From contig CAMNFC010000001.1 in the NCBI GenBank assembly GCA_946536925.1, forward strand, positions 4,064-68,063: a DNA stretch of 64,000 bases, read 5' to 3'. The stretch comes from an uncultured Selenomonadales bacterium. Lineage in GTDB: Bacteria; Bacillota; Negativicutes; Selenomonadales; Selenomonadaceae. A program made the position numbers and the translations under genes. Shown in pieces: positions 1-64,000 of the stretch; the first letter of the stretch is position 1; every line of letters starts with the position of its first letter. The notes under the pieces are model-generated. The model was not told where the DNA came from, ran no database searches, and saw nothing but the letters and a program-made list of their open reading frames with translations.

Positions 1-1258
1 TTTCGTAGTAGCCGCCCTTGGGCAATTTTTCCGTAACTTTTTCACCGTGCGCGTCGATGAACCAGGCCGTGCGACAAACAGCGTCAGGGAAACGGCTTTG
101 ATTGTGATAGTCGTCCTCCACGAGATAATATTTCCCTTTGATGCGCCAAGATTCGCGGGCACCGAGCATGGCGGCTTCGCGGCTGATGAACGCGTTCTCG
201 AAGCCGGGCAAATGTTTAATCAAGTAGCGTGCGATGTTCCTCATCATTTTGCGGCCGAAGGTGACGGCTTTGGAATAGCTCAGCGGGTCGGTCGCAGAAA
301 ATTTCACGGGGATTTCGGGGCAATTCATGCTCATCACGCCGTTTTTGCCGATGATTGTGTAGCCTTGCATGTATTCGGCTTCTTCTTGAGTGAGTTCGCC
401 CGTTTCCACGCCGCGCGCCATAAAATCTTCCAGCTTGTAGCGTTGTTTGCGGTGCATGGCTTCGGCGATTTCAAAATACGGCAACTTGGATTTGCACCAA
501 TCTTCTTTGAGTTCGACAGCGACATATTGATAAAGTTTTTCCGTGTCGATACCGCCCATCTCGAAGCGGAAGCTCAGCGGCTGATTGTTGCCGGTCTTCT
601 CATAGCCGCGTTCAAAGTCGACACCCGCATTTCTGGCAAGGTAAGCGTCGCCCGTCGCGTCGATGAAAGTTTTGGCTTTGACAGCCGCGAGCCCCGCAAT
701 CGTCTGGACGATGACCGCAGAAATTTTTTTGTTCAGAGCAAGAGAATCAACTACAACCGTTTGGTAAAGAATGTTAACGCCGGCCTCTTCGCACATCTCG
801 TCGTGAATCAGCGCGAGCGTTTCGGGGTTGTGCCACGTCTGCCACGTCACGCCGTCGAAAGGATCAATGCCGTGTGCGCGGAGCCTTTGCTTGAGCTCGG
901 TGACGTAAGGCGTGTCTGCATCGGGTGCGTGCGGATCCATGAACGGATAGACGCAACCCAAAACTCCCAAGCCGCCGAGCGCAACTCCGCGTTCAATCAA
1001 AACGACTTTGACGCCTTGACGCGCCGCGTTGACAGCAGCCGCCGTGCCCGAAGGTCCTCCGCCGCAAATGCAAACGTCAGCCGAACACAGCACGGGAATT
1101 TTTTTCCCCGCGTATTTAATCGTGTCGCCCGAATTTTTTTCGACAGCCTCCACACGATTTAATTCGTTCGAGCCGCTCAAGACGACACCGGCCGCCGTCA
1201 CGCCCGCAAGCTTTAACAAATCGCGCCGAGAGATCGGAAGGGAAAAACTTTGCGCCAT
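1..1258 (-). CDS. FAD-dependent oxidoreductase with twin-arginine signal; 3' end lies outside the window
   Basis: The minus frame is open from the ATG at 1258 to the window edge, so it has no stop and is absent from the ORF track. The N-terminus MAQSFSLPISRRDLLKLAGVTAAG is a Tat-type signal. CGGGPSGTAAA is a dinucleotide-binding motif. A GAGG RBS lies upstream. The listed 47..1162 + ORF is its antisense shadow. Confidence 0.75.
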   Translation of the reverse strand, partial: MAQSFSLPISRRDLLKLAGVTAAGVVLSGSNELNRVEAVEKNSGDTIKYAGKKIPVLCSADVCICGGGPSGTAAAVNAARQGVKVVLIERGVALGGLGVLGCVYPFMDPHAPDADTPYVTELKQRLRAHGIDPFDGVTWQTWHNPETLALIHDEMCEEAGVNILYQTVVVDSLALNKKISAVIVQTIAGLAAVKAKTFIDATGDAYLARNAGVDFERGYEKTGNNQPLSFRFEMGGIDTEKLYQYVAVELKEDWCKSKLPYFEIAEAMHRKQRYKLEDFMARGVETGELTQEEAEYMQGYTIIGKNGVMSMNCPEIPVKFSATDPLSYSKAVTFGRKMMRNIARYLIKHLPGFENAFISREAAMLGARESWRIKGKYYLVEDDYHNQSRFPDAVCRTAWFIDAHGEKVTEKLPKGGYYE

Positions 1259-1280
1259 GATTCTTTACCTCAAAAAAAAT

Positions 1281-3209
1281 TTACTCGTCGTGTTTGAAGA
1301 GCACGTAAGTCAGCGCGAAGCCGACGGCAAATGCGATTACGTTAACAATGATGTATTGGACGATTTGACCGTTCATGTAAAGGAGCATGCCGGGCAGAAC
1401 CGTGATGCCCATGCCGGTGCCGGCCAAGCCAAGGAAGCTGGAGACTGCACCGCCGGCCGCGCCGCCCACGCAACCGAACATGAAGGGCTTCATCAAGCGC
1501 AGGTTGATACCGAAGATTGCGGGCTCGGTGATGCCCAAGAACGCCGGAACCGTCGAGGAGATGTAGAGCGCACGTTTACGCGGGTCTTGAGTTTTGAGAG
1601 AAACAGCCAAAGCCGCACCGCCCTGAGCAATCGTCGCGCAGGTGATAATCGCGTTGAACGGGTCGGAGCCCTGAGTCGAGAGCAAATAAATTTCCAACGC
1701 GCTGAAGACGTGGTGCACGCCGAAGATAACGATGACTTGTTGCAAGCCGCCGATAATCAAGCCGCCCACGACCGGAATCGTCAAGAAGTTTTGAACCGCG
1801 CCAAAGACGATGGATTCCAAACCGTGCATGATCGGGCCGACAACGAGGAAGCCCAGAGCCATTGAGACTGTCAACGTGAGGAACGGAGTAACGATGAGGT
1901 CAATCATATCGGGGATAAAAGTTTTCAAGAATTGCTGGAATTTGGCTGCGAAGATACCTAAAACGAGTGCGGGAAGAACCGAACCTTGATAGCCGACGAG
2001 CGGAATTGTCACGAAGCCCAAATCGAGCGGGATAGGAGTTTTCCCTGCGTATTCGGGCAAAGCGGACGCCTCTACCCACGTGAGACCTTTTTCAGCGATT
2101 TCTGCTGCCGCACCACCGACTACGTACGCATTGGGCAGGCCGGGGAAGACGAGCATCAAACCAAGAACGATACCGATAACAGCTGTGCCGCCGAATTTGT
2201 TCATCGTCGACCAGCAGACCAACGCCGGCAAGAAAGCAAACGCCGTATCAGTCAAAACTTGAGTCATCAAAAGGAAGTTGGGATCCCATTCGCTGCCCAT
2301 TGAAAGGATGGCACCGCGGCAACCCATGAAAAGACCTGTCGCAACGAGAACGGGGATAATCGGGACGAAGACGTCGCCGAGCGTACGAGAAATTTTTTGC
2401 ATCAAACTCATTTCGGCGTAAGCAGCTTCTTTGCCGCCGCCGCCCGCCAGTGCCGGTTTGAGCTTGATGAATTCCTCCGTGACTTTGTCGACGAAGCCCG
2501 TGCCGCAGATAATTTGATACTGTTGAGCCGCGAAGAACTGACCTTTGACGCCTTCGATGTTCTCAATCTTTTTCTCTTGAATCTTCGACTTGTCGTTGAC
2601 GATGAGGCGCAGACGCGTGGCGCAGTGTTCGGCCGTGCGTACGTTGTCGGGGCCGCCGACGTAGTGCATAATAGACTTTGCAACGCGTTCCGCATCGGGC
2701 AATCCCGCAAACTGCTTAATGACATCGTCATCTTCAACGGGGCCGGCAGCGGCTGCTTCTTCAGCTGCTGCTTTGGCCGTGACTTCTTGGCCGTCGAGTT
2801 CGACCGTGATGTCGCCGAATTCCGCGTGGTTGGTGACGACAACCGGGGTCGTCGTCTCGAAGCCGGCCTTTTTGATTGCTTCGGGGCTGAATTCAAGCAG
2901 GAGCTGGCCGCGTTTGATTTTGTCGCCCGCCTCTGCTTTCGGCGTGAAGCCCTCGCCGTTCATTTTGACGGTGTCCATGCCGACGTGAATCAGCAATTCG
3001 ATACCGTCATCCGATTTGAGACCGATTGCGTGCCCGGTGGGGAAGAAGACAGTTATCTCGCCGTCGAACGGAGAGAAGACCTGCCCTTTCGGATCCTGGA
3101 CGGCAACGCCGCGTCCCATTGCGCCGCTCGCGAAAACGGGGTCGTTGATCGAATTCAACGGTACCAACTTGCCGCTCAGCGGGCTGCTTATTCGGATGTC
3201 CTTTGCCAT
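1281..3209 (-). CDS. PTS sugar transporter, fused EIIA(Glc)-EIIB-EIIC (beta-glucoside/sucrose family)
   Basis: The N-terminus has an EIIA-Glc fold (GHAIGL, HVGMDTV). The EIIB cysteine motif is CATRLRL. The C-terminal EIIC has GYQGSVLP and ITEPAIFGINL. I chose the ATG at 3209 (MAKD) because GGAGGG lies 11 nt upstream; the track start at 3221 is a GTG inside that RBS. Confidence 0.9.
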   Translation of the reverse strand: MAKDIRISSPLSGKLVPLNSINDPVFASGAMGRGVAVQDPKGQVFSPFDGEITVFFPTGHAIGLKSDDGIELLIHVGMDTVKMNGEGFTPKAEAGDKIKRGQLLLEFSPEAIKKAGFETTTPVVVTNHAEFGDITVELDGQEVTAKAAAEEAAAAGPVEDDDVIKQFAGLPDAERVAKSIMHYVGGPDNVRTAEHCATRLRLIVNDKSKIQEKKIENIEGVKGQFFAAQQYQIICGTGFVDKVTEEFIKLKPALAGGGGKEAAYAEMSLMQKISRTLGDVFVPIIPVLVATGLFMGCRGAILSMGSEWDPNFLLMTQVLTDTAFAFLPALVCWSTMNKFGGTAVIGIVLGLMLVFPGLPNAYVVGGAAAEIAEKGLTWVEASALPEYAGKTPIPLDLGFVTIPLVGYQGSVLPALVLGIFAAKFQQFLKTFIPDMIDLIVTPFLTLTVSMALGFLVVGPIMHGLESIVFGAVQNFLTIPVVGGLIIGGLQQVIVIFGVHHVFSALEIYLLSTQGSDPFNAIITCATIAQGGAALAVSLKTQDPRKRALYISSTVPAFLGITEPAIFGINLRLMKPFMFGCVGGAAGGAVSSFLGLAGTGMGITVLPGMLLYMNGQIVQYIIVNVIAFAVGFALTYVLFKHDE

Positions 3210-3269
3210 AAAAAACCACACCCTCCTAGATTTAAAAACCCTAAAAAAAATTATGCGTGAAGCTGTCTA

Positions 3270-3298
3270 ATTATACTTTTAGAAAATTCAATCGTCAA
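3270..3298 (-). promoter_or_regulatory. sigma70-type promoter for the PTS operon
   Basis: On the minus strand this reads TTGACG, 17 nt, TATAAT, about 60 nt upstream of the PTS start. Confidence 0.5.
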
Positions 3299-3339
3299 TG
3301 ACAAAAAAATTTTTTCTTAAAGGCCGCTTCAATCTTTGC

Positions 3340-3367
3340 TTGACAAGCGGGCAAAACTCAATAAGAT
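3340..3367 (+). promoter_or_regulatory. sigma70-type promoter for the acyltransferase gene
   Basis: TTGACA, 16 nt, TAAGAT, about 40 nt upstream of the TTG start at 3406. Confidence 0.45.
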
Positions 3368-3405
3368 AAAAATGCTTTTCAATCTGATTCGGAAGGAAAA
3401 TTATT

Positions 3406-4464
3406 TTGAAACCGTGGCTCGATTCAATTGAATACATTCGCGGCGTGTCCATGGCGGGCGTCGTGGCAATTCACATCGGCTCGCAATATCTGCTCAACCC
3501 CACGCCAAATATTCATCTCGTCGCGCTGTTTGAAGTCGTCAGCCGCTTCAGCGTCCCGATTTTCTTTTTCATCTCCGCGTTCGGGTTATTTTATCGCATG
3601 GATTTTTCCGAGGCGTTCGATTACAAAAAATTTTTGCGCCGAAGATTCAAGGCCGTGCTCATTCCGTATCTGCTCTGGTCGACGTTCTATCTTTTGCACG
3701 ACAATTTTTTTTACGGCTATCAACTTTTCCCTGACCTTGATTACGCGGCGGAAATTTATTTCTTCGGGCTGGCGAAATATCATCTGTACTTCCTCGTGAT
3801 TCTGATTTGGTTTTATCTTTTGATGCCGCTGTGGATTTTTTTCGTCCGACGAATGACGCCCGCGAAATTATTTTTGCTGCTGATTGCTCAGGTCGCGTTC
3901 GATTTTTGGTCGAGCTACTGCGCGGGTCAATCGGAAAATCTTTTCATGAAGTGGCGGCTCAACTGGTTCGTGGGTCATTACGTTTTCGTGTTCGTCTTGG
4001 GCGGCGTGTTGGGCGTTCACTCTCAAAAATTTTTCGCGTGGTGCGAGGCTCGAAAAAAAATTGTCGGCGCAACTTTTTTCGTCGCGCTGACAACTTTGCT
4101 CGGCTGGTATTATTTTTTGATCCTCGTGAAAAATTTTTCGGCGGAAGCGGCGGTCAACACGGCTCATCAACTTTCGCCGCCCGGAATTTTTTACACGGTC
4201 GCCGCGTCGATTTTTTTGTTCACGATTTTTCAATTCGGAAAGATTCCCGCGCCGCTGAAAAAATTTTTGAGCCTGCTGGGAAAAAATTCGTACTTCGTGT
4301 ATCTGACTCACCCGTTCGCGATTCATTATCTCGCACTAATTTTGGGCAAGCTCGGATTCATCATGACGGCACCGATCGCGCTGATTTTTTACGTCGTGAC
4401 GCTCGCGCTGACTTTGGCCGTCAAAATTCTCCCGCAGAAATTTTTTCCAACATCCCGACGATAA
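3406..4464 (+). CDS. Membrane acyltransferase family 3 (O-acyltransferase)
   Basis: About 10 predicted TM helices. The N-terminal motif IEYIRGVSMAGVVAIHIG is typical of Acyltransferase_3. TTG start. The 3' end overlaps convergent pepD by 44 nt. Confidence 0.7.
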   Translation: MKPWLDSIEYIRGVSMAGVVAIHIGSQYLLNPTPNIHLVALFEVVSRFSVPIFFFISAFGLFYRMDFSEAFDYKKFLRRRFKAVLIPYLLWSTFYLLHDNFFYGYQLFPDLDYAAEIYFFGLAKYHLYFLVILIWFYLLMPLWIFFVRRMTPAKLFLLLIAQVAFDFWSSYCAGQSENLFMKWRLNWFVGHYVFVFVLGGVLGVHSQKFFAWCEARKKIVGATFFVALTTLLGWYYFLILVKNFSAEAAVNTAHQLSPPGIFYTVAASIFLFTIFQFGKIPAPLKKFLSLLGKNSYFVYLTHPFAIHYLALILGKLGFIMTAPIALIFYVVTLALTLAVKILPQKFFPTSRR

Positions 4465-5905
4465 ATTTCACGTGCGGGGCGACGGTCTCCAGGTGAAGTC
4501 GTTCGTTGGGGCTGTGAATATTTTCGTTCGTCGTGCCGATTGAAATTATGTCGAGCGCGGGATTTTTTTTGATGAAGCAGCTCGTCTCCAGCCCGACGTG
4601 AACCGTTTTGATTTCGGGCGCGAAATTATTTTGCTCCGTGAAAATTTTTTCGGCCAGCTTTGAAAGTTTGCTGTCGGGGTTGAAAATCCAGGCGGGCGTC
4701 GGCTCGGAAAATTTACTTTCGAAGGCGCAAAGTTTGGCGGCCTGCTCGAAGCCCTCCACAAATTCGTCAAGCAGTTCTTCGGCGTTGGCTCGCGGATAAA
4801 GTTTCAGCTCGACGATTTGGTCGTCCATGCGCACGATTCCCAAGTTCGCCGAAGCCAAAACCTGCGCGGGATTTTCGGGCGACATGACATAGACGCCGCT
4901 GTGAATGAGCTCGATAAAAGTTGTGAGCAAATCGTAATCTTTGGCGTGCAAAACTTTGTCGGGGCGTTTGATAACTTTGGTTTCGATTTTCAAATTCGGT
5001 TCGGTCGCGCCGTAAACATTTTTGATACGCTGCTCGACTTGGGCGCAAACATTTTCGACGGCGGCTGGTTTCAAATCAGTTGCGATGGCAAAAGTCGCGC
5101 TGCTCGGAATGACGTTGAAGGCTCGGCCTCCGCTCAAATATGACAGGCGAATTTTTCCGTGCTTGGTTATCGCCCGCATAATTTTCACGGCGAGCTTGAG
5201 GGCGTTGACGCGGCCGGAAGAAATTTCAATGCCCGAATGACCGCCGCGCAGCCCGACGATTTTTATTTCCATGTTCGTGCCAAGTTTCGTGTCGGGGCGG
5301 ACGTAATGAAGTTCGCGCCAAAAATTCACGTGGACGCCGCCCGCGCAACCCGCCACGATTTCGCCGAAATTTTCCGAGTCGCAGTTGATGAAAAATTTTG
5401 CGTCGCCGAGAAATTTTTTGTCGAGATTTTTTGCGCCGCTCATGCCTTGTTCTTCGTCGACCGTGAAAATAAATCTGAGCGCACCGTGGTCGAAAGCGTC
5501 AAGATTTTTGGCGAGGAAGAGAATTTCCGCCACACCGATTCCGTCGTCCGCACCGAGGCTCGTGCCTTCCGCCGTCAAAAATTTTTCGCCGCGAATCAAT
5601 TTTATGGCGTCCTTGGTCGGCTCGAAGGCGTAACCTTCTTCCGCCACGCAAACCATATCCATATGCGCCTGCAAAATCGTCAGCGGGGAATTTTCTTTGC
5701 CGGGGCTCGCGGGTGCTTCGGCGACGATATTTTTAAATTTGTCCTGCACGACGCGCAGACCTTGCTCCTCGAAAAACTTCTTCAAAAAATTGCTGACTTG
5801 TTCCTCGTGCTTGGACGGGCGCGGAATCTCCGCCAGCTTTGCAAATTCTTCAAGCACGCCGGTCAAAATTTTTTCGGCAGCCTGCTTTAAAATTTTCTCG
5901 CTCAT
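4421..5905 (-). CDS. pepD: Aminoacyl-histidine (Xaa-His) dipeptidase, M20 family
   Basis: 494 aa. The N-terminus EFAKLAEIPRPSKHEE ... LQAHMDMVC and the later GADDGIGVA and FTVDEEQGMSGA match PepD metal-binding motifs. Confidence 0.85.
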   Translation of the reverse strand: MSEKILKQAAEKILTGVLEEFAKLAEIPRPSKHEEQVSNFLKKFFEEQGLRVVQDKFKNIVAEAPASPGKENSPLTILQAHMDMVCVAEEGYAFEPTKDAIKLIRGEKFLTAEGTSLGADDGIGVAEILFLAKNLDAFDHGALRFIFTVDEEQGMSGAKNLDKKFLGDAKFFINCDSENFGEIVAGCAGGVHVNFWRELHYVRPDTKLGTNMEIKIVGLRGGHSGIEISSGRVNALKLAVKIMRAITKHGKIRLSYLSGGRAFNVIPSSATFAIATDLKPAAVENVCAQVEQRIKNVYGATEPNLKIETKVIKRPDKVLHAKDYDLLTTFIELIHSGVYVMSPENPAQVLASANLGIVRMDDQIVELKLYPRANAEELLDEFVEGFEQAAKLCAFESKFSEPTPAWIFNPDSKLSKLAEKIFTEQNNFAPEIKTVHVGLETSCFIKKNPALDIISIGTTNENIHSPNERLHLETVAPHVKFIVGMLEKISAGEF

Positions 5906-5973
5906 TAATCATTACTCCAATCTGTCCGTTATCCAATGCTGATTAATTCGGCCAATCGGGAAAAAATCCTGCG

Positions 5974-6002
5974 TTGTAGAAATTTCGCCGCCGTGATAAA
6001 AT
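5974..6002 (+). promoter_or_regulatory. sigma70-type promoter for the NYN-thyX operon
   Basis: TTGTAG, 17 nt, TAAAAT. It is followed by a GAAAGGAG RBS and the TTG start at 6028. Confidence 0.4.
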
Positions 6003-6027
6003 TATCGCGTCGGAAAGGAGTTTAAAT

Positions 6028-7767
6028 TTGATCGCACATGTTTTCGTTGACGCAGAAAATATTCCGCCGTCGGTCACCTTCAAAGTCGTCGAACATTTCG
6101 GCAAAGAGCACACGATAACCCGCGTCGACATCATCGCCAAAGAAGACACGTTGCCGGCCAAATATCGCGGCCTGGACAAAAAAATTTTTCGCGTGCAAAA
6201 TTGTTTCTACGGGAAAAATTCTGCCGACACGTGGCTTTGCTTCGAGATAGTTCGCGCCATCATCGACGAGCCCGAACTTGAACTGATTATCATCGTTTCC
6301 AGCGACAAAGATTTTCTTCCCGCGATAAAATTCGCCGCGGACTTCGACAAAAAAATTTTGATCGTCTCCAATGGCGCGGGTCACAAAACTTTGACCGAGC
6401 AGCTGAAAATTTTGGGCGTGGAGCCGGCCGCCGTCGAGCTCAAAGATTTCCGCGTGAATTTCGGCGCGTCCGAGAAGCTGGAAAAAATTTTGCCGCAACT
6501 GAGTTTCATGACGAAAAAATTTCTCTTCGAGCGCGAGGAGCAAATAAAATTCATCCTCGTCAAGCGCGACGAAAAATTTTTTGAAATGCCGTTCGTGCCG
6601 GGCATGAGCGTTCAAATGTTCGCCAGAATTTTGCGGGAGCTGAATATTTTTTTCGACGGCAGCGCGGTGAAAAATTTCATCGCCGAAAATTTTTTGAGAG
6701 TCGCGCGGAACAAAATTTTTTTCCAAACCGAGACGGAACTTTCGGAGCCAACGCCCGCCGAAGAGATCGAAAAATTTTTTTCGGAGCACGCGCAAGACAC
6801 GATAAAAATTTTCGTCAAGCAGAATTCGCGGCTGCACGAAATCCCTTTTGCGGACGGAATGCCCCTGGAACTTTTCGGGAAACTTTTGCGCGAGAAAAAA
6901 ATTATCGGCAAGGGAGCCTCGCCCGCACAGACCGCCGCAAAAAATTTGCTCAAAATCCGCGACGAAAAAGTTTTCCTGTGCAACGACGAGGAACAGCGCG
7001 CGGCCTTCGCAGACACGATTCAAAACGTCGAAGAATTTTTCAGCTTCCACGCGGGCAACGTCAAAAATATTTTGCTCAAGCACGCAAACAAAATTTTCGA
7101 GGTGCCCTTCGTCGACGGAATCAGATTGGAACTTTTCGGGAAACTTTTGCGCGAAAAAAATATCATCGGCAAGAGCACTTCCGCAACCGGCGTCGCCAAG
7201 AAAAATTTTTTGGACGTGCGCGACGGAAAAGTTTTCCTGTACGACGAAGACCGCCTGGCCGAACTTTACGCCGAGGCCACGGGCGACCTGGCCGCTTATT
7301 TCGACCGGCACGACAAAAAAAATATTTTCGTCAAGTTCAACGGAAAACTTTTTGAAATTCCCTTCGCCGACGCCATGCCGCTCAAACTCTTTGAAAAAAT
7401 TTTGCGCGAGAAAAAAATTATCGGGCGCAATTCTTCGGCGGTCAAAGTCGCGGCGCAAAGTTTGTTGGACGTGCGCGACGATAGAGTTTTTTTTATTCCC
7501 GAAGACGAGCTGGCCGCCGCGCAGGACGATTTGGAATTCGACGTCGACGATTTTTTCAACGAGCACGCGCTGCAAATAAAATCGATTTCGATCCGCCGCT
7601 ACGAAAAAATTTTTGACTTGCCGTTCGTGGAGGGAATGCCGCTGAAAATTTTCGGGAAACTTTTGCGCGAACGGAAAATCATCGACAGAAAAATTTCGGC
7701 GGAAAAAATCGTGGCGGAAAACAAACTCGAACTTCGCGGCGAAAAAATTTTTCTTGAGGAGGATTAA
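6028..7767 (+). CDS. NYN/LabA-like (PIN-fold) nuclease domain protein with five tandem ~85-aa C-terminal repeats
   Basis: The N-terminal ~130 aa (VFVDAENIP ... IIIVSSDKDFLPAIK ... ILIVSNG) matches the NYN/LabA acidic-residue pattern. It is followed by 5 diverged repeats of the form IFVK-x5-IFEIPFADGMPLELFGKLLREKKIIGK-x9-AKNLLDVRD-x-KVFL. Confidence 0.7.
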   Translation: MIAHVFVDAENIPPSVTFKVVEHFGKEHTITRVDIIAKEDTLPAKYRGLDKKIFRVQNCFYGKNSADTWLCFEIVRAIIDEPELELIIIVSSDKDFLPAIKFAADFDKKILIVSNGAGHKTLTEQLKILGVEPAAVELKDFRVNFGASEKLEKILPQLSFMTKKFLFEREEQIKFILVKRDEKFFEMPFVPGMSVQMFARILRELNIFFDGSAVKNFIAENFLRVARNKIFFQTETELSEPTPAEEIEKFFSEHAQDTIKIFVKQNSRLHEIPFADGMPLELFGKLLREKKIIGKGASPAQTAAKNLLKIRDEKVFLCNDEEQRAAFADTIQNVEEFFSFHAGNVKNILLKHANKIFEVPFVDGIRLELFGKLLREKNIIGKSTSATGVAKKNFLDVRDGKVFLYDEDRLAELYAEATGDLAAYFDRHDKKNIFVKFNGKLFEIPFADAMPLKLFEKILREKKIIGRNSSAVKVAAQSLLDVRDDRVFFIPEDELAAAQDDLEFDVDDFFNEHALQIKSISIRRYEKIFDLPFVEGMPLKIFGKLLRERKIIDRKISAEKIVAENKLELRGEKIFLEED

Positions 7768-7768
7768 A

Positions 7769-8392
7769 ATGAAAATCATCGAGCCGAGCGTTGAGCTTGC
7801 AGAGGATTTCGACGGTGCGGCCGTCATGAAAAAGTTGGAGCGGGCGGGTCGCGTCTGCTACAAATCCGAAGTCAACATCACAGCCGACAGCGCGGAAAAA
7901 TTTCTTCGCGGCGTCATCAAACGTGGCCACGAATCGGTCATCGAGCACGCGAGCGTTTCTTTTAAAATCATTTGCGACCGCGGCGTCACCCACGAACTTG
8001 TCCGCCACCGTTTGGCCGGCTATTCGCAGGAGTCGACGAGATTTTGCGATTACACGGCGGGGAAATTCGGCGGCGAACTGACTTTCATCAAACCGTGCTT
8101 TTGGTCGGAAGACGACGAAAATTTTTTGCTGTGGAAGGAGACGATGGCTCGGCTTGAGAAAAATTATTTTGCGTTGAGACAAAACGGCGCGCGCCCCGAA
8201 GAAGCCCGCTCGATTCTGCCAAACTCTCTTAAGACGGAAATTTTCATGACGGCAAATCTTCGCGAGTGGCGGCACATTTTAAAATTGCGGACGGACAAGG
8301 CGGCTCATCCTCAAATGCGGGAGATCGCGCTGAAAATTTATAAAATCCTCGTCGAGAAATTGCCGGCTCTCTTCGACGACATCCGCCCGTGA
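7769..8392 (+). CDS. thyX: FAD-dependent thymidylate synthase
   Basis: ThyX signature RHRLAGYSQESTRF. The ATG at 7769 is preceded by GAGGAGG and lies 1 nt after the stop of the upstream gene. Confidence 0.9.
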   Translation: MKIIEPSVELAEDFDGAAVMKKLERAGRVCYKSEVNITADSAEKFLRGVIKRGHESVIEHASVSFKIICDRGVTHELVRHRLAGYSQESTRFCDYTAGKFGGELTFIKPCFWSEDDENFLLWKETMARLEKNYFALRQNGARPEEARSILPNSLKTEIFMTANLREWRHILKLRTDKAAHPQMREIALKIYKILVEKLPALFDDIRP

Positions 8393-8457
8393 AATTTTTT
8401 GACAATCGTCCTACGTTCAAATATAATTTAAAAAATTTTTTGAAGGGAGCCTTCGAC

Positions 8458-8901
8458 ATGAAAATCACAATCGGCAGCGACCACGGCGCAGTCGAGCTAA
8501 AAGAGGAAGTCAAAAAAGTTCTGGCGGAATTTGAAGGCGTCGAAGTCAAAGACGTTGGAACCTTCGGCACGGACAGCGTCGACTACCCCGACATTGCCGA
8601 AAAAGTTTGCGCGGACGTAACGAGCGGCCAATCCGACAGAGGAATTGTTCTTTGCGGCACGGGCATCGGAATTTCAATCGCCGCCAACAAAATCAACGGG
8701 ATTCGCTGCGCACTTTGCCACGACGTTTTCTCCGCCAAAAAAAGTCGCGAGCACAACGACGCAAATGTTTTGGCCATGGGCGGAAGAGTTATCGGCTTCG
8801 GCCCGGCGAGTGAAATTGTTCGCGCGTGGATGACGACGGATTTTGAAGGCGGCCGCCACGAACGCCGCGTCAATAAAATTATGGCTCTCGAAAAAAAATA
8901 A
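8458..8901 (+). CDS. rpiB: Ribose-5-phosphate isomerase B
   Basis: MKITIGSDHGAVELK ... GIVLCGTGIGISIAANK ... HNDANVLAMGGRV is the classic RpiB/LacAB pattern. The ATG at 8458 has a GAAGGGAG RBS. Confidence 0.9.
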   Translation: MKITIGSDHGAVELKEEVKKVLAEFEGVEVKDVGTFGTDSVDYPDIAEKVCADVTSGQSDRGIVLCGTGIGISIAANKINGIRCALCHDVFSAKKSREHNDANVLAMGGRVIGFGPASEIVRAWMTTDFEGGRHERRVNKIMALEKK

Positions 8902-8913
8902 GGAGCGGTCAAA

Positions 8914-9483
8914 ATGAAAATCGGAGTTCTCTCTGACACTCACGGCTATCACGAACGAGTAAAGCTGGCCTGTGAAAAATTTTTCAACGACGCAGATTTG
9001 ATTCTTCACGCGGGCGACGTCTGCTATCACGGCCCGAACAACCCCAATTATCGCGGCGACGATTACAACCCGAAAGCTCTGGCCAATTTTATCAACGCCT
9101 CGAAAATCCCGTTCGTCATCGCGCGCGGCAACGGTGACAGCGAAGTCGATCAGCTCGTCTTGGAAGTCCCCGTGTTGATCCCGTATGCTCACGTCTTCGC
9201 GGGCGGAAAAAGAATCGTCGTAAATCACGGGCACCTTCTGCCGACCGACGCCGACAAAGACAAAACTGCCAAAACTTTTCGCGCGGATATCTTCATCACC
9301 GGCCACATTCACAAACCCGTTTTGGAAAAGCGCGGCCAAACAATTTTCCTCAACCCCGGAACCGTCTCGCCGTATCTGACCAATCAGCCCGAAAAACGGA
9401 CGAGCATCGCGCTCATCACCGACGAAAAAATTCAAATCTTCGACCTGGACACCGACGAAATTTTCATGAGCTTGAACTTTTGA
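8914..9483 (+). CDS. YfcE/MJ0936-type metallophosphoesterase (phosphodiesterase)
   Basis: Calcineurin-like motifs: SDTHG, HAGD, GNGD, NHGH, GHIH. Confidence 0.8.
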   Translation: MKIGVLSDTHGYHERVKLACEKFFNDADLILHAGDVCYHGPNNPNYRGDDYNPKALANFINASKIPFVIARGNGDSEVDQLVLEVPVLIPYAHVFAGGKRIVVNHGHLLPTDADKDKTAKTFRADIFITGHIHKPVLEKRGQTIFLNPGTVSPYLTNQPEKRTSIALITDEKIQIFDLDTDEIFMSLNF

Positions 9484-9495
9484 GGAGAAATTTTT

Positions 9496-9981
9496 ATGCC
9501 GTTAAAAATTTTGAACGCGGACATCACCACGCTGAAAGTCGACGCGATTGTCAACGCGGCAAACACTCAACTTGCGGCGGGCGGCGGCGTTTGCGGCGCG
9601 ATTTTTCGGGCGGCGGGTCATCGTCAACTGCAGGCGGCCTGCGATAAACTTGCGCCGATTCAAACGGGCGAGGCCGTCATTACTCCCGGCTTCCGTTTGC
9701 CCGCAAAATTTATCATTCACACGGCGGGACCGATTTGGCGCGGCGGAAAATTCGACGAAGAAAATCTTTTGCGCGCCTGCTACACAAACTCTTTGAAACG
9801 CGCCGTCGAACACAATTTGAGGAGCGTAGCCTTCCCTCTGATTTCGAGCGGCATTTACGGCTATCCTCCGCCCGACGCTCTGCGCGTCGCCGTTCAAGCC
9901 ATAACAAATTTTCTCAAGCAAAACGATTTGGAAGTCTTCTTGACCGTTTTGGATAAATCGCTCCTTGACAGTCTGCAGTAA
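9496..9981 (+). CDS. Macro domain protein (O-acetyl-ADP-ribose deacetylase / ADP-ribose binding)
   Basis: DITTLKVDAIVNAANTQLAAGGGVCGAIFRAAG ... IIHTAGP ... SVAFPLISSGIYGYP is the YmdB-type macro domain pattern. Confidence 0.85.
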   Translation: MPLKILNADITTLKVDAIVNAANTQLAAGGGVCGAIFRAAGHRQLQAACDKLAPIQTGEAVITPGFRLPAKFIIHTAGPIWRGGKFDEENLLRACYTNSLKRAVEHNLRSVAFPLISSGIYGYPPPDALRVAVQAITNFLKQNDLEVFLTVLDKSLLDSLQ

Positions 9982-10002
9982 GCGTTGTAAAATTTTTTCC
10001 GT

Positions 10003-10081
10003 CGGGGCGTAGCTCAGCTTGGTTTAGAGCGTCTGCCTTGGGAGCAGAAGGTCGCAGGTTCAAATCCTGTTGCTCCGACCA
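10003..10081 (+). tRNA. tRNA-Pro (anticodon UGG), CCA encoded
   Basis: A cloverleaf was folded by hand. Acceptor stem CGGGGCG/TGCTCCG, D arm GCTC/GAGC, anticodon stem TCTGC/GCAGA with loop CTTGGGA, T arm GCAGG-TTCAAAT-CCTGT, discriminator A, then CCA. Confidence 0.9.
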
Positions 10082-10096
10082 ACAAAGAAATTTCAA

Positions 10097-10123
10097 AGCC
10101 GTGTCCAAGGGCGCGGCTTTTTG
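10097..10123 (+). terminator. Rho-independent terminator after tRNA-Pro
   Basis: Stem AGCCGTG/CGCGGCT with an 8-nt loop, followed by TTTTT. Confidence 0.6.
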
Positions 10124-10186
10124 TGTTGAAATTATTCCCGCCCTCTGATACAATGCGATTAAAATTTTCAGCAAGGGGGAAGGATT

Positions 10187-10978
10187 ATGGACGACAAAGA
10201 TTGGGAAGTTTTTAAGGGCAAACTCAACAGAAAAACCGGCATCGATTTGCAGCTTTACAAGGAGCAGCAAATGCGTCGGCGCATAAACAATCTGATTCAG
10301 AAGACGCCGTTCAAATCTTACACGAGTTTCTTCGACGACGCAGTAAAGGACAAACAAAAATTCGCGGACTTCATCGAGTACCTGACAATCAACGTCTCTG
10401 AATTCTTCCGCAACCCCGACAAGTTTGACCAGGTCGAAAAGGATGTCATTCCGTATTTGCTCAAGCGCAACGACTCGCTCAACATTTGGAGCGCGGGCTG
10501 TTCAATCGGCGCGGAGCCTTACACCCTGTCGATTATCATGAAGGAACTGACGCCCGGCAAACGCCACAGGATTCTCGCCACCGACCTCGACATCGAAATT
10601 ATCGGCAAGGCCAAGCGCGGCATTTACACCGCCGACGAGATTCGCGCCATGCGTCCCGACCGCAAGACAAAATATTTCACCAAGACCCCCGACGGAAAAT
10701 TCGCCATCAAACCCGAAATAAAAATGCCCGTCGACTTCCGCCGCCACAATCTTTTGAAAGACCGCTTCGAAACGAACTTCGACCTCATCCTCTGCCGCAA
10801 CGTCGTAATTTATTTCACCGAAGAAGCCAAAGCGCAACTCTACGCAAATTTTTTCAAGGCTCTCAAACCCGGCGGAATTCTTTTCGTCGGCGGCACGGAA
10901 TCCATTTTAAATTCGCGGCAAATCGGCTACGAAACTTATAAACCGTTTTTCTATCAGCGGCCGCTCAATTCAAGATAA
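10187..10978 (+). CDS. cheR: Chemotaxis protein methyltransferase
   Basis: CheR N-terminal helical domain plus a SAM-binding domain (IWSAGCSIGAEPYTLSI, ILATDLD, LILCRNVVIYF). Confidence 0.9.
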   Translation: MDDKDWEVFKGKLNRKTGIDLQLYKEQQMRRRINNLIQKTPFKSYTSFFDDAVKDKQKFADFIEYLTINVSEFFRNPDKFDQVEKDVIPYLLKRNDSLNIWSAGCSIGAEPYTLSIIMKELTPGKRHRILATDLDIEIIGKAKRGIYTADEIRAMRPDRKTKYFTKTPDGKFAIKPEIKMPVDFRRHNLLKDRFETNFDLILCRNVVIYFTEEAKAQLYANFFKALKPGGILFVGGTESILNSRQIGYETYKPFFYQRPLNSR

Positions 10979-10999
10979 TTTAATCGGAAAAAATTTTAA

Positions 11000-11031
11000 G
11001 CCCGACAAAACCGTCGGGCTGTTATTTTTTT
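11000..11031 (+). terminator. Rho-independent terminator of cheR
   Basis: Stem GCCCGAC/GTCGGGC followed by a T-rich run. It abuts the 3' end of the tmRNA on the opposite strand. Confidence 0.7.
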
Positions 11032-11034
11032 GTT

Positions 11035-11389
11035 TGGTGGAGATGAGGAGAATCGAACTCCTGTCCAAAAATGTCGTTGCTCAACTTTCTCCGAGCGCAG
11101 TCGCCGAAAAATTTCAGCCTCACCAAACTCGACGACAAACTTGATAAAGCCTGAGCACTTTGAACTTCCCGCGCCTTACAGTGCTCTCAAGCGCAGTATT
11201 CCCGTTTCTGACGTCGACACTGACCTGACGGGAAAGGAATCGGTCAGGCGACGTGGCGGTTGTTAGGCCGCCAGTGCGTACTCTTCAGTATCCGCAGTTA
11301 TTGTTTGTGTTTCCGCTTGTCAAATCGGTTGCGGAGCCGATGCTCGCTTATTGAACCCCGTCCATCCCTGTCGAAACCATTACATCCCC
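11035..11389 (-). ncRNA. ssrA: tmRNA (SsrA)
   Basis: The minus strand begins GGGGATGTAATGGTTTCGACAGGG and ends GGACAGGAGTTCGATTCTCCTCATCTCCACCA. The internal tag ORF GCG GAA ... TAC GCA CTG GCG GCC TAA gives AETQTITADTEEYALAA. The tag start is inferred; the YALAA end is clear. Confidence 0.9.
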
Positions 11390-11431
11390 TTTGATGAAGT
11401 TTTTGCAGTTTATCACGCGGAAAATTTTTTG

Positions 11432-11917
11432 TCAATCGTTCTCTTCGGCGGCTTCAATCGCGTCCGAAGGCTCGACCAAACCGAACATGACTTTGACGAG
11501 CGCGTCGCCGTATTTTTCGATCATCATCAGGCTCATAATCACCGAGAAATCGATTTGCTCGTAGGTGGGCGGAGCAAAATCTTCCACGCCGCAAAAAATC
11601 GAAACTCTGTAAGAAATTTCCCCGTCGTCGAAGTCCATATCGAAGCCGCCTGTTTTCAGGCCGTAGTTGGCGCGGAGAAGAAATTCCGCAACTTTTTGAC
11701 GTTCTGCCTCGCCGGCGTTGAGGGGAATAATTGTGCGCAAGACGAGCCTGTCTTTGTTGACGCGGAAAAAAACCGTGGCGTGCCCGAACTTTGCGTCGAC
11801 GTTGTAAGTTGCGCCGGCGACGTTGTGTTCGTCAAAAGGAGTGAACTTGAGTTTGTCCTGCTCGAAAAAATTTTCTACCGCCGCACGAATCTCAGCGATC
11901 TTGTCAAAATCTGTCAC
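11432..11917 (-). CDS. YbjN-like (T3SS-chaperone-fold) putative sensory transduction regulator
   Basis: 161-aa acidic cytoplasmic protein. The pattern RANYGLKTGGFDMDFDDGEISYR resembles the YbjN family. Assignment is by resemblance only. Confidence 0.45.
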   Translation of the reverse strand: MTDFDKIAEIRAAVENFFEQDKLKFTPFDEHNVAGATYNVDAKFGHATVFFRVNKDRLVLRTIIPLNAGEAERQKVAEFLLRANYGLKTGGFDMDFDDGEISYRVSIFCGVEDFAPPTYEQIDFSVIMSLMMIEKYGDALVKVMFGLVEPSDAIEAAEEND

Positions 11918-11995
11918 GAAAATCCCTCCTCAGGTTAAAGTTTCTGCATACTACCACGAGAAGAATTTTTTGTCAATGGCGTCAAATAAAATTTT

Positions 11996-13003
11996 TCAAT
12001 GCACGGCGACGGATTTAATCGTTCCGAGCTTGTGAATGTCCGTGTCTTTTCTGTCGCCGAAAATTTTTATCTTGGACAGCGCGTCTTCAAGCTGCGCGAG
12101 ATCTTTTTGGTCGAGAGTGACGTCCGCCGCGCCGAAATTTTCTTTGAGCCGCTCATCGCGACGCATGCCGGGAATCGGGACGACGAAATCATTTTTGCAC
12201 ATCATCCACGCCAAAGAAATTTGTGCGGGCGTGGAATTTTTTTCGGCCGCAAATTTTTTCAACAGGTCGAGCAAATTTTGGTTGGCGTCCATGTTCTCCT
12301 TGGAGTAGCGCGTGATGACTCGGCGCACGTCGTCGCCCTCGAACTTGCTTTGACTTGAATATTTTCCGCTCAAAAATCCGCCGGCCATGGGCGAGTACGC
12401 GACGAACCCGATATTCAACTCTTTGCACAGCGGAATGACTTCAGCCTCGACTCTGCGCTCCATGATTGAGTATTCGCTTTGGACGGCGGTGAGCGGCGTG
12501 ACGGAGTGAGCGCGGCGGATTTGTTCGGGCGTCGCCTCGGAGACACCCCACGCCAAAATTTTTCCTTCCCGAATCAGTTCGCCCATCCAAGAGGCAACCT
12601 CGGCCACGTCGCGATTGGGCGGCACGCGGTGTTCGTAGTAAAGATCGATGTGGTCGGTTTGCAGCCGCTTGAGAGAATTTTCAACGGCGTTTCGCAACCC
12701 GCGTCGAGAAGTTTTGCCTTCGGGAATTTCTTGGCCGGGCAAAAAAATTTCGGGCATAAATTTCGTCGCCAAAATAATTTTGTCGCGAATGGGCTTGAGA
12801 GCTTTGCCGACAAGAATTTCATTTTCGTAAGCCGCGTAAACTTCCGCCGTGTCGAAGAAAGTGCAGCCGTAATCCTCGTAAGCCGAACGCATGAGCCGGA
12901 TCGATTCATTTTCGGGCGGGCACGCGCCGTAGCCGTGACTGAAACCCATGCAACCCATGCCGACGGCCGAAACTTCCAGGTCGCGCAAAAATCTTTTCTT
13001 CAT
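11996..13003 (-). CDS. Aldo/keto reductase family oxidoreductase
   Basis: LEVSAVGMGCMGFS ... FFDTAEVY ... the AKR pattern runs throughout. The ATG at 13003 lies 6 nt after GGAGGTG; the track start at 13012 is the GTG within that RBS. Confidence 0.85.
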   Translation of the reverse strand: MKKRFLRDLEVSAVGMGCMGFSHGYGACPPENESIRLMRSAYEDYGCTFFDTAEVYAAYENEILVGKALKPIRDKIILATKFMPEIFLPGQEIPEGKTSRRGLRNAVENSLKRLQTDHIDLYYEHRVPPNRDVAEVASWMGELIREGKILAWGVSEATPEQIRRAHSVTPLTAVQSEYSIMERRVEAEVIPLCKELNIGFVAYSPMAGGFLSGKYSSQSKFEGDDVRRVITRYSKENMDANQNLLDLLKKFAAEKNSTPAQISLAWMMCKNDFVVPIPGMRRDERLKENFGAADVTLDQKDLAQLEDALSKIKIFGDRKDTDIHKLGTIKSVAVH

Positions 13004-13129
13004 GTAAAACACCTCCGCGAAAATTTTATCAGCTTGGAGCTGCTCAAAGTCAAGATTTTTTGGCAGGATTTATTTTGGCTTCAACGAAAAAATTTATCCG
13101 AAAAAATTTTTGACGGAGGCGAATGGACG

Positions 13130-14128
13130 TTGAAAAAGTTTTACAAAATTTTTGCGGCTCTCGCGTTGAGCTTGAGTCTTTTGGCCGGCACGAGTTTTGC
13201 GGCTCCCGCGTGGCAACTCCCCGCGCAAGGAAAAGTTTTCACCGACGAGGCCGAACAAATTTATATCGCCGACAAAATGGGCAAACTTCTTCGCGAGCAA
13301 TTCAAAATTAAATTCGACGCGCCGAGCGGTTGGACGTACGAAAAATTTCTCGTCGACGGCGTGCCCGTCGAGCGGCTAGTCAATCCCAAGCAGAAAAAAT
13401 CTTCGCGGGTCGTCCTGCAACTTCACGGCGGCGGCTACGTCGGCCACTTGAGCGATTGGTACCGCGACTTTGCAATCAAGCAGGCCGTGATGACCGACGC
13501 GCACGAAATTTTCATGGTTGATTATCGAGTCGCGCCCGAATATGTTTATCCCGCAGCTCTCGACGACACGCTCAAAGTTTACGAAAATCTTTTGGGAAAA
13601 TTCAACGCGGAAAATATCATCGTCTTTGGGGATTCGGCCGGCGGAAATTTGGCTCTGGCACTGTCGCTCAAGCTCAAGGAAGAAAAATTGCCGCAGCCGG
13701 CGATGTTGATTTTGCTTTCGCCGCGGACGACTTTTGAAAACAATTTGCCTTCGCGAACGGAAAACGCCGACCGCGATTTGATTTTGGGCAAGCATAACAC
13801 AAAAATGTATGAGGCAGTCTTCAATCCCGTTTATGCCGGAAAAATTCCGCTGAACGACCCGCGCCTCTCGCCGATTTACGCCGACTTAAAAAATTTGCCG
13901 CCGACTCTGATTCAAATCGGCGGCTATGAACTTTTTGTCGACGACGGAATCGAATTGTTCAAAAAAGCGACGGCCGACGAACTCAACGTGACGCTTTCGG
14001 TCTATCGTCAAATGCCGCACGATTTCGGAGTACTTTTGCCCGAACTCGACGAGAGCGTAAAATCTTTCATGGAGATAAAAAATTTCGTAAACGTTCACAT
14101 GAGACCGATTTCTTCATCGGTCAGATAG
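13130..14128 (+). CDS. Secreted alpha/beta hydrolase (esterase/lipase, HSL-type fold-3)
   Basis: Oxyanion motif HGGGY and nucleophile elbow GDSAGG. The signal peptide KKFYKIFAALALSLSLLAGTSFA follows a TTG start at 13130 with a GGAGG RBS. The upstream 217 codons of track ORF 12479..14128 are antisense to the AKR gene. Confidence 0.75.
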   Translation: MKKFYKIFAALALSLSLLAGTSFAAPAWQLPAQGKVFTDEAEQIYIADKMGKLLREQFKIKFDAPSGWTYEKFLVDGVPVERLVNPKQKKSSRVVLQLHGGGYVGHLSDWYRDFAIKQAVMTDAHEIFMVDYRVAPEYVYPAALDDTLKVYENLLGKFNAENIIVFGDSAGGNLALALSLKLKEEKLPQPAMLILLSPRTTFENNLPSRTENADRDLILGKHNTKMYEAVFNPVYAGKIPLNDPRLSPIYADLKNLPPTLIQIGGYELFVDDGIELFKKATADELNVTLSVYRQMPHDFGVLLPELDESVKSFMEIKNFVNVHMRPISSSVR

Positions 14129-15273
14129 CATGACGGATCGGAAGCCCAAAAATTTCCGGTGACGGCCTCGGCGCGCGTGCGAAAATTTCCGTTGCAGTTG
14201 TCCAAAAATTTGCAGCGGGCACAGCGGCCTTGGAGCAGCGGCTTGCGATTTTTCAAACCGGCGAGAATCGGATTGCTCAAGTCAGTCCAGATATCGCCGA
14301 ATTTTTTTTCGCGGACGTTGCCGAAGGTGTGGTGCTGAGTAAATTGATCGGGGTGAACGTAGCCTTGCGGGTCGACTTGAGCAAACGCGATGCCCGAACG
14401 ATTCCCGCCGTTCATGCCGATAAATTTTTTTATCTGCGCGGCCAAAATTTCGTCGCCGTCGGCCAAAGCTTTGAGATACATGTAAACGCCGTCGCAGTGG
14501 TTGTCGACAGTCAAAATTTCTTTTTGAAGTCCGCGCGCGGCAAAATCTTTCGTGCGGCGGATGATCGTGTCCATGGCTCGGCGCGATTCTTCGGGCGTGA
14601 CGTCCTCGTCGAGCATTTGACTGCCGCGGCCGGAATAGACGAGATGATAGAAGCAGACGCGATTAATTTTTTCCGCCTCGATGAAGTCAAAAATTTTTTC
14701 GAGCTCCTCGAAGTTGTGATGATTGATCGTGAAGCGCAGCCCGACGCGTTGACCGACAGCCACGCAATTTTCTATCCCGCGCATGGCCAGGTTGAACGCA
14801 CCTTTGACGCCGCGAAATTTGTCGTTGACGTCTTCGAGCCCGTCGAGAGAAATTCCGACGTAGCCCACGCCGATACTTTTAATTTTTGCCGCGACTTCAC
14901 GAGTGATCAAAGTTCCGTTCGTCGAGAGAGTCGGGCGAATTTTGTTTTCCGCCGCGTACGAGGCCAGCTCAAAAAAATCTTCGCGCAAGAGAGGTTCGCC
15001 GCCCGAAAACAAAAGCACGGGAACTTTGAAATCTGCCAGATCGTCGATAAATTTTTTTGCCTCTTCCGTCGTCAGCTCGCCCGAATATTTTTTTGAATCC
15101 GAATCCATGTAGCAGTGGCGGCATTTCAAATTGCAAGTGCGCGTAGAATTCCACACGACGACAGGCCCGAAGCCCTCGGCCGCGCCGTTTGTCATGCGGT
15201 GTGCGTTTTTCGTGTAGCGCAAAGTGTCGCCAAAATATTCGTCGGCAAAAAGCAACTTCGTCACGCTGATCAT
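14095..15273 (-). CDS. Radical SAM/SPASM domain protein (AhbD/NirJ-like)
   Basis: CNLKCRHCY cluster, FSGGEPLL, and a C-terminal Cys-rich SPASM-like region (CARCKFLDNCNG ... SCY). Subfamily assignment is tentative. Confidence 0.7.
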   Translation of the reverse strand: MISVTKLLFADEYFGDTLRYTKNAHRMTNGAAEGFGPVVVWNSTRTCNLKCRHCYMDSDSKKYSGELTTEEAKKFIDDLADFKVPVLLFSGGEPLLREDFFELASYAAENKIRPTLSTNGTLITREVAAKIKSIGVGYVGISLDGLEDVNDKFRGVKGAFNLAMRGIENCVAVGQRVGLRFTINHHNFEELEKIFDFIEAEKINRVCFYHLVYSGRGSQMLDEDVTPEESRRAMDTIIRRTKDFAARGLQKEILTVDNHCDGVYMYLKALADGDEILAAQIKKFIGMNGGNRSGIAFAQVDPQGYVHPDQFTQHHTFGNVREKKFGDIWTDLSNPILAGLKNRKPLLQGRCARCKFLDNCNGNFRTRAEAVTGNFWASDPSCYLTDEEIGLM

Positions 15274-15875
15274 AAAATTTTTTTCTCCCTTATCCCGTCG
15301 AGCAAAATTTTTACTTTGAGACGGATATTTTCTTGAAACGAAATTTCCAGGCGGCTGAAGGCTGTCGTCTGATAAATCGAGTGAACCATTTCCGAAATTA
15401 TGTTGGCCGGCACGTCCGCGCGAAATTCACCGCTCGCTTGCCCGCGCAAAATTATTTCCTCGAAAAGTTCCCTGAAGCCCGGCGACAAAGATTGCGGGAT
15501 TTGTTCGGGCTTGTCGGAATGTTCGCTCGCGCTCAAAAAAAGCGGCAAGATGAATCGGTTCTCGTCGATGAGTTTGGACGTGCACACGCAACAAAGCTCC
15601 AAAAGTTCGGGCGACGACCGATTTATTTTTTTTTCCGCCGACGAAATTTTTTCTTCGACTTCCTCGCGCAAATTTTTTGCCAGCGTCAGCAAAACTTCTT
15701 CCTTCGAGCTGAAATAGTTGTAAAAAGTCCCGACGCCCAAGCCCGCCGCCTGCATGATTCCCGCAATCGATGTGGCCGCGAAACCGTGAACTTCAAATTG
15801 TCGAGCCGCAGCAGTCAGAATCGTTTGCCGCGCTTGAAATTTTTTTTGCTTCCTCAAGCTGATTTTTTCTGCCAT
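15270..15875 (-). CDS. TetR/AcrR family transcriptional regulator
   Basis: The HTH region TILTAAARQFEVHGFAATSIAGIMQAAGLGVGTFYNYF is present. The ATG at 15875 has a GGGAGG RBS. A 4-nt ATGA overlap joins it to the radical SAM gene. Confidence 0.85.
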   Translation of the reverse strand: MAEKISLRKQKKFQARQTILTAAARQFEVHGFAATSIAGIMQAAGLGVGTFYNYFSSKEEVLLTLAKNLREEVEEKISSAEKKINRSSPELLELCCVCTSKLIDENRFILPLFLSASEHSDKPEQIPQSLSPGFRELFEEIILRGQASGEFRADVPANIISEMVHSIYQTTAFSRLEISFQENIRLKVKILLDGIREKKIL

Positions 15876-15995
15876 GGCCGCGCCTCCCAAAAAATTTTTC
15901 CTGATTATATCACGCAAAGAATTTCGCCGCAAAAAAATTTGACGGGACGCGCCGCAGGTTTTATCCTTGACGAAAAAATTTTTGGAGGCGAAAAA

Positions 15996-17135
15996 ATGTT
16001 TGACGTCTTGATAATCGGCGCGGGTTTTTCGGGCTCGGTTTTGGCTGAACGTTTTGCTTCGAGCGGGAAAAAAATTTTGGTCGTCGAGCGGCGGCGGCAA
16101 GTAGCGGGAAATTGTTTTGACGAGATCGACGCGAACGGAATTTTGATTCACAAGTACGGCCCGCACCTTTTCCACACCGACGACGAAAAAATTTGGAAAT
16201 ATCTTTCGCGGTTCACGCCGTGGCAAATTTATTTTCATCGGGTGGCGGCTCTCGTCGACGGAAAACCCGTGCCGCTTCCGTTCAACCTCAACACTTTGCG
16301 CGAAGTCTTCCCGAAAAATTTGGCAGACAAGTTGGAGGCGGCCTTGCTGAAAAATTTTGAGTACGGGAAAAAAATTCCGATCCTGGAATTAAAAAAATCC
16401 GCCGACGCCGAATTGCAGTTCTTGGCGGATTTTGTCTACGAGAAAATTTTTTTGCACTACACACAAAAGCAATGGAGCCTTCCGCCCGAAAAAATTTCCG
16501 GCGCGGTGACGGCTCGCGTGCCGGTTTTCGTCGGGCGCGACGACAGATATTTTAACGACCGCTTCCAGGCCGTGCCAAAGTTCGGATACACTCGCCTCGT
16601 CGAAAATATTCTCGACCACAAAAATATCAAGCTCCTGCTCAACACGGATTGCCGCGAGATCATGACTTTGCGCGACGGAGAAATTTTTTTGTTCGGGAAA
16701 AATTTTTTCGGGCGCATGATTTTCACCGGGCAACTCGACGAGCTCTTTGAAAAAAAATTCGGCGAGCTTCCCTATCGCTCCGTCAAGATGAAATTCGAGA
16801 CGATTGACGCGGAAAATTTTCAGCCCGCGCCGACCGTCAACTACCCGAACAATTTTGACTTCACAAGAATCACCGAGTTCAAAAAAATTCATCCCGCGAA
16901 AACTTCGCGCACGACAATTTTGAAAGAGTTCCCGCAAAATTTTGTCGCGGGAGAGAACGAACCGTATTATCCGATTTTCACGGACGAGGCGCGCGCTCTT
17001 TACGAAAAATATTTTTCCGAGCTGACGAAGTACAAAAATATCACGGCGGCGGGGCGGCTGGCCGAGTATCGCTACTTCGACATGGACGACGCGGTCGGGC
17101 GTGCGCTGGAAATTTTTGACGCGCTGACAAAATAA
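15996..17135 (+). CDS. glf: UDP-galactopyranose mutase
   Basis: MFDVLIIGAGFSGSVLAE ... KYGPHLFHT ... EYRYFDMDD is the Glf signature. The ATG at 15996 follows GGAGG. Confidence 0.9.
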   Translation: MFDVLIIGAGFSGSVLAERFASSGKKILVVERRRQVAGNCFDEIDANGILIHKYGPHLFHTDDEKIWKYLSRFTPWQIYFHRVAALVDGKPVPLPFNLNTLREVFPKNLADKLEAALLKNFEYGKKIPILELKKSADAELQFLADFVYEKIFLHYTQKQWSLPPEKISGAVTARVPVFVGRDDRYFNDRFQAVPKFGYTRLVENILDHKNIKLLLNTDCREIMTLRDGEIFLFGKNFFGRMIFTGQLDELFEKKFGELPYRSVKMKFETIDAENFQPAPTVNYPNNFDFTRITEFKKIHPAKTSRTTILKEFPQNFVAGENEPYYPIFTDEARALYEKYFSELTKYKNITAAGRLAEYRYFDMDDAVGRALEIFDALTK

Positions 17136-17138
17136 TTT

Positions 17139-19091
17139 TCAATCCTTGCGCTCGGCCTTCATCGCCAATTTATTTTTGTACATGTCGGCGTCCGCGCGTT
17201 TGAAAACTTCTTCGGCCGATTTGTCGCGGCGTTCGTCGTAGTAGGCCACGCCAACTGCAGCCGAAACTTTTTCCCACGGCTCAAGCTTTGAATCTTTTTG
17301 CAATTTTTTTATCAGACCGCGCAACTTTGAAACGAGATCATCGCAGCGGGAAACTTCGTCGGTGTCGAGCACAGCAACAAATTCGTCACCGCCGATGCGA
17401 AAAACTTTTTCCTCGCCGAAAACCGAGCAGGCCAGCTTGCCCGCGTTAATCAGATAAATATTTCCGTACTCGTGGCCGTAGGTGTCGTTGACGCGTTTCA
17501 AAAAGTTCACGTCGATCATAATTATTGCGAATTGCGCGCGACCTTCCGAGATGTCCGCGTCGAACTTGGCGGTTCGTTCGGCGTAGGCCGTTTTATTTTT
17601 CAAGCCCGTCAAAGAATCCGTGTGAGCCAGTTCGTCCATGACGGCCAACTGAATTTTTGAACGCTTGAGATTTTCAAAGTAGTGCATGCTGTCGGAAGTC
17701 GTCTTCAAAAAAGCCGCGTAAAGATTTTCTATCTCGTCGTTCGTTTTGATTTCCAAACTCTTTATGCGTTCGATATTTTTTTCGCGCGCCTCCTCGCTGT
17801 CGTAGGCAAAATTTCGGGCGCAATAGGCCATGGTGTTGACGGGCAAAATTATATTGTTCTCGATGAACATCAAAACGAGCACGAAAATCAAAATGACCGC
17901 GCCGGAAAAAAGTGCGACGACTTTTGAAATAAATGTTCGGCCGTAATCGTTGAGAATCTCCATGGAAAAATCGATGCCCGCGTAGCAGACGCATTTGCCC
18001 GTGGTGTCGTAAACCGGCTTGTAAATCGTGAGCAGGTAGCCGTATTTGTCGTTGTTGATAATCGGCCGGATTGGTTTGCCGCTCAAAAGGTCGGGTAGCA
18101 TCGGCTTGAAAGATTTGTCGAACTCTTCAATCGAGCCGGGCTCGGAGGCTTCAATCAAAGGCGTGTCCAAATCGAAAACGACGTGGCAGCCGTCCTCCAA
18201 AATTTTGTAAACGTAAATAAATTTTATGTCGGAGTTGCTCAAGCGAATTTTGTTCAGCTCGCGTTCGACTTCCTTGTAGCCTTCCGCCCGATAACCTTTC
18301 TCCAAAAATTCGTCGACGCGCTTAGGATCAATTTCGTTGACGACCATTGTAATAATTCCGTCGGCGATTCTTTTTCTGTCCTCGATGATCGATTTTTGAT
18401 AAGTCGAATAACTTATGGCGGAGATGAACAGCGCGACAAAAATTGTGATGACCATCAGCGTTGAAATCATTTTCGTGCGCAGGGAAGAAACGAATTTGCT
18501 TTTGGAATTAATCGCCCGCTGCATCTCTTCGGAGACGGGTGCCTGCATTTTCCCCAGCAGCTTAAAATTTTCTCGGATGTCGTTCAGAATAAATTTCAAA
18601 GCGACGAAGGCAATCATAATCGCCAAAGTTTTGTCGGGCAGCTCCACGGAAAAATGATCCAGGAAATGTTCCCAAAATTTTATCAAAGAATCCGTCGAGG
18701 TGAACGTGGTCGACAGGCTCAACATTTCCTCGATGATCGTGCCGATGAAAGATGTGAGCAAAACCGTGGCGGGGATCGCCCAAAGAATTTTCGGGAATTT
18801 TTTGTAGTAGCCTTTGCCCGCCAGGAAAGTCGTCATCGCCGCGAGAAGAACGCTGACCATGCCGTAGTAAGTTTCTTCTTCGTCAAAGAGCGAGCCGATC
18901 AAATTCGTGAAAAATCCGACTGTGATGCCCGGGATATAGCCGCCCAAAGCCGCAAGCAAAATCGTGCCCACCGCGTCCAGATAAACCGGCAGATGAAAAT
19001 GTTTGGCGACGACGACGCCCAAGACGTTCAAAAATATTCCGCCCGCGCAAACGACCGCGAGCTTCAAAAAAATTTTGTACGGTGTAATCAT
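17139..19091 (-). CDS. Membrane diguanylate cyclase (multi-TM, periplasmic sensor and GGDEF domains)
   Basis: The C-terminus has DSLTGLKNK ... RIGGDEF. The N-terminus has about 6 TM helices and an extracytoplasmic domain between two further TM segments. Confidence 0.85.
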   Translation of the reverse strand: MITPYKIFLKLAVVCAGGIFLNVLGVVVAKHFHLPVYLDAVGTILLAALGGYIPGITVGFFTNLIGSLFDEEETYYGMVSVLLAAMTTFLAGKGYYKKFPKILWAIPATVLLTSFIGTIIEEMLSLSTTFTSTDSLIKFWEHFLDHFSVELPDKTLAIMIAFVALKFILNDIRENFKLLGKMQAPVSEEMQRAINSKSKFVSSLRTKMISTLMVITIFVALFISAISYSTYQKSIIEDRKRIADGIITMVVNEIDPKRVDEFLEKGYRAEGYKEVERELNKIRLSNSDIKFIYVYKILEDGCHVVFDLDTPLIEASEPGSIEEFDKSFKPMLPDLLSGKPIRPIINNDKYGYLLTIYKPVYDTTGKCVCYAGIDFSMEILNDYGRTFISKVVALFSGAVILIFVLVLMFIENNIILPVNTMAYCARNFAYDSEEAREKNIERIKSLEIKTNDEIENLYAAFLKTTSDSMHYFENLKRSKIQLAVMDELAHTDSLTGLKNKTAYAERTAKFDADISEGRAQFAIIMIDVNFLKRVNDTYGHEYGNIYLINAGKLACSVFGEEKVFRIGGDEFVAVLDTDEVSRCDDLVSKLRGLIKKLQKDSKLEPWEKVSAAVGVAYYDERRDKSAEEVFKRADADMYKNKLAMKAERKD

Positions 19092-19268
19092 ACTTCTTTG
19101 TCCTTCAAAAATTTTTTAGGCGAATTATATCATGAAAAATTTTTGTCAACAACTTTCATTCGTCGTAAAAATTTTCTCAAAGGCGGCAGGATTAATCGCC
19201 CGCTTGCAGAATTCAAGTTCAAGTTTAAAATTGTTGGAAGATTCATTTGAATTACGGGAGGGCTTTCA

Positions 19269-19781
19269 ATGGCGAAAAAATATTACAGCACAAAAATCGT
19301 GGGCATCGGCGGCGAGGTCGCAAAGTTCACCAGCCTTGTCAAAATGCTCGTTATCTTCGACGACTCAATGGTTTTGCCGGAGCTGCGCGATTTTTCCGTC
19401 TTGCACAGCGGCAACAAAATCACTGACGTTATAAAACCCGGCGACGTTCTTCAAATTGCCGGCTCCGAATTCAAAATCCTCAGCGTGGGCAACGAAGTCA
19501 ACAACAACATCAAAAGCCTCGGCCACATCGTCATTAAGTTCAACGACGACCGCGACGACCTTTTGGAAGGCTCCATTCACGTCGAAGACAAACCCATTCC
19601 CAAAATCCGTATCGGCGACGAAATTTCAATCGTGGAGGCGGGCTCGGAAATTTTGGCCGGCAAGACCGCGTCTTTCACTTGCGGCGACGAAGCTCTTTGC
19701 AAAAAAGTTGCGCAGATCCTCCAAAACAACGGCGCGCAAATCGTCGACGGCGAGGCGGACATTGTCGTTAAAGTCAAATAA
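19269..19781 (+). CDS. PTS glucitol/sorbitol EIIA-like protein (SrlB family) with ~45-aa C-terminal extension
   Basis: Resembles SrlB (LGHIVIKFNDD ... EGSIHVED). GGGAGGG RBS. No EIIB or EIIC partner is adjacent. Confidence 0.6.
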   Translation: MAKKYYSTKIVGIGGEVAKFTSLVKMLVIFDDSMVLPELRDFSVLHSGNKITDVIKPGDVLQIAGSEFKILSVGNEVNNNIKSLGHIVIKFNDDRDDLLEGSIHVEDKPIPKIRIGDEISIVEAGSEILAGKTASFTCGDEALCKKVAQILQNNGAQIVDGEADIVVKVK

Positions 19782-19857
19782 TTTTTCAACGCAATAAATT
19801 TTTTCGACTGTCGGTCAAATAATCGGCAGTCTTTTTGCTGTTGGGGCGGTGATTGCA

Positions 19858-20136
19858 ATGACTGAACAGGAAACCATAAACGCGGAAGTCCAAATGAAGT
19901 TGGCCTTGCAGGACGCAAAGTTCGCAGTGTTCATGGAGGAACTCAGACAACAACGCGAAGATATCCGCCGGCTGAACGAAAGACAAGACGCTGACAGAAA
20001 AGCTTTGGAAGGAAAAATTGATTCCAAGTTCGACAGCCTGAGCACCCAAATTCACAATCTCACGGTTGCGGCGTTCGTCGGCTTCGGGGCAATCGCGCTG
20101 GCTGTGGGCGGGCTGGTCGTGGCGACATTTAAATAA
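19858..20136 (+). CDS. Small tail-anchored coiled-coil protein, function unknown
   Basis: A charged helical N-terminus is followed by a single C-terminal TM segment (AAFVGFGAIALAVGGLVVATF). The start could be ATG 19858 or GTG 19849. Confidence 0.45.
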   Translation: MTEQETINAEVQMKLALQDAKFAVFMEELRQQREDIRRLNERQDADRKALEGKIDSKFDSLSTQIHNLTVAAFVGFGAIALAVGGLVVATFK

Positions 20137-20241
20137 TTTTGAAAGGGAGCGATTACGATTAAAAATTCTACGGCAGGAAAAATTGAAGAGCTGCTCAAAG
20201 ATTATCCCGCGCTGGAAATTTGTCGGGGCAATTTATTTGAA

Positions 20242-20814
20242 ATGGTGGAGACGATTTGCGAGGGCTTTCGCGGCGGCGGAAAGTTGATGACTTGCGGGAA
20301 CGGCGGTTCGGCGGCGGACGCCATGCACATCGTCGGCGAACTGATGAAAGGTTTTCTTCTCCCGCGCCGGATTGAAAATTTTAATCCCGAATTCGTCAAG
20401 CGTGCGCAAGAACTTTTTCCCTCCGACGTCGAATATTTCAAGGCCAATCTTCAGAGCGCGTTGCCGGCCGTGTCTTTGGTCGGCGAAACTTCTTTGCTGA
20501 CGGCCTTTGCCAACGACGTGTCGCCGCATCTGATTTTCGCGCAACAAATTTTCGGGCTCGGTCGGCGCGGCGATGTCCTGCTGGCAATTTCCACGTCGGG
20601 CAATTCCGACAACGTGCTCTTCGCCGTGGAGGTCGCAAAAATCATGGGGATAAAAGTCGTGGCGATGACGGGTCAACGCGGCGGGCGATTGCGGCATCTT
20701 TCGGACGTTTCAATTTGCGTGCCGGCCAACTCTTCGCACAAGATCCAAGAATTTCATCTGCCGATTTACCACATGATTTGTTTGGCGGCGGAGACAGAAT
20801 TTTTCGGGGAGTGA
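20242..20814 (+). CDS. SIS domain protein (phosphoheptose isomerase GmhA-like)
   Basis: GGKLMTCGNGGSAADAMH ... LLAISTSGNSDNV. The true N-terminus probably lies upstream (see findings). Confidence 0.75.
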   Translation: MVETICEGFRGGGKLMTCGNGGSAADAMHIVGELMKGFLLPRRIENFNPEFVKRAQELFPSDVEYFKANLQSALPAVSLVGETSLLTAFANDVSPHLIFAQQIFGLGRRGDVLLAISTSGNSDNVLFAVEVAKIMGIKVVAMTGQRGGRLRHLSDVSICVPANSSHKIQEFHLPIYHMICLAAETEFFGE

Positions 20815-20817
20815 ATC

Positions 20818-21156
20818 ATGCACGAGGCGGCGTTGGCGGAAAATATTTTGAACATCGCGTTCGAGGCGGCTCAAAAAAATCACGCGGCGAAAATTTTCAA
20901 AATCGGTTTGCGGCTCGGGGAGATGGCCGGCGTCGAAGTCGAGGCGTTGAATTTTTCCTTTGACGTGCTGAAAAAAAATCCTCCCGCCGAAGACGCAAAG
21001 CTGGTGATTGAGCGCGTGCCGATAACTGCGGCGTGCAACAGCTGCGGAAAAATTTTTCGGCTCGAACGATATAATTTTTTCTGTCCCGAATGCGACGGCG
21101 TTTTGATTTTGAAAAGCGGCCGCGAACTTTTGGTTGACTTTGTGGATTGCGAGTGA
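20818..21156 (+). CDS. hypA: Hydrogenase nickel incorporation protein HypA
   Basis: MHE N-terminus and the paired CxxC zinc motifs CNSCG ... CPECD. 112 aa. Confidence 0.9.
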   Translation: MHEAALAENILNIAFEAAQKNHAAKIFKIGLRLGEMAGVEVEALNFSFDVLKKNPPAEDAKLVIERVPITAACNSCGKIFRLERYNFFCPECDGVLILKSGRELLVDFVDCE

Positions 21157-21162
21157 TGAGTT

Positions 21163-21810
21163 TTGGAAATAAAATTGATGAAAAATATTTTGGGCGCGAA
21201 CGATGAAATTGCCGCGGCGAATCGGAAAAATTTTTCGGCGCGCGGTGTCGTCGTGATGAATTTGATGGGCTCTCCCGGTTCGGGCAAAACGACTCTGCTT
21301 GAAAAAACTTTGGCGCGGCTGGCGGACAAAATTAAAATCGCGGTCATCGAAGGTGATCTTTTCACCGCCAAGGACGCCGAGAGAATCAAACGCGCGGGCG
21401 TCGACGTTATTCAAATCAACACGGCGGGCGGCTGTCACCTGGACGCGGCCATGATTCAAAAAGTTTGCGCCTCGCTCGACCTTGACGCGATTGATTTATT
21501 AATCGTCGAGAACGTCGGAAATTTGGTTTGCCCCGCCGAATTCGATATCGGAGAAAATTTTAAAGCCGTGGTGCTGTCGATAACCGAGGGCGACGACAAA
21601 CCGCTCAAGTACCCGCTGATTTTCAAAGAGTCGGCCGTCGTCCTGCTTAATAAAATCGACTTGCTTCCGTTCACGAATTTTGATTTAAAATCGGCGCGAG
21701 AGGATTTGTCGACGTTGCACCCGACGATAAAAATTTTCGAGACGTCCTGCACGACGGGCGCGGGGCTTGACGAGTGGTGCACTTGGTTATTGGAAAGGAC
21801 GAAAATTTGA
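21163..21810 (+). CDS. hypB: Hydrogenase accessory GTPase HypB
   Basis: P-loop GSPGSGKTTLL, plus ENVGNLVCP and NKIDL motifs. An alternative ATG start lies at 21178. Confidence 0.9.
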   Translation: MEIKLMKNILGANDEIAAANRKNFSARGVVVMNLMGSPGSGKTTLLEKTLARLADKIKIAVIEGDLFTAKDAERIKRAGVDVIQINTAGGCHLDAAMIQKVCASLDLDAIDLLIVENVGNLVCPAEFDIGENFKAVVLSITEGDDKPLKYPLIFKESAVVLLNKIDLLPFTNFDLKSAREDLSTLHPTIKIFETSCTTGAGLDEWCTWLLERTKI

Positions 21811-22301
21811 TGGACGGACTTTTCGCGGCGGAAAACGTCGTGCTCGGAATCGGCAACATAATTTTGAGCGACGAGGGATTCGGCGTGCGCGTCGTCGAAT
21901 ATCTTGAAAAAAATTTTTCTTTCCCCGAAAACGTCAGCTTGATTGACGGCGGGACGCTCGGCGTGGAGCTGACACATTTTGTGACGGGAACGCAAAAACT
22001 TTTGATTGTCGATTCGATTGACGGCGGCGCACAGGCCGGAAAAATTTTTCATCTGCGCGGCGAGGAGATAAAAAATCATTTTGCACAAAAAATTTCGGCG
22101 CACGAGGTCGGAATCCAAGACGTTCTGACGATTTTGGAATTGAGCGGCAAAAAAATTCCTCACGTGGAATTGATCGGCGCGCAACCCTTCAGCCTGGAAG
22201 CGGGACTCGAATTGACGGAGCCGATGAAAAAATTGGTTCCGACATTCGCTCAAAAAGCCGTCGAAATTTTAAAGTCATGGGGAGTGGAGGTTAAGCGATG
22301 A
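21810..22301 (+). CDS. Hydrogenase maturation endopeptidase (HyaD/HybD/HycI family)
   Basis: VLGIGNIILSDEGFGVRVVEYL ... LIVDSID ... SAHEVG. The ATG overlaps the hypB stop by 1 nt. Confidence 0.85.
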   Translation: MDGLFAAENVVLGIGNIILSDEGFGVRVVEYLEKNFSFPENVSLIDGGTLGVELTHFVTGTQKLLIVDSIDGGAQAGKIFHLRGEEIKNHFAQKISAHEVGIQDVLTILELSGKKIPHVELIGAQPFSLEAGLELTEPMKKLVPTFAQKAVEILKSWGVEVKR

Positions 22302-23014
22302 TAATTTTTCCTGCGATAGATTTGCGCGGCGGCAAGTGCGTGCGATTGATTCAGGGCGATTTCGACAAAGAGACCGTTTATTCCGACGACCCGCCCGCGA
22401 CCGCTCTCAAGTGGCAAAATCTCGGCGCGAAATTTCTTCACGTGGTTGATCTGGACGGAGCACGCAAAGGTTCGCCGCAAAATCTCGACGCGATAAAAAA
22501 AATTCTCGACGCGATAAAAATTCCGATTGAAGTCGGCGGCGGGATTCGCACACTCGACGACGCGGAAAAAATTTTGAATCTCGGAGTTCGTCGCGTGATT
22601 TTGGGAAGCGTGGCGGCTGAAAAAATTTCGCTCGTCGAGGCGGCCGTTAAAAAGTTTGGAGATAAAATTGTCGTCGGGATTGATGCTCGCGGCGGGATTG
22701 TAAAAACTCACGGCTGGGAAAAATCCGGCGCGATTGAAGCTGACGAACTTGCAAAAAAAATTTCTGCGGCGGGCGTGCGGACGATCATTTACACAGACAT
22801 TTCCAAAGACGGAATGTTGAGCGGCGTCGACGCAAAAATTTTCTCCCGTCTGGAAAAAATTTCGGGCGCGGAAATTATCGCGTCGGGCGGCGTGAAATCT
22901 TTGGCTGACATTCGCGCGTTGAAGGCTGAAAAAATTTCGGGCGTCATCGTCGGCAAAGCGATTTACACGGGCGCGCTCGATTTGAAATCTGCGATTGAAC
23001 TTGCGGAGGCTTGA
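22298..23014 (+). CDS. hisA: ProFAR isomerase
   Basis: [22 protein letters not shown] ... GGGIR ... the HisA pattern. 4-nt overlap with the upstream gene. Confidence 0.9.
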
Positions 23015-23015
23015 G

Positions 23016-23771
23016 ATGTTGACGAAAAGAATTATTCCGTGCCTGGACGTGAAAGCCGGCCGCGTCGTCAAGGGCACAAATTTTGTCGGCTTGCGCGACG
23101 CAGGCGATCCCGTCGAACTGGCCAAACGCTATGACACGGAACGCGCCGACGAACTCGTTTTCTTGGACATCACCGCTTCGCACGAGGGACGCTCCACCAT
23201 GGTCGAGGTCGCAAAAAATTGCGCGGCTCAAGTTTTTATTCCGTTCACTGTCGGCGGCGGCATTCGCACGGTCGAGGATATGCGTGTCATGTTGGCGGCG
23301 GGTGCGGATAAAATTTCAATCAACAGCGCGGCGGTAAAAAATCCTCGGCTCATCGAAGACGGCGCAAAAAAATTCGGTTCTCAATGCATCGTGCTGGCCG
23401 TCGACGCAAAAAAATCTTCGAGCGGCTGGGAAATTTTTATTAACGGCGGAAGAACTCCCACGGGTCTGGATTGTCTGGAATGGATTAAACGCGGCGTCTC
23501 GCTCGGTGCCGGCGAAATTCTTTTGACGAGCATGGACGCCGACGGAACCAAGGGCGGCTACGATATTGAACTCACGCATGCGGTCAGCTCGGCCGTTAAC
23601 GTTCCCGTGATTGCTTCGGGCGGTGCGGGCTCTCTCCAACATTTTTATGACGTGTTCGTCGACGGAAAAGCGGACGCGGTGCTGGCGGCCTCGGTCTTCC
23701 ACTACGGCAAGTTCACCATCCGTCAAGTCAAAGATTATCTCAAAGGTCGCGGCGTCGAGGTCAGATTTTAA
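23016..23771 (+). CDS. hisF: Imidazole glycerol phosphate synthase cyclase subunit
   Basis: [16 protein letters not shown] ... LDITAS ... GGGIRT ... ASGGAG. The ATG at 23016 follows GGAGG. Confidence 0.9.
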
Positions 23772-24278
23772 ATGAAGTGGATCAATCATCAAATTGTCAC
23801 GGGCTTCATCGTCTGCGCGGCCACGGACGACGCACTCTTTACGGCTTCGGCTGTCGTCGGCGCGGTTTTGCCCGACAGAGTTGAAGGCTCCCCGCCAAAA
23901 GAATCTTCCGCCTATTGGAAGTGGCGCAAACGTCATCGCACGTGGTCGCATTGGCCGCCGATTTATCTTTTGCTCATCGTTGCCGCGCAGGCCGCAAAAA
24001 ATTTTTATCCCGAACCGACGCTGGCCTTCGTGCTGAACTTGGTGACTTACGCGCTGGTCGGGGCACTCTTGCACATCGCCGAGGACGGGCTTTGCGGAAA
24101 AATTCCGATCTTCACGCCGCACAAAAAATACGGGCTCAAACTTTTCAAGGTCGGCGCGTGGAGCGAATATTTTTTTTCCGCACTGATAATTTCAATTTGT
24201 CTGTTCGTGCGCTTCGGCGACGTCGACTTGCTGAAAAATTATTTCGAAAAAATTTTTGACGGGAGGCTGAGATTTTGA
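23772..24278 (+). CDS. Membrane-bound metal-dependent hydrolase, YdjM/DUF457-like
   Basis: 4 TM segments. Histidines and acidic residues are conserved-looking (NHQ, HRTWSH, HIAEDG). Family assignment is tentative. Confidence 0.5.
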   Translation: MKWINHQIVTGFIVCAATDDALFTASAVVGAVLPDRVEGSPPKESSAYWKWRKRHRTWSHWPPIYLLLIVAAQAAKNFYPEPTLAFVLNLVTYALVGALLHIAEDGLCGKIPIFTPHKKYGLKLFKVGAWSEYFFSALIISICLFVRFGDVDLLKNYFEKIFDGRLRF

Positions 24279-25600
24279 AAGCTGGCTTTGTGAGTTTGGG
24301 CTGTGCAAAAAATTTGGTCGACACGGAAGTCATGCTCGGCATCATGCGCGAAAACGGAATCGAACTGACGGCCGAACCCGCCGACGCCGATATTTTAATC
24401 GTAAACACTTGCGCGTTCATTCTCTCGGCAAAGGAAGAATCCGTCACGACGATTTTGAATCTGGCCGAATACAAACAGAACGGCCGCTGCAAGGCGTTGA
24501 TTGCCGCGGGCTGTCTCGGTCAACTTTATAAGCGCGAACTTTTGGACGAGATGCCCGAAGTCGACGCGGTCATCGGAACGGGCGCGTGGAATCGAATCAT
24601 GGAAGCGATTGAAGAAGTTCTTTCGGGTCGCCGTGTGATTTTGATTGGCGAGAAAGAAATTATTTACGACTCGAAGACGCCAAGGCTGCGCACGACGCCG
24701 AAATATTTTGCGTACGTCAAGATTGCGGAGGGCTGCAACAATCGCTGCGCCTTTTGCTCAATTCCGCTCATTCGCGGGAAACAAATTTCTCGGCCGATTG
24801 AAGACGTCGTGGCCGAAGTCGAGCGGCTGGTTGAGCAGGGCGTCAAGGAAATAAATTTGATCGCGCAGGACACGACAGCTTACGGCACGGACATTTACGG
24901 CCGACCAAAACTCGTTGAACTTTTGCGCGCGCTCGTCAAGACCGACGTTCATTGGATCAGAATTCTTTACGCCTATCCAAAAAGATTTTCCGACGAGCTG
25001 ATTGATTTAATTGCCTCCGAAGAAAAAATTTGCAACTACGTCGACCTGCCGCTTCAGCACGCCTCGAACAAAATTTTGCGGAGGATGAATCGCCCCGACA
25101 CCCGCGAATCGATCGAGGCCTTGCTGAAAAAAATTCGCGCGAAAATTCCCGGCGTTGTCGTTCGCTCAACTTTTATCGTGGGCTTTCCCGGCGAGACCGA
25201 CGAAGATTTTTTGGAGCTGAAAAATTTTCTTCAGGCTCAGCGGCTCGACAAGGTTGGAGTCTTCACCTATTCGCGCGAGGAAAACACCGCGGCTTACAAT
25301 TTTTCCGACCAAATTCCCGAAGAGATCATGCAGGAACGCTACCACGATTTGATGAGCTTGCAAAGTTTGATTTCCCAGGAGCTTAACAAAGAACTCGAAG
25401 GCCGCGAGCTCGAAGTTTTGATTGAAGGTCGCGACGAGGAAACTTCCAAAGTCGTGGCCGGCCGTTCATATCGCGACGCGCCCGAAGTCGACGGGCTCGT
25501 TTACATCGAGAACGACGAATCGAGCAAGGCGGGCGATCTTGTTCGCGTGAAAGTTTTGGCGGGCTTCGTCTATGACATCGCGGCAGAAAAAATTTTTTGA
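24275..25600 (+). CDS. rimO: Ribosomal protein S12 methylthiotransferase
   Basis: N-terminal GFVSLGCAKNLVDTE, radical SAM motif CNNRCAFCSIP, and a C-terminal TRAM domain. The TTG start follows GGGAGG. Confidence 0.85.
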   Translation: MKAGFVSLGCAKNLVDTEVMLGIMRENGIELTAEPADADILIVNTCAFILSAKEESVTTILNLAEYKQNGRCKALIAAGCLGQLYKRELLDEMPEVDAVIGTGAWNRIMEAIEEVLSGRRVILIGEKEIIYDSKTPRLRTTPKYFAYVKIAEGCNNRCAFCSIPLIRGKQISRPIEDVVAEVERLVEQGVKEINLIAQDTTAYGTDIYGRPKLVELLRALVKTDVHWIRILYAYPKRFSDELIDLIASEEKICNYVDLPLQHASNKILRRMNRPDTRESIEALLKKIRAKIPGVVVRSTFIVGFPGETDEDFLELKNFLQAQRLDKVGVFTYSREENTAAYNFSDQIPEEIMQERYHDLMSLQSLISQELNKELEGRELEVLIEGRDEETSKVVAGRSYRDAPEVDGLVYIENDESSKAGDLVRVKVLAGFVYDIAAEKIF

Positions 25601-25615
25601 ACGGAGGATTTTGAG

Positions 25616-25837
25616 ATGAAAAAATTTTTTGCGGCACTCGTCACGATAATTTTTATGACGGCGGCTTTTGCGACGGTGCTCGCGGCTTCTTACGTCGGCA
25701 ACGCCAACACAAAAAAATTTCATCACGCCGATTGCTCCATGGTCGGCAAGATGAAACCCGCCAACAAAGTTTTCATGAACAGCCGCGACGAGGCAATTGC
25801 CGCCGGATACGTCCCGTGCAAGAGGTGTAATCCTTAA
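25616..25837 (+). CDS. Small secreted protein with Ada-type Cys-rich metal-binding motif
   Basis: Signal peptide, followed by KKFHHADCSMV ... AIAAGYVPCKRCNP. Confidence 0.55.
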   Translation: MKKFFAALVTIIFMTAAFATVLAASYVGNANTKKFHHADCSMVGKMKPANKVFMNSRDEAIAAGYVPCKRCNP

Positions 25838-26748
25838 TGGAAAAGTTAAAAATTATTTTCATGGGCACGCCCGATTTTGCGGTTCCGTCGCTGGCCGCGC
25901 TCGTCGAAAAAACTGAGGTGCTTTGCGTCGTCACTCAACCGGACAAGCCAAAAGGTCGCGGGCACAAAGTTTTGCCGCCGCCCGTAAAAATTTTCGCCGA
26001 AGAAAAAAATTTGCGCGTGATTCAGCCGGCAAAAGTCAAAGCGTCCGCCGTCGTCGAAGAACTTTCCGCGCTCAAGCCTGATTTGATCGTCGTGGTTGCC
26101 TTCGGTCAAATTCTCTCGCAAAAAATTTTGGACATCCCACGCTTGGGTTGCATCAACGTCCACGCGTCACTGCTTCCGAAATTTCGCGGCGCGGCTCCGA
26201 TTGAGTGGTCGATTATCCGCGGCGAAAAAGTCACGGGTATCACGACGATGAAAATGGACGCGGGGCTCGACACGGGCGACATGCTCCTCAAGCGCGAAGT
26301 TGAAATTCCCGACGAAATGATTTTGCCTCAGCTGCGCGAACGATTGATGACGCTTGGGGCGGATTTGCTGCTCGAAACGTTGGAAAAACTTCAGCTCGGC
26401 GAACTTCAACCGACAAAGCAAGACGATTCGCTCTCGACGTACGCGCCGCTGCTCAAAAAAGAAACGGGGCTCATCGATTGGACAAAACCCGCGCAGGAAA
26501 TTCACAATCTCGTTCGCGGACTTTACGGCCAAGCTCGCGCGGGAAAATTCAAAATCTGGCGGACGAAACTTGCGGCTCAAAATCTTTCGGCGGGCGAAAT
26601 AAAAATCGTCGGAGAAAAATTTTTCGTCGGCACGGGCGACGGCTCGCTGGAAATTTTGGAACTGCAAGCACCCGGCTCAAAAAAACTCAACGCGGCGGAT
26701 TTTCTTCGCGGAAAAAAAGTTGGTGAAAATTTTTGGACGAACGAATAA
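25837..26748 (+). CDS. fmt: Methionyl-tRNA formyltransferase
   Basis: [14 protein letters not shown] ... [16 protein letters not shown]. Confidence 0.9.
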
Positions 26749-27764
26749 TCGCCACGATTGAGCAGAGCGCGGACGATTGGCAATACAGTTTGCGGCCGCG
26801 GAAGTTGCGCGAATACATCGGGCAGGACAAAGCCAAAGAAAATTTATCCGTCTTCGTCAAGGCCGCCGTCAATCGCCGCGAAGCTCTCGATCACGTTTTG
26901 CTTTACGGGCCGCCGGGTTTGGGCAAGACGACTTTGGCCGCGATCATCGCAAACGAGCTGGGCGTCAACTTCCGTCAAACTTCGGGGCCCGCCGTCGAAC
27001 GAGCCGGAGACCTCGCCGCGATTTTAACCAACCTTCAAGAGCGCGACGTTTTGTTCATCGACGAGATTCACCGCCTCAATCGCCAGGTCGAAGAAATTTT
27101 GTATTCGGCCATGGAAGATTTCGCGCTCGATATCATCATCGGCAAAGGCCCGCGGGCTCGCTCGATTCGCGTGGACATTTCGCCGTTCACGTTGATTGGT
27201 GCCACGACCAAAGCCGGCTCGCTCTCTCCGCCGCTACGTGACAGATTCGGCGTCATCTCTCGGCTGGAATATTATTCGACGGACGCGCTGGTCAAAATCA
27301 TCACTCGCGCCGCACAAATTTTAAAAATCCCAATCGAAGCGGGCGGGGCTCAAGAAATCGCAAAACGTTCACGAGGCACGCCGCGAATCGCAAACAGACT
27401 TTTGAAACGCGTCAGAGATTTTGCTCAAGTCGAAGGCTCAAAAATTATCACGGACGATATCGCCGACAAAGCTCTGCTGGCGTTGGAAGTCGACCGCGCA
27501 GGCCTCGACCACACTGATCGACGAATGCTCGACGCAATGATAAAAAAATTTCGCGGAGGCCCCGTCGGTTTGGAAACGATTGCCGCTTCGATCAGCGAGA
27601 CCCGCGAGACGATTGAAGACATCTACGAGCCGTATCTTTTGCAGCTGGGATTCATCATGCGCACACCGCGCGGCCGCGTCGTCACGGAGGCCGGCTACCT
27701 TCACATGGGCGTGGCTTATCCGAAACTCAACGACGCGCCGACTCTTTTTGACTTCGAGGACTAA
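26733..27764 (+). CDS. ruvB: Holliday junction branch migration helicase RuvB
   Basis: [12 protein letters not shown] ... [14 protein letters not shown] ... FIDEIHRL. The TTG start overlaps fmt by 16 nt. Confidence 0.9.
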
Positions 27765-27807
27765 AAAATTTTTTCACGCTCGAAAAATTTTTTCGGGCGA
27801 TTTTTTT

Positions 27808-27836
27808 TTGCGCGGAGAAAAATTTTCTGCTACAAT
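27808..27836 (+). promoter_or_regulatory. sigma70-type promoter upstream of flagellin
   Basis: TTGCGC, 17 nt, TACAAT, about 50 nt upstream of the ATG. No TAAA-N15-GCCGATAA (sigma28) match is visible. Confidence 0.45.
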
Positions 27837-27887
27837 CAAAAAAATTTTTCGGAAAAGGATTTTGTCTCTTGCAAAGGATGATGCTTT

Positions 27888-29885
27888 ATGTCGATGACGG
27901 TAAAAAATAATTTGTCGGCGGTTCGCGCGCTCAATCAAGTCAACGAAAACAATTCGGAACTTCAGCGGCGATTGCAAAAAGTTTCCAGCGGAATGAAAAT
28001 TAATTCGGCCGGCGACGACGCTTCGGGCTATTCGATTTCCGAGAGAATGCGCGTGCAACTCCGCAGCCTCAATCAAGATTATCAAAACGTTCAAAACGGC
28101 TCGGCGATGCTGCGGACGGCTTCGGGCGGCGTGGAAGATATCGTAAATCTTTTGCGCACGATGAAGGAGAAGGCAATCAACGCCGCAAACGATTCAAACA
28201 CCGACGAAGACCGCCAAACGATTCAAAAGGAACTCACGCAACTTATCGACACGATTAACGACGTGGCACTTGGCAACGAGTACAACGGCAAAAGACTCCT
28301 CGACGGCCGCTACGACCCGAAAACCAAATACAAGGACGCCGCAACGACCGCCGTGGAAGTCGCAAAGGGAATGATGACTTCGTTAAACAATTCGACTTCA
28401 TCGGCCGCTACAGCTCTCGACGAGGCGATTAAAGCCGCTTCCAACGGAAAATTTTCCACGACGGATTCTCTCGTCCAAAGTTTTTTGCGCGACTTGGACG
28501 CGGCCGCCCCAACGGATACGACTTCTGCCCGAAAATTTTTGGAAGATTACTGCGATATAATTTTGCTCAACGACGACACGGGCGCAATCACAGGCTCCGA
28601 CGCGGGCGGCGATACGACTAAGACCGCTTCCTCCGTCGTGCCCGAACAAGTCGCCGTGACCAGCTGGGGTTTGCCGACACTCGGAGGCTCAACCACGATT
28701 GACGGCTTGACGATTAACTGGCCGACCACAGGCGCAAGCGGCAGCACGCTCACTGATAAAGAAGAACACATCCTCAAAGGTTTGAACTCGGATTGGATTG
28801 AACAAAGTTTGAATCTCGTCAAGGAAAGCTACGGCATTGACTTCAACGACGAGGGCGCGACCGTAAAATCAATTAACGTCACTTTTGAAAACGACAGCAC
28901 CAACAATCGGCTCGCGGCCGTCAGTCACATGTACAACCCCGCCACGGGAAACGCCACTTCCTTAACATTGATCGTCAACATGCATTACTACAACACCATT
29001 GACACGGCCAGCCCCGACGGCGCAAATACAAACCCTTCATTGGGTGCAGGTTATCTCGACCGCACGATTGCTCACGAATTCACTCACGCGGTCATGGCGG
29101 CCAACATCAAAAATTTTTCTTCCTTGCCAAAATATTTTAAAGAGGGCACCGCCGAACTCGTCCACGGCATTGATGACATTCGCACGGATAGAATTAATCA
29201 GTTGCTCACCACGCGCAAAAATGACCTTGAAGATATTTTGAACGGAACGATTGAAGGCGACGACGGCGACCCCTACGCGGCGGGCTACATGCTCCTGCGC
29301 TATCTTTCCAAACAAGGACAGGCTTTGACGGGCGGAAGAATAGGTGAGAACACAAGATTTAATCCGCTGGTCATTCAGCACGGTACGCAAGCCGGCCAAC
29401 ACATGAATCTTTTTATCAAGGACATGCAAACCAAATCTTTGACGGCCGGCGACATTTTCAACAGCAAGGACGAACTCATCAACGAGAGCGATAAGGCTCG
29501 CTATCAAGCTTTGAACTACGACCCCGACAAGCAAGCGCAGTGGCTTGAAACTCTCCGTGCGGCGGCAGGCATGACGATTGATGATATATCCGTCAAGACC
29601 AAGGAAGACGCCAACATCGCTATCAGAGTTTTGGACGGTGCGCTGGAATATTCTCTCGACAACGCCACGACGATTGGCGCGTACCTCCAACGCCTCGACT
29701 TCACCGCGACGAACATCACAACTTCCGCCGAAAATGTTCAGGCCGCCGAATCGACTATCCGCGACGCTGACATGGCCAAAGAGATGATGAATTACACCAA
29801 GGCCAACGTCCTCTTACAGGCCGCGCAGTCCATGCTCGCTCAAGCCAATCAAAGTCCCGAAAACGTTTTGGGGTTGCTTCAATAA
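27888..29885 (+). CDS. Flagellin with embedded zinc-metalloprotease domain (flagellinolysin-type proteolytic flagellin)
   Basis: The N-terminal (LSAVRALNQ ... MKINSAGDDASGYSISERM) and C-terminal (IGAYLQRL ... DADMAKEMMNYTKANVLLQA ... LLQ) D0/D1 segments are canonical flagellin. The ~400-aa insert carries HEFTH (29073-29087) and a downstream KEGTAEL. Confidence 0.85.
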   Translation: MSMTVKNNLSAVRALNQVNENNSELQRRLQKVSSGMKINSAGDDASGYSISERMRVQLRSLNQDYQNVQNGSAMLRTASGGVEDIVNLLRTMKEKAINAANDSNTDEDRQTIQKELTQLIDTINDVALGNEYNGKRLLDGRYDPKTKYKDAATTAVEVAKGMMTSLNNSTSSAATALDEAIKAASNGKFSTTDSLVQSFLRDLDAAAPTDTTSARKFLEDYCDIILLNDDTGAITGSDAGGDTTKTASSVVPEQVAVTSWGLPTLGGSTTIDGLTINWPTTGASGSTLTDKEEHILKGLNSDWIEQSLNLVKESYGIDFNDEGATVKSINVTFENDSTNNRLAAVSHMYNPATGNATSLTLIVNMHYYNTIDTASPDGANTNPSLGAGYLDRTIAHEFTHAVMAANIKNFSSLPKYFKEGTAELVHGIDDIRTDRINQLLTTRKNDLEDILNGTIEGDDGDPYAAGYMLLRYLSKQGQALTGGRIGENTRFNPLVIQHGTQAGQHMNLFIKDMQTKSLTAGDIFNSKDELINESDKARYQALNYDPDKQAQWLETLRAAAGMTIDDISVKTKEDANIAIRVLDGALEYSLDNATTIGAYLQRLDFTATNITTSAENVQAAESTIRDADMAKEMMNYTKANVLLQAAQSMLAQANQSPENVLGLLQ

Positions 29886-30008
29886 AAATTTTTTTCACTT
29901 CGGCAACGTGACGTTGCATCCGGCGTGTGTTCTTTCAACCGCCAAATAATTTTTTATTCGCTAATACACTTTGCCAATTAATTTTTTCAGGCAAATTTTT
30001 TTTTGCGC

Positions 30009-30043
30009 AAAAAAAACCCCCCGCCAAAATTTTTGACGGGAGG
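30009..30043 (-). terminator. Rho-independent terminator of the giant RTX-like gene
   Basis: On the minus strand this reads CCTCCCGTC-AAAAATTTT-GGCGGGGGG followed by T8. The stem is imperfect. Confidence 0.5.
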
Positions 30044-30089
30044 CCGAACCGATTATTCAGTTCAAATTATTTTTGCGTAACGTTGTCTC

Positions 30090-33000
30090 TTATTCGAATT
30101 GTTGCGTCTGACGGTTTGCTTTGATGGTGGTGCCGTCGTCGAAGGAGAAGGTGACTTCCGCGCTGTTCTGGATATTGAGCGAGCCGCCGTCCTTGAAGCT
30201 GACGTTGATTGCGCCGGATTCAATAACCGTGCCGTCGAAGTCAATCTGATCGAGGGTCGCGCCGAGGTGGATGATATCTCCGTCGAGGCCGCCGAGGATG
30301 GTGTCGTTGCCGTTGCCCATCTCGTAGTAGAACTCGTTGTGGACATAGCCCGCGACCATCAAGTCGTTGGCGTTGCCTGCGCCGCCCCACATGCTTGCGT
30401 TGCCGTTGCCGCCAATGATCGTGTTGGCCACGTTGTTACCGGCCATTTCGACGTTGGCGGTGGAGCCTGTCGCGTCGATGACGGAGAAGTCGCCGACGAA
30501 TTCGACACCGTCGCTGTAGTCAGGAGCTTCGAGCCAGACTTTGGCGGAGGTGATGCTTTCGCCGATCTTGACGGTTGCGTTCTTCTCGGTTGCCGCGTAG
30601 AAGTCGACGTAGCTGTTGTTGACGGTGACTTCGCTTGCCGCAATCTGAGCGACGGTCTCGGTCTCGGTGCCGCGGTCGACGAGCATTTCTTCGCCTGCCG
30701 CACCAACGATGCTGACTTTTTCAGTCGCGCCGGTTTCTTGACCCTTGACAGCGATAGCAACTGCGCCGTTGACGACTTTGAGGTCGGTGACTTCGTTGCC
30801 GTCCGCCATGCCGAGGTTCAAGTTATCGAAGGTCGCCTGGTTGGTCGCGCCTTGCTCGATGAACTCGAATCCAACGATGGTGTTCTGTGCGCCGTTGTGG
30901 ATACCGATGTTGAAGAACTCGGTGGAGCCGACTTTGTCTTCGTTTACGCCGCTGGGGAGACCGATGAGGACGTTCTTGCCGCCGCCGCCGTAGAGCGAGC
31001 TTTCACCGATACCGGCAATCAGAGTTTCGTTGCCTTTGCCGCCCTTGAAGATTGTCGTGCCCGATCCGCCGATGAGCGTGTTGACCGCAGAGCCGATTGA
31101 AACGTCAGTGGAGCCGACCGCGCTCGGATAATCGAGATCTTCGCCGTCCACGTCGATTCCAACGTAGCCGCTGTAGTTGCTGAAGTCAATCGCGCCGTCT
31201 TTGGCCAGATAGTAGTTCGGGACGATATCGTCGTTATCGGTAACTTCGATTGTGCCGCCTTCTTCAGCGATAGCCGCGTAGAGAACTTCGGAGCCGTTGA
31301 TGAATCTCTGCTTGACGAATTCGCCGTCTTCGTCGGTTTCAGCCAACAAGGAGGACTTGCTGGAGGTGTCAACGATTCCGAGCACGCCGTCGGTGAAGGT
31401 GTAATCCAACTTGCCGTCGTAGCTCGTCACGTCGAAGATATCGCCCTCGAAGCCGCTGTGCAGATTCTCAACTGCGTCGCCTGCGCCGCGTCCGACGATG
31501 ATCGTTGCAGCTTCACGTCCGGCTGTGTCGTCCAGGATAACGGTGTCTACGCCGTCGCCCGTGTCGATTGTGTCGCCCGCGCCAGCAAAGACCGTATCGT
31601 CATAGAGGCCGGTAATGAGCGAGGAGGCTGCCTTGTTGCCGTCGTAGTTGCCCACGAGCACAACTTCTTCCGCAATAGCCGAAGCGTCGAATGTGCCGCC
31701 GTCCACATCGGCGAAGCCCACGAGCTGACCGAAGTCATCGCCGTAGTCGTCGTCGCCGCCTCTGTCTTTGTAACCGAACAGACGAACCATGGTGCCCGGC
31801 GTGCCGCTCACGTTGTTGACAGTGATTTGCGTCTTGCGGTCGGTGCCTTCGGGCAAGGTGCCTGTGCCGTCAGCTTCGCCGCGGTCGATTGCAAAGATCG
31901 AGCCGTTGTCGAAGACCAGCAAGCCGTCTTTGATTGCGTCTTCAATGTCTTCTTTGATGTAAGGCAGTTCAGGATCGTGAATGACGATGCCGCTCTTGGA
32001 GTTGATGACGTCGTAGTTTTCCAAGACGATGTTGGCATTGGCCGCCGCGTAGGTGATGATCTTGTCGATACCGTTGGAGGCCATGTCGATGGTCGTGGTC
32101 ATCGCGCTCTCACGATAGATAGCATCTTCGCGAGTTTCGCCGCGGATAACGATTGTGTCGTTGCCTGCGCCGGTGGTGATGGACACGGAGCCGTTTTCGT
32201 CGCGGCCGTCCATGATGACAGCGTCGCCCTTGTCGCCCAGGAGGATTGTCTTGTCGCCTTTGGCCGCCGCAGAGACGATAGCAACGTTGCCGCCCTCGTC
32301 GTTGAAGATAACGGAGTTGTCTTCCGTGTCGTCGAAGGTGTATTGAGCCGTGCCGCTCACGCTGCTGAGGTCTTGGCTGCCGTCGGTGGATTCAACGTAG
32401 TTTGCGCTGCGGTCGTTGACGCCCAAGGTGTTGAGGATGAAGTCGCGGTCGGTGTTGTTGTTGAAGATCGGGTGATCAGGATCATTGTCATAGGAGCTGC
32501 GGGCTTTGCTTCTGGTCTGGAAGCCGACAACTTCGATGTCTTCTTCAGCGATCTTGTAGCCGTCGTATTCCACATCGTTGACGGTGAGGGTTTCGCCCTT
32601 GGCAAATCCGTCGACAGTGAGGATAGCGTCTTCGTCCAGGTCGCCGACTTCGCCGTCCGCGCTGATTGTGAGTTCGCCGTCGTTGTCGTCTTCAACAGTG
32701 TAAGTTCTGCCGTTGACGGTGAAGGTGTCGGTGCCGCCCGTGGTGGTGAATTCGAAGACGGTTTCGGCGTCGGTGGTGGTGCCTTCAACGTAGCTGTTGA
32801 CAACGTCGCCGCTCTTGAGGCCGGTAACAGTGTCGAGAGCCGTGCCGGTGGTGGAGGTCGCTTTGGCAACTTGATCATCATCAGCATAGTTCACGGTCAG
32901 GACGTTGCCGTTGATGATGATGCCGCTGTCGTTTTCGTCGATGTCCGCGCTGCCGACAAAGCCGTACACGCCGTCAATCGTGACGTCGCCGTTGGTGGTG

Positions 33001-34943
33001 TTGGAGAATTTGGCCGTGCCGCCTTCTTGCTCGAAGTTGAATTCGATGTTGTCATCGGAAACAACTGCGTCTGCGCCGAGCGCGCCGAGAGTGAATTGCG
33101 AAGTATCAGCGTCAGTCAAAGCAACAGTGACGTAGCCGTCCTCGTCGGTGACGGTGGGAACAGCGATGTCGTTGCCGTTGTAGCGCAGGCCGATTCTGTC
33201 GTCTTCATCGGTGGGAACGGTGATTTGGTCGCCTTTTGCAGTAAAGACGAAGCGGACGATGTTGTCGCCCTCTTGGACGAGGTAGCCCTTGCCGCTGTAT
33301 TCGAATTCGTCGCCTTCGCCGTCGGTGACAGTGCCGCCGTTGCCGTTGTCGACATAGACGCCAGCGATTCCGCCGTTCACGCCGTCAACCGTGAAGACTT
33401 GAGCTTCATCAGCAACATGAACCTGAGGATAGGCGTTTGCGTTTGCGTCGGCTTTGCCATTATAGGTGAAGTCGCCGGTGTTGACAGAGACGTAGCCGTT
33501 GACAGCCGCGGAGGTGATGAGACCTGTAGCAGGAACATTGTAGCCGGCCTTGATGATCGGGATGCCGCCTTCTTCGTCGGTGACGTTGGGAGCGGTGACG
33601 GTCATGGTGTCTTTGTCGGAAGTGAAGAGGTCGAGGTTCTGGACGCCTTCAACATTGCCGTCTTCGTTGAAGTAAATCTTGATACCTTTTTTAACATTGC
33701 CGTTTTCGTCGGTGAAAGTAGCGCGGGTACCTTTGGAAATGGCGAAGTCAAATTGGGTATCGCCGATAGTGAGCGAAGCGGAAGCAGCAGTGACTTCAGC
33801 AACATAGCCATATTTGGTCTTGGTGACGGTGTAGTTGGAGCCGGTGATGATCTCGGAGCCCGCGAGGACTTCGTCGTCGTCATAGACTTTGAAGTTGGAG
33901 TCGGTTACGGTGATAGCGTCGCCGGTGTTGACCAGGACGAAACCGGCAACGGTGGTGCCGTTGGTGATGAAGTAAGCTTTTTCGTCATTGTCGCCTTCGT
34001 CCGCCGCGTATTTATAAGTGGTGGTGCCAATCTTGATAGAGCCGGACTCAACAGTAGCATCGGTGTCGGCGTTATCTGTCGTGGGCGGAGCAATCAAGGT
34101 AACATCATCAGCCGCTTTGACTTGAATGACTGCGCCGTCTTCAGCAGCCAGTTCGCTCAAATCCATAGCGAGTTTGCCGTCGGAGCCGTAGGTAAGAGTG
34201 AATTCGCCGGCTGCGGCGCGGACGTTCTTAATTTGAATGCTGTTGTCGTCAAGCGTGAACTTGTAATCGCCGTTGACAGCGACAATGCCGCCTGCGCTCT
34301 CGTCGGTGTCGATGGATTCAAGGGTTACGATGTAGCCGTTTTCATCGAGATTTAAGACACTTTCGGAACCGAAGCCGCTAAGGTCGGCAGTAATCTTGCC
34401 GTTTTCGGACGTGTACGAGTCATTATCACCGGCACTGTAGCCGCTCCAGATCATGAAGTGACCGTTGCCGCTACTCAAGTGAGCCTGCGTTGCGATGCCG
34501 TTGCTCAAAGCCACGTTCAAGCCGCTCGAGCCGCCGAATGCGAAGTTAACAGAGCCCTGATCGATTTGGAACGGTTTGTCGTCAGAGACAGCTTCAGTGA
34601 AGGAGAAGCCCGCAACCGAATTAACTTCGATTTCTTTGTAGGTGAGGTTGCCGTCCGCGCCGCCGTCTTCTTTCACGGTGACTTTGGTGGCCACGAAGCC
34701 GAGCCACACGCCGGTGTTGTTGCCGGTGAGCGGGTTGCCGTTCTTCCAGACGTATTCGGAGCCGTCGGTCTTGGTGACTTCCGTTTTGGCATCCAGAATG
34801 TTTTCGGCTTCTTCGTCTTGATAAGTTGCGGAGCTGTCGCCCGTGGTGTCGGTGTTGTTCACAAAGCCGCTGTCGGTGTCGTCTGACGGAGCAACAAATT
34901 CTTCAAATTCAAACTCGTCAAGGACGCTGAAAAAATCATTCAT
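30090..34943 (-). CDS. Giant acidic secreted repeat protein with C-terminal RTX-like Gly/Asp beta-roll repeats (putative T1SS adhesin)
   Basis: 1617 aa, rich in D, G, T and V, with no N-terminal signal peptide. 9-residue repeats occur near the C-terminus (GGSGTTIFKGGKGNETLIAGIGESSLYGGGGKNVLIG and GGNGNASMWGGAGNAND). GGGAG RBS. Confidence 0.7.
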   Translation of the reverse strand: MNDFFSVLDEFEFEEFVAPSDDTDSGFVNNTDTTGDSSATYQDEEAENILDAKTEVTKTDGSEYVWKNGNPLTGNNTGVWLGFVATKVTVKEDGGADGNLTYKEIEVNSVAGFSFTEAVSDDKPFQIDQGSVNFAFGGSSGLNVALSNGIATQAHLSSGNGHFMIWSGYSAGDNDSYTSENGKITADLSGFGSESVLNLDENGYIVTLESIDTDESAGGIVAVNGDYKFTLDDNSIQIKNVRAAAGEFTLTYGSDGKLAMDLSELAAEDGAVIQVKAADDVTLIAPPTTDNADTDATVESGSIKIGTTTYKYAADEGDNDEKAYFITNGTTVAGFVLVNTGDAITVTDSNFKVYDDDEVLAGSEIITGSNYTVTKTKYGYVAEVTAASASLTIGDTQFDFAISKGTRATFTDENGNVKKGIKIYFNEDGNVEGVQNLDLFTSDKDTMTVTAPNVTDEEGGIPIIKAGYNVPATGLITSAAVNGYVSVNTGDFTYNGKADANANAYPQVHVADEAQVFTVDGVNGGIAGVYVDNGNGGTVTDGEGDEFEYSGKGYLVQEGDNIVRFVFTAKGDQITVPTDEDDRIGLRYNGNDIAVPTVTDEDGYVTVALTDADTSQFTLGALGADAVVSDDNIEFNFEQEGGTAKFSNTTNGDVTIDGVYGFVGSADIDENDSGIIINGNVLTVNYADDDQVAKATSTTGTALDTVTGLKSGDVVNSYVEGTTTDAETVFEFTTTGGTDTFTVNGRTYTVEDDNDGELTISADGEVGDLDEDAILTVDGFAKGETLTVNDVEYDGYKIAEEDIEVVGFQTRSKARSSYDNDPDHPIFNNNTDRDFILNTLGVNDRSANYVESTDGSQDLSSVSGTAQYTFDDTEDNSVIFNDEGGNVAIVSAAAKGDKTILLGDKGDAVIMDGRDENGSVSITTGAGNDTIVIRGETREDAIYRESAMTTTIDMASNGIDKIITYAAANANIVLENYDVINSKSGIVIHDPELPYIKEDIEDAIKDGLLVFDNGSIFAIDRGEADGTGTLPEGTDRKTQITVNNVSGTPGTMVRLFGYKDRGGDDDYGDDFGQLVGFADVDGGTFDASAIAEEVVLVGNYDGNKAASSLITGLYDDTVFAGAGDTIDTGDGVDTVILDDTAGREAATIIVGRGAGDAVENLHSGFEGDIFDVTSYDGKLDYTFTDGVLGIVDTSSKSSLLAETDEDGEFVKQRFINGSEVLYAAIAEEGGTIEVTDNDDIVPNYYLAKDGAIDFSNYSGYVGIDVDGEDLDYPSAVGSTDVSIGSAVNTLIGGSGTTIFKGGKGNETLIAGIGESSLYGGGGKNVLIGLPSGVNEDKVGSTEFFNIGIHNGAQNTIVGFEFIEQGATNQATFDNLNLGMADGNEVTDLKVVNGAVAIAVKGQETGATEKVSIVGAAGEEMLVDRGTETETVAQIAASEVTVNNSYVDFYAATEKNATVKIGESITSAKVWLEAPDYSDGVEFVGDFSVIDATGSTANVEMAGNNVANTIIGGNGNASMWGGAGNANDLMVAGYVHNEFYYEMGNGNDTILGGLDGDIIHLGATLDQIDFDGTVIESGAINVSFKDGGSLNIQNSAEVTFSFDDGTTIKANRQTQQFE

Positions 34944-35197
34944 TTAAAAAGTACTCCCTTCTTTAGCCGCGTCTTTTTTTGGAAAGTTGCGGCTCTCTGA
35001 AAAAAGATTCGTGAAACAGATTGAACCCCTTTTTGGATAATCCCAAAAACCAAAACAGCGTCGGATTCGGGCGAACCCTACACGATTCGTCGAACCCAAA
35101 CGCCACAGCCCATGACCTTGCGCCATTCGTTCCCCAACTGCCGGCGAAGATCCCCCTTGTAACAGCCGCGTCCACCAAACGCCCCGCTGTCGGGCGC

Positions 35198-35226
35198 AGA
35201 ATAACGCAGGAAGCAATTTTTGTCAA
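35198..35226 (-). promoter_or_regulatory. sigma70-type promoter for the giant RTX-like gene
   Basis: On the minus strand this reads TTGACA, 17 nt, TATTCT. The -35 element overlaps the PAP2 stop codon. It predicts a ~250-nt leader. Confidence 0.4.
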
Positions 35227-36170
35227 GTGTTTACTTTAAAACGCCTTTCAACTTTGGTAAAAATCAGCGGAATGACAAACAAAATCGCGAAGAACGGCAA
35301 GAACGCCTTGAAAAATTCGTAAGCCTCGAAGGACAAAAAAATTTTCAGCAGAGGATAGACGACGGCCGATATCACGCCCAAAACGCCGAAGCCGATAATC
35401 ACGCGCCACAATTTATTTTTTGCGGAAACTTTTGTTTTAAAGCGGATAAATTTATCTTCGAGGAACCAGCCGAGGAAAAATGCCAGCCCGAAACCCGCGG
35501 CGTCAAATGCGGCGGCACGAGCACTCAACGGGTCGACGATAACCTTGCCGTTGAAAACATCTTCGGGGTACGGTTTGAAGTAGAGCCACAAAGAAACGAG
35601 AATCACACCGCCCAGCCCGCAGAGGAAAAAAATTAATTTGCGTTCGTCGTCCTTGCCGAGCCAATTAAAAATTCTCTCCGCGACGAAAAATAATCCGATT
35701 GAATAAATCATCGCGAACAAAACATCTTGCGGAGTGTGCACGCCCAAAAAATTTCTGCTGAATGCGACGGCCAAAACAATCAGCGCGCAGGGAATCATCA
35801 GCCACGGCAAAATTTTCCGATAAAAAAACGCGAAGCCGCCGTAAATCGCCGTTGTGAATTGAGCGTGACCGCTCGGAAAAGAAAATTCGGAGGCGACGGC
35901 TTGAGCCTCGGCGGACGGAATCAGCGCGGCGTCTTTGAACCACGGACGATAGACGCAAAAAGTTCCTTTGAGCAATTCGTTGATGACGCGGCCGATTTGA
36001 GCGTTGAAGAGCAAAAAAATCCCCGCGTGCTTATTTATGCACCAAAAAAGTATCGCGGGCAACGCGGCAGTGATCGCGCTTTTGGGCAGATGAGAGACGG
36101 CTGAAAAAAAACTTTCGCCGCCCCAATCGTTACGAAGCTCCTGTAAAAAAATCAGATAATCTAAATCCAT
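35223..36170 (-). CDS. PAP2 family membrane phosphatase
   Basis: The three PAP2 motifs are present: KGTFCVYRP, PSGH and SRNFLGVHTPQD. Confidence 0.85.
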   Translation of the reverse strand: MDLDYLIFLQELRNDWGGESFFSAVSHLPKSAITAALPAILFWCINKHAGIFLLFNAQIGRVINELLKGTFCVYRPWFKDAALIPSAEAQAVASEFSFPSGHAQFTTAIYGGFAFFYRKILPWLMIPCALIVLAVAFSRNFLGVHTPQDVLFAMIYSIGLFFVAERIFNWLGKDDERKLIFFLCGLGGVILVSLWLYFKPYPEDVFNGKVIVDPLSARAAAFDAAGFGLAFFLGWFLEDKFIRFKTKVSAKNKLWRVIIGFGVLGVISAVVYPLLKIFLSFEAYEFFKAFLPFFAILFVIPLIFTKVERRFKVNT

Positions 36171-36171
36171 G

Positions 36172-37743
36172 TCACACCTCCAAAAATTTCATCTTGTGCG
36201 CGACGGTCATCATTTCGCACTGACGAACCAAGACATTTAACCCCGTGAAAAGATTTCCCGTCAACACGTCGGCAATCATCAAAGTTCCCACGTATTCGAG
36301 CGGCAAATTCAAATTCGTCAACAAAAGCGTGAAAGTCGCCACGATTCCGCCGGCCGCGTTCGGTGAGGCAAAACTTAGTTGAATTGCCAGGAACGCCAGG
36401 ACGAACAACTCCGGCACAGAAAAAGTTTCGCCCGAAACCGCCACGACATAAAAGCCCGCCACGGACAGCTGAATCAATTTCGACGGCGAAAACAAAACCA
36501 ACGACAGCGGTATCCAAAAGTTGCAGAATTTTTCTTCGATGTGCAAGCTCTCTTTGGATATCTCCAAACTTTTTGGCAACGAGGCAACGGAACTGCCCGT
36601 CGTCAAAGAAATTATCGCCGCGGGTGAAATTTTTTTCAAGAAGTCTGCGGCGGAAATTTTTGTCTTGAAAGTGACGCGCAACAACATTAGCACGATTATT
36701 ATCGCGTAAACGATTAATTCCGCGGCAATTATCTCCCAAACCTTGAAAAAATCCGTCAGACTGCTCGTCAACAGCGTTTTGAAGATACAAAGGAAAATTA
36801 TCAGCGGAATTATCGAAAAAACCGCCTCGACGATGTTAAACATCAAAAAATTGAGTTCCGCAACCAAATTTTTTACGTTGGAGATTCTCCTGCCGATTTT
36901 TATAATACAAATCCCCACGACGAACGCCATAACCGTGACTTGCAGGACATTTCCCTTCAAAAAAGCTTCCAAAATGTTCGTCGGGACGAATGAAAGCAAC
37001 ATCGTCGAAATTTCGCTCAAATCAACCGCATTTTTGTCCGTCAGCAACGTCACGGGGAAAAAAATCTCGCCGATTGCAAAAGTTATCGCAACAATTACCG
37101 CGTCGAGCAAAAAAAATCTGCCCAAAACCGTCGAGCCGATGTTATTTAGCATGGTGACATCTTCAATGGCGCAAATTCCGGCCACAATCGAAAAAAATAT
37201 CATAAAAACCGTCACCGTGACGATTAATTTCACTAAAATTGACAGTGCGGGCGAAATTATTTGCTCTGACAAAACTTTTTGCACTTCCGGCGGAAAATTT
37301 CCTGCGATAAACGAAAAAATTATCGCCAAAATTATCGCAACGCTTATCGAGCCGCCCGGAATCTTCGGAAGTCGCCGTTCGCGCGTCGAAAAGGAAATTA
37401 ATTCGTTAAAACCGTTTTCGTAGCGGTAAATCGTCTTTTCTTCTTCGTAGCGCAGGAGATTTTGCATGACTTCGTTGGTAAAAACAGTTTCGTCGTCCGA
37501 ATTATTTTCCAGCGGAGAAAAAGCCTCGCCTTTGACGCGGATAATAATTTTTGGTGCGCCGAAAAATTTTCTCGTGTAAAGTTGGAATTCGTGCGCCGAA
37601 CCGAATTTATCTTGATAACGCAGCAAAGATTCTTCGACTACGAGACAAATTTTGAGCACGTCTTTGTGCGGGGCGTTCGATTTTTCAAAAAAGGCGCGAA
37701 TGTCCTTGACGGCCGCGCCAATTTCGTTATTTGTCAGTTTCAT
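36172..37743 (-). CDS. Dicarboxylate/amino acid:cation symporter (DAACS/SDF) family transporter with ~130-aa N-terminal cytoplasmic extension
   Basis: The C-terminal ~400 aa are polytopic with SDF-like reentrant-loop segments (TGSSVASLP). The N-terminal soluble domain is unassigned. The ATG at 37743 was chosen as the start. Confidence 0.6.
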   Translation of the reverse strand: MKLTNNEIGAAVKDIRAFFEKSNAPHKDVLKICLVVEESLLRYQDKFGSAHEFQLYTRKFFGAPKIIIRVKGEAFSPLENNSDDETVFTNEVMQNLLRYEEEKTIYRYENGFNELISFSTRERRLPKIPGGSISVAIILAIIFSFIAGNFPPEVQKVLSEQIISPALSILVKLIVTVTVFMIFFSIVAGICAIEDVTMLNNIGSTVLGRFFLLDAVIVAITFAIGEIFFPVTLLTDKNAVDLSEISTMLLSFVPTNILEAFLKGNVLQVTVMAFVVGICIIKIGRRISNVKNLVAELNFLMFNIVEAVFSIIPLIIFLCIFKTLLTSSLTDFFKVWEIIAAELIVYAIIIVLMLLRVTFKTKISAADFLKKISPAAIISLTTGSSVASLPKSLEISKESLHIEEKFCNFWIPLSLVLFSPSKLIQLSVAGFYVVAVSGETFSVPELFVLAFLAIQLSFASPNAAGGIVATFTLLLTNLNLPLEYVGTLMIADVLTGNLFTGLNVLVRQCEMMTVAHKMKFLEV

Positions 37744-37744
37744 C

Positions 37745-38986
37745 TCAATAAATCGGATATTTTTTGCACAAAACCGCAACTCTCGCCCGCGCTTCAGCTT
37801 TTTTGTCGTCGTCAGTCGGATTATTCAGCACAAGAGCAATAATTTCCCCAACTTCGCGCATATCGTCTTCCAAAAAGCCGCGAGTTGTCAAAGCAGGGCT
37901 TCCGAGCCTCAAACCGCTGGTGACAAACGGACTGCGCGGCTCAAACGGGATTGTATTCTTGTTCGCGGTGATATTTACCTCGTCGAGAACGTTTTGCGCC
38001 TCTTTTCCCGTGATATTTTTGCTCGTGAGGTCTACAAGCATTAAATGATTGTCCGTGCCGCCCGAAACTATCCTAAATCCGTCTTTTTGAAGAGTTTTAG
38101 CTAAAATTTTTGCATTTTTGATGATTTGCGCCGCATAATCTTTAAATTCGGGCTGAAGTGCTTCAAAAAACGCAACGGCCTTTGCCGCGATGACGTGCAT
38201 GAGCGGGCCGCCTTGTGTGCCGGGGAAAATCGCTTTATTGAATTTTTTTCCGAGTTCTGCGTCGTTGCAAAGGATTAATCCGCCGCGAGGGCCTCTCAAA
38301 GTCTTATGCGTCGTCGAAGTCACAACATCGGCGTAAGGCAACGGACTGGGGTGCAATCCTGCCGCGACCAAGCCCGCAATGTGCGCCATATCGACCATTA
38401 AATAAGCTCCGACCTTTTTTGCAGTGTTTGCGAGCCGTTCAAAGTCAATTATTCGCGAATATGCCGACGCTCCCGCCACAATTATCTTCGGACGGCACTC
38501 AAAAGCGATTTTTTCCAAATTTTCGTAGTCAATCGTCTCAGTTTCGCGATTTACGCCGTACGGAACGATTTTAAAGTACTTTCCGCTCATGTTGACGGGC
38601 GATCCGTGCGTCAAATGCCCGCCGTCAGTCAAATTCATTCCCATAATCACATCGCCGGGCGTCGCGAGCGCAAAATACACCGCCATGTTCGCTTGAGCAC
38701 CCGAATGCGGCTGAACGTTGGCATATTCGCAGTTAAAAAGCTTTTTCGCGCGATCAATCGCAAGTTTTTCCGCCACGTCGACGAATTCGCAGCCGCCGTA
38801 ATATCTTTTGCCGGGATAACCCTCGGCGTATTTATTCGTCAAAACAGAGCCTTGAGCCTCCATAACAGCTTTGCTCACGATATTTTCCGACGCGATCAGT
38901 TCCAACTTGTTTCTCTGGCGATTCAGTTCATTTTCCACCGCCGCGAACAGTTCAGCGTCTTTTTTCAAGCTTTCCATTAAATTCAT
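37745..38986 (-). CDS. glyA: Serine hydroxymethyltransferase
   Basis: [36 protein letters not shown] ... [20 protein letters not shown] 7 nt upstream. Confidence 0.95.
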
Positions 38987-39004
38987 GCCGTAACCTCCAA
39001 AAAT

Positions 39005-39397
39005 TTAGTTTTCTGTTAAATTAAGAGCCGTCAAAAGCCCAAACATGCCTTGAGCCGCCACATCGTTGATAATTTTGCCCGCGTCGTTGAAATAATAGAA
39101 ATTCATCACGCTGAACGAAAATTTTTTGCCCGTCGGCGCAAGATTCATAAAATTTCCGTCGTGAGTGCCGCTGCAAGTCCAATGAACCGCAATTTTGTCG
39201 TTTTCGGCCGCCATATCGACAATTTCCCAGCGAATATCAGAAAAACTTTGCCGCATAAGCTCAACGACGCTCAAATAGCCCGCGCCGCCGATTAAAGGCT
39301 TGTCCGAAACGGGCGTAGTGAATTCTGCGTCCGCCGCGATGAGTTCTTCCGCCAAAATTTTGTCATTCGTGTTTATGCACGTCATAAAGCGTTTCAT
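39005..39397 (-). CDS. SnoaL-like ester cyclase family protein
   Basis: 131 aa from the ATG at 39397. The IAVHWTCSGTHDG ... PTGKKFSFSVMNFYYF pattern matches. The longer track ORF would overlap tsaC. Confidence 0.55.
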   Translation of the reverse strand: MKRFMTCINTNDKILAEELIAADAEFTTPVSDKPLIGGAGYLSVVELMRQSFSDIRWEIVDMAAENDKIAVHWTCSGTHDGNFMNLAPTGKKFSFSVMNFYYFNDAGKIINDVAAQGMFGLLTALNLTEN

Positions 39398-39423
39398 AGT
39401 CAATTTGTTGCGCTCGATATTGC

Positions 39424-40038
39424 TCAATTCAATACCTCCATGATTTTTTCCGCCGAAATTGCCCCGTGACGTAAAATTTTCGGCTCCGAAGTAGTTAAAT
39501 CGATTATTGTCGACGAAATTCCGAATTTGCACGCTCCGCCGTCCAAAATTATCGAAATTCTCCCCGATAAGTTGTCAAAAACTTCCTGCGCGGTCTTCGG
39601 CGGCGTTTTTCCAGATAAATTCGCGCTCGGTGCCGCGATTGGTACGCCTGAAAGGGTTATCAGCTTTAATGCAACGTCATTTGCGGGGAATCTTATCCCG
39701 ACGCTCGATTTTCCCGTCACGAAGTCAGGAATAATTTTATTCTTTGGCAATATTATCGTCAAGGCACCCGGACAAAACGTTTTGAATAATTTTTCGGCCT
39801 GCGCGGTGATTATCGCGATTTTTTCCGCCATTTCAAGGCTCGAAACGTGCAAACTCAACGGTTTGTCGTTCGGTCTGCCCTTCACAGCGAAAATTTTCCT
39901 GCAAGCCTCGATATTTAAGCCGTCCGCGCCCAATCCGTAGACAGTTTCCGTCGGGAACGCCACCAAAGAGCCTTTTTTAATCATTTCCGCCGCAAAAATC
40001 AAATTTTCTTCCGTCGGACGCAAAATTTTTGTCTGCAA
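39424..40038 (-). CDS. tsaC: L-threonylcarbamoyladenylate synthase (YrdC/TsaC type)
   Basis: VAFPTETVYGLGAD ... KGRPNDKPLSLHV ... SANLSG. Confidence 0.85.
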   Translation of the reverse strand: MQTKILRPTEENLIFAAEMIKKGSLVAFPTETVYGLGADGLNIEACRKIFAVKGRPNDKPLSLHVSSLEMAEKIAIITAQAEKLFKTFCPGALTIILPKNKIIPDFVTGKSSVGIRFPANDVALKLITLSGVPIAAPSANLSGKTPPKTAQEVFDNLSGRISIILDGGACKFGISSTIIDLTTSEPKILRHGAISAEKIMEVLN

Positions 40039-40039
40039 T

Positions 40040-40885
40040 TCAATTCCTCCCGATTACGACACGTTCAATCCCCGCCAAATCTTTAAAAATTTCAATTTCG
40101 ACAAATTTTTCCTGCTCGAAAAGATTTTTCACGGCCGACGATTGATTGAAACCGATTTCGACCGCCAAAACGCCGCCGTCGACCAAAAATTTCTTCGCGC
40201 CCGAAATTATCAGCCGATAAAAGCTCAAACCGTCAATTCCGCCGTCCAAAGCAAGTTGCGGCTCGCGTTTTACCTCCGATTGCAAAGTTTTCAAGTCATT
40301 TGTCGGGATATATGGCGGATTCGAGACTATTGCGTCGAAAATTTTGCCTTCGACGGGAAAAAACAAGTCTCCGCAAAAAAATTCGGCTCTTTCGTCGACG
40401 TGAAACTTTTTCGCGTTGAATTTTGCGACTTCCAAAGCTTTTTCGGAGATATCGACGGCTATTGCGCGAGAATTTTTGACGAATTTAAGAATTGAGACTG
40501 AAATTGCGCCTGAACCTGCTCCCAAGTCCAAAAATTTGCCTCCGCCGCGCGAACGCAAGAATTCTCCGACGAATTCGGCTAAAATTTCAGTTTCAGGCCG
40601 CGGAATAAGCACATTTTCGTTGACGGCGAACGACAAACCAAAAAATTCTTTCGCGCCGATTAAATATGCCGTCGGAATTCGTTCCAAACGCCGATTTATC
40701 AGCTCATTGAAACGAAAAACCGATTCGAGCGGCAAAATTTTATCGGAATCGACGTAAAGTTGTAATCTTCGACATTTTAGGACGTGTGCGAGCAAAATTT
40801 CAGCGTCGAGGCGTGGATTTTCGATTTTTTCGGCCGCCAGACGTTGTGAAGCTGATTTTAAGACTTCAAACACGGAAAATTTCAT
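40040..40885 (-). CDS. prmC: Peptide chain release factor N5-glutamine methyltransferase
   Basis: LDLGAGSGAI and VSNPPYIP motifs. The ATG at 40885 follows GAGGTG. Confidence 0.85.
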   Translation of the reverse strand: MKFSVFEVLKSASQRLAAEKIENPRLDAEILLAHVLKCRRLQLYVDSDKILPLESVFRFNELINRRLERIPTAYLIGAKEFFGLSFAVNENVLIPRPETEILAEFVGEFLRSRGGGKFLDLGAGSGAISVSILKFVKNSRAIAVDISEKALEVAKFNAKKFHVDERAEFFCGDLFFPVEGKIFDAIVSNPPYIPTNDLKTLQSEVKREPQLALDGGIDGLSFYRLIISGAKKFLVDGGVLAVEIGFNQSSAVKNLFEQEKFVEIEIFKDLAGIERVVIGRN

Positions 40886-40914
40886 AAAAAACACCTCTCA
40901 AGCGATTATAACAG

Positions 40915-40936
40915 AAAAAAACGCCCTTGAAAGGCG
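40915..40936 (-). terminator. Intrinsic terminator-like hairpin 30 nt upstream of prmC
   Basis: On the minus strand this reads CGCCT-TTCAA-GGGCG followed by T7. Confidence 0.45.
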
Positions 40937-41112
40937 ATTTGGAGAAATTTTTGCGATTTGGAGCTTGAAAACGGGTTTTGAAGTGATTTTGGCGGCTAAA
41001 ATGACAAAATCCAATATATTAGATTTTGTATCGCGTCAGAATGCGGATTTTTCGGCCACCCGCCAAATCAGGGTGTTTTTTTCGTTCAAAATGAGTTTTC
41101 CGCGTCCGTGGC

Positions 41113-41135
41113 AAAAAAAATCGCCCCGAAAGGCG
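41113..41135 (-). terminator. Rho-independent terminator of the dapF-to-yacL-like operon
   Basis: On the minus strand this reads CGCCT-UUCG-GGGCG, then A, then T8. It lies 45 nt after the stop at 41180. Confidence 0.65.
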
Positions 41136-41179
41136 TTTTGAAGTTTCAAAGTGCGAAATTTGCTGTTTTGGACGATAAA

Positions 41180-42382
41180 TCAGCGCGGTTTGGCGAAAAT
41201 CATTCTTCCGGCGGACGTTTGGAGCGCGGAAGTGACTTCAACGGAGATTGTGCGGCTCAAATAGCGGTGACCGTTCTCGATAACGATCATTGTGCCGTCA
41301 TCGAGGTACGCAACGCCTTGACCGGGCTCTTTTCCGTCCTTTACGACCTGCACGCGCATGGTTTCGCCGGGAATAACGACTGGTTTGACTGCATTTGACA
41401 GTTCATTTATGTTTAAAACGTCTACGCCGCGCAATTGAGCAACTTTATTTAGGTTAAAGTCGTTTGTGATGATTTTTCCGCCGAGTTTTTGCGCCAGACG
41501 CACCAATTTTGAGTCTACGCCCTGAATATCATCGAAATTCACGTTCATAATCTCAACTTCGAGGTGATTTGATTCGTCCTCGCGGATTTTTTGCAAAACA
41601 TCAAGCCCGCGACGTCCGCGAACCCTTCTGAGCGTGTCAGACGAGTCTGCGATGTATTGAAGCTCTTCCAAAACGAAAACCGGGATTAAAAGCGTGCCTT
41701 CGAGGAATCCTGTCTTGCAAATGTCTGCAATTCGTCCGTCGATGATAACATTTGTGTCGAGAAGCTTATAATTTTTATTTTTATGCTCTTTTAGCTTGAC
41801 GAGATTGACTTTTGGGCGTTCTGCGGGCGGTTCGGCGACTTTTTCGGCTTCTTTAGCCTCTTTAGCGGCTTTTGCGGCCTCTCGGTTGCGTAAAATCTCT
41901 TTTATGAAGTCAAAACTGCCGGTAATCTCTTTTCTCTTCTTAATTGTGAGCCGAACGCCCAAATAACCGAGCACGATACTGAAAATGATAGGAAAATAGC
42001 TTCCGATGACGGGAATTCGGGCAAAAGCGTTGCCCAATAAGTTCGCGATGATAAGTCCGATAGCCAAACCGACTGCTCCGGCGATTACGTCGTTGATCGG
42101 CATTTTGCTGAGCTGTTTTTCAACAAAAAAAGTAAAATTTTTGAGTTTGTCGATTAAAAACGGGGAAATAAACCACCCTGCGAGCCCTCCGACGAGTGCA
42201 CCGGCCAAAATCAAGCCCAAACCGGCGATCGTCAGCTCAAAAACACCCGTATCGAGCTTAAAGAACTCCAAATTGATGTATGAGATTAAAAAAGGGCTTA
42301 CTTGGTGCAAAGCTGCGCCTCCGACGATTGCAAACGTCAAAGTTATGAAGAATTTTATCGCTTTATCAAGCATAGACTTCAC
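41180..42382 (-). CDS. Membrane PIN/TRAM domain protein (YacL-like)
   Basis: 4 N-terminal TM segments, a PIN domain (LLDTNVIIDGRI ... VLEELQ) and a C-terminal TRAM-like beta domain. Confidence 0.75.
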   Translation of the reverse strand: MKSMLDKAIKFFITLTFAIVGGAALHQVSPFLISYINLEFFKLDTGVFELTIAGLGLILAGALVGGLAGWFISPFLIDKLKNFTFFVEKQLSKMPINDVIAGAVGLAIGLIIANLLGNAFARIPVIGSYFPIIFSIVLGYLGVRLTIKKRKEITGSFDFIKEILRNREAAKAAKEAKEAEKVAEPPAERPKVNLVKLKEHKNKNYKLLDTNVIIDGRIADICKTGFLEGTLLIPVFVLEELQYIADSSDTLRRVRGRRGLDVLQKIREDESNHLEVEIMNVNFDDIQGVDSKLVRLAQKLGGKIITNDFNLNKVAQLRGVDVLNINELSNAVKPVVIPGETMRVQVVKDGKEPGQGVAYLDDGTMIVIENGHRYLSRTISVEVTSALQTSAGRMIFAKPR

Positions 42383-42425
42383 CTCCCATAAAATTTACGC
42401 AAGCCTAGCATATTTTTATGAAATT

Positions 42426-43649
42426 TTACTGATTGAAGCCGACGGGGAAGAATTTTTTATCATTTAATAACTTTTCGACGCGCAAAACGATTTTTTCGGC
42501 CAATTCGGCCTTTGACATCAGCGGAAACGTCTCAATTTCGCCGTCGCGCCAAATAATCGACGCAATATTGGTTGAAACGCCGAAACCTGCGCCTTCAGCC
42601 GTCACATCATTGGCAACGATGAAGTCCAAGTTCTTTTCGACGAGTTTTTTCCGCGCGTAATCCAAAATATTTTGAGTTTCGGCGGCAAAACCGACGAGAA
42701 CTTGATTTTTTTTCAAATTTCCGAGTTCGCGGAGGATATCGGGGTTTTTTACGAGTTCGAGCGTCAAATTTTCGGCGGATTTTTTAATTTTCTGCGCGGC
42801 GGGCGATTTTACGCGATAATCTGCGACTGCGGCGGACATAATCACGCAATCGGCCGTTTCAAACTCATTTAAAACCTTTTCGCGCATTTCTAACGCCGAT
42901 TCGACCTTGAAAAAGCTTTTTAAGCCGTTCGGAGGCTCAATTTCGGCTTTTCCGGAGATTAAAACGACATCTGCGCCCGATTCGACGGCAAATTTCGCAA
43001 TTTCGCAGCCCATGCGCCCGCTCGAACGATTTCCGATGTATCGAACGGGGTCAATCGCCTCCAAAGTGCCGCCGGCAGTCACGATAATCTTTTTTCCGGC
43101 TAAAATCTGTTCTTCGGCCAAGATTTTTTCGATTTCGGCGCAAATTTCTTCGGGTTCGGGCAATCTTCCTTTGCCGGAGGTGCCGCAAGCCAAATTTCCT
43201 GTGTTTGGTTCCAAAATTTTCACTCCGCGAGCCTTTAAGACGGATAAATTTGCTTGAGTGGCGGGATTTTCGTACATTTTGGTGTTCATGGCGGGCGCGA
43301 CCAAAATTTTTCCGTCAAAAGCCAAAATTGTGGTCGTTAGCAAGTCATCGGCGATTCCGTGAGCCATTTTAGCCAAAAAATTTGCTGTGGCGGGCGCAAT
43401 CAGGATTAAATCGGCGAAATTTGCCAAAGCGACGTGCGCCACATGAAAATTCGCCGCATCCCCGAACATTTCCACGGACACGGCGTTACCGGTAATTTCT
43501 TGAAAGGTTCTCGGCGAGACAAATTCGGTTGCGTTGCGCGTCATCATGATTTTGACGTTTGCGCCGGATTTTTTCAGGCGGCTCGCGACCTCAACAACTT
43601 TGTACGCCGCGATTCCGCCCGTCACACCGATCAAAATATTTTTTTCCAT
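42426..43649 (-). CDS. coaBC: Bifunctional phosphopantothenoylcysteine decarboxylase / phosphopantothenate-cysteine ligase
   Basis: ILIGVTGGIAAYK ... PAMN ... GNRSSGRMG ... AAVADYR. Confidence 0.9.
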   Translation of the reverse strand: MEKNILIGVTGGIAAYKVVEVASRLKKSGANVKIMMTRNATEFVSPRTFQEITGNAVSVEMFGDAANFHVAHVALANFADLILIAPATANFLAKMAHGIADDLLTTTILAFDGKILVAPAMNTKMYENPATQANLSVLKARGVKILEPNTGNLACGTSGKGRLPEPEEICAEIEKILAEEQILAGKKIIVTAGGTLEAIDPVRYIGNRSSGRMGCEIAKFAVESGADVVLISGKAEIEPPNGLKSFFKVESALEMREKVLNEFETADCVIMSAAVADYRVKSPAAQKIKKSAENLTLELVKNPDILRELGNLKKNQVLVGFAAETQNILDYARKKLVEKNLDFIVANDVTAEGAGFGVSTNIASIIWRDGEIETFPLMSKAELAEKIVLRVEKLLNDKKFFPVGFNQ

Positions 43650-43652
43650 GCG

Positions 43653-43874
43653 TCAATCCTTTATCGTGTAAGTGATTTTCCCCTCGTTGATTTCTTCCAT
43701 CGCGTTTGTCAAATTTTTCCCTGCGTGAATTTCAACGCGGCAGGGTTTTCCGCTCAAAAGTTCGCGGGCTCTTTTGCTGGCCAGGACGACCAGAGCGTAA
43801 CGGCTGTGCGCCTGCTTGAGCATCGAGTCCGTCGAAGGATTGACCATGCTAAGCGGCGTTGCGTTCAACTTCAT
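43653..43874 (-). CDS. rpoZ: DNA-directed RNA polymerase subunit omega
   Basis: SRYALVVLASKRAREL motif. It sits in the conserved position between gmk and coaBC. Confidence 0.85.
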   Translation of the reverse strand: MKLNATPLSMVNPSTDSMLKQAHSRYALVVLASKRARELLSGKPCRVEIHAGKNLTNAMEEINEGKITYTIKD

Positions 43875-44477
43875 TTAAAATCCTCCCTCAAAAATAAATT
43901 TGTCTGCGTTGCGAGAAACTTTGCAGCGTTCGGCCGTCAAAATCGCTTTAATTTTTTCGGCGGCGTTTTCAATCGTGTCGTTGACGACGACGTAATCATA
44001 TTCGAGGCCGATTTTAATTTCGGCGACGGCATTTTTCAATCGACGTTCCAAAGAAGCGGGCGTTTCGGTGCCGCGGCCTTCGATTCGGCGTTTGAGCTCG
44101 TCCAAACTCGGCGGCAGGAGAAAAATAAAAATTCCTTCGGGGCATTTTTTCTTGACGTTGAGCGCGCCTTGAACGTCGATTTCCAAAAGGATGTCTTCAC
44201 CGCGATTGAGTCGCTCCTCGATTTTGTTTAGCGGTGTGCCGTAAAAATTCCCGTAGACTTGGGCGTACTCCAAAAATTTTCCGTCGGCGATCCAACTTTT
44301 AAATTCGTCGCGGCCGAGGAAATAATATTCTCTGCCGTCAGTTTCGCCGGGACGAGGCTCTCTGGTTGTGGCGGAAATTGAATAAGCGACCGCGGGCAAG
44401 TCGTTCAAAATTTTTTTGCAAACAGTGCCCTTGCCCGTGCCGCTCGCGCCGGAAATGACAATCAGAAGCCCGCGCAT
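43875..44477 (-). CDS. gmk: Guanylate kinase
   Basis: VISGASGTGKGT ... SATTREPRPGE ... YFL. Confidence 0.9.
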   Translation of the reverse strand: MRGLLIVISGASGTGKGTVCKKILNDLPAVAYSISATTREPRPGETDGREYYFLGRDEFKSWIADGKFLEYAQVYGNFYGTPLNKIEERLNRGEDILLEIDVQGALNVKKKCPEGIFIFLLPPSLDELKRRIEGRGTETPASLERRLKNAVAEIKIGLEYDYVVVNDTIENAAEKIKAILTAERCKVSRNADKFIFEGGF

Positions 44478-45302
44478 TTAAAATTCTCCGACGAAAACTT
44501 TTTCGGCCGCGCCCGTCATGAAAATGTGATTGTTTTCGCGCCAATCGATTTGAAGTTCGCCGCCGTCGAGGATGACCGTGGATTTTTTGCCGGCCAAGCC
44601 GTTCAAGTTCGCCGCAACAGCCGTGGCACAAGCTCCCGTGCCGCACGCCAAAGTGATTCCGCTGCCGCGCTCCCAAACTCTCATGCGCAACTTGTTTTCG
44701 CCGACAACTTGGACGAATTCGGTGTTGGTCTTGCGCGGGAAAAATTTATGCGTCTCGAACTTCGGGCCGATGTGTTCCAAGTCAATCTTTTTGATGTCGT
44801 CGACAAAAACCACGCAGTGCGGATTGCCCATGGAAACGCAAGTCATCTTGTATTTGACGCCGTCAACTTCAATCGGCTCGGCGATCAATTTTTTTGAGCC
44901 GAAACCGTCAACGGGAATTTTGTCCGCGGCGAAAATCGGCTCGCCCATGTCCACGGTTACCAAATCGTATTTCATGCTCACGGTCAAAATGCCCGCGCCC
45001 GTCTCTACCGTCAAATCGTCGTCGGAGAAAAATTTGTCGCCGCTCAAAAGGTAGCGCGCAAAACATCTCAAGCCGTTGCCGCACATTTCGGCTTCGGTTC
45101 CGTCCGCATTAAAAATTCTCATGCGGGTGGCCGCCTTGTTGGAGCTGAGCACGTAAATCACGCCGTCCGCGCCGATTCCAAAATGTCTGTCGCACAGCTG
45201 TTTAATTTTTTCGGGCTCGTCAATCGCGTCGCCGGGGCGGTCAATCAAAATGAAATCGTTTCCGCAACCTTGCCACTTTTCAAATTTCTGCAAAACAATC
45301 AT
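44478..45302 (-). CDS. dapF: Diaminopimelate epimerase
   Basis: GCGNDFILID ... CGNGLRC ... ACGTGA catalytic cysteine motifs. Confidence 0.9.
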   Translation of the reverse strand: MIVLQKFEKWQGCGNDFILIDRPGDAIDEPEKIKQLCDRHFGIGADGVIYVLSSNKAATRMRIFNADGTEAEMCGNGLRCFARYLLSGDKFFSDDDLTVETGAGILTVSMKYDLVTVDMGEPIFAADKIPVDGFGSKKLIAEPIEVDGVKYKMTCVSMGNPHCVVFVDDIKKIDLEHIGPKFETHKFFPRKTNTEFVQVVGENKLRMRVWERGSGITLACGTGACATAVAANLNGLAGKKSTVILDGGELQIDWRENNHIFMTGAAEKVFVGEF

Positions 45303-45370
45303 CTCCTTTGATTCGCGAAGTATACAACTTTTTTACAGTTCGTGCAACCAATCAATCTTGGAGCATGCGC

Positions 45371-45397
45371 AAAAAAAAATCCCGCCGCGCAGACGGG
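45371..45397 (-). terminator. Rho-independent terminator of the second RTX-like gene
   Basis: On the minus strand this reads CCCGTC-TGCGC-GGCGGG followed by a T9 run. Confidence 0.6.
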
Positions 45398-45412
45398 AAA
45401 AAATTTTTTCGT

Positions 45413-48262
45413 TCATTGCTTCTTGAGCTTGGAGCCGACGATTGCGTACGTTGAATCGTTGACGTGAAAAGTCGTGGCGGAAAAATCTTTGAGCGTGACG
45501 GAGCCGCCGTCGAAAGAAAATTTCACGGCGTCGTTCTTGTACGTGGCTTTGAAGTCGAGGCTGTCCAACGTGAGAGTGTCGTTGTCGTCGAAGCCGAAGA
45601 TGATATCTTTGCCCGAATCGCAAAAGAATTCGTCGGCCTGTTCACTGCCCCAGAGCGAATCATTTCCTGCGCCGCCGCTGACCGTCGTTTTCCTTCCAAA
45701 AACTTTAATCGTGTCGTTGCCCGCGCCGCCGTCGACAGAAAGATTTCCTCCGCGAGACGTGATAATATCTTTGCCGTCGCCGCCGCCAATCAACGCGCCG
45801 TGGTAATTGCCGGCCGCGAAATTAAATTCGTAACCGCTGCCGTCGACGACAACTTTTTTATCGAGTGTGCTTGCCTTCAACGTAATTATTTTGTCTGTGA
45901 CGGAAAGCCCGTTTCGAGATTTCACGCCCTCGACCGTCGCCAACGTCTTAACAGATTTTTTGGAATAGTTGATGGCGTTGTCTGCGAGCGTGTAGCCGGC
46001 CGTCGTCGTCTGCTTATAAGTTGCCGTCGATTCACTGAGGCTCCAGGCTTTTGAAGTCGAAGTTTTTGTGACGTCGGAGCCGAGCTTGAGGGTGTAGCCG
46101 TCGCTGATTGTAACTTCCTTCTTGTTCAGCGATGCATCCGAAACCGTGACAACTTTTTTCTTCAAGCTGAGCCCGTCGACAGATTTCACGCCCTCGATCG
46201 TCGCCAAAGTCTCGACAGATTTTTTGGAATAATTGATGGCGTTGTCTGCGAGCGTGTAGCCGGCCGTCGTCGTCTGCTTATAAGTTGCCGTCGATTCACT
46301 GAGGCTCCAGGCTTTTGAAGTCGAAGTTTTTGTGACGTCGGAGCCGAGCTTGAGGGTGTAGCCGTCGCTGATTGTAACTTCCTTCTTGTTCAGCGATGCA
46401 TCCGAAACCGTGACAACTTTTTTCTTCAAGCTGAGCCCGTCGACAGATTTCACGCCCTCGATCGTCGCCAAAGTCTCGACAGATTTTTTGGAATAATTGA
46501 TGGCGTTGTCTGCGAGCGTGTAGCCGGCCGTCGTCGTCTGCTTATAAGTTGCCGTCGATTCACTGAGGCTCCAGGCTTTTGAAGTCGAAGTTTTTGTGAC
46601 GTCGGAGCCGAGCTTGAGGGTGTAGCCGTCGCTGATTGTAACTTCCTTCTTGTTCAGCGATGCATCCGAAACCGTGACAACTTTTTTCTTCAAGCTGAGC
46701 CCGTCGACAGATTTCACGCCCTCGATCGTCGCCAAAGTCTCGACAGATTTTTTGGAATAATTGATGGCGTTGTCTGCGAGCGTGTAGCCGGCCGTCGTCG
46801 TCTGCTTATAAGTTGCCGTCGATTCACTGAGGCTCCAGGCTTTTGAAGTCGAAGTTTTTGTGACGTCGGAGCCGAGCTTGAGGGTGTAGCCGTCGCTGAT
46901 TGTAACTTCCTTCTTGTTCAGCGATGCATCCGAAACCGTGACAACTTTTTTCTTCAAGCTGAGCCCGTCGACAGATTTCACGCCCTCGACCGTCGCCAAC
47001 GTCTTCTCCAAAGTGTCGTAAGTTGCGGTGGAGCCGTTTAAGTTCCATTTAGGAATTTCTTCGCCATCGATGTTGACGGTTTCCAAATCAGCCGCGCCTT
47101 CCAAAGTTATCTTGCCGCTGCCGACCGTGACGATGATATTGTCGCCGACTTTTTCGGCGGAATATGTGCCGGTGCCGCCGCCGATTTGGAGCGTGTCGTC
47201 CTCACCGAAGCCGCGAATCAAATCGTTTCCGTCGCCGTTCTCATAAAGAGTGGTGGTCTCCAGGCCGTCGTTGTCAATGATGTCGTTGCCTTTGCCGCCG
47301 CGAATTGTGCTGTAACTTCCTGGGGCATAGGCCATGTCGATATAGAAATCGCCGGTGCTGACGTGGATGGTGTCGTTGCCGTCGCCCGCGTCGATGGATG
47401 CCTCTTTGCCCCAATCGAAGATTAAATCGTTGCCCGCGCCGCCGTTGATCGAACTGTAAGCACCGCCGTTGGCAATGGTGTCGTTGCCTCTGCCGCCAAG
47501 GATCGTGTGATACTCAACGCTAGTAGCGTCCTCGTGATAGATTAAATCATTGCCCGCGCCGCCGTCAGACAAAATCGCGTTACAACCTGGGGAAAAGGAA
47601 ATCGTATCATTGCCCGCGCCGCCGTCGATTGTCACGTTGGAGCTCCAGTTGTTGTAAATTTCGTCGTTGCCCGCGCCGCCGTCAATCAACATGTCCGAGG
47701 CGTAGGCTTGGATAGTGTCGTCACCCTCGCCTGCGTCGATTGTCACGTTCGAGCTCGAGTCGTGGGAATAAATCGTATCGTTGCCCGCGCCGGCGTTGAT
47801 CGAAACGTTGTCGCCGTAGTTTTCGATGGTGTCGTTTCCTTCACCGCCAAGGATTGTCACGTCGGGGGGACCACTCTTTGGATAGCCTGAACCACCATTC
47901 GCAATGTAGTCGTCGCCGGCTCCCGCGTCGATTGAGGCGTTGTCGCCGTTGTTTTTGACGGAGTCGTTGCCTGCGCCCCCGTTGATTGAAACTTGAGCGG
48001 CTTGATTGTCGATGTAATCATTACCTTTGCCCGCATCGATTGTAGATTTATCGCCCGCGCTGTAGTTGCGAATTTCGTCATTGCCTGTGCCGCCGACGAT
48101 TGAGGCGTTGTCGCCGTAGTTATAAATGTAATCTTTGCCTCCGGCGCCGTCGATTGTCACGTTGACAGGATTTTCCGCAGAATAGTATCCACCGTTTGTA
48201 ATGGTGTCGTTGTACGCGCTGCCGCTGACCAAAGTGTTTGACGTGTAGTTTGTGATATCCAT
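45413..48262 (-). CDS. Large secreted repeat protein: N-terminal GxGNDxI beta-helix/RTX-like repeats, 4.5 copies of an 88-aa module, and a C-terminal RTX-like tail
   Basis: 950 aa from the ATG at 48262 (GGAGA RBS 8 nt upstream). No signal peptide. About 18 GGAGND/GKGND repeats. Four identical 88-aa repeats. C-terminus GGAGNDTIK ... GGAGNDSLWG. Confidence 0.7.
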   Translation of the reverse strand: MDITNYTSNTLVSGSAYNDTITNGGYYSAENPVNVTIDGAGGKDYIYNYGDNASIVGGTGNDEIRNYSAGDKSTIDAGKGNDYIDNQAAQVSINGGAGNDSVKNNGDNASIDAGAGDDYIANGGSGYPKSGPPDVTILGGEGNDTIENYGDNVSINAGAGNDTIYSHDSSSNVTIDAGEGDDTIQAYASDMLIDGGAGNDEIYNNWSSNVTIDGGAGNDTISFSPGCNAILSDGGAGNDLIYHEDATSVEYHTILGGRGNDTIANGGAYSSINGGAGNDLIFDWGKEASIDAGDGNDTIHVSTGDFYIDMAYAPGSYSTIRGGKGNDIIDNDGLETTTLYENGDGNDLIRGFGEDDTLQIGGGTGTYSAEKVGDNIIVTVGSGKITLEGAADLETVNIDGEEIPKWNLNGSTATYDTLEKTLATVEGVKSVDGLSLKKKVVTVSDASLNKKEVTISDGYTLKLGSDVTKTSTSKAWSLSESTATYKQTTTAGYTLADNAINYSKKSVETLATIEGVKSVDGLSLKKKVVTVSDASLNKKEVTISDGYTLKLGSDVTKTSTSKAWSLSESTATYKQTTTAGYTLADNAINYSKKSVETLATIEGVKSVDGLSLKKKVVTVSDASLNKKEVTISDGYTLKLGSDVTKTSTSKAWSLSESTATYKQTTTAGYTLADNAINYSKKSVETLATIEGVKSVDGLSLKKKVVTVSDASLNKKEVTISDGYTLKLGSDVTKTSTSKAWSLSESTATYKQTTTAGYTLADNAINYSKKSVKTLATVEGVKSRNGLSVTDKIITLKASTLDKKVVVDGSGYEFNFAAGNYHGALIGGGDGKDIITSRGGNLSVDGGAGNDTIKVFGRKTTVSGGAGNDSLWGSEQADEFFCDSGKDIIFGFDDNDTLTLDSLDFKATYKNDAVKFSFDGGSVTLKDFSATTFHVNDSTYAIVGSKLKKQ
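45951..47006. repeat. Tandem repeat, 4 x 264 bp, essentially identical copies, inside the RTX-like CDS
   Basis: The anchor string ACAGATTTTTTGG recurs at 45951, 46215, 46479 and 46743, a period of 264. The translated copies are identical apart from about 1 substitution. Confidence 0.9.
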
Positions 48263-48304
48263 AAAAATCATCTCCTTCTTTAAAACGAAAAAACTTTTAC
48301 ATGT

Positions 48305-48334
48305 ATTATAATAATTGTTTTTTTTTTTTGTCAA
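48305..48334 (-). promoter_or_regulatory. Strong sigma70-type promoter for the second RTX-like gene
   Basis: On the minus strand this reads TTGACA, 18 nt (A11-rich), TATAAT. Confidence 0.5.
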
Positions 48335-48356
48335 TTGTCGGCCGAAAGTTTTTTTG

Positions 48357-48383
48357 CAAAAAAAAATCCCGCCGAAGCGGGGA
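48357..48383 (-). terminator. Rho-independent terminator of the hybrid kinase operon
   Basis: On the minus strand this reads CCCGC-TTCG-GCGGG followed by a T9-10 run. Confidence 0.65.
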
Positions 48384-48394
48384 GAAAAATTTTT

Positions 48395-51300
48395 TTAATC
48401 TTTGATCATGTTTTCCAGCGTCTCGAAGAGGACTTCCGGCTCGACGGGTTTGGACAGGTGCGCGTTGAGTCCGGCCTGCAAGCTGCGTTGGACGTCCTCG
48501 TCGAAGGCGTTGGCCGTGAGCGCGATTATCGGAATGGTTTTTGCGTCGGGGCGATCGAGCGCGCGGATTTTTTGCGTCGCGGTCAGCCCGTCCATCTCCG
48601 GCATGCGCATATCCATCAAAATTGCGGCGTAATAATTTTCGGGCGAGTTTTGGAATTTTTCCAGCGCGATTTTTCCGTTCTCGGCCAGCTCCGCTTCCAT
48701 TTCCCGCATTTGCAAAACCATCATCATAATTTCGGCGTTGACGGGCATATCTTCGGCCAGAAGAATTTTTTTGCCTTTGAGGTCGGCCTTAGTTTTGTTT
48801 TTGAGGACGTCAACTTTTTTCTTGCGCAGAGCGTTTTTAAATTCTTCGAGCAGACTGCCGGAAAAGAGCGGCTTGGCAATGAAGCTGTCGACGCCCGCAG
48901 CCAAAGCTTCGTCCATGATATCGTCCCAGTTGTAAGCCGTCAAAATTATAATCGCCGTCTCGTTGCCGATGATTTCCCGAATCCTGCGCGTGACTTCCAC
49001 GCCGTCCATTTCGGGCATGTGCCAATCGACGATGATTAAATTGTACGGCTCGCGGCGGGCGTGGCGGAGTTTGACGCGCTCGATTGCCTCTTTGCCGCTC
49101 ATTACGGTTTCGGCGGCGATGCCGGCTTTTTCCAAAACCAATTTTGCGTGGTCGCAGGCGATTGCGTCGTCGTCGATTATCAGCACGTTCAATTCTTGCG
49201 GCTTAATCTCTACGTCGTCAATCGTGTCGTTTTTGTCGGAGTTCATCAGCGTCACGGTCACGGTAAAGGTCGTGCCTTTGCCTTTTTCGCTGTCGACTTC
49301 AATTTTTCCGTTCATCATGTCGACGATACTTTTTGTTATCGCCATTCCCAGGCCGGAACTGCCGTATTTGCTCGTGTTGCCCGAATCTTCCTGACTGAAC
49401 GCTTCAAAAATCCTCGGCAGATAATCTTTACTCATGCCGATTCCCGTGTCTTTTATCGTGAACTTGAGCGTGGTTTTTTTGTCGAAGTCGGCGGTCTTCT
49501 CCACGATGAAATCGACTTTGCCTCCTTCGGGCGTGAACTTGACGGCGTTGCCCAAAATATTTATCAGAACTTGCCGCAACTTTATGCTGTCGCCGATGTA
49601 ATATTCGCCCAGATGCCCGTTGATGTGGCAGTTGTATTCGAGTTTCTTTTCGTTGCATTGTCCGCCAAAAATCGTGTTGATTTGCTCAATCAATTTCGGG
49701 AAAGAAAATTCTTCGTTGCGAACGACCATTCGCCCGCTCTCAATCCGGCTCATGTCGAGGATATCGTTTATCAGGCTGAGGAGATGTTGCGCGCTCGTCC
49801 CGATTTTTTCGAGATAACTTTTCGTCGCGGGGGAAATTCCCGGCTCGTGCAGCGCGAGACTTCCAAGCCCGATGATTGCGTTCATGGGCGTGCGAATTTC
49901 GTGGCTCATGGCGGAGAGGAAAACTGTTTTGGCTTTGCTGGCTTCTTCGGCGGTTTTGAGCGCGTCGCTGAGTGCCTGACTTTTCGACATGGACTCGCGC
50001 ATTTGGTCGTCGATATCCGTGATTCCGACGCCGATAACGTGATTTGAAATTTTGGTGCCGTCGTCCGCAATCCCGACGCTGGCCATGCGAATCATCTCGT
50101 AACTTTCTTTGCCGTTTCTGTTGGCCAAGTAGCGATACGTTATGACGGAAGAATTTTCCAGAGCCTCGCGAATCGAATCGGGCTTTATGAATTTCAAGAA
50201 GTCGCCGCGATATTCGCCCGTGACGTAAAGGTTTGCGTACTCGGTGAATCGTCTGCTGAACTTGAAGCCTTCGCCTTCGGAGAGCGCACCGTCCAATTCT
50301 TTGTCGCCGCGATAGCAAATGCCGGAGTCGTCGGCGAGATTAACATAGTAGACGCTGCGATAATCGTTCGACAGGGCGCGGATCATGTTGTCCTGCTGAG
50401 CTTTCTCCTGCTCCTGCGCCAGAAGTTCTTCCTGCAAAGCCAGCTGCTCTTCGAGTTCCTGTTGCTTGACGCGGTTTTCGGCGTCGGCGGTTTCTTTTTC
50501 CAAACGAGCTTTTGCGGTCTTGCGCAGTTGAGTTATCACGAGAACGAACATGGCGACCAAAGCAATGGCCGTGGCTGCCGAGTGCGCCAAACTTCTTTTG
50601 ATGATTCCGTCGGTTATGGAGCTGATTTGTTCGCTGATGACACTCTCGCGAATCAGATAAGTCAAAACCCAATCCGTGCCGTGGACGGGAACGTAATAGA
50701 GCGTCTCTTGCACGCCGTTGTAGCCGAAGGCCGCGAAACCTTTTATTCCGTTGTCAAAGTCGCGCTTCATCTTGTCGAGAGAATAGCCGTGTTCAAATTT
50801 TGCGTTGTCCATTGCGGAAAATAAATTTCTTGCGCCCGATCGCCCGCCCAAAACCATTCCCGTCAACGCCGCGCCGTCTTTGGTGTAAAGATTGCAAAAA
50901 GTCGTGTTGTTGCCCGTCGTTTGGAGCGAGACGGCCTCCAGCATTCGGTTGATGTCGATTTCCGCGAAACACGCCACCAAAGTTTTTCCCATGAACGGCA
51001 AATTGTCCGCGGGCATGGCGATAACGATTTTTTTCATCGCGCCGTCGAGATTCTTCAAAGAAATTTCCGTCTCCGATAAATTTTTGTAGTCGAAGGAGTA
51101 AAGGCCGATGTCGTTGCGGGTTCCGCGCGAAGTGTAAATCAAACCGTCCGAATCGACGAACGCAAATTTTTCCAGGCCGTAAAGTTGTTTCATGCGCACC
51201 TGATAAGCTTGCAATTTTTCCACGCTGCTCAAGTCGTCCTTGGTCATCAAGCCCATTGCGATATCCATATCGTTCATGTAGTCGTTCAATTTCCCGGCAA

Positions 51301-51481
51301 CGACCTGTTCGCGGCGGCCGGCCAGCTCGTCGAGATATAAAAGGCTGACCGTGCGCACGGCCTCTTCGTTGTCTTTGTTCACGGAACTTCCCATCCAAAA
51401 AGTCCCGACGATGAGAATCACCACGACGATGAGCGCACCGATTATGATTTCCTTCATGATATTTTTTTGCTCGTGTTCCAT
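48395..51481 (-). CDS. Hybrid sensor histidine kinase with two receiver domains
   Basis: TM, ~270-aa periplasmic domain, TM, coiled coil, HisKA (SHEIRTPMNAI), HATPase (GSSGLGMAI) and two REC domains (IIDDD ... DWHMPEMDG and LAEDMPVN ... DMRMPEMDG). The ATG at 51481 follows GAAGGTG. Confidence 0.9.
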   Translation of the reverse strand: MEHEQKNIMKEIIIGALIVVVILIVGTFWMGSSVNKDNEEAVRTVSLLYLDELAGRREQVVAGKLNDYMNDMDIAMGLMTKDDLSSVEKLQAYQVRMKQLYGLEKFAFVDSDGLIYTSRGTRNDIGLYSFDYKNLSETEISLKNLDGAMKKIVIAMPADNLPFMGKTLVACFAEIDINRMLEAVSLQTTGNNTTFCNLYTKDGAALTGMVLGGRSGARNLFSAMDNAKFEHGYSLDKMKRDFDNGIKGFAAFGYNGVQETLYYVPVHGTDWVLTYLIRESVISEQISSITDGIIKRSLAHSAATAIALVAMFVLVITQLRKTAKARLEKETADAENRVKQQELEEQLALQEELLAQEQEKAQQDNMIRALSNDYRSVYYVNLADDSGICYRGDKELDGALSEGEGFKFSRRFTEYANLYVTGEYRGDFLKFIKPDSIREALENSSVITYRYLANRNGKESYEMIRMASVGIADDGTKISNHVIGVGITDIDDQMRESMSKSQALSDALKTAEEASKAKTVFLSAMSHEIRTPMNAIIGLGSLALHEPGISPATKSYLEKIGTSAQHLLSLINDILDMSRIESGRMVVRNEEFSFPKLIEQINTIFGGQCNEKKLEYNCHINGHLGEYYIGDSIKLRQVLINILGNAVKFTPEGGKVDFIVEKTADFDKKTTLKFTIKDTGIGMSKDYLPRIFEAFSQEDSGNTSKYGSSGLGMAITKSIVDMMNGKIEVDSEKGKGTTFTVTVTLMNSDKNDTIDDVEIKPQELNVLIIDDDAIACDHAKLVLEKAGIAAETVMSGKEAIERVKLRHARREPYNLIIVDWHMPEMDGVEVTRRIREIIGNETAIIILTAYNWDDIMDEALAAGVDSFIAKPLFSGSLLEEFKNALRKKKVDVLKNKTKADLKGKKILLAEDMPVNAEIMMMVLQMREMEAELAENGKIALEKFQNSPENYYAAILMDMRMPEMDGLTATQKIRALDRPDAKTIPIIALTANAFDEDVQRSLQAGLNAHLSKPVEPEVLFETLENMIKD

Positions 51482-51504
51482 TTCTGTCACCTTCGCGCCC
51501 GAAA

Positions 51505-52533
51505 TTATTTAAGCTCGGCTCGAATCACGAAGACAATTTCGCCGTCGTCGCGCTCCGAGGTTTTTTCAAGTTGCGCTGATTGTACTACAGAATTCCTCAC
51601 GCGGGCAAGGTAATTTCTAACGGCGTCGGGTTTTCCAGCCACGCCTTCGATCTCCAAAAAATTTTCTTCGGCGCGAATCTTCGTCAGGCGCACGTCGCCT
51701 TCAGAAATTTTTCCGAGATTGATCAGGAAGTTGAAATTTTTTTCGGGGTCGAGCTGCGCGGCGGTTGCGAAAATTTTTTTCAGCTCTTCCGTGTCCGCGT
51801 CGAGATTTTTTTTCGCGTCGAGGTCTTCGCGGATTTTTTCGACGGAAATTTTTGCCGCGTCCAAATTTTTTTCGGCCGAGTGCAAATCCCAAAAAGTTTT
51901 CGCCGAAAAGAAAATCATCCCGATAAAAAAAATCGCCGCGACCGCCGCAGGAATTTTTTCCAAATTCCAAACGCCGCCCGTCGACGATAAAAGATTCGGG
52001 GATTTTTTTTCGCGCACGATTTCACAGATGAATTGCGCCCGCTCGAACGGAAAAATTTTCGCGAGCAAATCGACCGGCATGACCGACAACGCCCGCAAAT
52101 TTATTCCAAATTTTTTGAATGCTGCAACGAATTCTCTGACCTTCTCGCGCGGCAAAGTTTCCATCCAAAGTCCGGCGGCGTTCGTGGCGAAAGAAAATTT
52201 TGCGTCCGCACCGGCCTGAGCCATCGCCCAACTTTTCACGAGTGCCGCGAATTCTTTTTCGGGGACGTTGGCCGCGTCGCTTTGAAAAGTCACGGCGTCT
52301 TCTTCGCGCAAACAAAATCCGACCGCCGAAGTTTTCCAATTTTTCTTCGCACAGACGAGAGAAATTTTTTCGGCGAGGTGTTCGGGCTCGGCGTCGTCCG
52401 CTTCGACTTCAGCCTGCTCGAAATTTTCCGTCAGCCGCACGAGAAAAATTTTTCCGCCGTCAAAATATGCTCCGACGATCTCGCCCGTTTCCGCACTAAA
52501 AAATTTTTTCAGCCGAGCAAAAAGTTTTTTCAT
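51505..52533 (-). CDS. Bitopic membrane protein, PilM-N/GspL-like architecture (hypothetical)
   Basis: ~190-aa cytoplasmic domain, one TM segment (AAVAAIFFIGMIFFSA), a coiled coil and a ~90-aa C-terminal alpha/beta domain. Assignment rests on architecture only. Confidence 0.35.
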   Translation of the reverse strand: MKKLFARLKKFFSAETGEIVGAYFDGGKIFLVRLTENFEQAEVEADDAEPEHLAEKISLVCAKKNWKTSAVGFCLREEDAVTFQSDAANVPEKEFAALVKSWAMAQAGADAKFSFATNAAGLWMETLPREKVREFVAAFKKFGINLRALSVMPVDLLAKIFPFERAQFICEIVREKKSPNLLSSTGGVWNLEKIPAAVAAIFFIGMIFFSAKTFWDLHSAEKNLDAAKISVEKIREDLDAKKNLDADTEELKKIFATAAQLDPEKNFNFLINLGKISEGDVRLTKIRAEENFLEIEGVAGKPDAVRNYLARVRNSVVQSAQLEKTSERDDGEIVFVIRAELK

Positions 52534-53015
52534 CGCAACACCAAATTTGCGACCGTCGCGTCCACGGCCGTGACCAAATCTTTCGGCGCAAGGACGAGTT
52601 GCATTCCGCGTTGACCCGCGCTTATCGAAATTTTTTCAAGCGTCAAGGCTCTTTCGTCCAGGAAGACGGGAAAATTTTTTTTCGCGCCCAAAGGAGAACA
52701 GCCGCCGCGAACGTAGCCCGTCAAAGGCAAAAGTTCTTTGAGCGCGACGAGTTCGACGGATTTGTTGCCGCTGGCCTTGGCCAAAGCTTTCAAGTCCAGT
52801 TCGTCGCCGCCGCCGATGACCGCCATAATCACGCCCGTTTTGTCGCCGCGCGCCGTCAACGTCTTGAAAATCATTTTGATGTCGAGCCCGGAAATTTTCG
52901 CGACGTGCACGGCCGACAGATCGTTTTCGTCCACCGCATAAGTTTTTATCTCGTAAAAAATTCCAAGGCCGTCGAGGATTCGGGCGGCGTTCGTCTTCTT
53001 GATTTTTTTCGCCAT
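52530..53015 (-). CDS. ybaK: Cys-tRNA(Pro)/Cys-tRNA(Cys) deacylase
   Basis: TNAARILD ... KTL ... GYVRGGCSPLG is the YbaK/EbsC signature. Confidence 0.85.
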   Translation of the reverse strand: MAKKIKKTNAARILDGLGIFYEIKTYAVDENDLSAVHVAKISGLDIKMIFKTLTARGDKTGVIMAVIGGGDELDLKALAKASGNKSVELVALKELLPLTGYVRGGCSPLGAKKNFPVFLDERALTLEKISISAGQRGMQLVLAPKDLVTAVDATVANLVLR

Positions 53016-53024
53016 AAAGTTCCC

Positions 53025-53330
53025 TCACTGAAAAAATTTTCCAAAAATATTTTCGGGATTGAAAAGGAGCAGGCCGATTAAAATTATTTGCACGAAGAGG
53101 AGCAGCGGCACGCCGAATTTAAATTTCAAGTGCAACGTCTTGTGTCGACAAATTTCCATGGCCAAGCCCGCACCGAGAGCCCCGCCTATCGCCGACCAAA
53201 ACAAAAGAGTGCTCTCGCGGACGCGCCACCTGTCGTGCGTCGCGCAATATTTGTCCCAGGCGAAAAGCGCAAAGGTTATGACGTTGACGGAGAGCAAATA
53301 AATTCCCGCGAACAAAAATTTTTCGTGCAA
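53025..53330 (-). CDS. DUF1294 family small membrane protein
   Basis: FALFAWDKYCA ... RVRESTLL ... GGALGAGLAM ... RHKT pattern. Confidence 0.7.
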   Translation of the reverse strand: MHEKFLFAGIYLLSVNVITFALFAWDKYCATHDRWRVRESTLLFWSAIGGALGAGLAMEICRHKTLHLKFKFGVPLLLFVQIILIGLLLFNPENIFGKFFQ

Positions 53331-53421
53331 AAAAATTCTCCTTCCGCCGCAAAATTTTTACCAGAATATATAGAGAAAAATTTTTTGTGTCAAGCGTGCG
53401 TCGAGAGGCTTTAAAAAAATC

Positions 53422-53450
53422 TTGACGTTTCGCCGGCCATAAAATATACT
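53422..53450 (+). promoter_or_regulatory. sigma70-type promoter of the liv operon
   Basis: TTGACG, 17 nt, TATACT, about 45 nt upstream of the livJ start. Confidence 0.5.
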
Positions 53451-53495
53451 TTCGAAAAGTTTTTAACGCAAAAATTTTTTTGGAGGTCGAGAGAA

Positions 53496-54698
53496 TTGTT
53501 CTTCTTTAAAAAGAAATTCAAATTGGCGTCGATGCTCGCTTGCGGAATTTTGGCGGGCGCACTGTTCACGGGTTGCGGCGGAGGAGATTCTGCCAAGACT
53601 GACAGCGGCAGCAACAAAGCTGCGGGCGACGAGATCGTCATCGGCGCGAACTTCGAGCTGACGGGCAACCACGCTCAATACGGCGCGAACGCCAACAACG
53701 GTCTCAAGCTCGCGGTCAAAGAGGCAAACGACGCCGGCGGCATCAACGGCAAAAAAATTAAAATCGTCGAGGCCGACGCAAAATCCGAAGCAGCCGAATC
53801 CGTCAACGCCGCGACCAAATTAATTTCCGACGATAAAGTCATCGCCATCGTCGGGCCCGCAGTCACCGCAAACGTCATCGCCGAATCTCAAGTGGCCACG
53901 GACAACGGAATACCCGTCATCGGGCCGGCCGCGACCAATCCCGACGTCACAGTCGAAAACGGAAATGTCAAACCGTTCATCTTCCGCGCCTGCTTCATCG
54001 ACCCGCAACAAAGCGAAGTCATGGCTCAGTTTGCAGCAAAAGATTTGAACGCGAAAACCGCCGTGCTCTATCTCGATTCCAGCTCCGATTATTCAAAGAG
54101 CCTCGGAAAAATTTTCAAGGAAAAATTTGAGGCTGACGGCGGCAAAGTCGTAATGGAAGAAGCGTTCCTTGCTAAAGACCAAGACTTCAAGGCCGCGCTG
54201 ACAAAAATTCAAACCGCAAACGCCGACGTAATTTTCGTCCCCGCGTATTATGAAGAAGTCGGAAAGATCATCAAGCAGGCGCGCGAGCTGGGCATAACTT
54301 CCGCAATCCTTGGCACCGACGGCTGGGACGACAGCAAAGTCGTTGACATCGCCGGCAAAGACGCCCTCAACAACACTTACTTCTGCACGCACTACTTTGA
54401 AGGCGACGCCGAAGTTCAAAACTTTATCAACGCTTACAAAAAAGAATACAACACCGACCCGAACGTCTTTGCGGCTCTGGGCTATGACGCGGGCAAAATG
54501 CTCATCAACGCTCTGGAACGCGGCGGCGACGACTCCAAAAAAATTCGCGACAACATCGAGAGCATAAAAGATCTTCCCGTCGGCACTGGCAAAATCACAA
54601 TGGACGCGGCCACCCACAACCCGATTAAAGGCATCGTCGTCATCGAGACCAAAGACGGCGTTCGCTCGCTCCGCACAAAGATCGCTCCCGAAGGCTGA
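53496..54698 (+). CDS. livJ: Branched-chain amino acid ABC transporter substrate-binding lipoprotein
   Basis: Lipobox LFTGC. Type-I periplasmic binding fold (IVIGANFELTG ... AIVGP ... FVPAYY). The TTG start lies 9 nt after GGAGG. Confidence 0.85.
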   Translation: MFFFKKKFKLASMLACGILAGALFTGCGGGDSAKTDSGSNKAAGDEIVIGANFELTGNHAQYGANANNGLKLAVKEANDAGGINGKKIKIVEADAKSEAAESVNAATKLISDDKVIAIVGPAVTANVIAESQVATDNGIPVIGPAATNPDVTVENGNVKPFIFRACFIDPQQSEVMAQFAAKDLNAKTAVLYLDSSSDYSKSLGKIFKEKFEADGGKVVMEEAFLAKDQDFKAALTKIQTANADVIFVPAYYEEVGKIIKQARELGITSAILGTDGWDDSKVVDIAGKDALNNTYFCTHYFEGDAEVQNFINAYKKEYNTDPNVFAALGYDAGKMLINALERGGDDSKKIRDNIESIKDLPVGTGKITMDAATHNPIKGIVVIETKDGVRSLRTKIAPEG

Positions 54699-54735
54699 AA
54701 AATTTTTTCCAACTTGAACGGAAGAGGTGAGGCAC

Positions 54736-55152
54736 ATGTTCGGATTCAACGCAGCAAAAATTTCTTTGACAAAATTTATTTTGCTTCTCGCCGTGGCTTT
54801 GGCGACGAATTTTGCATTCACTCCTTCGGCAAGTGCCGACCCCTACGTCACGTACAACATCAGCAATCTGTATTTTTTCAACGGCAACCAAATAAAAGTT
54901 GAAGGAACTCTTTCCAACACGGGCGACACGGACGCCACCGTCACAGAAATTTATATCAGCTCCATTCAAGTTTGGGACGTCAACGACAATGTTCTTTTCA
55001 ACGGCTGGCTCAGAATGTCGAACATGAGCGTTTATCTTTCTGCCGGCGGAAGCACCTATTACGAATTTTACGTCAACGGACTCGAACTTCCCTACTACGA
55101 AGGCTACATGAGGTGGCGTTACGACTCAACCATCAGCTGGCAAAGACATTGA
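54736..55152 (+). CDS. Small secreted protein, unknown function
   Basis: A signal peptide (ILLLAVALATNFAFTPSASA) is followed by a ~110-aa beta-rich domain. The ATG at 54736 follows GAGGTGAGG. Confidence 0.5.
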   Translation: MFGFNAAKISLTKFILLLAVALATNFAFTPSASADPYVTYNISNLYFFNGNQIKVEGTLSNTGDTDATVTEIYISSIQVWDVNDNVLFNGWLRMSNMSVYLSAGGSTYYEFYVNGLELPYYEGYMRWRYDSTISWQRH

Positions 55153-55221
55153 AAAATAATTCGTGACAACCCGACGACAAAGTTTTAAAATCTCCTTGAA
55201 AATTTTCGAGGAGGTTTTTTT
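55150..55221 (+). repeat. Junction cassette copy A (~72 nt, carries RBS)
   Basis: TGAAAAATAATTCGTGACAACCCGACGACAAAGTTTTAAAATCTCCTTGAAAATTTTCGAGGAGGTTTTTTT. Near-identical copies lie at 56273 and 57404. Confidence 0.85.
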
Positions 55222-56289
55222 GTGGCTGAAAAAAATTTTGCTTTCGAGTCGGGGAAAATTTCAATCGCTTTTTCTTTGATGAGCTGGAACGGTTTGGGCG
55301 ATTCTCTCATCGCCAAAAAAGTTTTCGACGCGCTGATTGAACTCGCGCCCGATTGCGTCATCGATATTTTTGTCGGGAACACCACGCAGGAAATTTTTGC
55401 AAAATCTTTTTACTCCGACAGCAAAAATTTAAATCTCATCTTGAGCTATGACGAACTTTATAAAGAAGCCGCGAAATATTATGACTTGGCGTTGTGGGTC
55501 GGCGGCAGTCACGTCGTTTTTTTGGACGCGGTGAACGTTGCGCGGCTACGGGCGGCGTCGCCGAAACTTTTGGAGAGCGTCATAAAAATCGACGAATACA
55601 ATAAAAAGAACGTTAAAGATTTCGGATTCTGGGGAACGTCCGTGGCTTTTCGCAACATGATGACGGCTCGCATTTTGAACAAAAGTTGCTTTGAATTTCT
55701 TTCGTGCGACGGAGCCTTGCCGATTCGTGACGACAAGATAAAAATTCCGCTCGCCCCCGAAGTCAAACCCGTCTTTGAAAGTTTGAAGCTCGGCAAGTAC
55801 ATCACGATTTACTCGAACATCGGGCGCGACGAAGTTCGTCCGAAAGTCAAAACCTGGCCGATGAAATATCTCGTCGAATATGTTTCACGCATGAAAAAAC
55901 GTTTCCCTTCCGTCGAAATTATTCAAGTCGGCGGTGGCGGCGAAGCTTTGATTGAAAACGTCGACCGAGAAGCTTTGGGTTGCGACTTGGAGCTGACGAA
56001 ATATGTTTTGGCGAACAGTTTGTTGCACGTCGGTTGCGAAGGCGGCCTTGTTCATTTGGCGACGGCTCTGGGAACGAAATGCCTGATTCTCTTCGGATCG
56101 AACGCCGTCGAATATTTCGGCTACAAACAAAATATAAATCTCGTCTCGGAAGTTTGCAGCCCGTGCATGTACATTCTCCCCGACTTTAGAATTTGTTTGC
56201 GCGGAGCAAAAGAGCCGCCCTGCATGTTGAACTTCACGCCGCAGACCGTCTGCTCCGTCACTTGCACGTACTTGAAAAATAATTCGTGA
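55222..56289 (+). CDS. Glycosyltransferase family 9-like (heptosyltransferase-like) protein, paralog 1
   Basis: The N-terminus GLGDSLIAKKVFDALIELAPDCVIDIFV and the C-terminus LLHVGCEGGLVHLATALGTKCLILFG parallel the RfaF/RfaC motifs (GD...A...L and NDSG.MH.AAALG.P.V.LFG). GTG start after GGAGG. Confidence 0.6.
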   Translation: MAEKNFAFESGKISIAFSLMSWNGLGDSLIAKKVFDALIELAPDCVIDIFVGNTTQEIFAKSFYSDSKNLNLILSYDELYKEAAKYYDLALWVGGSHVVFLDAVNVARLRAASPKLLESVIKIDEYNKKNVKDFGFWGTSVAFRNMMTARILNKSCFEFLSCDGALPIRDDKIKIPLAPEVKPVFESLKLGKYITIYSNIGRDEVRPKVKTWPMKYLVEYVSRMKKRFPSVEIIQVGGGGEALIENVDREALGCDLELTKYVLANSLLHVGCEGGLVHLATALGTKCLILFGSNAVEYFGYKQNINLVSEVCSPCMYILPDFRICLRGAKEPPCMLNFTPQTVCSVTCTYLKNNS

Positions 56290-56345
56290 CAACCCGGCGA
56301 CAAAGTTTTAAAATCTCCTTGAAAATTTTTCTAGGAGGTTTTTTT
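56273..56345 (+). repeat. Junction cassette copy B
   Basis: Same sequence as copy A with 3-4 differences. It spans the 3' end of GT9 paralog 1 and the RBS of paralog 2. Confidence 0.85.
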
Positions 56346-57420
56346 GTGGCTGAAAAAAATTTTGCTTTCGAGTCGGGGAAAGTTTCAATCGCTTTTCCTT
56401 GTCCGGACACTTTGGGCGATTGCCTCATCGCCAAAAAAGTTTTCGACGCTCTCGTTGAATTGGTTCCGGATTGCAGGATTGATATTTTTTACAACAGTGA
56501 GCGCGGCAAAAATTATGTCGAAGCTTTTTACGGCCAGAGCAAAAATTTGAATTGCATTTTGAGTTTCCAAAATTTTTATCAGCAAAACGTCCGAAAGTAT
56601 GACGCGGCTCTTCGCGTGTGGCACATGGTTTTAATCGACTTCGCCAATGTTGAACGGCTGCAAAAAATTTCGCCCGCCCTCCTGCACTGCTTGCAAGGGA
56701 TCGACGCTTACAACAAAAGATATGTTTTCAACACGGACGCGGTCGGAATAATTCTTCGCAACATAACACGGGCGCACATTTTGGGAATCAATCGCTATAC
56801 TTGTCTTTCGTGCGGCGGAGCCTTGCCGATTCACGACAACAAAGTTGAAATTCATCTGTCACCCGAAGGCGACCGTCAATTTAAAAATTTGGGCTTGAGC
56901 AAAAATTATATAACCGTCGGCTCGAACGTGGGCGAAAAAAATAATTTGGCGCGTCACTCGCTGAAAGAATGGCCGACTGCTTGCGTGACGGAATACATTT
57001 CCCTGCTCAACATTCATTTGCCGCAAGTGGCTGTCGTTCAGATCGGCGGGGGGGGGGGTAGATTTTTTTTCCAACGCAGACTTTCATTTGCTCGACGCGG
57101 ACATGGAACTCGTCAAGCACGTTTTGAAAAATTCTCTGTTGCACGTCGACTGCGAGAGCGGCCTGGTTCATCTGGCGTCGCAGCTCGGAACAAAATGTTT
57201 GGTGCTCTTCGGGCCGACGGACGAAAAATATTACGGCTTCAAAGAAAATCTGAACATCGTCTCGGATATTTGTCGACCGTGCGTTTGGGCGTGGGACGAC
57301 GGCTCGACTTGTTTGCGCGGAGAAAAAGTGCCGCCCTGCATGTTGAACATCACGCCGCAAACCGTTTGCTCCGTCACGTGCAATTACATAAATCATCTTG
57401 AGCTGAAAAATAATTCGTGA
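56346..57420 (+). pseudogene. GT9-like glycosyltransferase paralog 2, reading frame broken at a G11 tract (phase-off state or sequencing error)
   Basis: Residues 1-236 align with paralog 1 up to QIGGGG. After the G11 run (57048-57058) homology continues in the -1 frame (track ORF 57088..57420: LLHVDCESGLVHLASQLGTKCLVLFG). Deleting one G restores a single ~357-aa ORF. Confidence 0.7.
57048..57070 (+). repeat. Homopolymeric G11 tract followed by T8 inside GT9 paralog 2
   Basis: The sequence CGGGGGGGGGGGTAGATTTTTTTT was counted directly. Paralog 1 has the interrupted GGCGGTGGCGGC at the same position. Confidence 0.9.
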
Positions 57421-57476
57421 CAATCGGGCGATAAAACGTTAAAATCCTTCTTGAAAATTTTCGAGGAGGTTTTTTT
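57404..57476 (+). repeat. Junction cassette copy C (immediately upstream of livH)
   Basis: TGAAAAATAATTCGTGACAATCGGGCGATAAAACGTTAAAATCCTTCTTGAAAATTTTCGAGGAGGTTTTTTT, then the ATG of livH. Confidence 0.8.
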
Positions 57477-58364
57477 ATGGACTTTATCCATCAACTCGTG
57501 CAGCAGTTGATAAACGGCGTGAGTCTGGGCAGCATCTACGCGCTGATTGCGCTGGGTTACACAATGATTTACGGCATCATAAAGTTGATAAATTTCGCGC
57601 ACGGCGACGTTTACATGGTCGGCGCGTATATCGGCTTCGCGGCGGTCACTTTCGGGCACATGTCGATTTTCCCCGCACTTTTAATTTCAATGGCTCTGAC
57701 GGCTCTGCTCGGAATGCTCGTGGAAAGAATCGCCTACAAGCCTCTGCGTCACGCGCCGAGAATTTCTTTGCTCATCACGGCAATCGGCGTCTCGTTTTTT
57801 TTGGAATACACGAGCATGTATTTCGTCACGCCCACGCCGCGAACTTTCCCCGAAGTCATGCCGAATATTTCTTTCAACGTGGCGGGCTTCATCATCAACG
57901 GACAACAGCTCCTTATCTTGAGCATAACGATAATTTTAATGGCGATTTTGACTTACATTGTCCAAAAGACGAAACTCGGAAAAGCGATGCGCGCGGCCAG
58001 CTTCGACACGGAAACCGCGCAACTCATGGGCGTCGACTCCGACAAAGTTATCTCCATGACTTTTTGTATCGGCTCGGCACTGGCGGCTGCGGCGGGCGTT
58101 TTGGTCGGCGTCTATTACAACACGATTGATCCGCTCATGGGAATCATGCCGGGCTTGAAGGCGTTCGTTGCGGCGGTGCTCGGAGGTATCGGAATTTTGC
58201 CGGGCGCGGTCGTCGGTGGAATTGTTTTGGGCGTCGTGGAAGCTTTGGTTGCCGGTTTCATCTCCTCGACTTTCAGAGACGCGGCGGCCTTCGCGATTTT
58301 GATTTTGGTTTTGCTGATCAAACCGAGCGGACTTTTTGGAAAAAATACTAACGAGAAAGTGTGA
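57477..58364 (+). CDS. livH: Branched-chain amino acid ABC transporter permease
   Basis: LINGVSLGSIYALIALGYTMIYG ... NFAHGD is the LivH pattern. Confidence 0.9.
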   Translation: MDFIHQLVQQLINGVSLGSIYALIALGYTMIYGIIKLINFAHGDVYMVGAYIGFAAVTFGHMSIFPALLISMALTALLGMLVERIAYKPLRHAPRISLLITAIGVSFFLEYTSMYFVTPTPRTFPEVMPNISFNVAGFIINGQQLLILSITIILMAILTYIVQKTKLGKAMRAASFDTETAQLMGVDSDKVISMTFCIGSALAAAAGVLVGVYYNTIDPLMGIMPGLKAFVAAVLGGIGILPGAVVGGIVLGVVEALVAGFISSTFRDAAAFAILILVLLIKPSGLFGKNTNEKV

Positions 58365-58368
58365 CGAT

Positions 58369-59334
58369 ATGAATTCGGCGAGAAAAAGAGATTTGGTGAT
58401 GCTCGTCTTCGCGCTGGTGCTCTACGGCATTTTGCAGACGATGATAAGCACAAAAATTATCGGCTCGTTTTGGGAGCTGAACATAATTTTGATTTGCGTG
58501 AACATAATTCTTTCGGCGAGCCTGAATTTAATCAACGGCTACACGGGACAATTTTCTTTGGGACACGCGGGCTTCATGGCGGTCGGAGCGTACGTCGGGG
58601 TCGTGGCCACCGTCAAGTTTGGGTTGCCTTTGATCGTCGCGTTGATTTTGGGAGCAGTGGCGGCCGGCTTCCTCGGATTTTTAATCGGACTTCCGACGCT
58701 TCGACTGCGCGGCGACTATCTGGCTATCGCGACGCTCGGCCTGGGTGAAATCATCCGAATCGTCATCATGAACATCGATTACGTCGGCGGCGCGGCCGGC
58801 TTCAAAGGCATTCCGCATCTGACGAATTTCACGTGGGTTTTCTTCGTCATGCTCGCGACTTTGTTCTTCATAAAAAATTTCGTGAACTCTTCGCACGGTC
58901 GAGCTTGCATTGCCATTCGCGAAAACGAAATCGCGGCGGAGGCCATGGGCGTCAACACGACAAAATATAAAGTTATGGCGTTCACGTTGGGCGCGGCGTT
59001 CGCGGGCGTGGCGGGCGGTCTCTTCGCGCACCAATTTTATTTAATCAGCCCGACGTCGTTTACGTTCTTGTCGTCGTTCAACTATTTGATAATGGTCGTT
59101 ATGGGCGGCATGGGTTCAATCACCGGTTCAATCGCGGGCGCGTTCGTCGTGACGTTCATTTCGGCGGCGTTGGCGTCCTTCCCCGAAGCCCGCATGATTA
59201 TCTACGCGCTGGCTTTGATTTTGATGATGTTCTATCGCCCGCAAGGTTTGTTCGGTTACATGGAGCTGACCAACGTCGGTCCGATTAAAAAATTCCTGGA
59301 CAAAGTTTCGGGCGCAAAGGAGGCGGCAACATGA
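58369..59334 (+). CDS. livM: Branched-chain amino acid ABC transporter permease
   Basis: LNLINGYTGQFSLGHAGFMAVGAY ... LRGDYLAIATLG. The ATG at 58369 was chosen as the start. Confidence 0.9.
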   Translation: MNSARKRDLVMLVFALVLYGILQTMISTKIIGSFWELNIILICVNIILSASLNLINGYTGQFSLGHAGFMAVGAYVGVVATVKFGLPLIVALILGAVAAGFLGFLIGLPTLRLRGDYLAIATLGLGEIIRIVIMNIDYVGGAAGFKGIPHLTNFTWVFFVMLATLFFIKNFVNSSHGRACIAIRENEIAAEAMGVNTTKYKVMAFTLGAAFAGVAGGLFAHQFYLISPTSFTFLSSFNYLIMVVMGGMGSITGSIAGAFVVTFISAALASFPEARMIIYALALILMMFYRPQGLFGYMELTNVGPIKKFLDKVSGAKEAAT

Positions 59335-59546
59335 ACAGTTACAAGTTGGACGCAATCGCCCTTATCGAAAATCTTCCCGACGACAAAGCGGAGACCGTCT
59401 TAAAAATTTTAGAAAACGTCTGCGAGCTGCTCAGCGTCGATTCAAATCGTCACGAACGATTAATCGGGCACGCCGAGGAGAGATTGGCACTCATGGAAGA
59501 GATTGAAAATTTGATCGGCGAGGAGAGTGATACCAAAGATGGCTGA
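59331..59546 (+). CDS. Small acidic hypothetical protein (71 aa) between livM and livG
   Basis: An ATGA overlap joins it to the livM stop, and its 3' end overlaps the livG start by 8 nt. It is helical and acidic, with no recognisable family. Confidence 0.35.
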   Translation: MNSYKLDAIALIENLPDDKAETVLKILENVCELLSVDSNRHERLIGHAEERLALMEEIENLIGEESDTKDG

Positions 59547-60318
59547 CAAACATTTGCTGGAAACCGTCGACGTGTCGGAAGTCTTCGGCGGGCTCAAGGC
59601 GGTCTCGGATTTTAACATTTACATTGACAAAGGCGAGCTCATCGGCTTAATCGGACCGAACGGCGCGGGCAAGACGACGGCTTTCAATTTGATAACGGGC
59701 GTTTACAAACCGACGACGGGCGAGATAACTTTCGACGGCAAGTCACTCGTCGGGCTCAAGCCTTACGAAATTACTCAGCGCGGAATCGCCCGCACCTTCC
59801 AAAACATTCGGCTCTTCAGCGAGCTCAGCGTCCTCGACAACGTCAAAATCGCTTACCACTGTCACGTTAAATACGGGCTGATTGAAACTGTCCTGCGCAT
59901 GGGTCGCTACTTCGGCGAAGAAAAAAATATTGAGGACGAAGCTCTCAATCTGCTGAAAATTTTTAAGCTGGACGAGCACGCTTACGAGGTCGCGAAGAAT
60001 CTTCCTTACGGTGCACAGCGGCGTTTGGAAATCGCGCGCGCCCTTGCCGCCAAGCCGAAACTTTTGCTCCTCGACGAGCCCGCCGCCGGCATGAATCCGC
60101 AAGAGACGCAGGAGCTCATGGAAATGATTCGCTGGATAAGAAAGCAATTCGGGCTGACGGTTCTTTTAATCGAACACGACATGAGTTTGGTCATGGGCAT
60201 TTGCGAGCGCATTTACGTCCTCGAATACGGCATGATTATCGCCGACGGCACGCCCGCCGAAATTCAAAACAACCCCGAAGTCATTCGCGCATACCTGGGA
60301 GCGGAGGCAATTAACTGA
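59539..60318 (+). CDS. livG: Branched-chain amino acid ABC transporter ATP-binding protein
   Basis: GLIGPNGAGKTT, LPYGAQRRLEIARAL and LLLDEPAAGM motifs. Confidence 0.9.
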   Translation: MADKHLLETVDVSEVFGGLKAVSDFNIYIDKGELIGLIGPNGAGKTTAFNLITGVYKPTTGEITFDGKSLVGLKPYEITQRGIARTFQNIRLFSELSVLDNVKIAYHCHVKYGLIETVLRMGRYFGEEKNIEDEALNLLKIFKLDEHAYEVAKNLPYGAQRRLEIARALAAKPKLLLLDEPAAGMNPQETQELMEMIRWIRKQFGLTVLLIEHDMSLVMGICERIYVLEYGMIIADGTPAEIQNNPEVIRAYLGAEAIN

Positions 60319-61256
60319 TGGCGTACAAGACTTTGCTCTTCGGCACGGACGATCTTTTCGAGACGCTCAAACCTTTTTATCTTAAAGCAGCGGAGCAGGG
60401 CACTTTGGAAATCGTCGCCGCCGCCGTCTTCGAGAACGGAAGGTTTAATCTCGTCACGGACAAGGTTGACACGGGGGGTAATCTCGACGTTGACATCGCT
60501 ATAATTTCTTCCCAAAATAATTTTTATGACCGAATGAAGCAGCTCGAAGCATTGGGAATTCCGCGCAACAGAATCATCGACGGCAAAGTTTTTTTCAGAT
60601 CGATAAATTTGAACTTCCCGCGTCTGCTGAACGAAGGCGTTGCTTATGATCTGTTCAATCCGGGCTCATTCAGTGATTATTCTTCGCATGGAACGATTAC
60701 CAGAATATATCCGAGAGTTTATATCACTCCTTCCAACAACATGATTTTGAAATTTGATACGGGCGGATATATGGCAGAAGCTAAATTTGAAGGAACCGGA
60801 TTAGTGTCTGTCGGAAAGTATTGTTCAATTTCATGGGAAGAAAGATTTAAGCTTGGCGTGAACGGCGGACATAATTATCGGAATGTGTCTACGTTTGGAG
60901 ATTTTGAATGGCCGTTTCCCGCCGAATTTTGGCCGCCGCAAGGTCTGTGCAAAATTTTAATCGGCTCGGACGTTTGGATCGGGCGCGGCTGTATTTTAAA
61001 AGTGACGAACCCGAACAAGCCGCTCATCATCGGTGACGGCGCGGTCATCGCCTCGGACAGCGTGGTCGTCAAAAGTATTCCGCCCTATGCAATCGTCGGC
61101 GGCAACCCCGCAAAAATCATCAAGTATCGTTTCGAGCCGCACGTCATCGAATCTTTGCTTAGGATCAAATGGTGGGACTGGGACATCGATAAGATTCACG
61201 ATAACTTTAAATATTTTAACGACGTGGAAAAATTTATTTCACTCCACGACAAATAA
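60318..61256 (+). CDS. Hexapeptide-repeat acetyltransferase (CatB/Vat xenobiotic acetyltransferase-like) with ~190-aa N-terminal extension
   Basis: The C-terminus IGSDVWIGRGCIL ... IGDGAVIASDSVVVKSIPPYAIVGGNPAKIIKYRF ... IKWWDW is typical of the XAT family. It overlaps the livG stop by 1 nt. Confidence 0.65.
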   Translation: MAYKTLLFGTDDLFETLKPFYLKAAEQGTLEIVAAAVFENGRFNLVTDKVDTGGNLDVDIAIISSQNNFYDRMKQLEALGIPRNRIIDGKVFFRSINLNFPRLLNEGVAYDLFNPGSFSDYSSHGTITRIYPRVYITPSNNMILKFDTGGYMAEAKFEGTGLVSVGKYCSISWEERFKLGVNGGHNYRNVSTFGDFEWPFPAEFWPPQGLCKILIGSDVWIGRGCILKVTNPNKPLIIGDGAVIASDSVVVKSIPPYAIVGGNPAKIIKYRFEPHVIESLLRIKWWDWDIDKIHDNFKYFNDVEKFISLHDK

Positions 61257-61355
61257 GGAGGTCAACGTGACGTTGCATCCTGTTGGGTTGACGTAAAAAA
61301 ATTTTCAGCTGCTCGCCGCGCTCAAACTTTATAAAAAATTTATGGTGGTGATTTT

Positions 61356-62066
61356 ATGGCAATGCTTGAAGTCAAAGATATCAACGTTTACTATGGCGCG
61401 ATTCACGCGATAAAAGGTATCAGTCTTTCCGTGGAAGAAGGCGAGATCGTCACGCTCATCGGCGCGAACGGCGCGGGCAAATCCACGACGTTGCGAACGA
61501 TTTCCGGGCTACTCAAACCCAAGACCGGCGAAATAAATTTCCTCAACAAAAATATCGCGGGGATGCCGGCGCACAAAATCGTTCGCGAAGGAATTTCTCA
61601 AGTGCCCGAAGGCCGAAGAATTTTCGCGGAGATGACCGTGCTGGAAAATTTGGAACTGGGAGCTTTCACGCGCTCGGACAAAGAAGAAATTCAAAACGAT
61701 TTAAAAATGGTTTTCGGACGTTTCCCGCGTTTGGAAGAAAGAAAATCTCAACCGGCCGGCACACTCTCCGGCGGCGAACAACAAATGCTGGCCATGGGTC
61801 GCGCGCTGATGAGTCGCCCGAAACTTTTGCTCCTCGACGAGCCGAGCATGGGGCTTGCGCCTCTTTTGATCCGCGAAATTTTTTCAATCATCACCGACAT
61901 CCACAAGACGGGCACGACCGTTTTGCTTGTCGAACAGAACGCGAACATGGCTCTGTCGATTGCGAACCGCGCGTACGTTTTGGAGACGGGGCGAATCACT
62001 CTGACCGGCGACGCAAAAGAATTGGCAGCCAGCGAAGAAATCCGCAAGGCCTATCTGGGAGGATAA
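61356..62066 (+). CDS. livF: Branched-chain amino acid ABC transporter ATP-binding protein
   Basis: LIGANGAGKSTT, LSGGEQQMLAMGRAL and LLLDEPSMGLAP motifs. Confidence 0.9.
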   Translation: MAMLEVKDINVYYGAIHAIKGISLSVEEGEIVTLIGANGAGKSTTLRTISGLLKPKTGEINFLNKNIAGMPAHKIVREGISQVPEGRRIFAEMTVLENLELGAFTRSDKEEIQNDLKMVFGRFPRLEERKSQPAGTLSGGEQQMLAMGRALMSRPKLLLLDEPSMGLAPLLIREIFSIITDIHKTGTTVLLVEQNANMALSIANRAYVLETGRITLTGDAKELAASEEIRKAYLGG

Positions 62067-62070
62067 CTTT

Positions 62071-64000
62071 ATGGAAAATTTGAAACGAATCGACCAACTG
62101 CGACGAAGTTTGACGGAACTGCGCGAGTGCGGCAATCTGTTAAAACAAAATCTCGGCGACATCAACGACGTTATCGACGAAAACAAATTTGCCAAGTCCG
62201 CGAACTTGAAGATATGGACCGATAATATTTCCGCGTGGCTGAAAAAATCTGTCGAATGCGCAGAGTTGTATGTTGACATTTTCAAAGAAGCGTTGCCCGA
62301 AAAATTTTCCGACGTCGAAAAAAATTTGGACGCGGAAGAAAAAAGAATTCGCGAGGAAAGCGTCTTCGGCCTGGCGGAAAAATTTTTGCTGTTCGTCACG
62401 GCTTCGGCCGACCTGAAAAAAATTTTGCACGAACACCAAGCCGCGCTGAAAAAATTGCTCGCGAGGAAACGCAAAAACGATCAGCTCAAAGCCGCCCTGG
62501 AGCCCTACGCAAAATTTTTTATCGCCACGAAAGAAACCGCCGTTGCTAAAAAATTTTCGGCGGGCAAAGATCTCAGTGACTTTTTCGGCGACGAATTCAT
62601 CGGCCGCGGGCTTTTCGGCAGCGAGCTGACGGAAGCGACGCCCGAAGAAATTTTGGCGGAAAAACCCGTTCGTCGGCGCAGAAGAAAAATTGAGCCCGAA
62701 GAAAAAATTCCCGAGCCGCCCAAAAAGAAAGATGACTTCAAAAAAATTATTCGCGGCGCGCTGCTCACCGAGGACGACTTGAGCGCGTGGGAAAAAATTT
62801 TCGCCATCGACAAAAACGACCGCAACAAAGAATTTTCCTCCGTCCTCTTCAAGCGCGACTTCAAAAAGAACGCCGAGATTCTCAAGCCGGTTTTGCGTTA
62901 CGTTTCGGGCGCGGGGATTTTGTCGTGGCCGGCCTTCCGCCTGAAAAAAATGTCCAAGGAAGTCATGGAAAGTCTCGCGCAAATTTTGTTCAACCGCGGC
63001 TACATTCAAAAATATTCTTTCGGCGAACGCGGAAATTTTTACGGCCTGACGAGAAAATTTTTTGAGTTCGTCAAGACCGACAGCGGCAAAAAATTCGTCG
63101 ACGCCCGCCGCAACAAAATCGAGCTGGAAAATATTTGCTTCCTGGCCGAAAAGATGAAGAACGCCCTGGTTCGCGCGATTTACTGCCACCTGTACGCCGT
63201 CGAGTTCGACCACGGGAGCGAGCTGTCCGCCATCGAGTTTTCGCCGGCTGCTTTCGCTGCTTTCCGCGCGGAATTTTCCGGCAACGGCAAGCGCGATTTG
63301 ATTCTCGGCTGTTTTTGGGAGAAGGTTGAGGAGTGCGAAACTTTTTTGCGGCGGGAGAAAAATTATTTCAAGAAGGCCAAAAATTTTGATCGCGTGTTCG
63401 TGGCGGGACTGAGCCTCAATCACGCTGAAAAAATTTCCGTCGCGTTGGAAAAAATTTTCGCGGAAGATTCCCCTGCGGCCGACGCGAAATATCTTTACGA
63501 TTTCGGCACGGATGAATTTTTCATCGCGGGCACGGCGGAAAAAATTTCGGCGGAAAAAATTTGGAGCGACACGCCGCCCGAAGATGATCCCGCGCCCGAA
63601 AAAATTCCCGAAGCCGAAGAAGAGCCCGAAGAAATTTCCGTTCCGCAAAAATCTTCGGCACCCGCGCTCGACGCCAACGTCAAAGAAAAAATTTTGCACG
63701 ACGTGAAAAAAATGCTCCTGGCCAAAAAATTTTTCTGCGCGGCGGCTTACCTCAAAGCCCAAAGTTTGGAAGTCAAAGAGGCCGAGACGCTTTATCGGCA
63801 GCTGGCTTTCGCGTTGGACGACCCGCTCCTCAAAGAAGGCTACAGCGCGGATTCGATTTCGATTTTGGCCACGACCGACGACGACGACTTCAACGAGGCA
63901 TTGATTACTGCCGCCGCCGTCCGCGCGATTTTCTACAACGATTTTGGCGTCGATTACGGCGTTCAAGCTCTGCACGCGCTGACGAAAAGTTTTGCTCTCG
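62071..64000 (+). CDS. Large hypothetical protein (more than 643 aa; continues beyond window)
   Basis: The frame is open from ATG 62071 (GGGAGG RBS, 4 nt after the livF stop) to the window end, so it has no stop and is absent from the ORF track. It has a coiled-coil N-terminus, a basic RRRRRK patch and a Pro/Glu-rich linker. No family is recognised. The 62140..63975 minus ORF is its shadow. Confidence 0.6.
   Translation, partial: MENLKRIDQLRRSLTELRECGNLLKQNLGDINDVIDENKFAKSANLKIWTDNISAWLKKSVECAELYVDIFKEALPEKFSDVEKNLDAEEKRIREESVFGLAEKFLLFVTASADLKKILHEHQAALKKLLARKRKNDQLKAALEPYAKFFIATKETAVAKKFSAGKDLSDFFGDEFIGRGLFGSELTEATPEEILAEKPVRRRRRKIEPEEKIPEPPKKKDDFKKIIRGALLTEDDLSAWEKIFAIDKNDRNKEFSSVLFKRDFKKNAEILKPVLRYVSGAGILSWPAFRLKKMSKEVMESLAQILFNRGYIQKYSFGERGNFYGLTRKFFEFVKTDSGKKFVDARRNKIELENICFLAEKMKNALVRAIYCHLYAVEFDHGSELSAIEFSPAAFAAFRAEFSGNGKRDLILGCFWEKVEECETFLRREKNYFKKAKNFDRVFVAGLSLNHAEKISVALEKIFAEDSPAADAKYLYDFGTDEFFIAGTAEKISAEKIWSDTPPEDDPAPEKIPEAEEEPEEISVPQKSSAPALDANVKEKILHDVKKMLLAKKFFCAAAYLKAQSLEVKEAETLYRQLAFALDDPLLKEGYSADSISILATTDDDDFNEALITAAAVRAIFYNDFGVDYGVQALHALTKSFAL

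Follow-up and report, generated by a model that had tools for sequence, protein, structure and literature searches.

Over-representation of TpA-free A-tract blocks in a Quinella-like rumen bacterium and its possible basis in DNA structure

A 64,000-nucleotide stretch of DNA from an uncultured Selenomonadales bacterium (the window) is crowded with the palindromic octamer AAAATTTT, which raises the question of whether the octamer follows from the encoded proteins and their codons or reflects a pressure on the DNA itself. A sequence-only reading of the window had argued for the latter. Our sample comprised this one 64-kb window and loci of 5-21 kb from uncultured relatives; gene calls were home-made, with Pfam and the collection's own calls as checks.

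The octamer and the class to which it belongs

The window (50.2% GC) contains 140 copies of AAAATTTT against an i.i.d. expectation of 0.95, an over-representation of ~150-fold at 50% GC that bears out the central observation of the sequence-only reading. Its count of 9 copies in 6001-7000 was reproduced, its count of 3 in 20001-21000 came to 2 on recounting, and its estimate of a few hundred in the window was too high. AAAATTTT is the commonest 8-mer of the window, every top 8-mer has the form A(n)T(m), and the reverse arrangement, TTTTAAAA, occurs 6 times. Markov models of order 1, 2, 3, and 4 predicted 17, 26, 49, and 101 copies, respectively, and the maximal-order model, built from 7-mers, predicted 132. 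Since 7-mers alone come so close to the observed 140, the excess is one of the whole A(n)T(m) family and not of the exact octamer; one-mismatch neighbours of AAAATTTT are likewise enriched, 2-9-fold. When the exact W/S pattern was kept, 6 (i.i.d.) or 36 (first-order) copies were expected, and the first-order version of this null over-predicted A8/T8 (229 vs. 41 observed).

The enriched entity is the class of TpA-free A(n)T(m) blocks of ~6-11 bp, with AAAATTTT as its commonest 8-mer member. Across the window (1..64000), 731 such runs of at least 6 bp cover 8.7% of the bases; 322 of them are at least 8 bp long and 140 contain AAAATTTT. The lengths of A/T runs show a hump at 8-11 bp, where A(n)T(m) blocks make up 32-52% of all A/T runs (0.5-2.7% expected). 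The A/T junction is weakly centred within the tract, and tracts on sense strands are A-heavy, with n > m in 350 and n < m in 195. Dinucleotide odds ratios in the window are 1.63 for AA/TT, 0.39 for TA, and 1.68 for CG. Homopolymers of at least 5 nt number 693 for A/T and 9 for G/C (lengths 5-9), plus a single G11 run.

Several known sources of oligomer bias were considered and set aside. Restriction-type palindromes are depleted (observed/expected 0.45 for GATC, 0.50 for CCGG, 0.30 for CTAG, 0.05 for GGCGCC with 1 observed vs. 20 expected, and 0.09 for CTCGAG with 2 vs. 22), and words containing AATT are enriched, which is opposite in sign to restriction-site avoidance; a restriction-modification site bias was therefore rejected. 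Strand-polarised oligomers such as Chi, KOPS, and uptake sequences were rejected as well, since the A(n)T(m) class is degenerate and its own reverse complement, so that strand skew is impossible by construction. Expansion driven by slippage was discarded because only A/T runs abound and because tracts vary less than the sequence around them. As for the 10-11 bp spacing that had been put forward for checking, no such phasing was found: at periods of 9-12 bp, the spectra computed for the W indicator, AA/TT, and tract junctions do not rise above noise, and the strongest peaks, at ~19-21 bp, are within multiple-testing expectation. Tract junctions are clustered, with neither regular spacing nor even spread. 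A classic role in phased curvature or packaging is therefore unsupported.

Tracts in genes, spacers, and relatives

Coding sequence holds 110 of the 140 copies, in all three codon phases as had been claimed (59/23/26, giving KIF/KIL, KNF/ENF, and xKFx peptides, respectively), at ~140 times the i.i.d. expectation. Shuffling of synonymous codons with protein and codon usage kept gave 34.9 ± 4.8 copies (maximum 47 in 300 shuffles). The genes thus exceed this null 3.2-fold (z ~15), every one of 300-500 shuffles giving less than half the observed count, and far from the ratio of ~1 that the earlier reading had set against its own proposal. Permutation of codons gave 6.2 ± 2.6 copies, with the observed count 17 times higher. 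Intergenic DNA is ~4-fold denser in AAAATTTT than coding DNA (7.8 vs. 1.8 per kb), and amino-acid adjacency itself is shifted. Preference for a DNA-level over a protein-level cause is upheld on these three grounds: the over-representation is real, arises at the DNA level, and is not an artefact of codon usage.

Codon preferences are 75% for AAA, 69% for GAA, 47% for ATT, and 44% for TTT. At two-fold synonymous sites, the frequency of the A/T allele rises with the length of the tract that it would create, being 0.14, 0.35, 0.41, 0.56, 0.65, 0.75, 0.83, 0.85, and 0.88 for potential lengths of 1-9, and dips at lengths of at least 11; in all outgroups, the relation is flat or falling. Synonymous choice thus depends on the prospective tract length, cooperatively up to ~9 bp. 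Between outgroup and clade orthologues of MiaB, the K+I+F+N fraction is 0.20 and 0.21, yet tract-capable tripeptides number 2.0 and 4.6. In the window, an A6T6 tract (25587..25598, plus strand) consists of the last codons and the first stop-codon base of the MiaB-like gene, whose product ends in AEKIF* where aligned relatives have AERI, so that this tract was made through an amino-acid change, as were tracts at two further sites (RNF to KNF and DAVL to NKIL). In the antisense frame aligned with the codons, stops occur at 1 per 100 codons. Long antisense ORFs had been ascribed to the stop-free palindrome; the palindrome is one symptom, and the causes are TpA depletion and a scarcity of the codons TTA, CTA, and TCA.

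The densest gene encodes an NYN-domain protein (6028..7767, plus strand; 15 copies of AAAATTTT), in which the AAATTT core was observed 19 times against 7.1 under the synonymous-shuffle null and 2.7 under the codon-permutation null. The 5' part of a 1729-aa gene without a Pfam match (62071..63999, plus strand; 11 copies) gave 21 cores against nulls of 7.9 and 2.7. In spacers, copies of AAAATTTT accumulate immediately 5' of Shine-Dalgarno sequences and immediately 3' of stop codons, and 24 tract junctions fall at -25..0 from start codons, whereas 25-nt bins inside genes hold 2-9 each. Upstream of the flagellin gene lies a cluster, read directly, of A4T6, A5T6, T9, A5T4, and A7T5 (27765..27849); G/C blocks of 7-11 bp separate these tracts, and since their centre-to-centre spacings are ~17-22 bp, they are not helically phased. 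The divergent intergenic region at 19092..19268 carries three tracts (A5T6, A5T5, and A5T4), one between TTGACA and TATAAT and one between TATAAT and the Shine-Dalgarno sequence of the minus-strand gene, with the promoter assigned by eye only. A second divergent region (53331..53495) has tracts directly 5' of both Shine-Dalgarno sequences, e.g., AAAAATTTTTTTGGAGG.

Three segments had been singled out as nearly free of the motif, and all three indeed contain zero copies of AAAATTTT. The first, a gene for a repetitive protein of 1617 aa (30090..34943, minus strand), has no tract, no AAATTT core (nulls 0.3-0.5), and an AA/TT odds ratio of 1.20, compared with 1.5-2.0 elsewhere; since its K+I+F+N content is normal (22%), the gene avoids A/T-ending codons. 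The second, an RTX (HemolysinCabind) protein gene (45413..48262, minus strand), has 2 AAATTT cores (nulls 0.4-0.7). Absence of AAAATTTT from these RTX-like genes is thus due to their own C/G-ending codon usage, under which the AAATTT null is 0.3-0.7. The 279-bp leader upstream of the 1617-aa gene (34944..35222) contains no tract of A3T3 or longer. Highly expressed-looking genes (flagellin, RTX-like) carry a weaker signature, which is consistent with a weak background force that gives way to translational selection.

The signature is present in Quinella-like rumen Selenomonadaceae, at loci of 40-56% GC, with observed/expected ratios of 11-310, and is weak in one nested pair within this clade (L004/L005). 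Selenomonas, Mitsuokella, Anaerovibrio, Veillonella, and others lack it: the ratio was ~1 in outgroup loci where the expected number sufficed for a judgement, and high-GC outgroup loci had 0-3 copies each. The signature is therefore specific to a lineage and independent of GC content.

Conservation between close relatives

Variability was determined at third-codon and non-coding sites in a 39.4-kb alignment to metagenome contigs that are 93-99.9% identical. Results showed that 9 of 1437 A/T silent sites in tracts of at least 6 bp were variable (0.63%), compared with 240 of 4428 (5.4%) in shorter tracts (P = 7e-20), with a step from 4.9% at length 5 to 0.6% at lengths 6-7. A/T runs of at least 6 bp that are interrupted by TpA were unprotected (4.35%), and G/C sites varied at 4.0%. 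The gene-stratified odds ratio for variation in tracts was 0.12 (P = 1e-10). In an initial set of relatives (24 kb), the same two-fold codons were variable at 2 of 528 sites in tracts and at 65 of 1218 outside. Non-coding sites gave 1 of 431 in tracts and 23 of 741 outside. Between strains, the tract blocks are thus conserved ~10 times more strictly than silent sites elsewhere. Protection does not depend on an AATT core, as pure A or T runs (1 of 126 sites variable) and junction tracts (7 of 1028) were equally protected, and G/C bases that flank tracts were not hypervariable (4.2% vs. 4.9%). The same protection recurred in L003/L026, L007/8/9, and L006/L011; L004/L005, the pair whose signature is weak, lacked it.

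Low variability and a strong compositional preference are two expressions of the same property. All 8 tract variants were singletons, compared with 177 of 262 other variants (P = 0.06), several of them from one contig; this is a weak hint of selection and the sole direct one.

Possible origins of the tracts and a local use in hairpins

Among the three causes that had been proposed for the motif, A-tract geometry fits best, while a methyltransferase or other recognition motif and general replication slippage are unsupported. The best explanation, in our view, is that purifying selection maintains the blocks for A-tract DNA shape or mechanics, a tentative preference to which we give somewhat less than an even chance. 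The blocks fit the structural definition of an A-tract exactly, such DNA being a stiff, bent B*-form whose minor groove is very narrow. The length threshold in our data matches the physical definition of an A-tract (PMC8476142). Three constraints are at work, namely a pressure that gathers A/T bases into blocks of about one helical turn, a near-prohibition of the TpA step, and an intolerance of very long homopolymers; together, they leave A4-6T4-6 as almost the sole solution. The pressure on the DNA steers synonymous codons cooperatively over at most ~9 bp, alters amino-acid adjacency, and shapes spacers, promoters, and ribosome-binding regions. From these patterns we infer both the structural reading of the blocks and the identity of any protein that reads them, putatively a nucleoid protein that is abundant and recognises the minor groove or the DNA shape. 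The benefit could instead lie in A/T-rich DNA that can neither melt nor mimic -10 boxes and cannot be bound by TpA-preferring proteins. H-NS, MvaT, and Rok bind preferentially at TpA steps rather than at A-tracts, and Rok motifs are depleted in the B. subtilis core genome (PMC6212790, PMC8476142). Adaptation to such xenogeneic silencers could offer a rationale for arranging unavoidable A/T DNA as A-tracts, with poor binding of TpA proteins and no -10 mimicry; however, it explains the avoidance of TpA and not the gathering of A/T into blocks. The trait would have arisen at the base of the Quinella clade and been relaxed in one sub-lineage.

A bolder version of selection for A-tract structure, which we consider rather unlikely, is a genome-wide DNA-shape code in the Quinella lineage, read by a dedicated system, with almost a tenth of base pairs under purifying selection, synonymous sites and amino-acid order in proteins among them. 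Such a system might consist of a nucleoid or chromatin protein, or it might serve to discriminate self from foreign DNA, and the code would be relaxed or lost in the sub-lineage of Quinella sp. 1Q5 and its sister MAG. If true, these would provide a natural on/off comparison for A-tract function.

The main rival, possible but on balance unlikely, is a neutral, lineage-specific bias of context-dependent mutation or mismatch repair, in which errors in or next to A-tracts are resolved to A:T while TpA and mixed steps decay, so that tracts accumulate and look conserved without function. In its favour, the whole dinucleotide and pentamer spectrum is shifted, and not a single word, with the order-4 Markov model already yielding 101 of the 140 copies and one-mismatch neighbours enriched. 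The strength of the signature also changes fast between close relatives (weak in L004/L005), for which a change in one repair or polymerase gene could suffice, and it is weaker in genes that strongly favour C-ending codons. Moreover, the degree of conservation is what an equilibrium preference of 90-95% predicts, whatever its cause, and a context-dependent bias with the same length dependence would give both low variability and compositional preference. Very-short-patch repair in E. coli, to which Bhagwat and McClelland reportedly traced CTAG depletion and CCWGG excess in 1992, is likewise an enzymatic bias, peculiar to a lineage, by which particular oligomers can become commoner throughout a genome, in spacers and in every frame. 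However, its context is defined by 4-5 bp, whereas the dependence here extends to ~9 bp, with a threshold of 6, and is defined by the absence of TpA, runs of equal length that TpA interrupts being unprotected; usual mutational contexts span ±1-2 nt. Further points against such a bias are that homopolymers of G/C, unlike A/T runs, are purged rather than favoured (which also excludes general slippage as the cause), that the G/C flanks of tracts are not hypervariable, that tracts concentrate 5' of Shine-Dalgarno sequences and 3' of stop codons, and that the signature is kept across 40-56% GC. We know of no described process that lowers base substitution ~10-fold in A-tracts.

Selection could instead act on RNA, with UpA-free A(n)U(m) islands that keep G/C-rich mRNA locally unstructured for binding of the ribosome, S1, or Hfq and that avoid UpA-directed endonuclease cuts; UpA avoidance is a known theme at the RNA level. 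Such a role, which we judge improbable, would suit the enrichment of tracts 5' of Shine-Dalgarno sequences, in the spacer between these and the start codon, and after operon stop codons, as well as the A-heavy sense strands. But Lys/Glu-rich coding gives an A-heavy bias anyway, the 110 copies inside coding sequence are spread over all phases, tracts also occur in apparently untranscribed promoter spacers and upstream regions, and A-runs in mRNA promote ribosome sliding and should be costly. Since the class is its own reverse complement, strand tests do not separate selection on DNA from selection on RNA.

It is very improbable that AAAATTTT or its AATT core is a target of an orphan methyltransferase, of uptake, or of recombination. 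The precedent is cyanobacterial HIP1, GCGATCGC, a highly iterated palindrome that is 15-300-fold over-represented, occurs in genes, spacers, and all frames, and is conserved between genomes in a manner that argues for selection; its function is unknown, possibly nucleoid-related, and it is lineage-restricted, with exceptional low-abundance members (PMC5861425, PMC4390886). AAAATTTT resembles it as a hyper-abundant palindromic octamer in genes and spacers and in all frames, conserved and restricted to a lineage, and here the class as a whole shows conservation of sites beyond neutral expectation (odds ratio 0.12 within genes). However, HIP1 is a single exact word that includes the target sites of two orphan methyltransferases, whereas the class described here is degenerate and structural, has no sharp word boundary, and requires no core. 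Speaking against a specific recognition motif are the lack of excess over the 7-mers (140 vs. 132), the enriched neighbours, the weakly centred junction, the equal enrichment and protection of any n and m, including pure runs of at least 6 bp, and the usual depletion of genuine restriction palindromes. Finally, a by-product of Lys/Ile/Phe/Asn-rich proteins with AAA, ATT, and TTT preference is almost certainly not the answer, since common AAA, GAA, ATT, and TTT codons do raise the synonymous-shuffle null to ~35 from an i.i.d. 0.8, but genes exceed that null and the codon-permutation null, intergenic DNA is richer still, and outgroup MiaB has the same K+I+F+N with less than half the tract-capable tripeptides.

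Excess and clustering of A-tracts in prokaryotic genomes have been described before (Davenport & Tümmler, 2010, PMC2843746; Tolstorukov et al., 2005, as cited in PMC4060949 and PMC2843746), as have surveys of periodicity by Mrázek (PMC3431218, PMC3940949). In common with the window are TpA-free A-then-T runs in coding and non-coding DNA and a reading in terms of a narrow minor groove, rigidity, and nucleoid proteins. The present case differs in its magnitude (~150-fold for the octamer at 50% GC, and 8.7% of bases in tracts of at least 6 bp), in a preferred length of 8-11 bp rather than 4-6, in the lack of 10-12 bp phasing, in its sharp onset in one clade with secondary loss or relaxation in a sub-lineage, and in the ~10-fold reduced variability of silent sites together with length-cooperative codon choice. 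Selection on bacterial A-tracts is debated, the usual effect being small and confounded with codon usage; in Quinella, the effect is extreme, survives protein-preserving nulls, and is conserved between strains. Since close species have strong and relaxed signatures, the cause should be findable by comparative genomics of existing MAGs, and it is testable with population metagenomes. The taxon is abundant in the rumen and linked to low-methane animals, and the protein sequences of the clade are partly shaped by the DNA-level constraint. The long antisense ORFs will mislead gene callers, and the signature will influence both k-mer binning and the prediction of phage-host pairs.

At 55198..55221 (plus strand), AAAATTTT has a particular local role, which does not account for the motif in general: CTCCTTG-AAAATTTT-CGAGGAG forms a hairpin, with the octamer as loop and apex, followed by U7 and ending at a start codon. 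The hairpin recurs before 56346 and 57477, and the three have minimum free energies of -18, -14.2, and -14.5 kcal/mol (z-scores -5.0, -3.4, and -2.6).

A class of TpA-free A/T blocks

The palindromic octamer AAAATTTT was found 140 times in the window (50.2% G+C), making it the top-ranking 8-mer against an i.i.d. expectation of 0.95 copies, and its reverse arrangement, TTTTAAAA, was found 6 times. A sequence-only reading of this DNA had correctly counted 9 octamers in 6001-7000; its count of 3 in 20001-21000 was one too many (actual count, 2), and its estimate of a few hundred in the window was too high. Markov models of orders 0-6 predicted 0.95, 17, 26, 49, 101, 121, and 132 copies, respectively. 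Since the order-6 value approaches that observed, the octamer is fully predicted by its own 7-mers; the proposed over-representation therefore holds against an i.i.d. model but not against a maximal-order Markov model. The remaining top 8-mers of the window were all A(n)T(m) words, and the octamer's one-mismatch neighbours were enriched 2-9-fold over a first-order model. The anomaly is one of 5-6-mer context and covers all A(n)T(m) words rather than a single one.

Dinucleotide odds ratios in the window were 1.63 for AA/TT, 0.39 for TA, and 1.68 for CG. A string of A and T that lacks a TpA step is necessarily of the form A(n)T(m). Runs of A/T only formed a shoulder at 8, 9, 10, and 11 bp (150, 133, 118, and 92 runs vs. 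52, 26, 13, and 6.5 expected), and A(n)T(m) made up 32-52% of these runs vs. 0.5-2.7% expected. When the pattern of A/T and G/C positions was held fixed and A/T bases were redrawn, 6 octamer copies resulted; adding the observed first-order transitions within runs raised this to 36, and the same model predicted 229 A8/T8 runs vs. 41 observed. Thus, the sequence is funnelled into A4-6T4-6 by three things acting together: A/T blocks are long, TpA is avoided, and so are extended homopolymers. General replication slippage, a cause suggested by the sequence-only reading, does not fit, given that G/C homopolymers of at least 5 bases were nearly absent (9 runs of 5-9 bases and one G11) while A/T runs of at least 5 numbered 693. 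By nearest-neighbour energies, the favoured A/T-A/T and G/C-G/C steps are the more stable ones. By our own reasoning, thermodynamic stacking nevertheless seems a poor explanation, as mixed steps depart from this order, blockiness would bring only a tiny gain, and the organism is a mesophile.

Dependence on tract length and near-constancy of long tracts

Our gene set consisted of 59 home-made calls over 94% of the window, validated against Pfam and calls on related contigs. Genes held 110 octamer copies, at a density of 1.8/kb vs. 7.8/kb in intergenic DNA (40.7% GC in the first version of the gene calls). All three codon phases were used, as had been claimed (59/23/26). When synonymous codons were shuffled gene by gene, which keeps protein and codon usage, 34.9±4.8 copies resulted (maximum 47), and permuting codons, which keeps composition but not order, yielded 6.2±2.6. 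Codon choice contributes ~3-fold and amino-acid order ~5-fold more. The proposal of a DNA-level rather than protein-level cause had been offered together with the codon-shuffled null as its refutation test and survived it, and our results show that the bias acts at the DNA level. Its effect on codon choice was marked: the Ile codon ATT was used in 90% of cases before TT vs. 7% before GG, and the Asn codon AAT in 81% vs. 4%. Among MiaB orthologues, K+I+F+N content was 0.21 in the ingroup and 0.20 in outgroups, and tract-capable tripeptides numbered 4.6 vs. 2.0; individual tracts were created by amino-acid changes, e.g., RNF to KNF and DAVL to NKIL.

Length dependence was measured as the frequency of the A/T allele at two-fold degenerate third positions, relative to the A(n)T(m) run that this allele would create. 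In the window, the frequency rose from 0.14 at a potential tract length of 1 through 0.35, 0.41, 0.56, 0.65, 0.75, 0.83, 0.85, and 0.88 at lengths 2 to 9, with 0.86 at 10 and 0.82 at 11 or more; the synonymous-shuffle null topped out at 0.67. The same rising curve was obtained at eight further loci with a strong signature. In the nested sister pair with a weak signature, L004 (Quinella sp. 1Q5) and L005, the curve was flat at ~0.5-0.6, and in mid-, low-, and high-GC outgroups it was flat or falling. These results show a bias that favours TpA-free A/T blocks and whose strength rises cooperatively with block length to ~9 bp. The 8-9 bp reach of this dependence approximates one helical turn.

Variation was scored among metagenome contigs, found by exact-protein look-ups, that are 93-99.9% identical to the window over 39.4 kb. 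Third-codon and non-coding positions were counted, unpolarised, and a site was scored variable once if any relative differed. At A/T sites, variability was 60/799 (7.5%), 72/1198 (6.0%), 59/1176 (5.0%), 23/721 (3.2%), and 26/534 (4.9%) for tract lengths 1 to 5, respectively, followed by 4/653 (0.6%) at 6-7, 5/428 (1.2%) at 8-9, and 0/356 (0%) at 10 or more. Overall, 9/1437 sites (0.63%) varied in tracts of at least 6 bp vs. 240/4428 (5.4%) in shorter ones (p = 7e-20, the overlapping relatives not being independent). TpA-interrupted A/T runs of at least 6 bp varied at 30/690 sites (4.35%) and G/C sites at 341/8524 (4.0%). Since some of the window hardly varies, we also stratified by gene, and the odds ratio was 0.12 (p = 1e-10). 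Within the same two-fold codons, 2/528 sites were variable in tracts vs. 65/1218 outside (first 24-kb set of relatives), and in non-coding DNA 1/431 vs. 23/741 other A/T sites. Pure A or T runs of at least 6 bp were equally protected (1/126 variable), so an AATT core is not needed. Blocks of at least 6 bp are thus near-constant from strain to strain, whether the sites are silent or non-coding. At sites covered by at least five sequences, 8/8 tract variants were singletons vs. 177/262 other variants (p = 0.06), a hint, from these eight, of a skew towards rare alleles. Protection was replicated in L003/L026 (96.5% identity) and, at 78-82% identity, in L007/L008/L009 and L006/L011, all loci of relatives around MiaB orthologues; it was absent in L004/L005 and L005/L026, showing that it vanishes where the signature is weak.

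Clade distribution and competing explanations

In a phylogenetic survey of 80 loci around MiaB orthologues, the Quinella-like clade, which spans 40-56% GC, was the only group in which AAAATTTT reached 2-33 copies/10 kb (observed/expected 11-310). In the outgroups (Selenomonas, Mitsuokella, Megamonas, Pectinatus, Anaerovibrio, Schwartzia, Veillonella, and Acidaminococcus), it was at or near expectation where enough copies were expected, with at most 3 per locus elsewhere. The MiaB tree places a single origin of the trait at the base of the clade, with a clearly weaker signature in the nested L004/L005 pair. Genomes with a strong signature include Quinella sp. 2Q5, RGIG2762, and RGIG4933, and weak ones are Quinella sp. 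1Q5 (JACXWG01) and RGIG5621 (JAFWCT01). These data show that the bias is specific to the lineage, and the natural on/off contrast inside the Quinella clade makes the function of bacterial A-tracts directly approachable. CpG was also strongly over-represented, with odds ratios of 1.68 in the window, up to 1.9 in relatives, and 1.37-1.43 in the weak pair, and within the clade it co-varied with the strength of the A-tracts. G/C blocks were CG/GC-alternating (CCGCCG, CGCCGC, CGGCGG), with GG/CC steps avoided. Since some outgroups have a fairly high CpG excess as well, it may in part be a trait of its own. To look for phages with the same signature, 2.9 million viral contigs were scanned for pairs of A5T5 tracts flanked by G/C, a pattern that proved too strict since its exact form is absent from the window itself; there were 23 matches, none with a Quinella-type dinucleotide profile except a doubtful 1-kb piece.

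On the evidence of one 64-kb window and short loci of uncultured relatives, we tentatively favour A-tract structure as the property preserved, although at somewhat less than even odds. The narrow minor groove, rigidity or bend, and resistance to melting of such tracts, together with their inability to form TA-containing -10-like boxes, would be read by a putative abundant protein or would act via chromosome mechanics. A-tract geometry, already a candidate in the sequence-only reading, is thus the best-rated explanation. The 10-11 bp periodicity which that reading proposed to tabulate was not seen: tracts in the window gave no signal at this or any other short period, and an apparent odd/even pattern came from rounding of half-integer tract centres. 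A context-dependent mutation or repair bias that varied with tract length in the same manner would yield both the tract excess and the low variability. The variability of G/C bases flanking tracts, compared to probe for edge-extension mutation, could not separate the readings, since influx and outflux must be equally small at equilibrium. However, an 8-9 bp dependence exceeds typical mutational neighbour effects, and we rate such a bias, the main rival, as less probable than preserved A-tract structure. Selection at the RNA level appears improbable. A HIP- or methyltransferase-like drive, which would act on a sharp recognition word, is very improbable considering that the octamer is predicted by its 7-mers, its neighbours are enriched, and pure runs are protected. 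A trivial codon or amino-acid artefact is scarcely credible after the synonymous shuffle.

A-tract over-representation has been described for many prokaryotes (PMC2843746; Tolstorukov 2005, as cited in PMC4060949). The feature in the window works in the same way, but it lacks phasing and is far stronger, longer, and restricted to one clade. HIP1 of cyanobacteria is likewise abundant, palindromic, and conserved (PMC5861425); however, HIP1 is defined as one exact word, which the window feature is not. A full-text literature search for the octamer returned no relevant-looking paper and none mentioning this feature, and the Quinella genome paper makes no mention of G+C/GC content, homopolymer, methyltransferase, or nucleoid.

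Palindromes of the restriction type were strongly depleted relative to a maximal-order Markov model (GATC 0.45, CCGG 0.50, CTAG 0.30; observed/expected counts AGCGCT 0/8, GGCGCC 1/20, CTCGAG 2/22, TTCGAA 7/29), which argues against a restriction-type bias behind the octamer and suggests several active or past R-M systems. CATG was enriched (1.76).

Local elements and genome organisation

Tract junctions showed a 3-4-fold higher density in the 25 nt preceding start codons, where they sat immediately 5' of GGAGG or in the gap separating it from the start; the 25 nt that follow stop codons had a similar density. Some tracts also lay in apparent promoter spacers and upstream regions, bearing out the earlier placement of the motif in promoters and RBS spacers. 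Its reported lack in two RTX-like/repetitive surface-protein genes and a 279-bp leader was confirmed; going by the codon usage of these two genes, just 0.3-0.7 AAATTT cores are expected, and AA/TT has lower odds ratios in them (1.20 and 1.38). In one RTX-like gene, tandem 264-bp repeats (45917-47004) are 97.6-99.2% identical to those of a related contig in offset BLAST matches, and are the probable source of the repeated 16-mers in the k-mer count. The gene at 30090-34943 (1617 aa) has an unusual composition (first codon positions 79% purine) and no Pfam match. Long antisense ORFs, which had been attributed to the stop-free palindrome combined with G/C-ending codons, do exist, but they arise from TpA depletion together with rare TTA, CTA, and TCA codons, the palindrome being only one sign of this. 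The codon-aligned antisense frame has 1 stop/100 codons, and very long examples, such as a 601-aa ORF opposite the NYN gene (6022-7827, minus strand), might be mistaken for genes.

The same element, CTCCTTG-AAAATTTT-CGAGGAG followed by U7, precedes three consecutive genes (55180-55230, 56303-56353, 57435-57485), namely two GT9-like glycosyltransferase paralogues and the first branched-chain amino-acid permease gene. Its predicted hairpin is stable (-14 to -18 kcal/mol) and pairs the Shine-Dalgarno GGAGG with CUCCU. As modelled, it resembles an intrinsic terminator whose end coincides with the start codon, and it could be a translational or transcriptional attenuator. The GT9-like gene at 56346-57401 contains the sole G/C run of at least 7 bases in the window, a G11 at 57048-57058, a candidate phase-variation switch of a surface-glycan gene; its length was also 11 in the 98.9% identical contig L125, with no variation seen.

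Judged by its genes, the window belongs to the ordinary housekeeping part of a chromosome, which argues against a mobile-element origin: it encodes PTS components, ThyX, hisA/hisF, a MiaB-like enzyme, Fmt, RuvB, flagellin, SHMT, CoaBC, RpoZ, Gmk, DapF, a branched-chain amino-acid ABC transporter, a tRNA, and tmRNA. The MiaB-like protein is 83-87% identical to proteins of Quinella and uncultured rumen Selenomonadaceae MAGs, and short sheep-rumen metagenome pieces (GCA_001684375.1) match the window at 100% identity. Neighbours of the MiaB-like gene are not conserved even in relatives at this identity, and synteny-based orthologue comparison was confined to MiaB and a few stray genes. Between 14000-36000 and loci L001-L013 and L026, no neighbour within ±10 kb of the MiaB-like gene was in common. 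In the same-species contigs L113 and L114, genes upstream of it are shared and synteny breaks downstream of 25837. This lack of conserved gene order points to a very fluid genome organisation in the Quinella clade. Contig L123, compared over 1-11073, is virtually identical to the first 9.5 kb of the window (0-1 third-position differences per gene) and then diverges abruptly at 9496-10978, adjoining the tRNA and tmRNA genes, where ~20-30% of third positions differ; the break near 9.5 kb looks like the boundary of a recombination mosaic.

Follow-up and report, generated by a model that had tools for sequence, protein, structure and literature searches.

A poly-G tract in a GT9-like gene inside a rumen Selenomonadaceae transporter operon is a probable phase-variation switch

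What is an uninterrupted run of 11 G doing inside a glycosyltransferase gene that it puts out of frame? The window, the whole 64,000-nucleotide stretch of DNA analysed here, contains two tandem GT9-like genes, and the second of them carries such a run. A reading made from the sequence alone had guessed that this is the design of a contingency locus, in which slippage at the tract switches the gene on and off. Recurring tracts in relatives, with both on and off lengths, seem to bear that guess out, and paralog 2 is probably a phase-variable (contingency) glycosyltransferase gene. The phase-variation reading is well supported by the comparison among relatives on which it rests. For the paralog 2 allele itself, we infer the switching, its rate, the sugar, the acceptor and the selective agent. 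The features at issue are the following:

55222-56289, plus strand: GT9-like glycosyltransferase paralog 1, intact, 355 aa (translation; AlphaFold2 model; fold matches)
56346-57420, plus strand: GT9-like glycosyltransferase paralog 2, frameshifted at the G tract (translations; in-silico repair test)
57048-57058, plus strand: G11 homopolymer, proposed slippage switch, codons GGC GGG GGG GGG GG(T) of the conserved Q-x-G-G-G-G loop (run-length count; codon usage)
57063-57070, plus strand: T8 run, 4 nt 3' of the G tract (sequence; in-silico test)

The letters at 57040-57070 are agatcGGC-G11-TAGA-T8, in agreement with the run and coordinates claimed from the sequence alone. Read in codons, the tract region is GTC GTT CAG ATC GGC GGG GGG GGG GGT AGA TTT TTT TTC. 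How unusual is this within the window? The run-length distribution has a maximum of 6 for both G and C, the G11 run being the sole exception, and A and T runs reach 9 and 12. GGG accounts for 10% of the window's Gly codons. Other runs of at least three Gly codons are spelled with GGC, GGA or GGT and never with GGG (11 of 11). Contingency loci are recognised by an uninterrupted mononucleotide tract, about 8 or more G or C, in an ORF or promoter, and by a one-unit change that toggles between a full-length and an aberrant product with no further lesion. The G11 run is such a tract, and paralog 2 toggles in this way.

The toggle can be followed in the translations. Paralog 2, the second gene of the tandem pair, starts with GTG at 56346. 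It is 52% identical to paralog 1 and the match holds up to ...VVQIGGGG. After G11 the homology goes on one base out of frame (VDFFSNADFHLLDADMELVKHVLKNSLLHVDCESGLVHLASQLG...) as far as the common C-terminus, ...LKNNS, at 57420. As it stands this is an off allele, a 351-aa ORF at 56346-57401 (gene-caller product P0018) whose last 114 residues are out of frame. Deleting one G in silico gives the on form, G10, an uninterrupted 357 aa ending at 57420. Both the loss of frame and the rescue of an enzyme of about 357 aa by G10 had been proposed from the sequence alone, and both hold. A -1 change in the T8 run would likewise repair the G11 frame, with only V238G and D239R altered, and T8 could conceivably be a second route back to frame; in an alignment, the T8 run is not conserved in relatives. 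The GGGG of paralog 1, at 55930-55941, is spelled GGC GGT GGC GGC (GGCGGTGGCGGC). These are interrupted Gly codons, as the earlier reading had noted, and judged by their spelling they are not slippage-prone.

Would the frameshift matter to the protein? The answer depends on the fold, and on what is meant by 'GT9-like', a label given to the pair by the sequence-only reading. The label stands as far as structure goes, the best fold matches all being GT9 enzymes, but the relationship is distant in sequence. Against Pfam PF01075 paralog 1 scores 20.8 bits and the repaired paralog 2 19.9 bits, neither reaching the 22-bit cut-off, and the NCBIfam heptosyltransferase I and II models give about 20 bits against cut-offs above 130. 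Some members of the family do have a precomputed PF01075 match. Sequence searches of the PDB gave nothing significant (best E 0.22 for paralog 1 and 0.76 for a 44-sequence profile). The AlphaFold2 model of paralog 1 has a pLDDT of 95.5 and a pTM of 0.93. With this model Foldseek places GT9 enzymes at the top, namely Veillonella parvula GT9 (3TOV), WaaF (1PSW), WaaC and the autotransporter heptosyltransferase TibC (4RAP; PMC4358343), all with probability 1.00 and E-values of 7e-11 to 1e-7. TibC has the best TM-score, up to 0.64. On the strength of the model, the paralogs are of GT-B fold and closest to GT9 structures.

One detail of the model recalls TibC. Four cysteines are invariant across the family, CxxC-x9-C-x8-C (C312, C315, C325 and C334 in paralog 1 numbering). 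In the model this module is unstructured at 309-332, before the last helix. That is the place of the iron finger of TibC (C339, C342, C358 and C370), although the spacing differs (PMC4358343). Unlike TibC/AAH (BAHT) enzymes, the paralogs have beside them no autotransporter substrate gene but an acetyltransferase-like gene and the genes of the liv transporter.

The strand that opens the C-terminal lobe (E232-237 in the paralog 1 model) leads straight into the GGGG motif, and the Q and first G of the Gly loop are invariant family-wide. In GT-B enzymes the C-terminal lobe carries most of the donor-binding site. Because the tract sits in the loop after that lobe's first strand, the frameshift removes the whole lobe.

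What the enzymes act upon can be approached through gene context. Homologues of the pair come almost exclusively from rumen Selenomonadaceae, including metagenome-assembled Quinella, and most are intact at 350-357 aa. A distant Mitsuokella homologue has three bona fide GT9 genes before it and two sulfatase-family genes after it, in a cluster that resembles an LPS-core cluster. In monoderm Pseudobutyrivibrio the homologues lie among methyltransferases and are fusions with GT2 or other domains. Together the two contexts suggest that the family modifies glycans, with LPS, another polysaccharide or protein as candidate acceptors. The Mitsuokella cluster might tempt one to propose a specific role in the LPS core, yet the Pseudobutyrivibrio homologues mean that such a role cannot be assumed. 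Homologues are also found in monoderm Lachnospiraceae, and the family is therefore not tied to LPS. Two further products of the window, a 665-aa flagellin and an RTX-repeat protein, are candidate glycan targets.

The case for a switch is made by the same codon site in other genes of the family. An uninterrupted G tract occurs there in at least nine gene lineages of rumen Selenomonadaceae, in both paralog clades. The in-frame lengths are G7, G8 and G10, and the out-of-frame lengths are G8, G9, G10, G11 and G12. The individual copies are:

L003: G11, out of frame
L005: G11, out of frame
L004, a close relative of L005: G6-A-G5, out of frame and interrupted
L100: G9, out of frame
L101: G10, out of frame; the tract directly follows TGC, hence G9 or G12 would be in frame
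L074, third copy: G8, out of frame
L024 and L084: G9, out of frame
L083: G12, out of frame
L017: G10, in frame
L103: G10, in frame
L104: G8, in frame
L027: G7, in frame

Two sets of copies allow lengths to be compared between related genes. L083 (G12) and L024/L084 (G9) are near-identical genes with near-identical flanks and come from separate studies. The proteins of L103 (G10, on) and L003 (G11, off) share about 80% identity over their N-terminal part, and the downstream sequence is common to both. Tract and frameshift also go together in numbers: among 42 distinct junction sequences, which are not phylogenetically independent, a frameshift is found in six of the seven whose tract is 8 or longer and in 2 of the 35 others (Fisher p = 4e-5), and part of this excess of off states is accounted for by the fact that truncated homologues were fetched on purpose. 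Each off copy aligns as one unbroken stretch 5' of the tract and one 3' of it, so these copies have no second lesion. Nearly all copies whose Gly codons are interrupted remain intact. One of these is L001, the 93% ortholog of paralog 2, which has GGCGGCGGTGGGG at the site. Since the closest orthologs of paralog 2 (93%, 80% and 76% identical) all have interrupted Gly codons, the tract is young in the paralog 2 lineage. On-state alleles of the same lineage were also sought for the other truncated homologues. Only relatives about 80% identical were found, and two of them carry in-frame tracts.

How might the switch work? Three GGG codons and the first G of the next codon would make a slippage-prone homopolymer in the Gly-rich loop. 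Slipped-strand mispairing at replication would then alter the tract by one or more G. With G10 (or G7 or G13) the cell would make the full, two-lobed GT-B enzyme and be on. With G11 the C-terminal lobe would be swapped for the 114 out-of-frame residues and the enzyme would be off. The change should be reversible in paralog 2, and the population would therefore always be a mixture of cells with and without the sugar that the enzyme puts on a glycan of the cell surface, be it LPS, another polysaccharide or a glycoprotein. The interrupted Gly codons of paralog 1 would keep that gene constitutively on. Cells would probably gain by evading phages, predators or host antibody directed at the glycan.

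Could paralog 2 instead be a plain pseudogene? In this scenario slippage broke a redundant paralog, G11 became fixed, the gene is now decaying and the tract is a mutational accident. Several observations are compatible with it. G11 is present in both assemblies of the allele, an intact paralog 1 adjoins paralog 2, and the closest orthologs lack the tract. In addition, the interrupted L004 tract looks like a copy that has been locked off. However, the part of paralog 2 beyond the tract does not look like decaying sequence. There is no second lesion in 120 codons and 20 of the 20 family-invariant residues 3' of the tract are kept, although further inactivating mutations are what the sequence-only reading had named as the sign of a pseudogene. 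Measured against the 93% ortholog, dN/dS is 0.27 for the part that precedes the tract and 0.21 for the part that follows it. Moreover, the paralog 2 tract is uninterrupted, and random decay would not be expected to produce the same design, with on and off lengths, in nine or more lineages and a second gene family (see below). A pseudogene is thus an unlikely explanation, albeit the least unlikely of the three rivals.

What if the tract has been misread? A sequencing or assembly error would mean that the organism really has G10 and an intact paralog 2. No sequence is harder to call than a homopolymer of 10 or more, and G11 is only one base away from an in-frame length. However, A/T runs of 8-9 nt inside the window's ORFs are read through in frame in 20 of 20 cases, which speaks against a general tendency of the assembly to err at homopolymers. 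In seven other lineages, independent studies and assemblers give an out-of-frame tract at the homologous site, and a difference of three bases, as between G9 and G12, would not be expected of consensus error. The same G11 is also found in two assemblies, the window and L002, the only other assembly with the paralog 2 allele. The two are 100% identical over 53346-57500. L002 was considered as an independent strain, as it is 96.8% identical over 7 kb, and rejected as such: it diverges only in later blocks, and its identity to the window across 53346-57500 makes it a replicate assembly and not a second strain. Within the allele both assemblies give one length, G11, which counts against the switch. 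Neither a G10 (on) nor a G9 or G12 (truncated) version of the paralog 2 allele is present in a collection of 5.8 billion proteins, another point against the switch, and none of the 27 loci from a metagenome scan is a strain-level variant of it. Altogether an error is improbable, more so than a pseudogene. Even a true G10 would still be hypermutable, so an error would change the current state of the gene and not the mechanism.

A further peculiarity is that the frame entered with one extra G is open. In paralog 2 and its three closest orthologs this frame is free of stops for 113-118 codons past the tract site. Over the 233 codons 5' of the tract it contains 8-13 stops, and other family members have a mean of 5.4 stops. 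Codon resampling for the same protein gives P about 0.002 for a stop-free frame. There is no tract in the three orthologs that share it, and stops do occur in this frame in other genes with a tract. The openness may be inherited chance, or it may reflect selection against polarity on the downstream liv genes. A minus-strand ORF at 57007-57423 was considered as a real gene and rejected; the codon-aligned antisense frame is commonly open family-wide.

In bacteria, transcriptional slippage is known chiefly from A/T runs. Programmed recoding, in which RNA polymerase slippage or +1 ribosomal frameshifting would make full-length enzyme from G11 at a constitutively low level, could draw on the recurrence of G11 in three lineages and on the unexpectedly open frame of the window's sub-clade, but is very improbable because no one tract length is conserved (relatives range from G7 to G12, several of them plainly in frame), only coding sequence is conserved around the tract, and the frame is also open in orthologs without a tract.

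Phase variation of paralog 2 would not be without precedent. To our knowledge, what is understood of simple-repeat phase variation comes almost wholly from a handful of host-adapted pathogens (Neisseria, Haemophilus, Campylobacter and Helicobacter), and a literature search for it in Selenomonas, Quinella and other Negativicutes found no report. By analogy, paralog 2 would belong to the known simple-repeat type of contingency locus, its design matching the poly-G switches of Neisseria and Campylobacter (PMC2192423, PMC2193922, PMC6321876, PMC8437040). In lgtA, lgtC, lgtD and pgtA of Neisseria, as in paralog 2, poly-G lies in the coding sequence of a surface-glycan glycosyltransferase and its length sets the frame; there too, tandem paralogous transferase genes occur with a tract in only some of them (PMC2192423, PMC2193922). 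The differences lie in the setting. The window's enzyme is of another family, a distant GT9-like GT-B protein with a four-Cys module, and its hosts are Negativicutes, uncultured rumen commensals of another phylum. The Neisseria genes are in loci for LOS or pilin glycosylation, whereas the window's are in an amino-acid-type ABC transporter operon, and switching of the latter is a proposal made from sequence comparison.

The phasome of Campylobacter jejuni, which covers capsule, LOS and flagellin-glycan genes, offers a second likeness. Within one locus several glycan-modifying genes, for transferases as well as modification enzymes, carry tracts, G8 to G12 in length. Lengths vary between strains, and off states are common in genome sequences (PMC6321876, PMC8437040, PMC3068675). 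The gene families are unrelated to those of the window. Furthermore, the C. jejuni tracts have been shown to switch and are tied to phenotypes, whereas the evidence for the window is comparative and comes from metagenome assemblies (PMC6321876, PMC8437040, PMC3068675). C-terminal switching in Helicobacter canadensis is a third parallel, in that a homopolymer inside an ORF has one alternative frame open and leads to another C-terminus and not to an early stop (PMC2823697). However, the 114-residue tail of paralog 2 replaces a whole catalytic lobe and is probably non-functional. The openness of its alternative frame may thus matter only for avoiding polarity on downstream genes, if at all.

If the switch is real, uncultured rumen commensals would bet-hedge their surface glycans as these pathogens do, probably against phages and predators. 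This would bear on rumen strain dynamics, and on how frameshifted 'pseudogenes' in metagenome-assembled genomes are interpreted.

Why should such genes lie in a transporter operon? The sequence-only reading had placed the tract inside one, correctly: in a LivJ/HMGF-type operon, it has the gene for the substrate-binding protein on one side and livH on the other. All five components expected of a LIV-I/HAAT-type operon for a branched-chain amino acid ABC transporter (substrate-binding protein, LivH, LivM, LivG and LivF) are predicted by matches to Pfam and NCBIfam. Besides the two paralogs, the operon consists of:

53496-54698, plus strand: LivJ/K-type periplasmic substrate-binding protein, the operon's first gene (Pfam Peripla_BP_6, E 4e-63; NCBIfam)
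54727-55152, plus strand: small ORF, 141 aa, signal-peptide-like N-terminus, no family match, seen in the window's strain only
55150-55221, plus strand: junction of about 75 nt, copy 1, before paralog 1 (alignment)
56272-56345, plus strand: junction, copy 2, before paralog 2 (alignment)
57403-57476, plus strand: junction, copy 3, before livH (alignment)
57477-58364, plus strand: livH-like permease gene (Pfam BPD_transp_2; NCBIfam LivH, E 5e-74)
58336-59334, plus strand: livM-like permease gene (Pfam BPD_transp_2)
59331-59546, plus strand: 71-aa ORF, third variable slot, between livM and livG (comparison with L002)
59527-60318, plus strand: livG-like ATPase gene (Pfam ABC_tran, BCA_ABC_TP_C)
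60318-61256, plus strand: 312-aa acetyltransferase-like protein, between livG and livF (NCBIfam Vat/CatB models)
61356-62066, plus strand: livF-like ATPase gene, the operon's last gene (Pfam ABC_tran)

Identities to the window's proteins were computed across species-level relatives, and the transporter and embedded genes part company:

LivH: 91-98%
LivM: 92-97%
LivG: 92-99%
LivF: 88-98%
Substrate-binding protein: 84-94%
Embedded GT9-like genes: 46-68%, 1-3 copies
Embedded acetyltransferase-like genes: 52-64%, 0-3 copies

The 71-aa ORF is 66% identical in L002, against 96-99% for the flanking genes. The repeated junction of about 75 nt contains the last codons of the preceding gene, a promoter-like GTGACA-17-TAAAAT, the RBS GAGGAGG, a T7 run and the start codon. 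Apart from this repeated motif, terminator and promoter scans gave site counts no higher than in shuffled sequence. Because the Liv proteins are conserved, the embedded genes are divergent and the junction is repeated, the operon looks like a conserved scaffold with variable slots.

A more general idea can be put forward tentatively. In rumen Selenomonadaceae the conserved housekeeping operon of the liv type might be a fixed scaffold that holds hypervariable cassettes for surface-glycan modification. The binding-protein gene and livH would enclose one to three GT9-like genes, and livG and livF from none to three acetyltransferase-like genes, each cassette behind a junction of about 75 nt and many with poly-G switches. 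The cassettes would borrow the transcription of the operon, and the conserved flanks would allow their recombinational exchange. In the window's sub-clade, the frame with one extra G would have been kept free of stops, sparing the downstream transporter genes. This is possible and not the likelier outcome. Either way, the nesting of variable, switchable glycan genes in a conserved transporter operon is an unusual arrangement and worth a separate study.

The other embedded gene family has a tract of its own. In the 312-aa protein the C-terminal 140 residues match Vat/CatB models (E 5e-28 to 2e-26, 92-98 bits) without reaching their cut-offs of at least 300 bits, and the N-terminal 150 residues have no profile match. 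On these profile matches the C-terminus is a hexapeptide-repeat acetyltransferase domain related to the xenobiotic acetyltransferase (XAT) class, and the protein is not a Vat/CatB equivalent. The window's gene has a short run at the position of its relatives' tracts:

60473-60478, plus strand: G6 run, in frame, at the relatives' G-tract site (homologous position in the gene for the 312-aa protein)

In relatives, the tracts at about codon 50 are off in L007 (G14), L014 (G10) and L011 (G7), and on in L017 (G10), L024 (G9) and L027 (G9). The acetyltransferase-like gene of L021 has an in-frame G13 at another site. Further poly-G frameshifts are seen in glycan genes of more distant rumen Negativicutes, for example in an L044 methyltransferase gene beside a DegT-like gene.

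The liv operon, which encodes a substrate-binding protein, LivH, LivM, LivG and LivF, is, judging from the sequences compared, conserved but with hypervariable slots. This is because the liv transporter proteins keep 84-99% identity between species (window 53496-62066 against homologous loci L004-L027, L078, L079 and L084), whereas the glycosyltransferase and acetyltransferase genes nested among them share only 46-68% over the same comparison and differ in copy number. The livM-livG interval is a third variable slot. A junction of ~75 nt recurs 5' of each glycosyltransferase gene and 5' of livH, and contains a promoter-like element (GTGACA-17-TAAAAT), a GAGGAGG ribosome-binding site, T7 and a start codon.

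Copies of the junction in the window
55150-55221, 5' of glycosyltransferase paralog 1
56272-56345, 5' of paralog 2
57403-57476, 5' of livH

This threefold repetition suggests duplication of a cassette or its insertion via recombination.

The window and L002, which carries the window's own allele, do not differ as far as 57500. Beyond it (57500-60250 compared), mismatches fall in separate blocks within livH and across the livM-to-livG stretch, the latter including a 71-aa ORF with only 66% identity. This block-wise divergence seems to indicate recombination between strains or else a chimeric assembly.

The livG-livF interval holds an acetyltransferase-like gene (60318-61256) belonging to a second family with a variable poly-G tract. 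In relatives the variable site lies at codon ~50, with out-of-frame lengths of G14, G10 and G7 and in-frame lengths of G10 and G9. The window's copy is intact and its tract is just G6 (60473-60478).

G tracts in acetyltransferase-like genes of relatives
L007:13131, G14, out of frame
L014:11984, G10, out of frame
L011:12880, G7, out of frame
L017:15733, G10, in frame
L024:12846, G9, in frame
L027:14300, G9, in frame
L021:12471, family member, G13, in frame at another site

More distant rumen relatives have further G/C tracts, 9-12 nt long (L044:4205; L046:5533; L095:2332; L085:10852; L093:4758; L015:44). At least one of them, that of L044, frameshifts a methyltransferase gene adjoined by a DegT-like gene. 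Perhaps poly-G tracts in glycan genes are common among these rumen bacteria. In L017 the second glycosyltransferase copy (9148-10184) loses its frame some 50 nt before the Gly site, at a position that is not a G tract, and is either a true pseudogene or an error.

In paralog 2, the frame reached with one extra G runs for 113-118 codons without a stop codon (window 57059-57401 and the matching region of L001, L006 and L102), where about 5 stops would be expected (resampling P about 0.002). This open frame is limited to the window's sub-clade. Four invariant cysteines, CxxC-x9-C-x8-C, occupy residues 309-334 of paralog 1 (window about 56146-56223), with their paralog 2 counterpart at about 57270-57350. 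They probably form a metal-binding module, and their position is that of the iron finger of TibC, an autotransporter heptosyltransferase and the top structural match by TM-score.

Three proteins are candidate targets of surface glycosylation.

Candidate targets in the window
27888-29885, large flagellin, 665 aa
45413-48334, minus strand, RTX-repeat protein, 973 aa
30090-34943, minus strand, 1617-aa protein without a family match

The longest homopolymer of the window, T12 (48318-48329), lies at the extreme start of the RTX-repeat gene or slightly upstream, 30 nt from an A9 run, and may represent a repeat in the promoter or at the 5' end.
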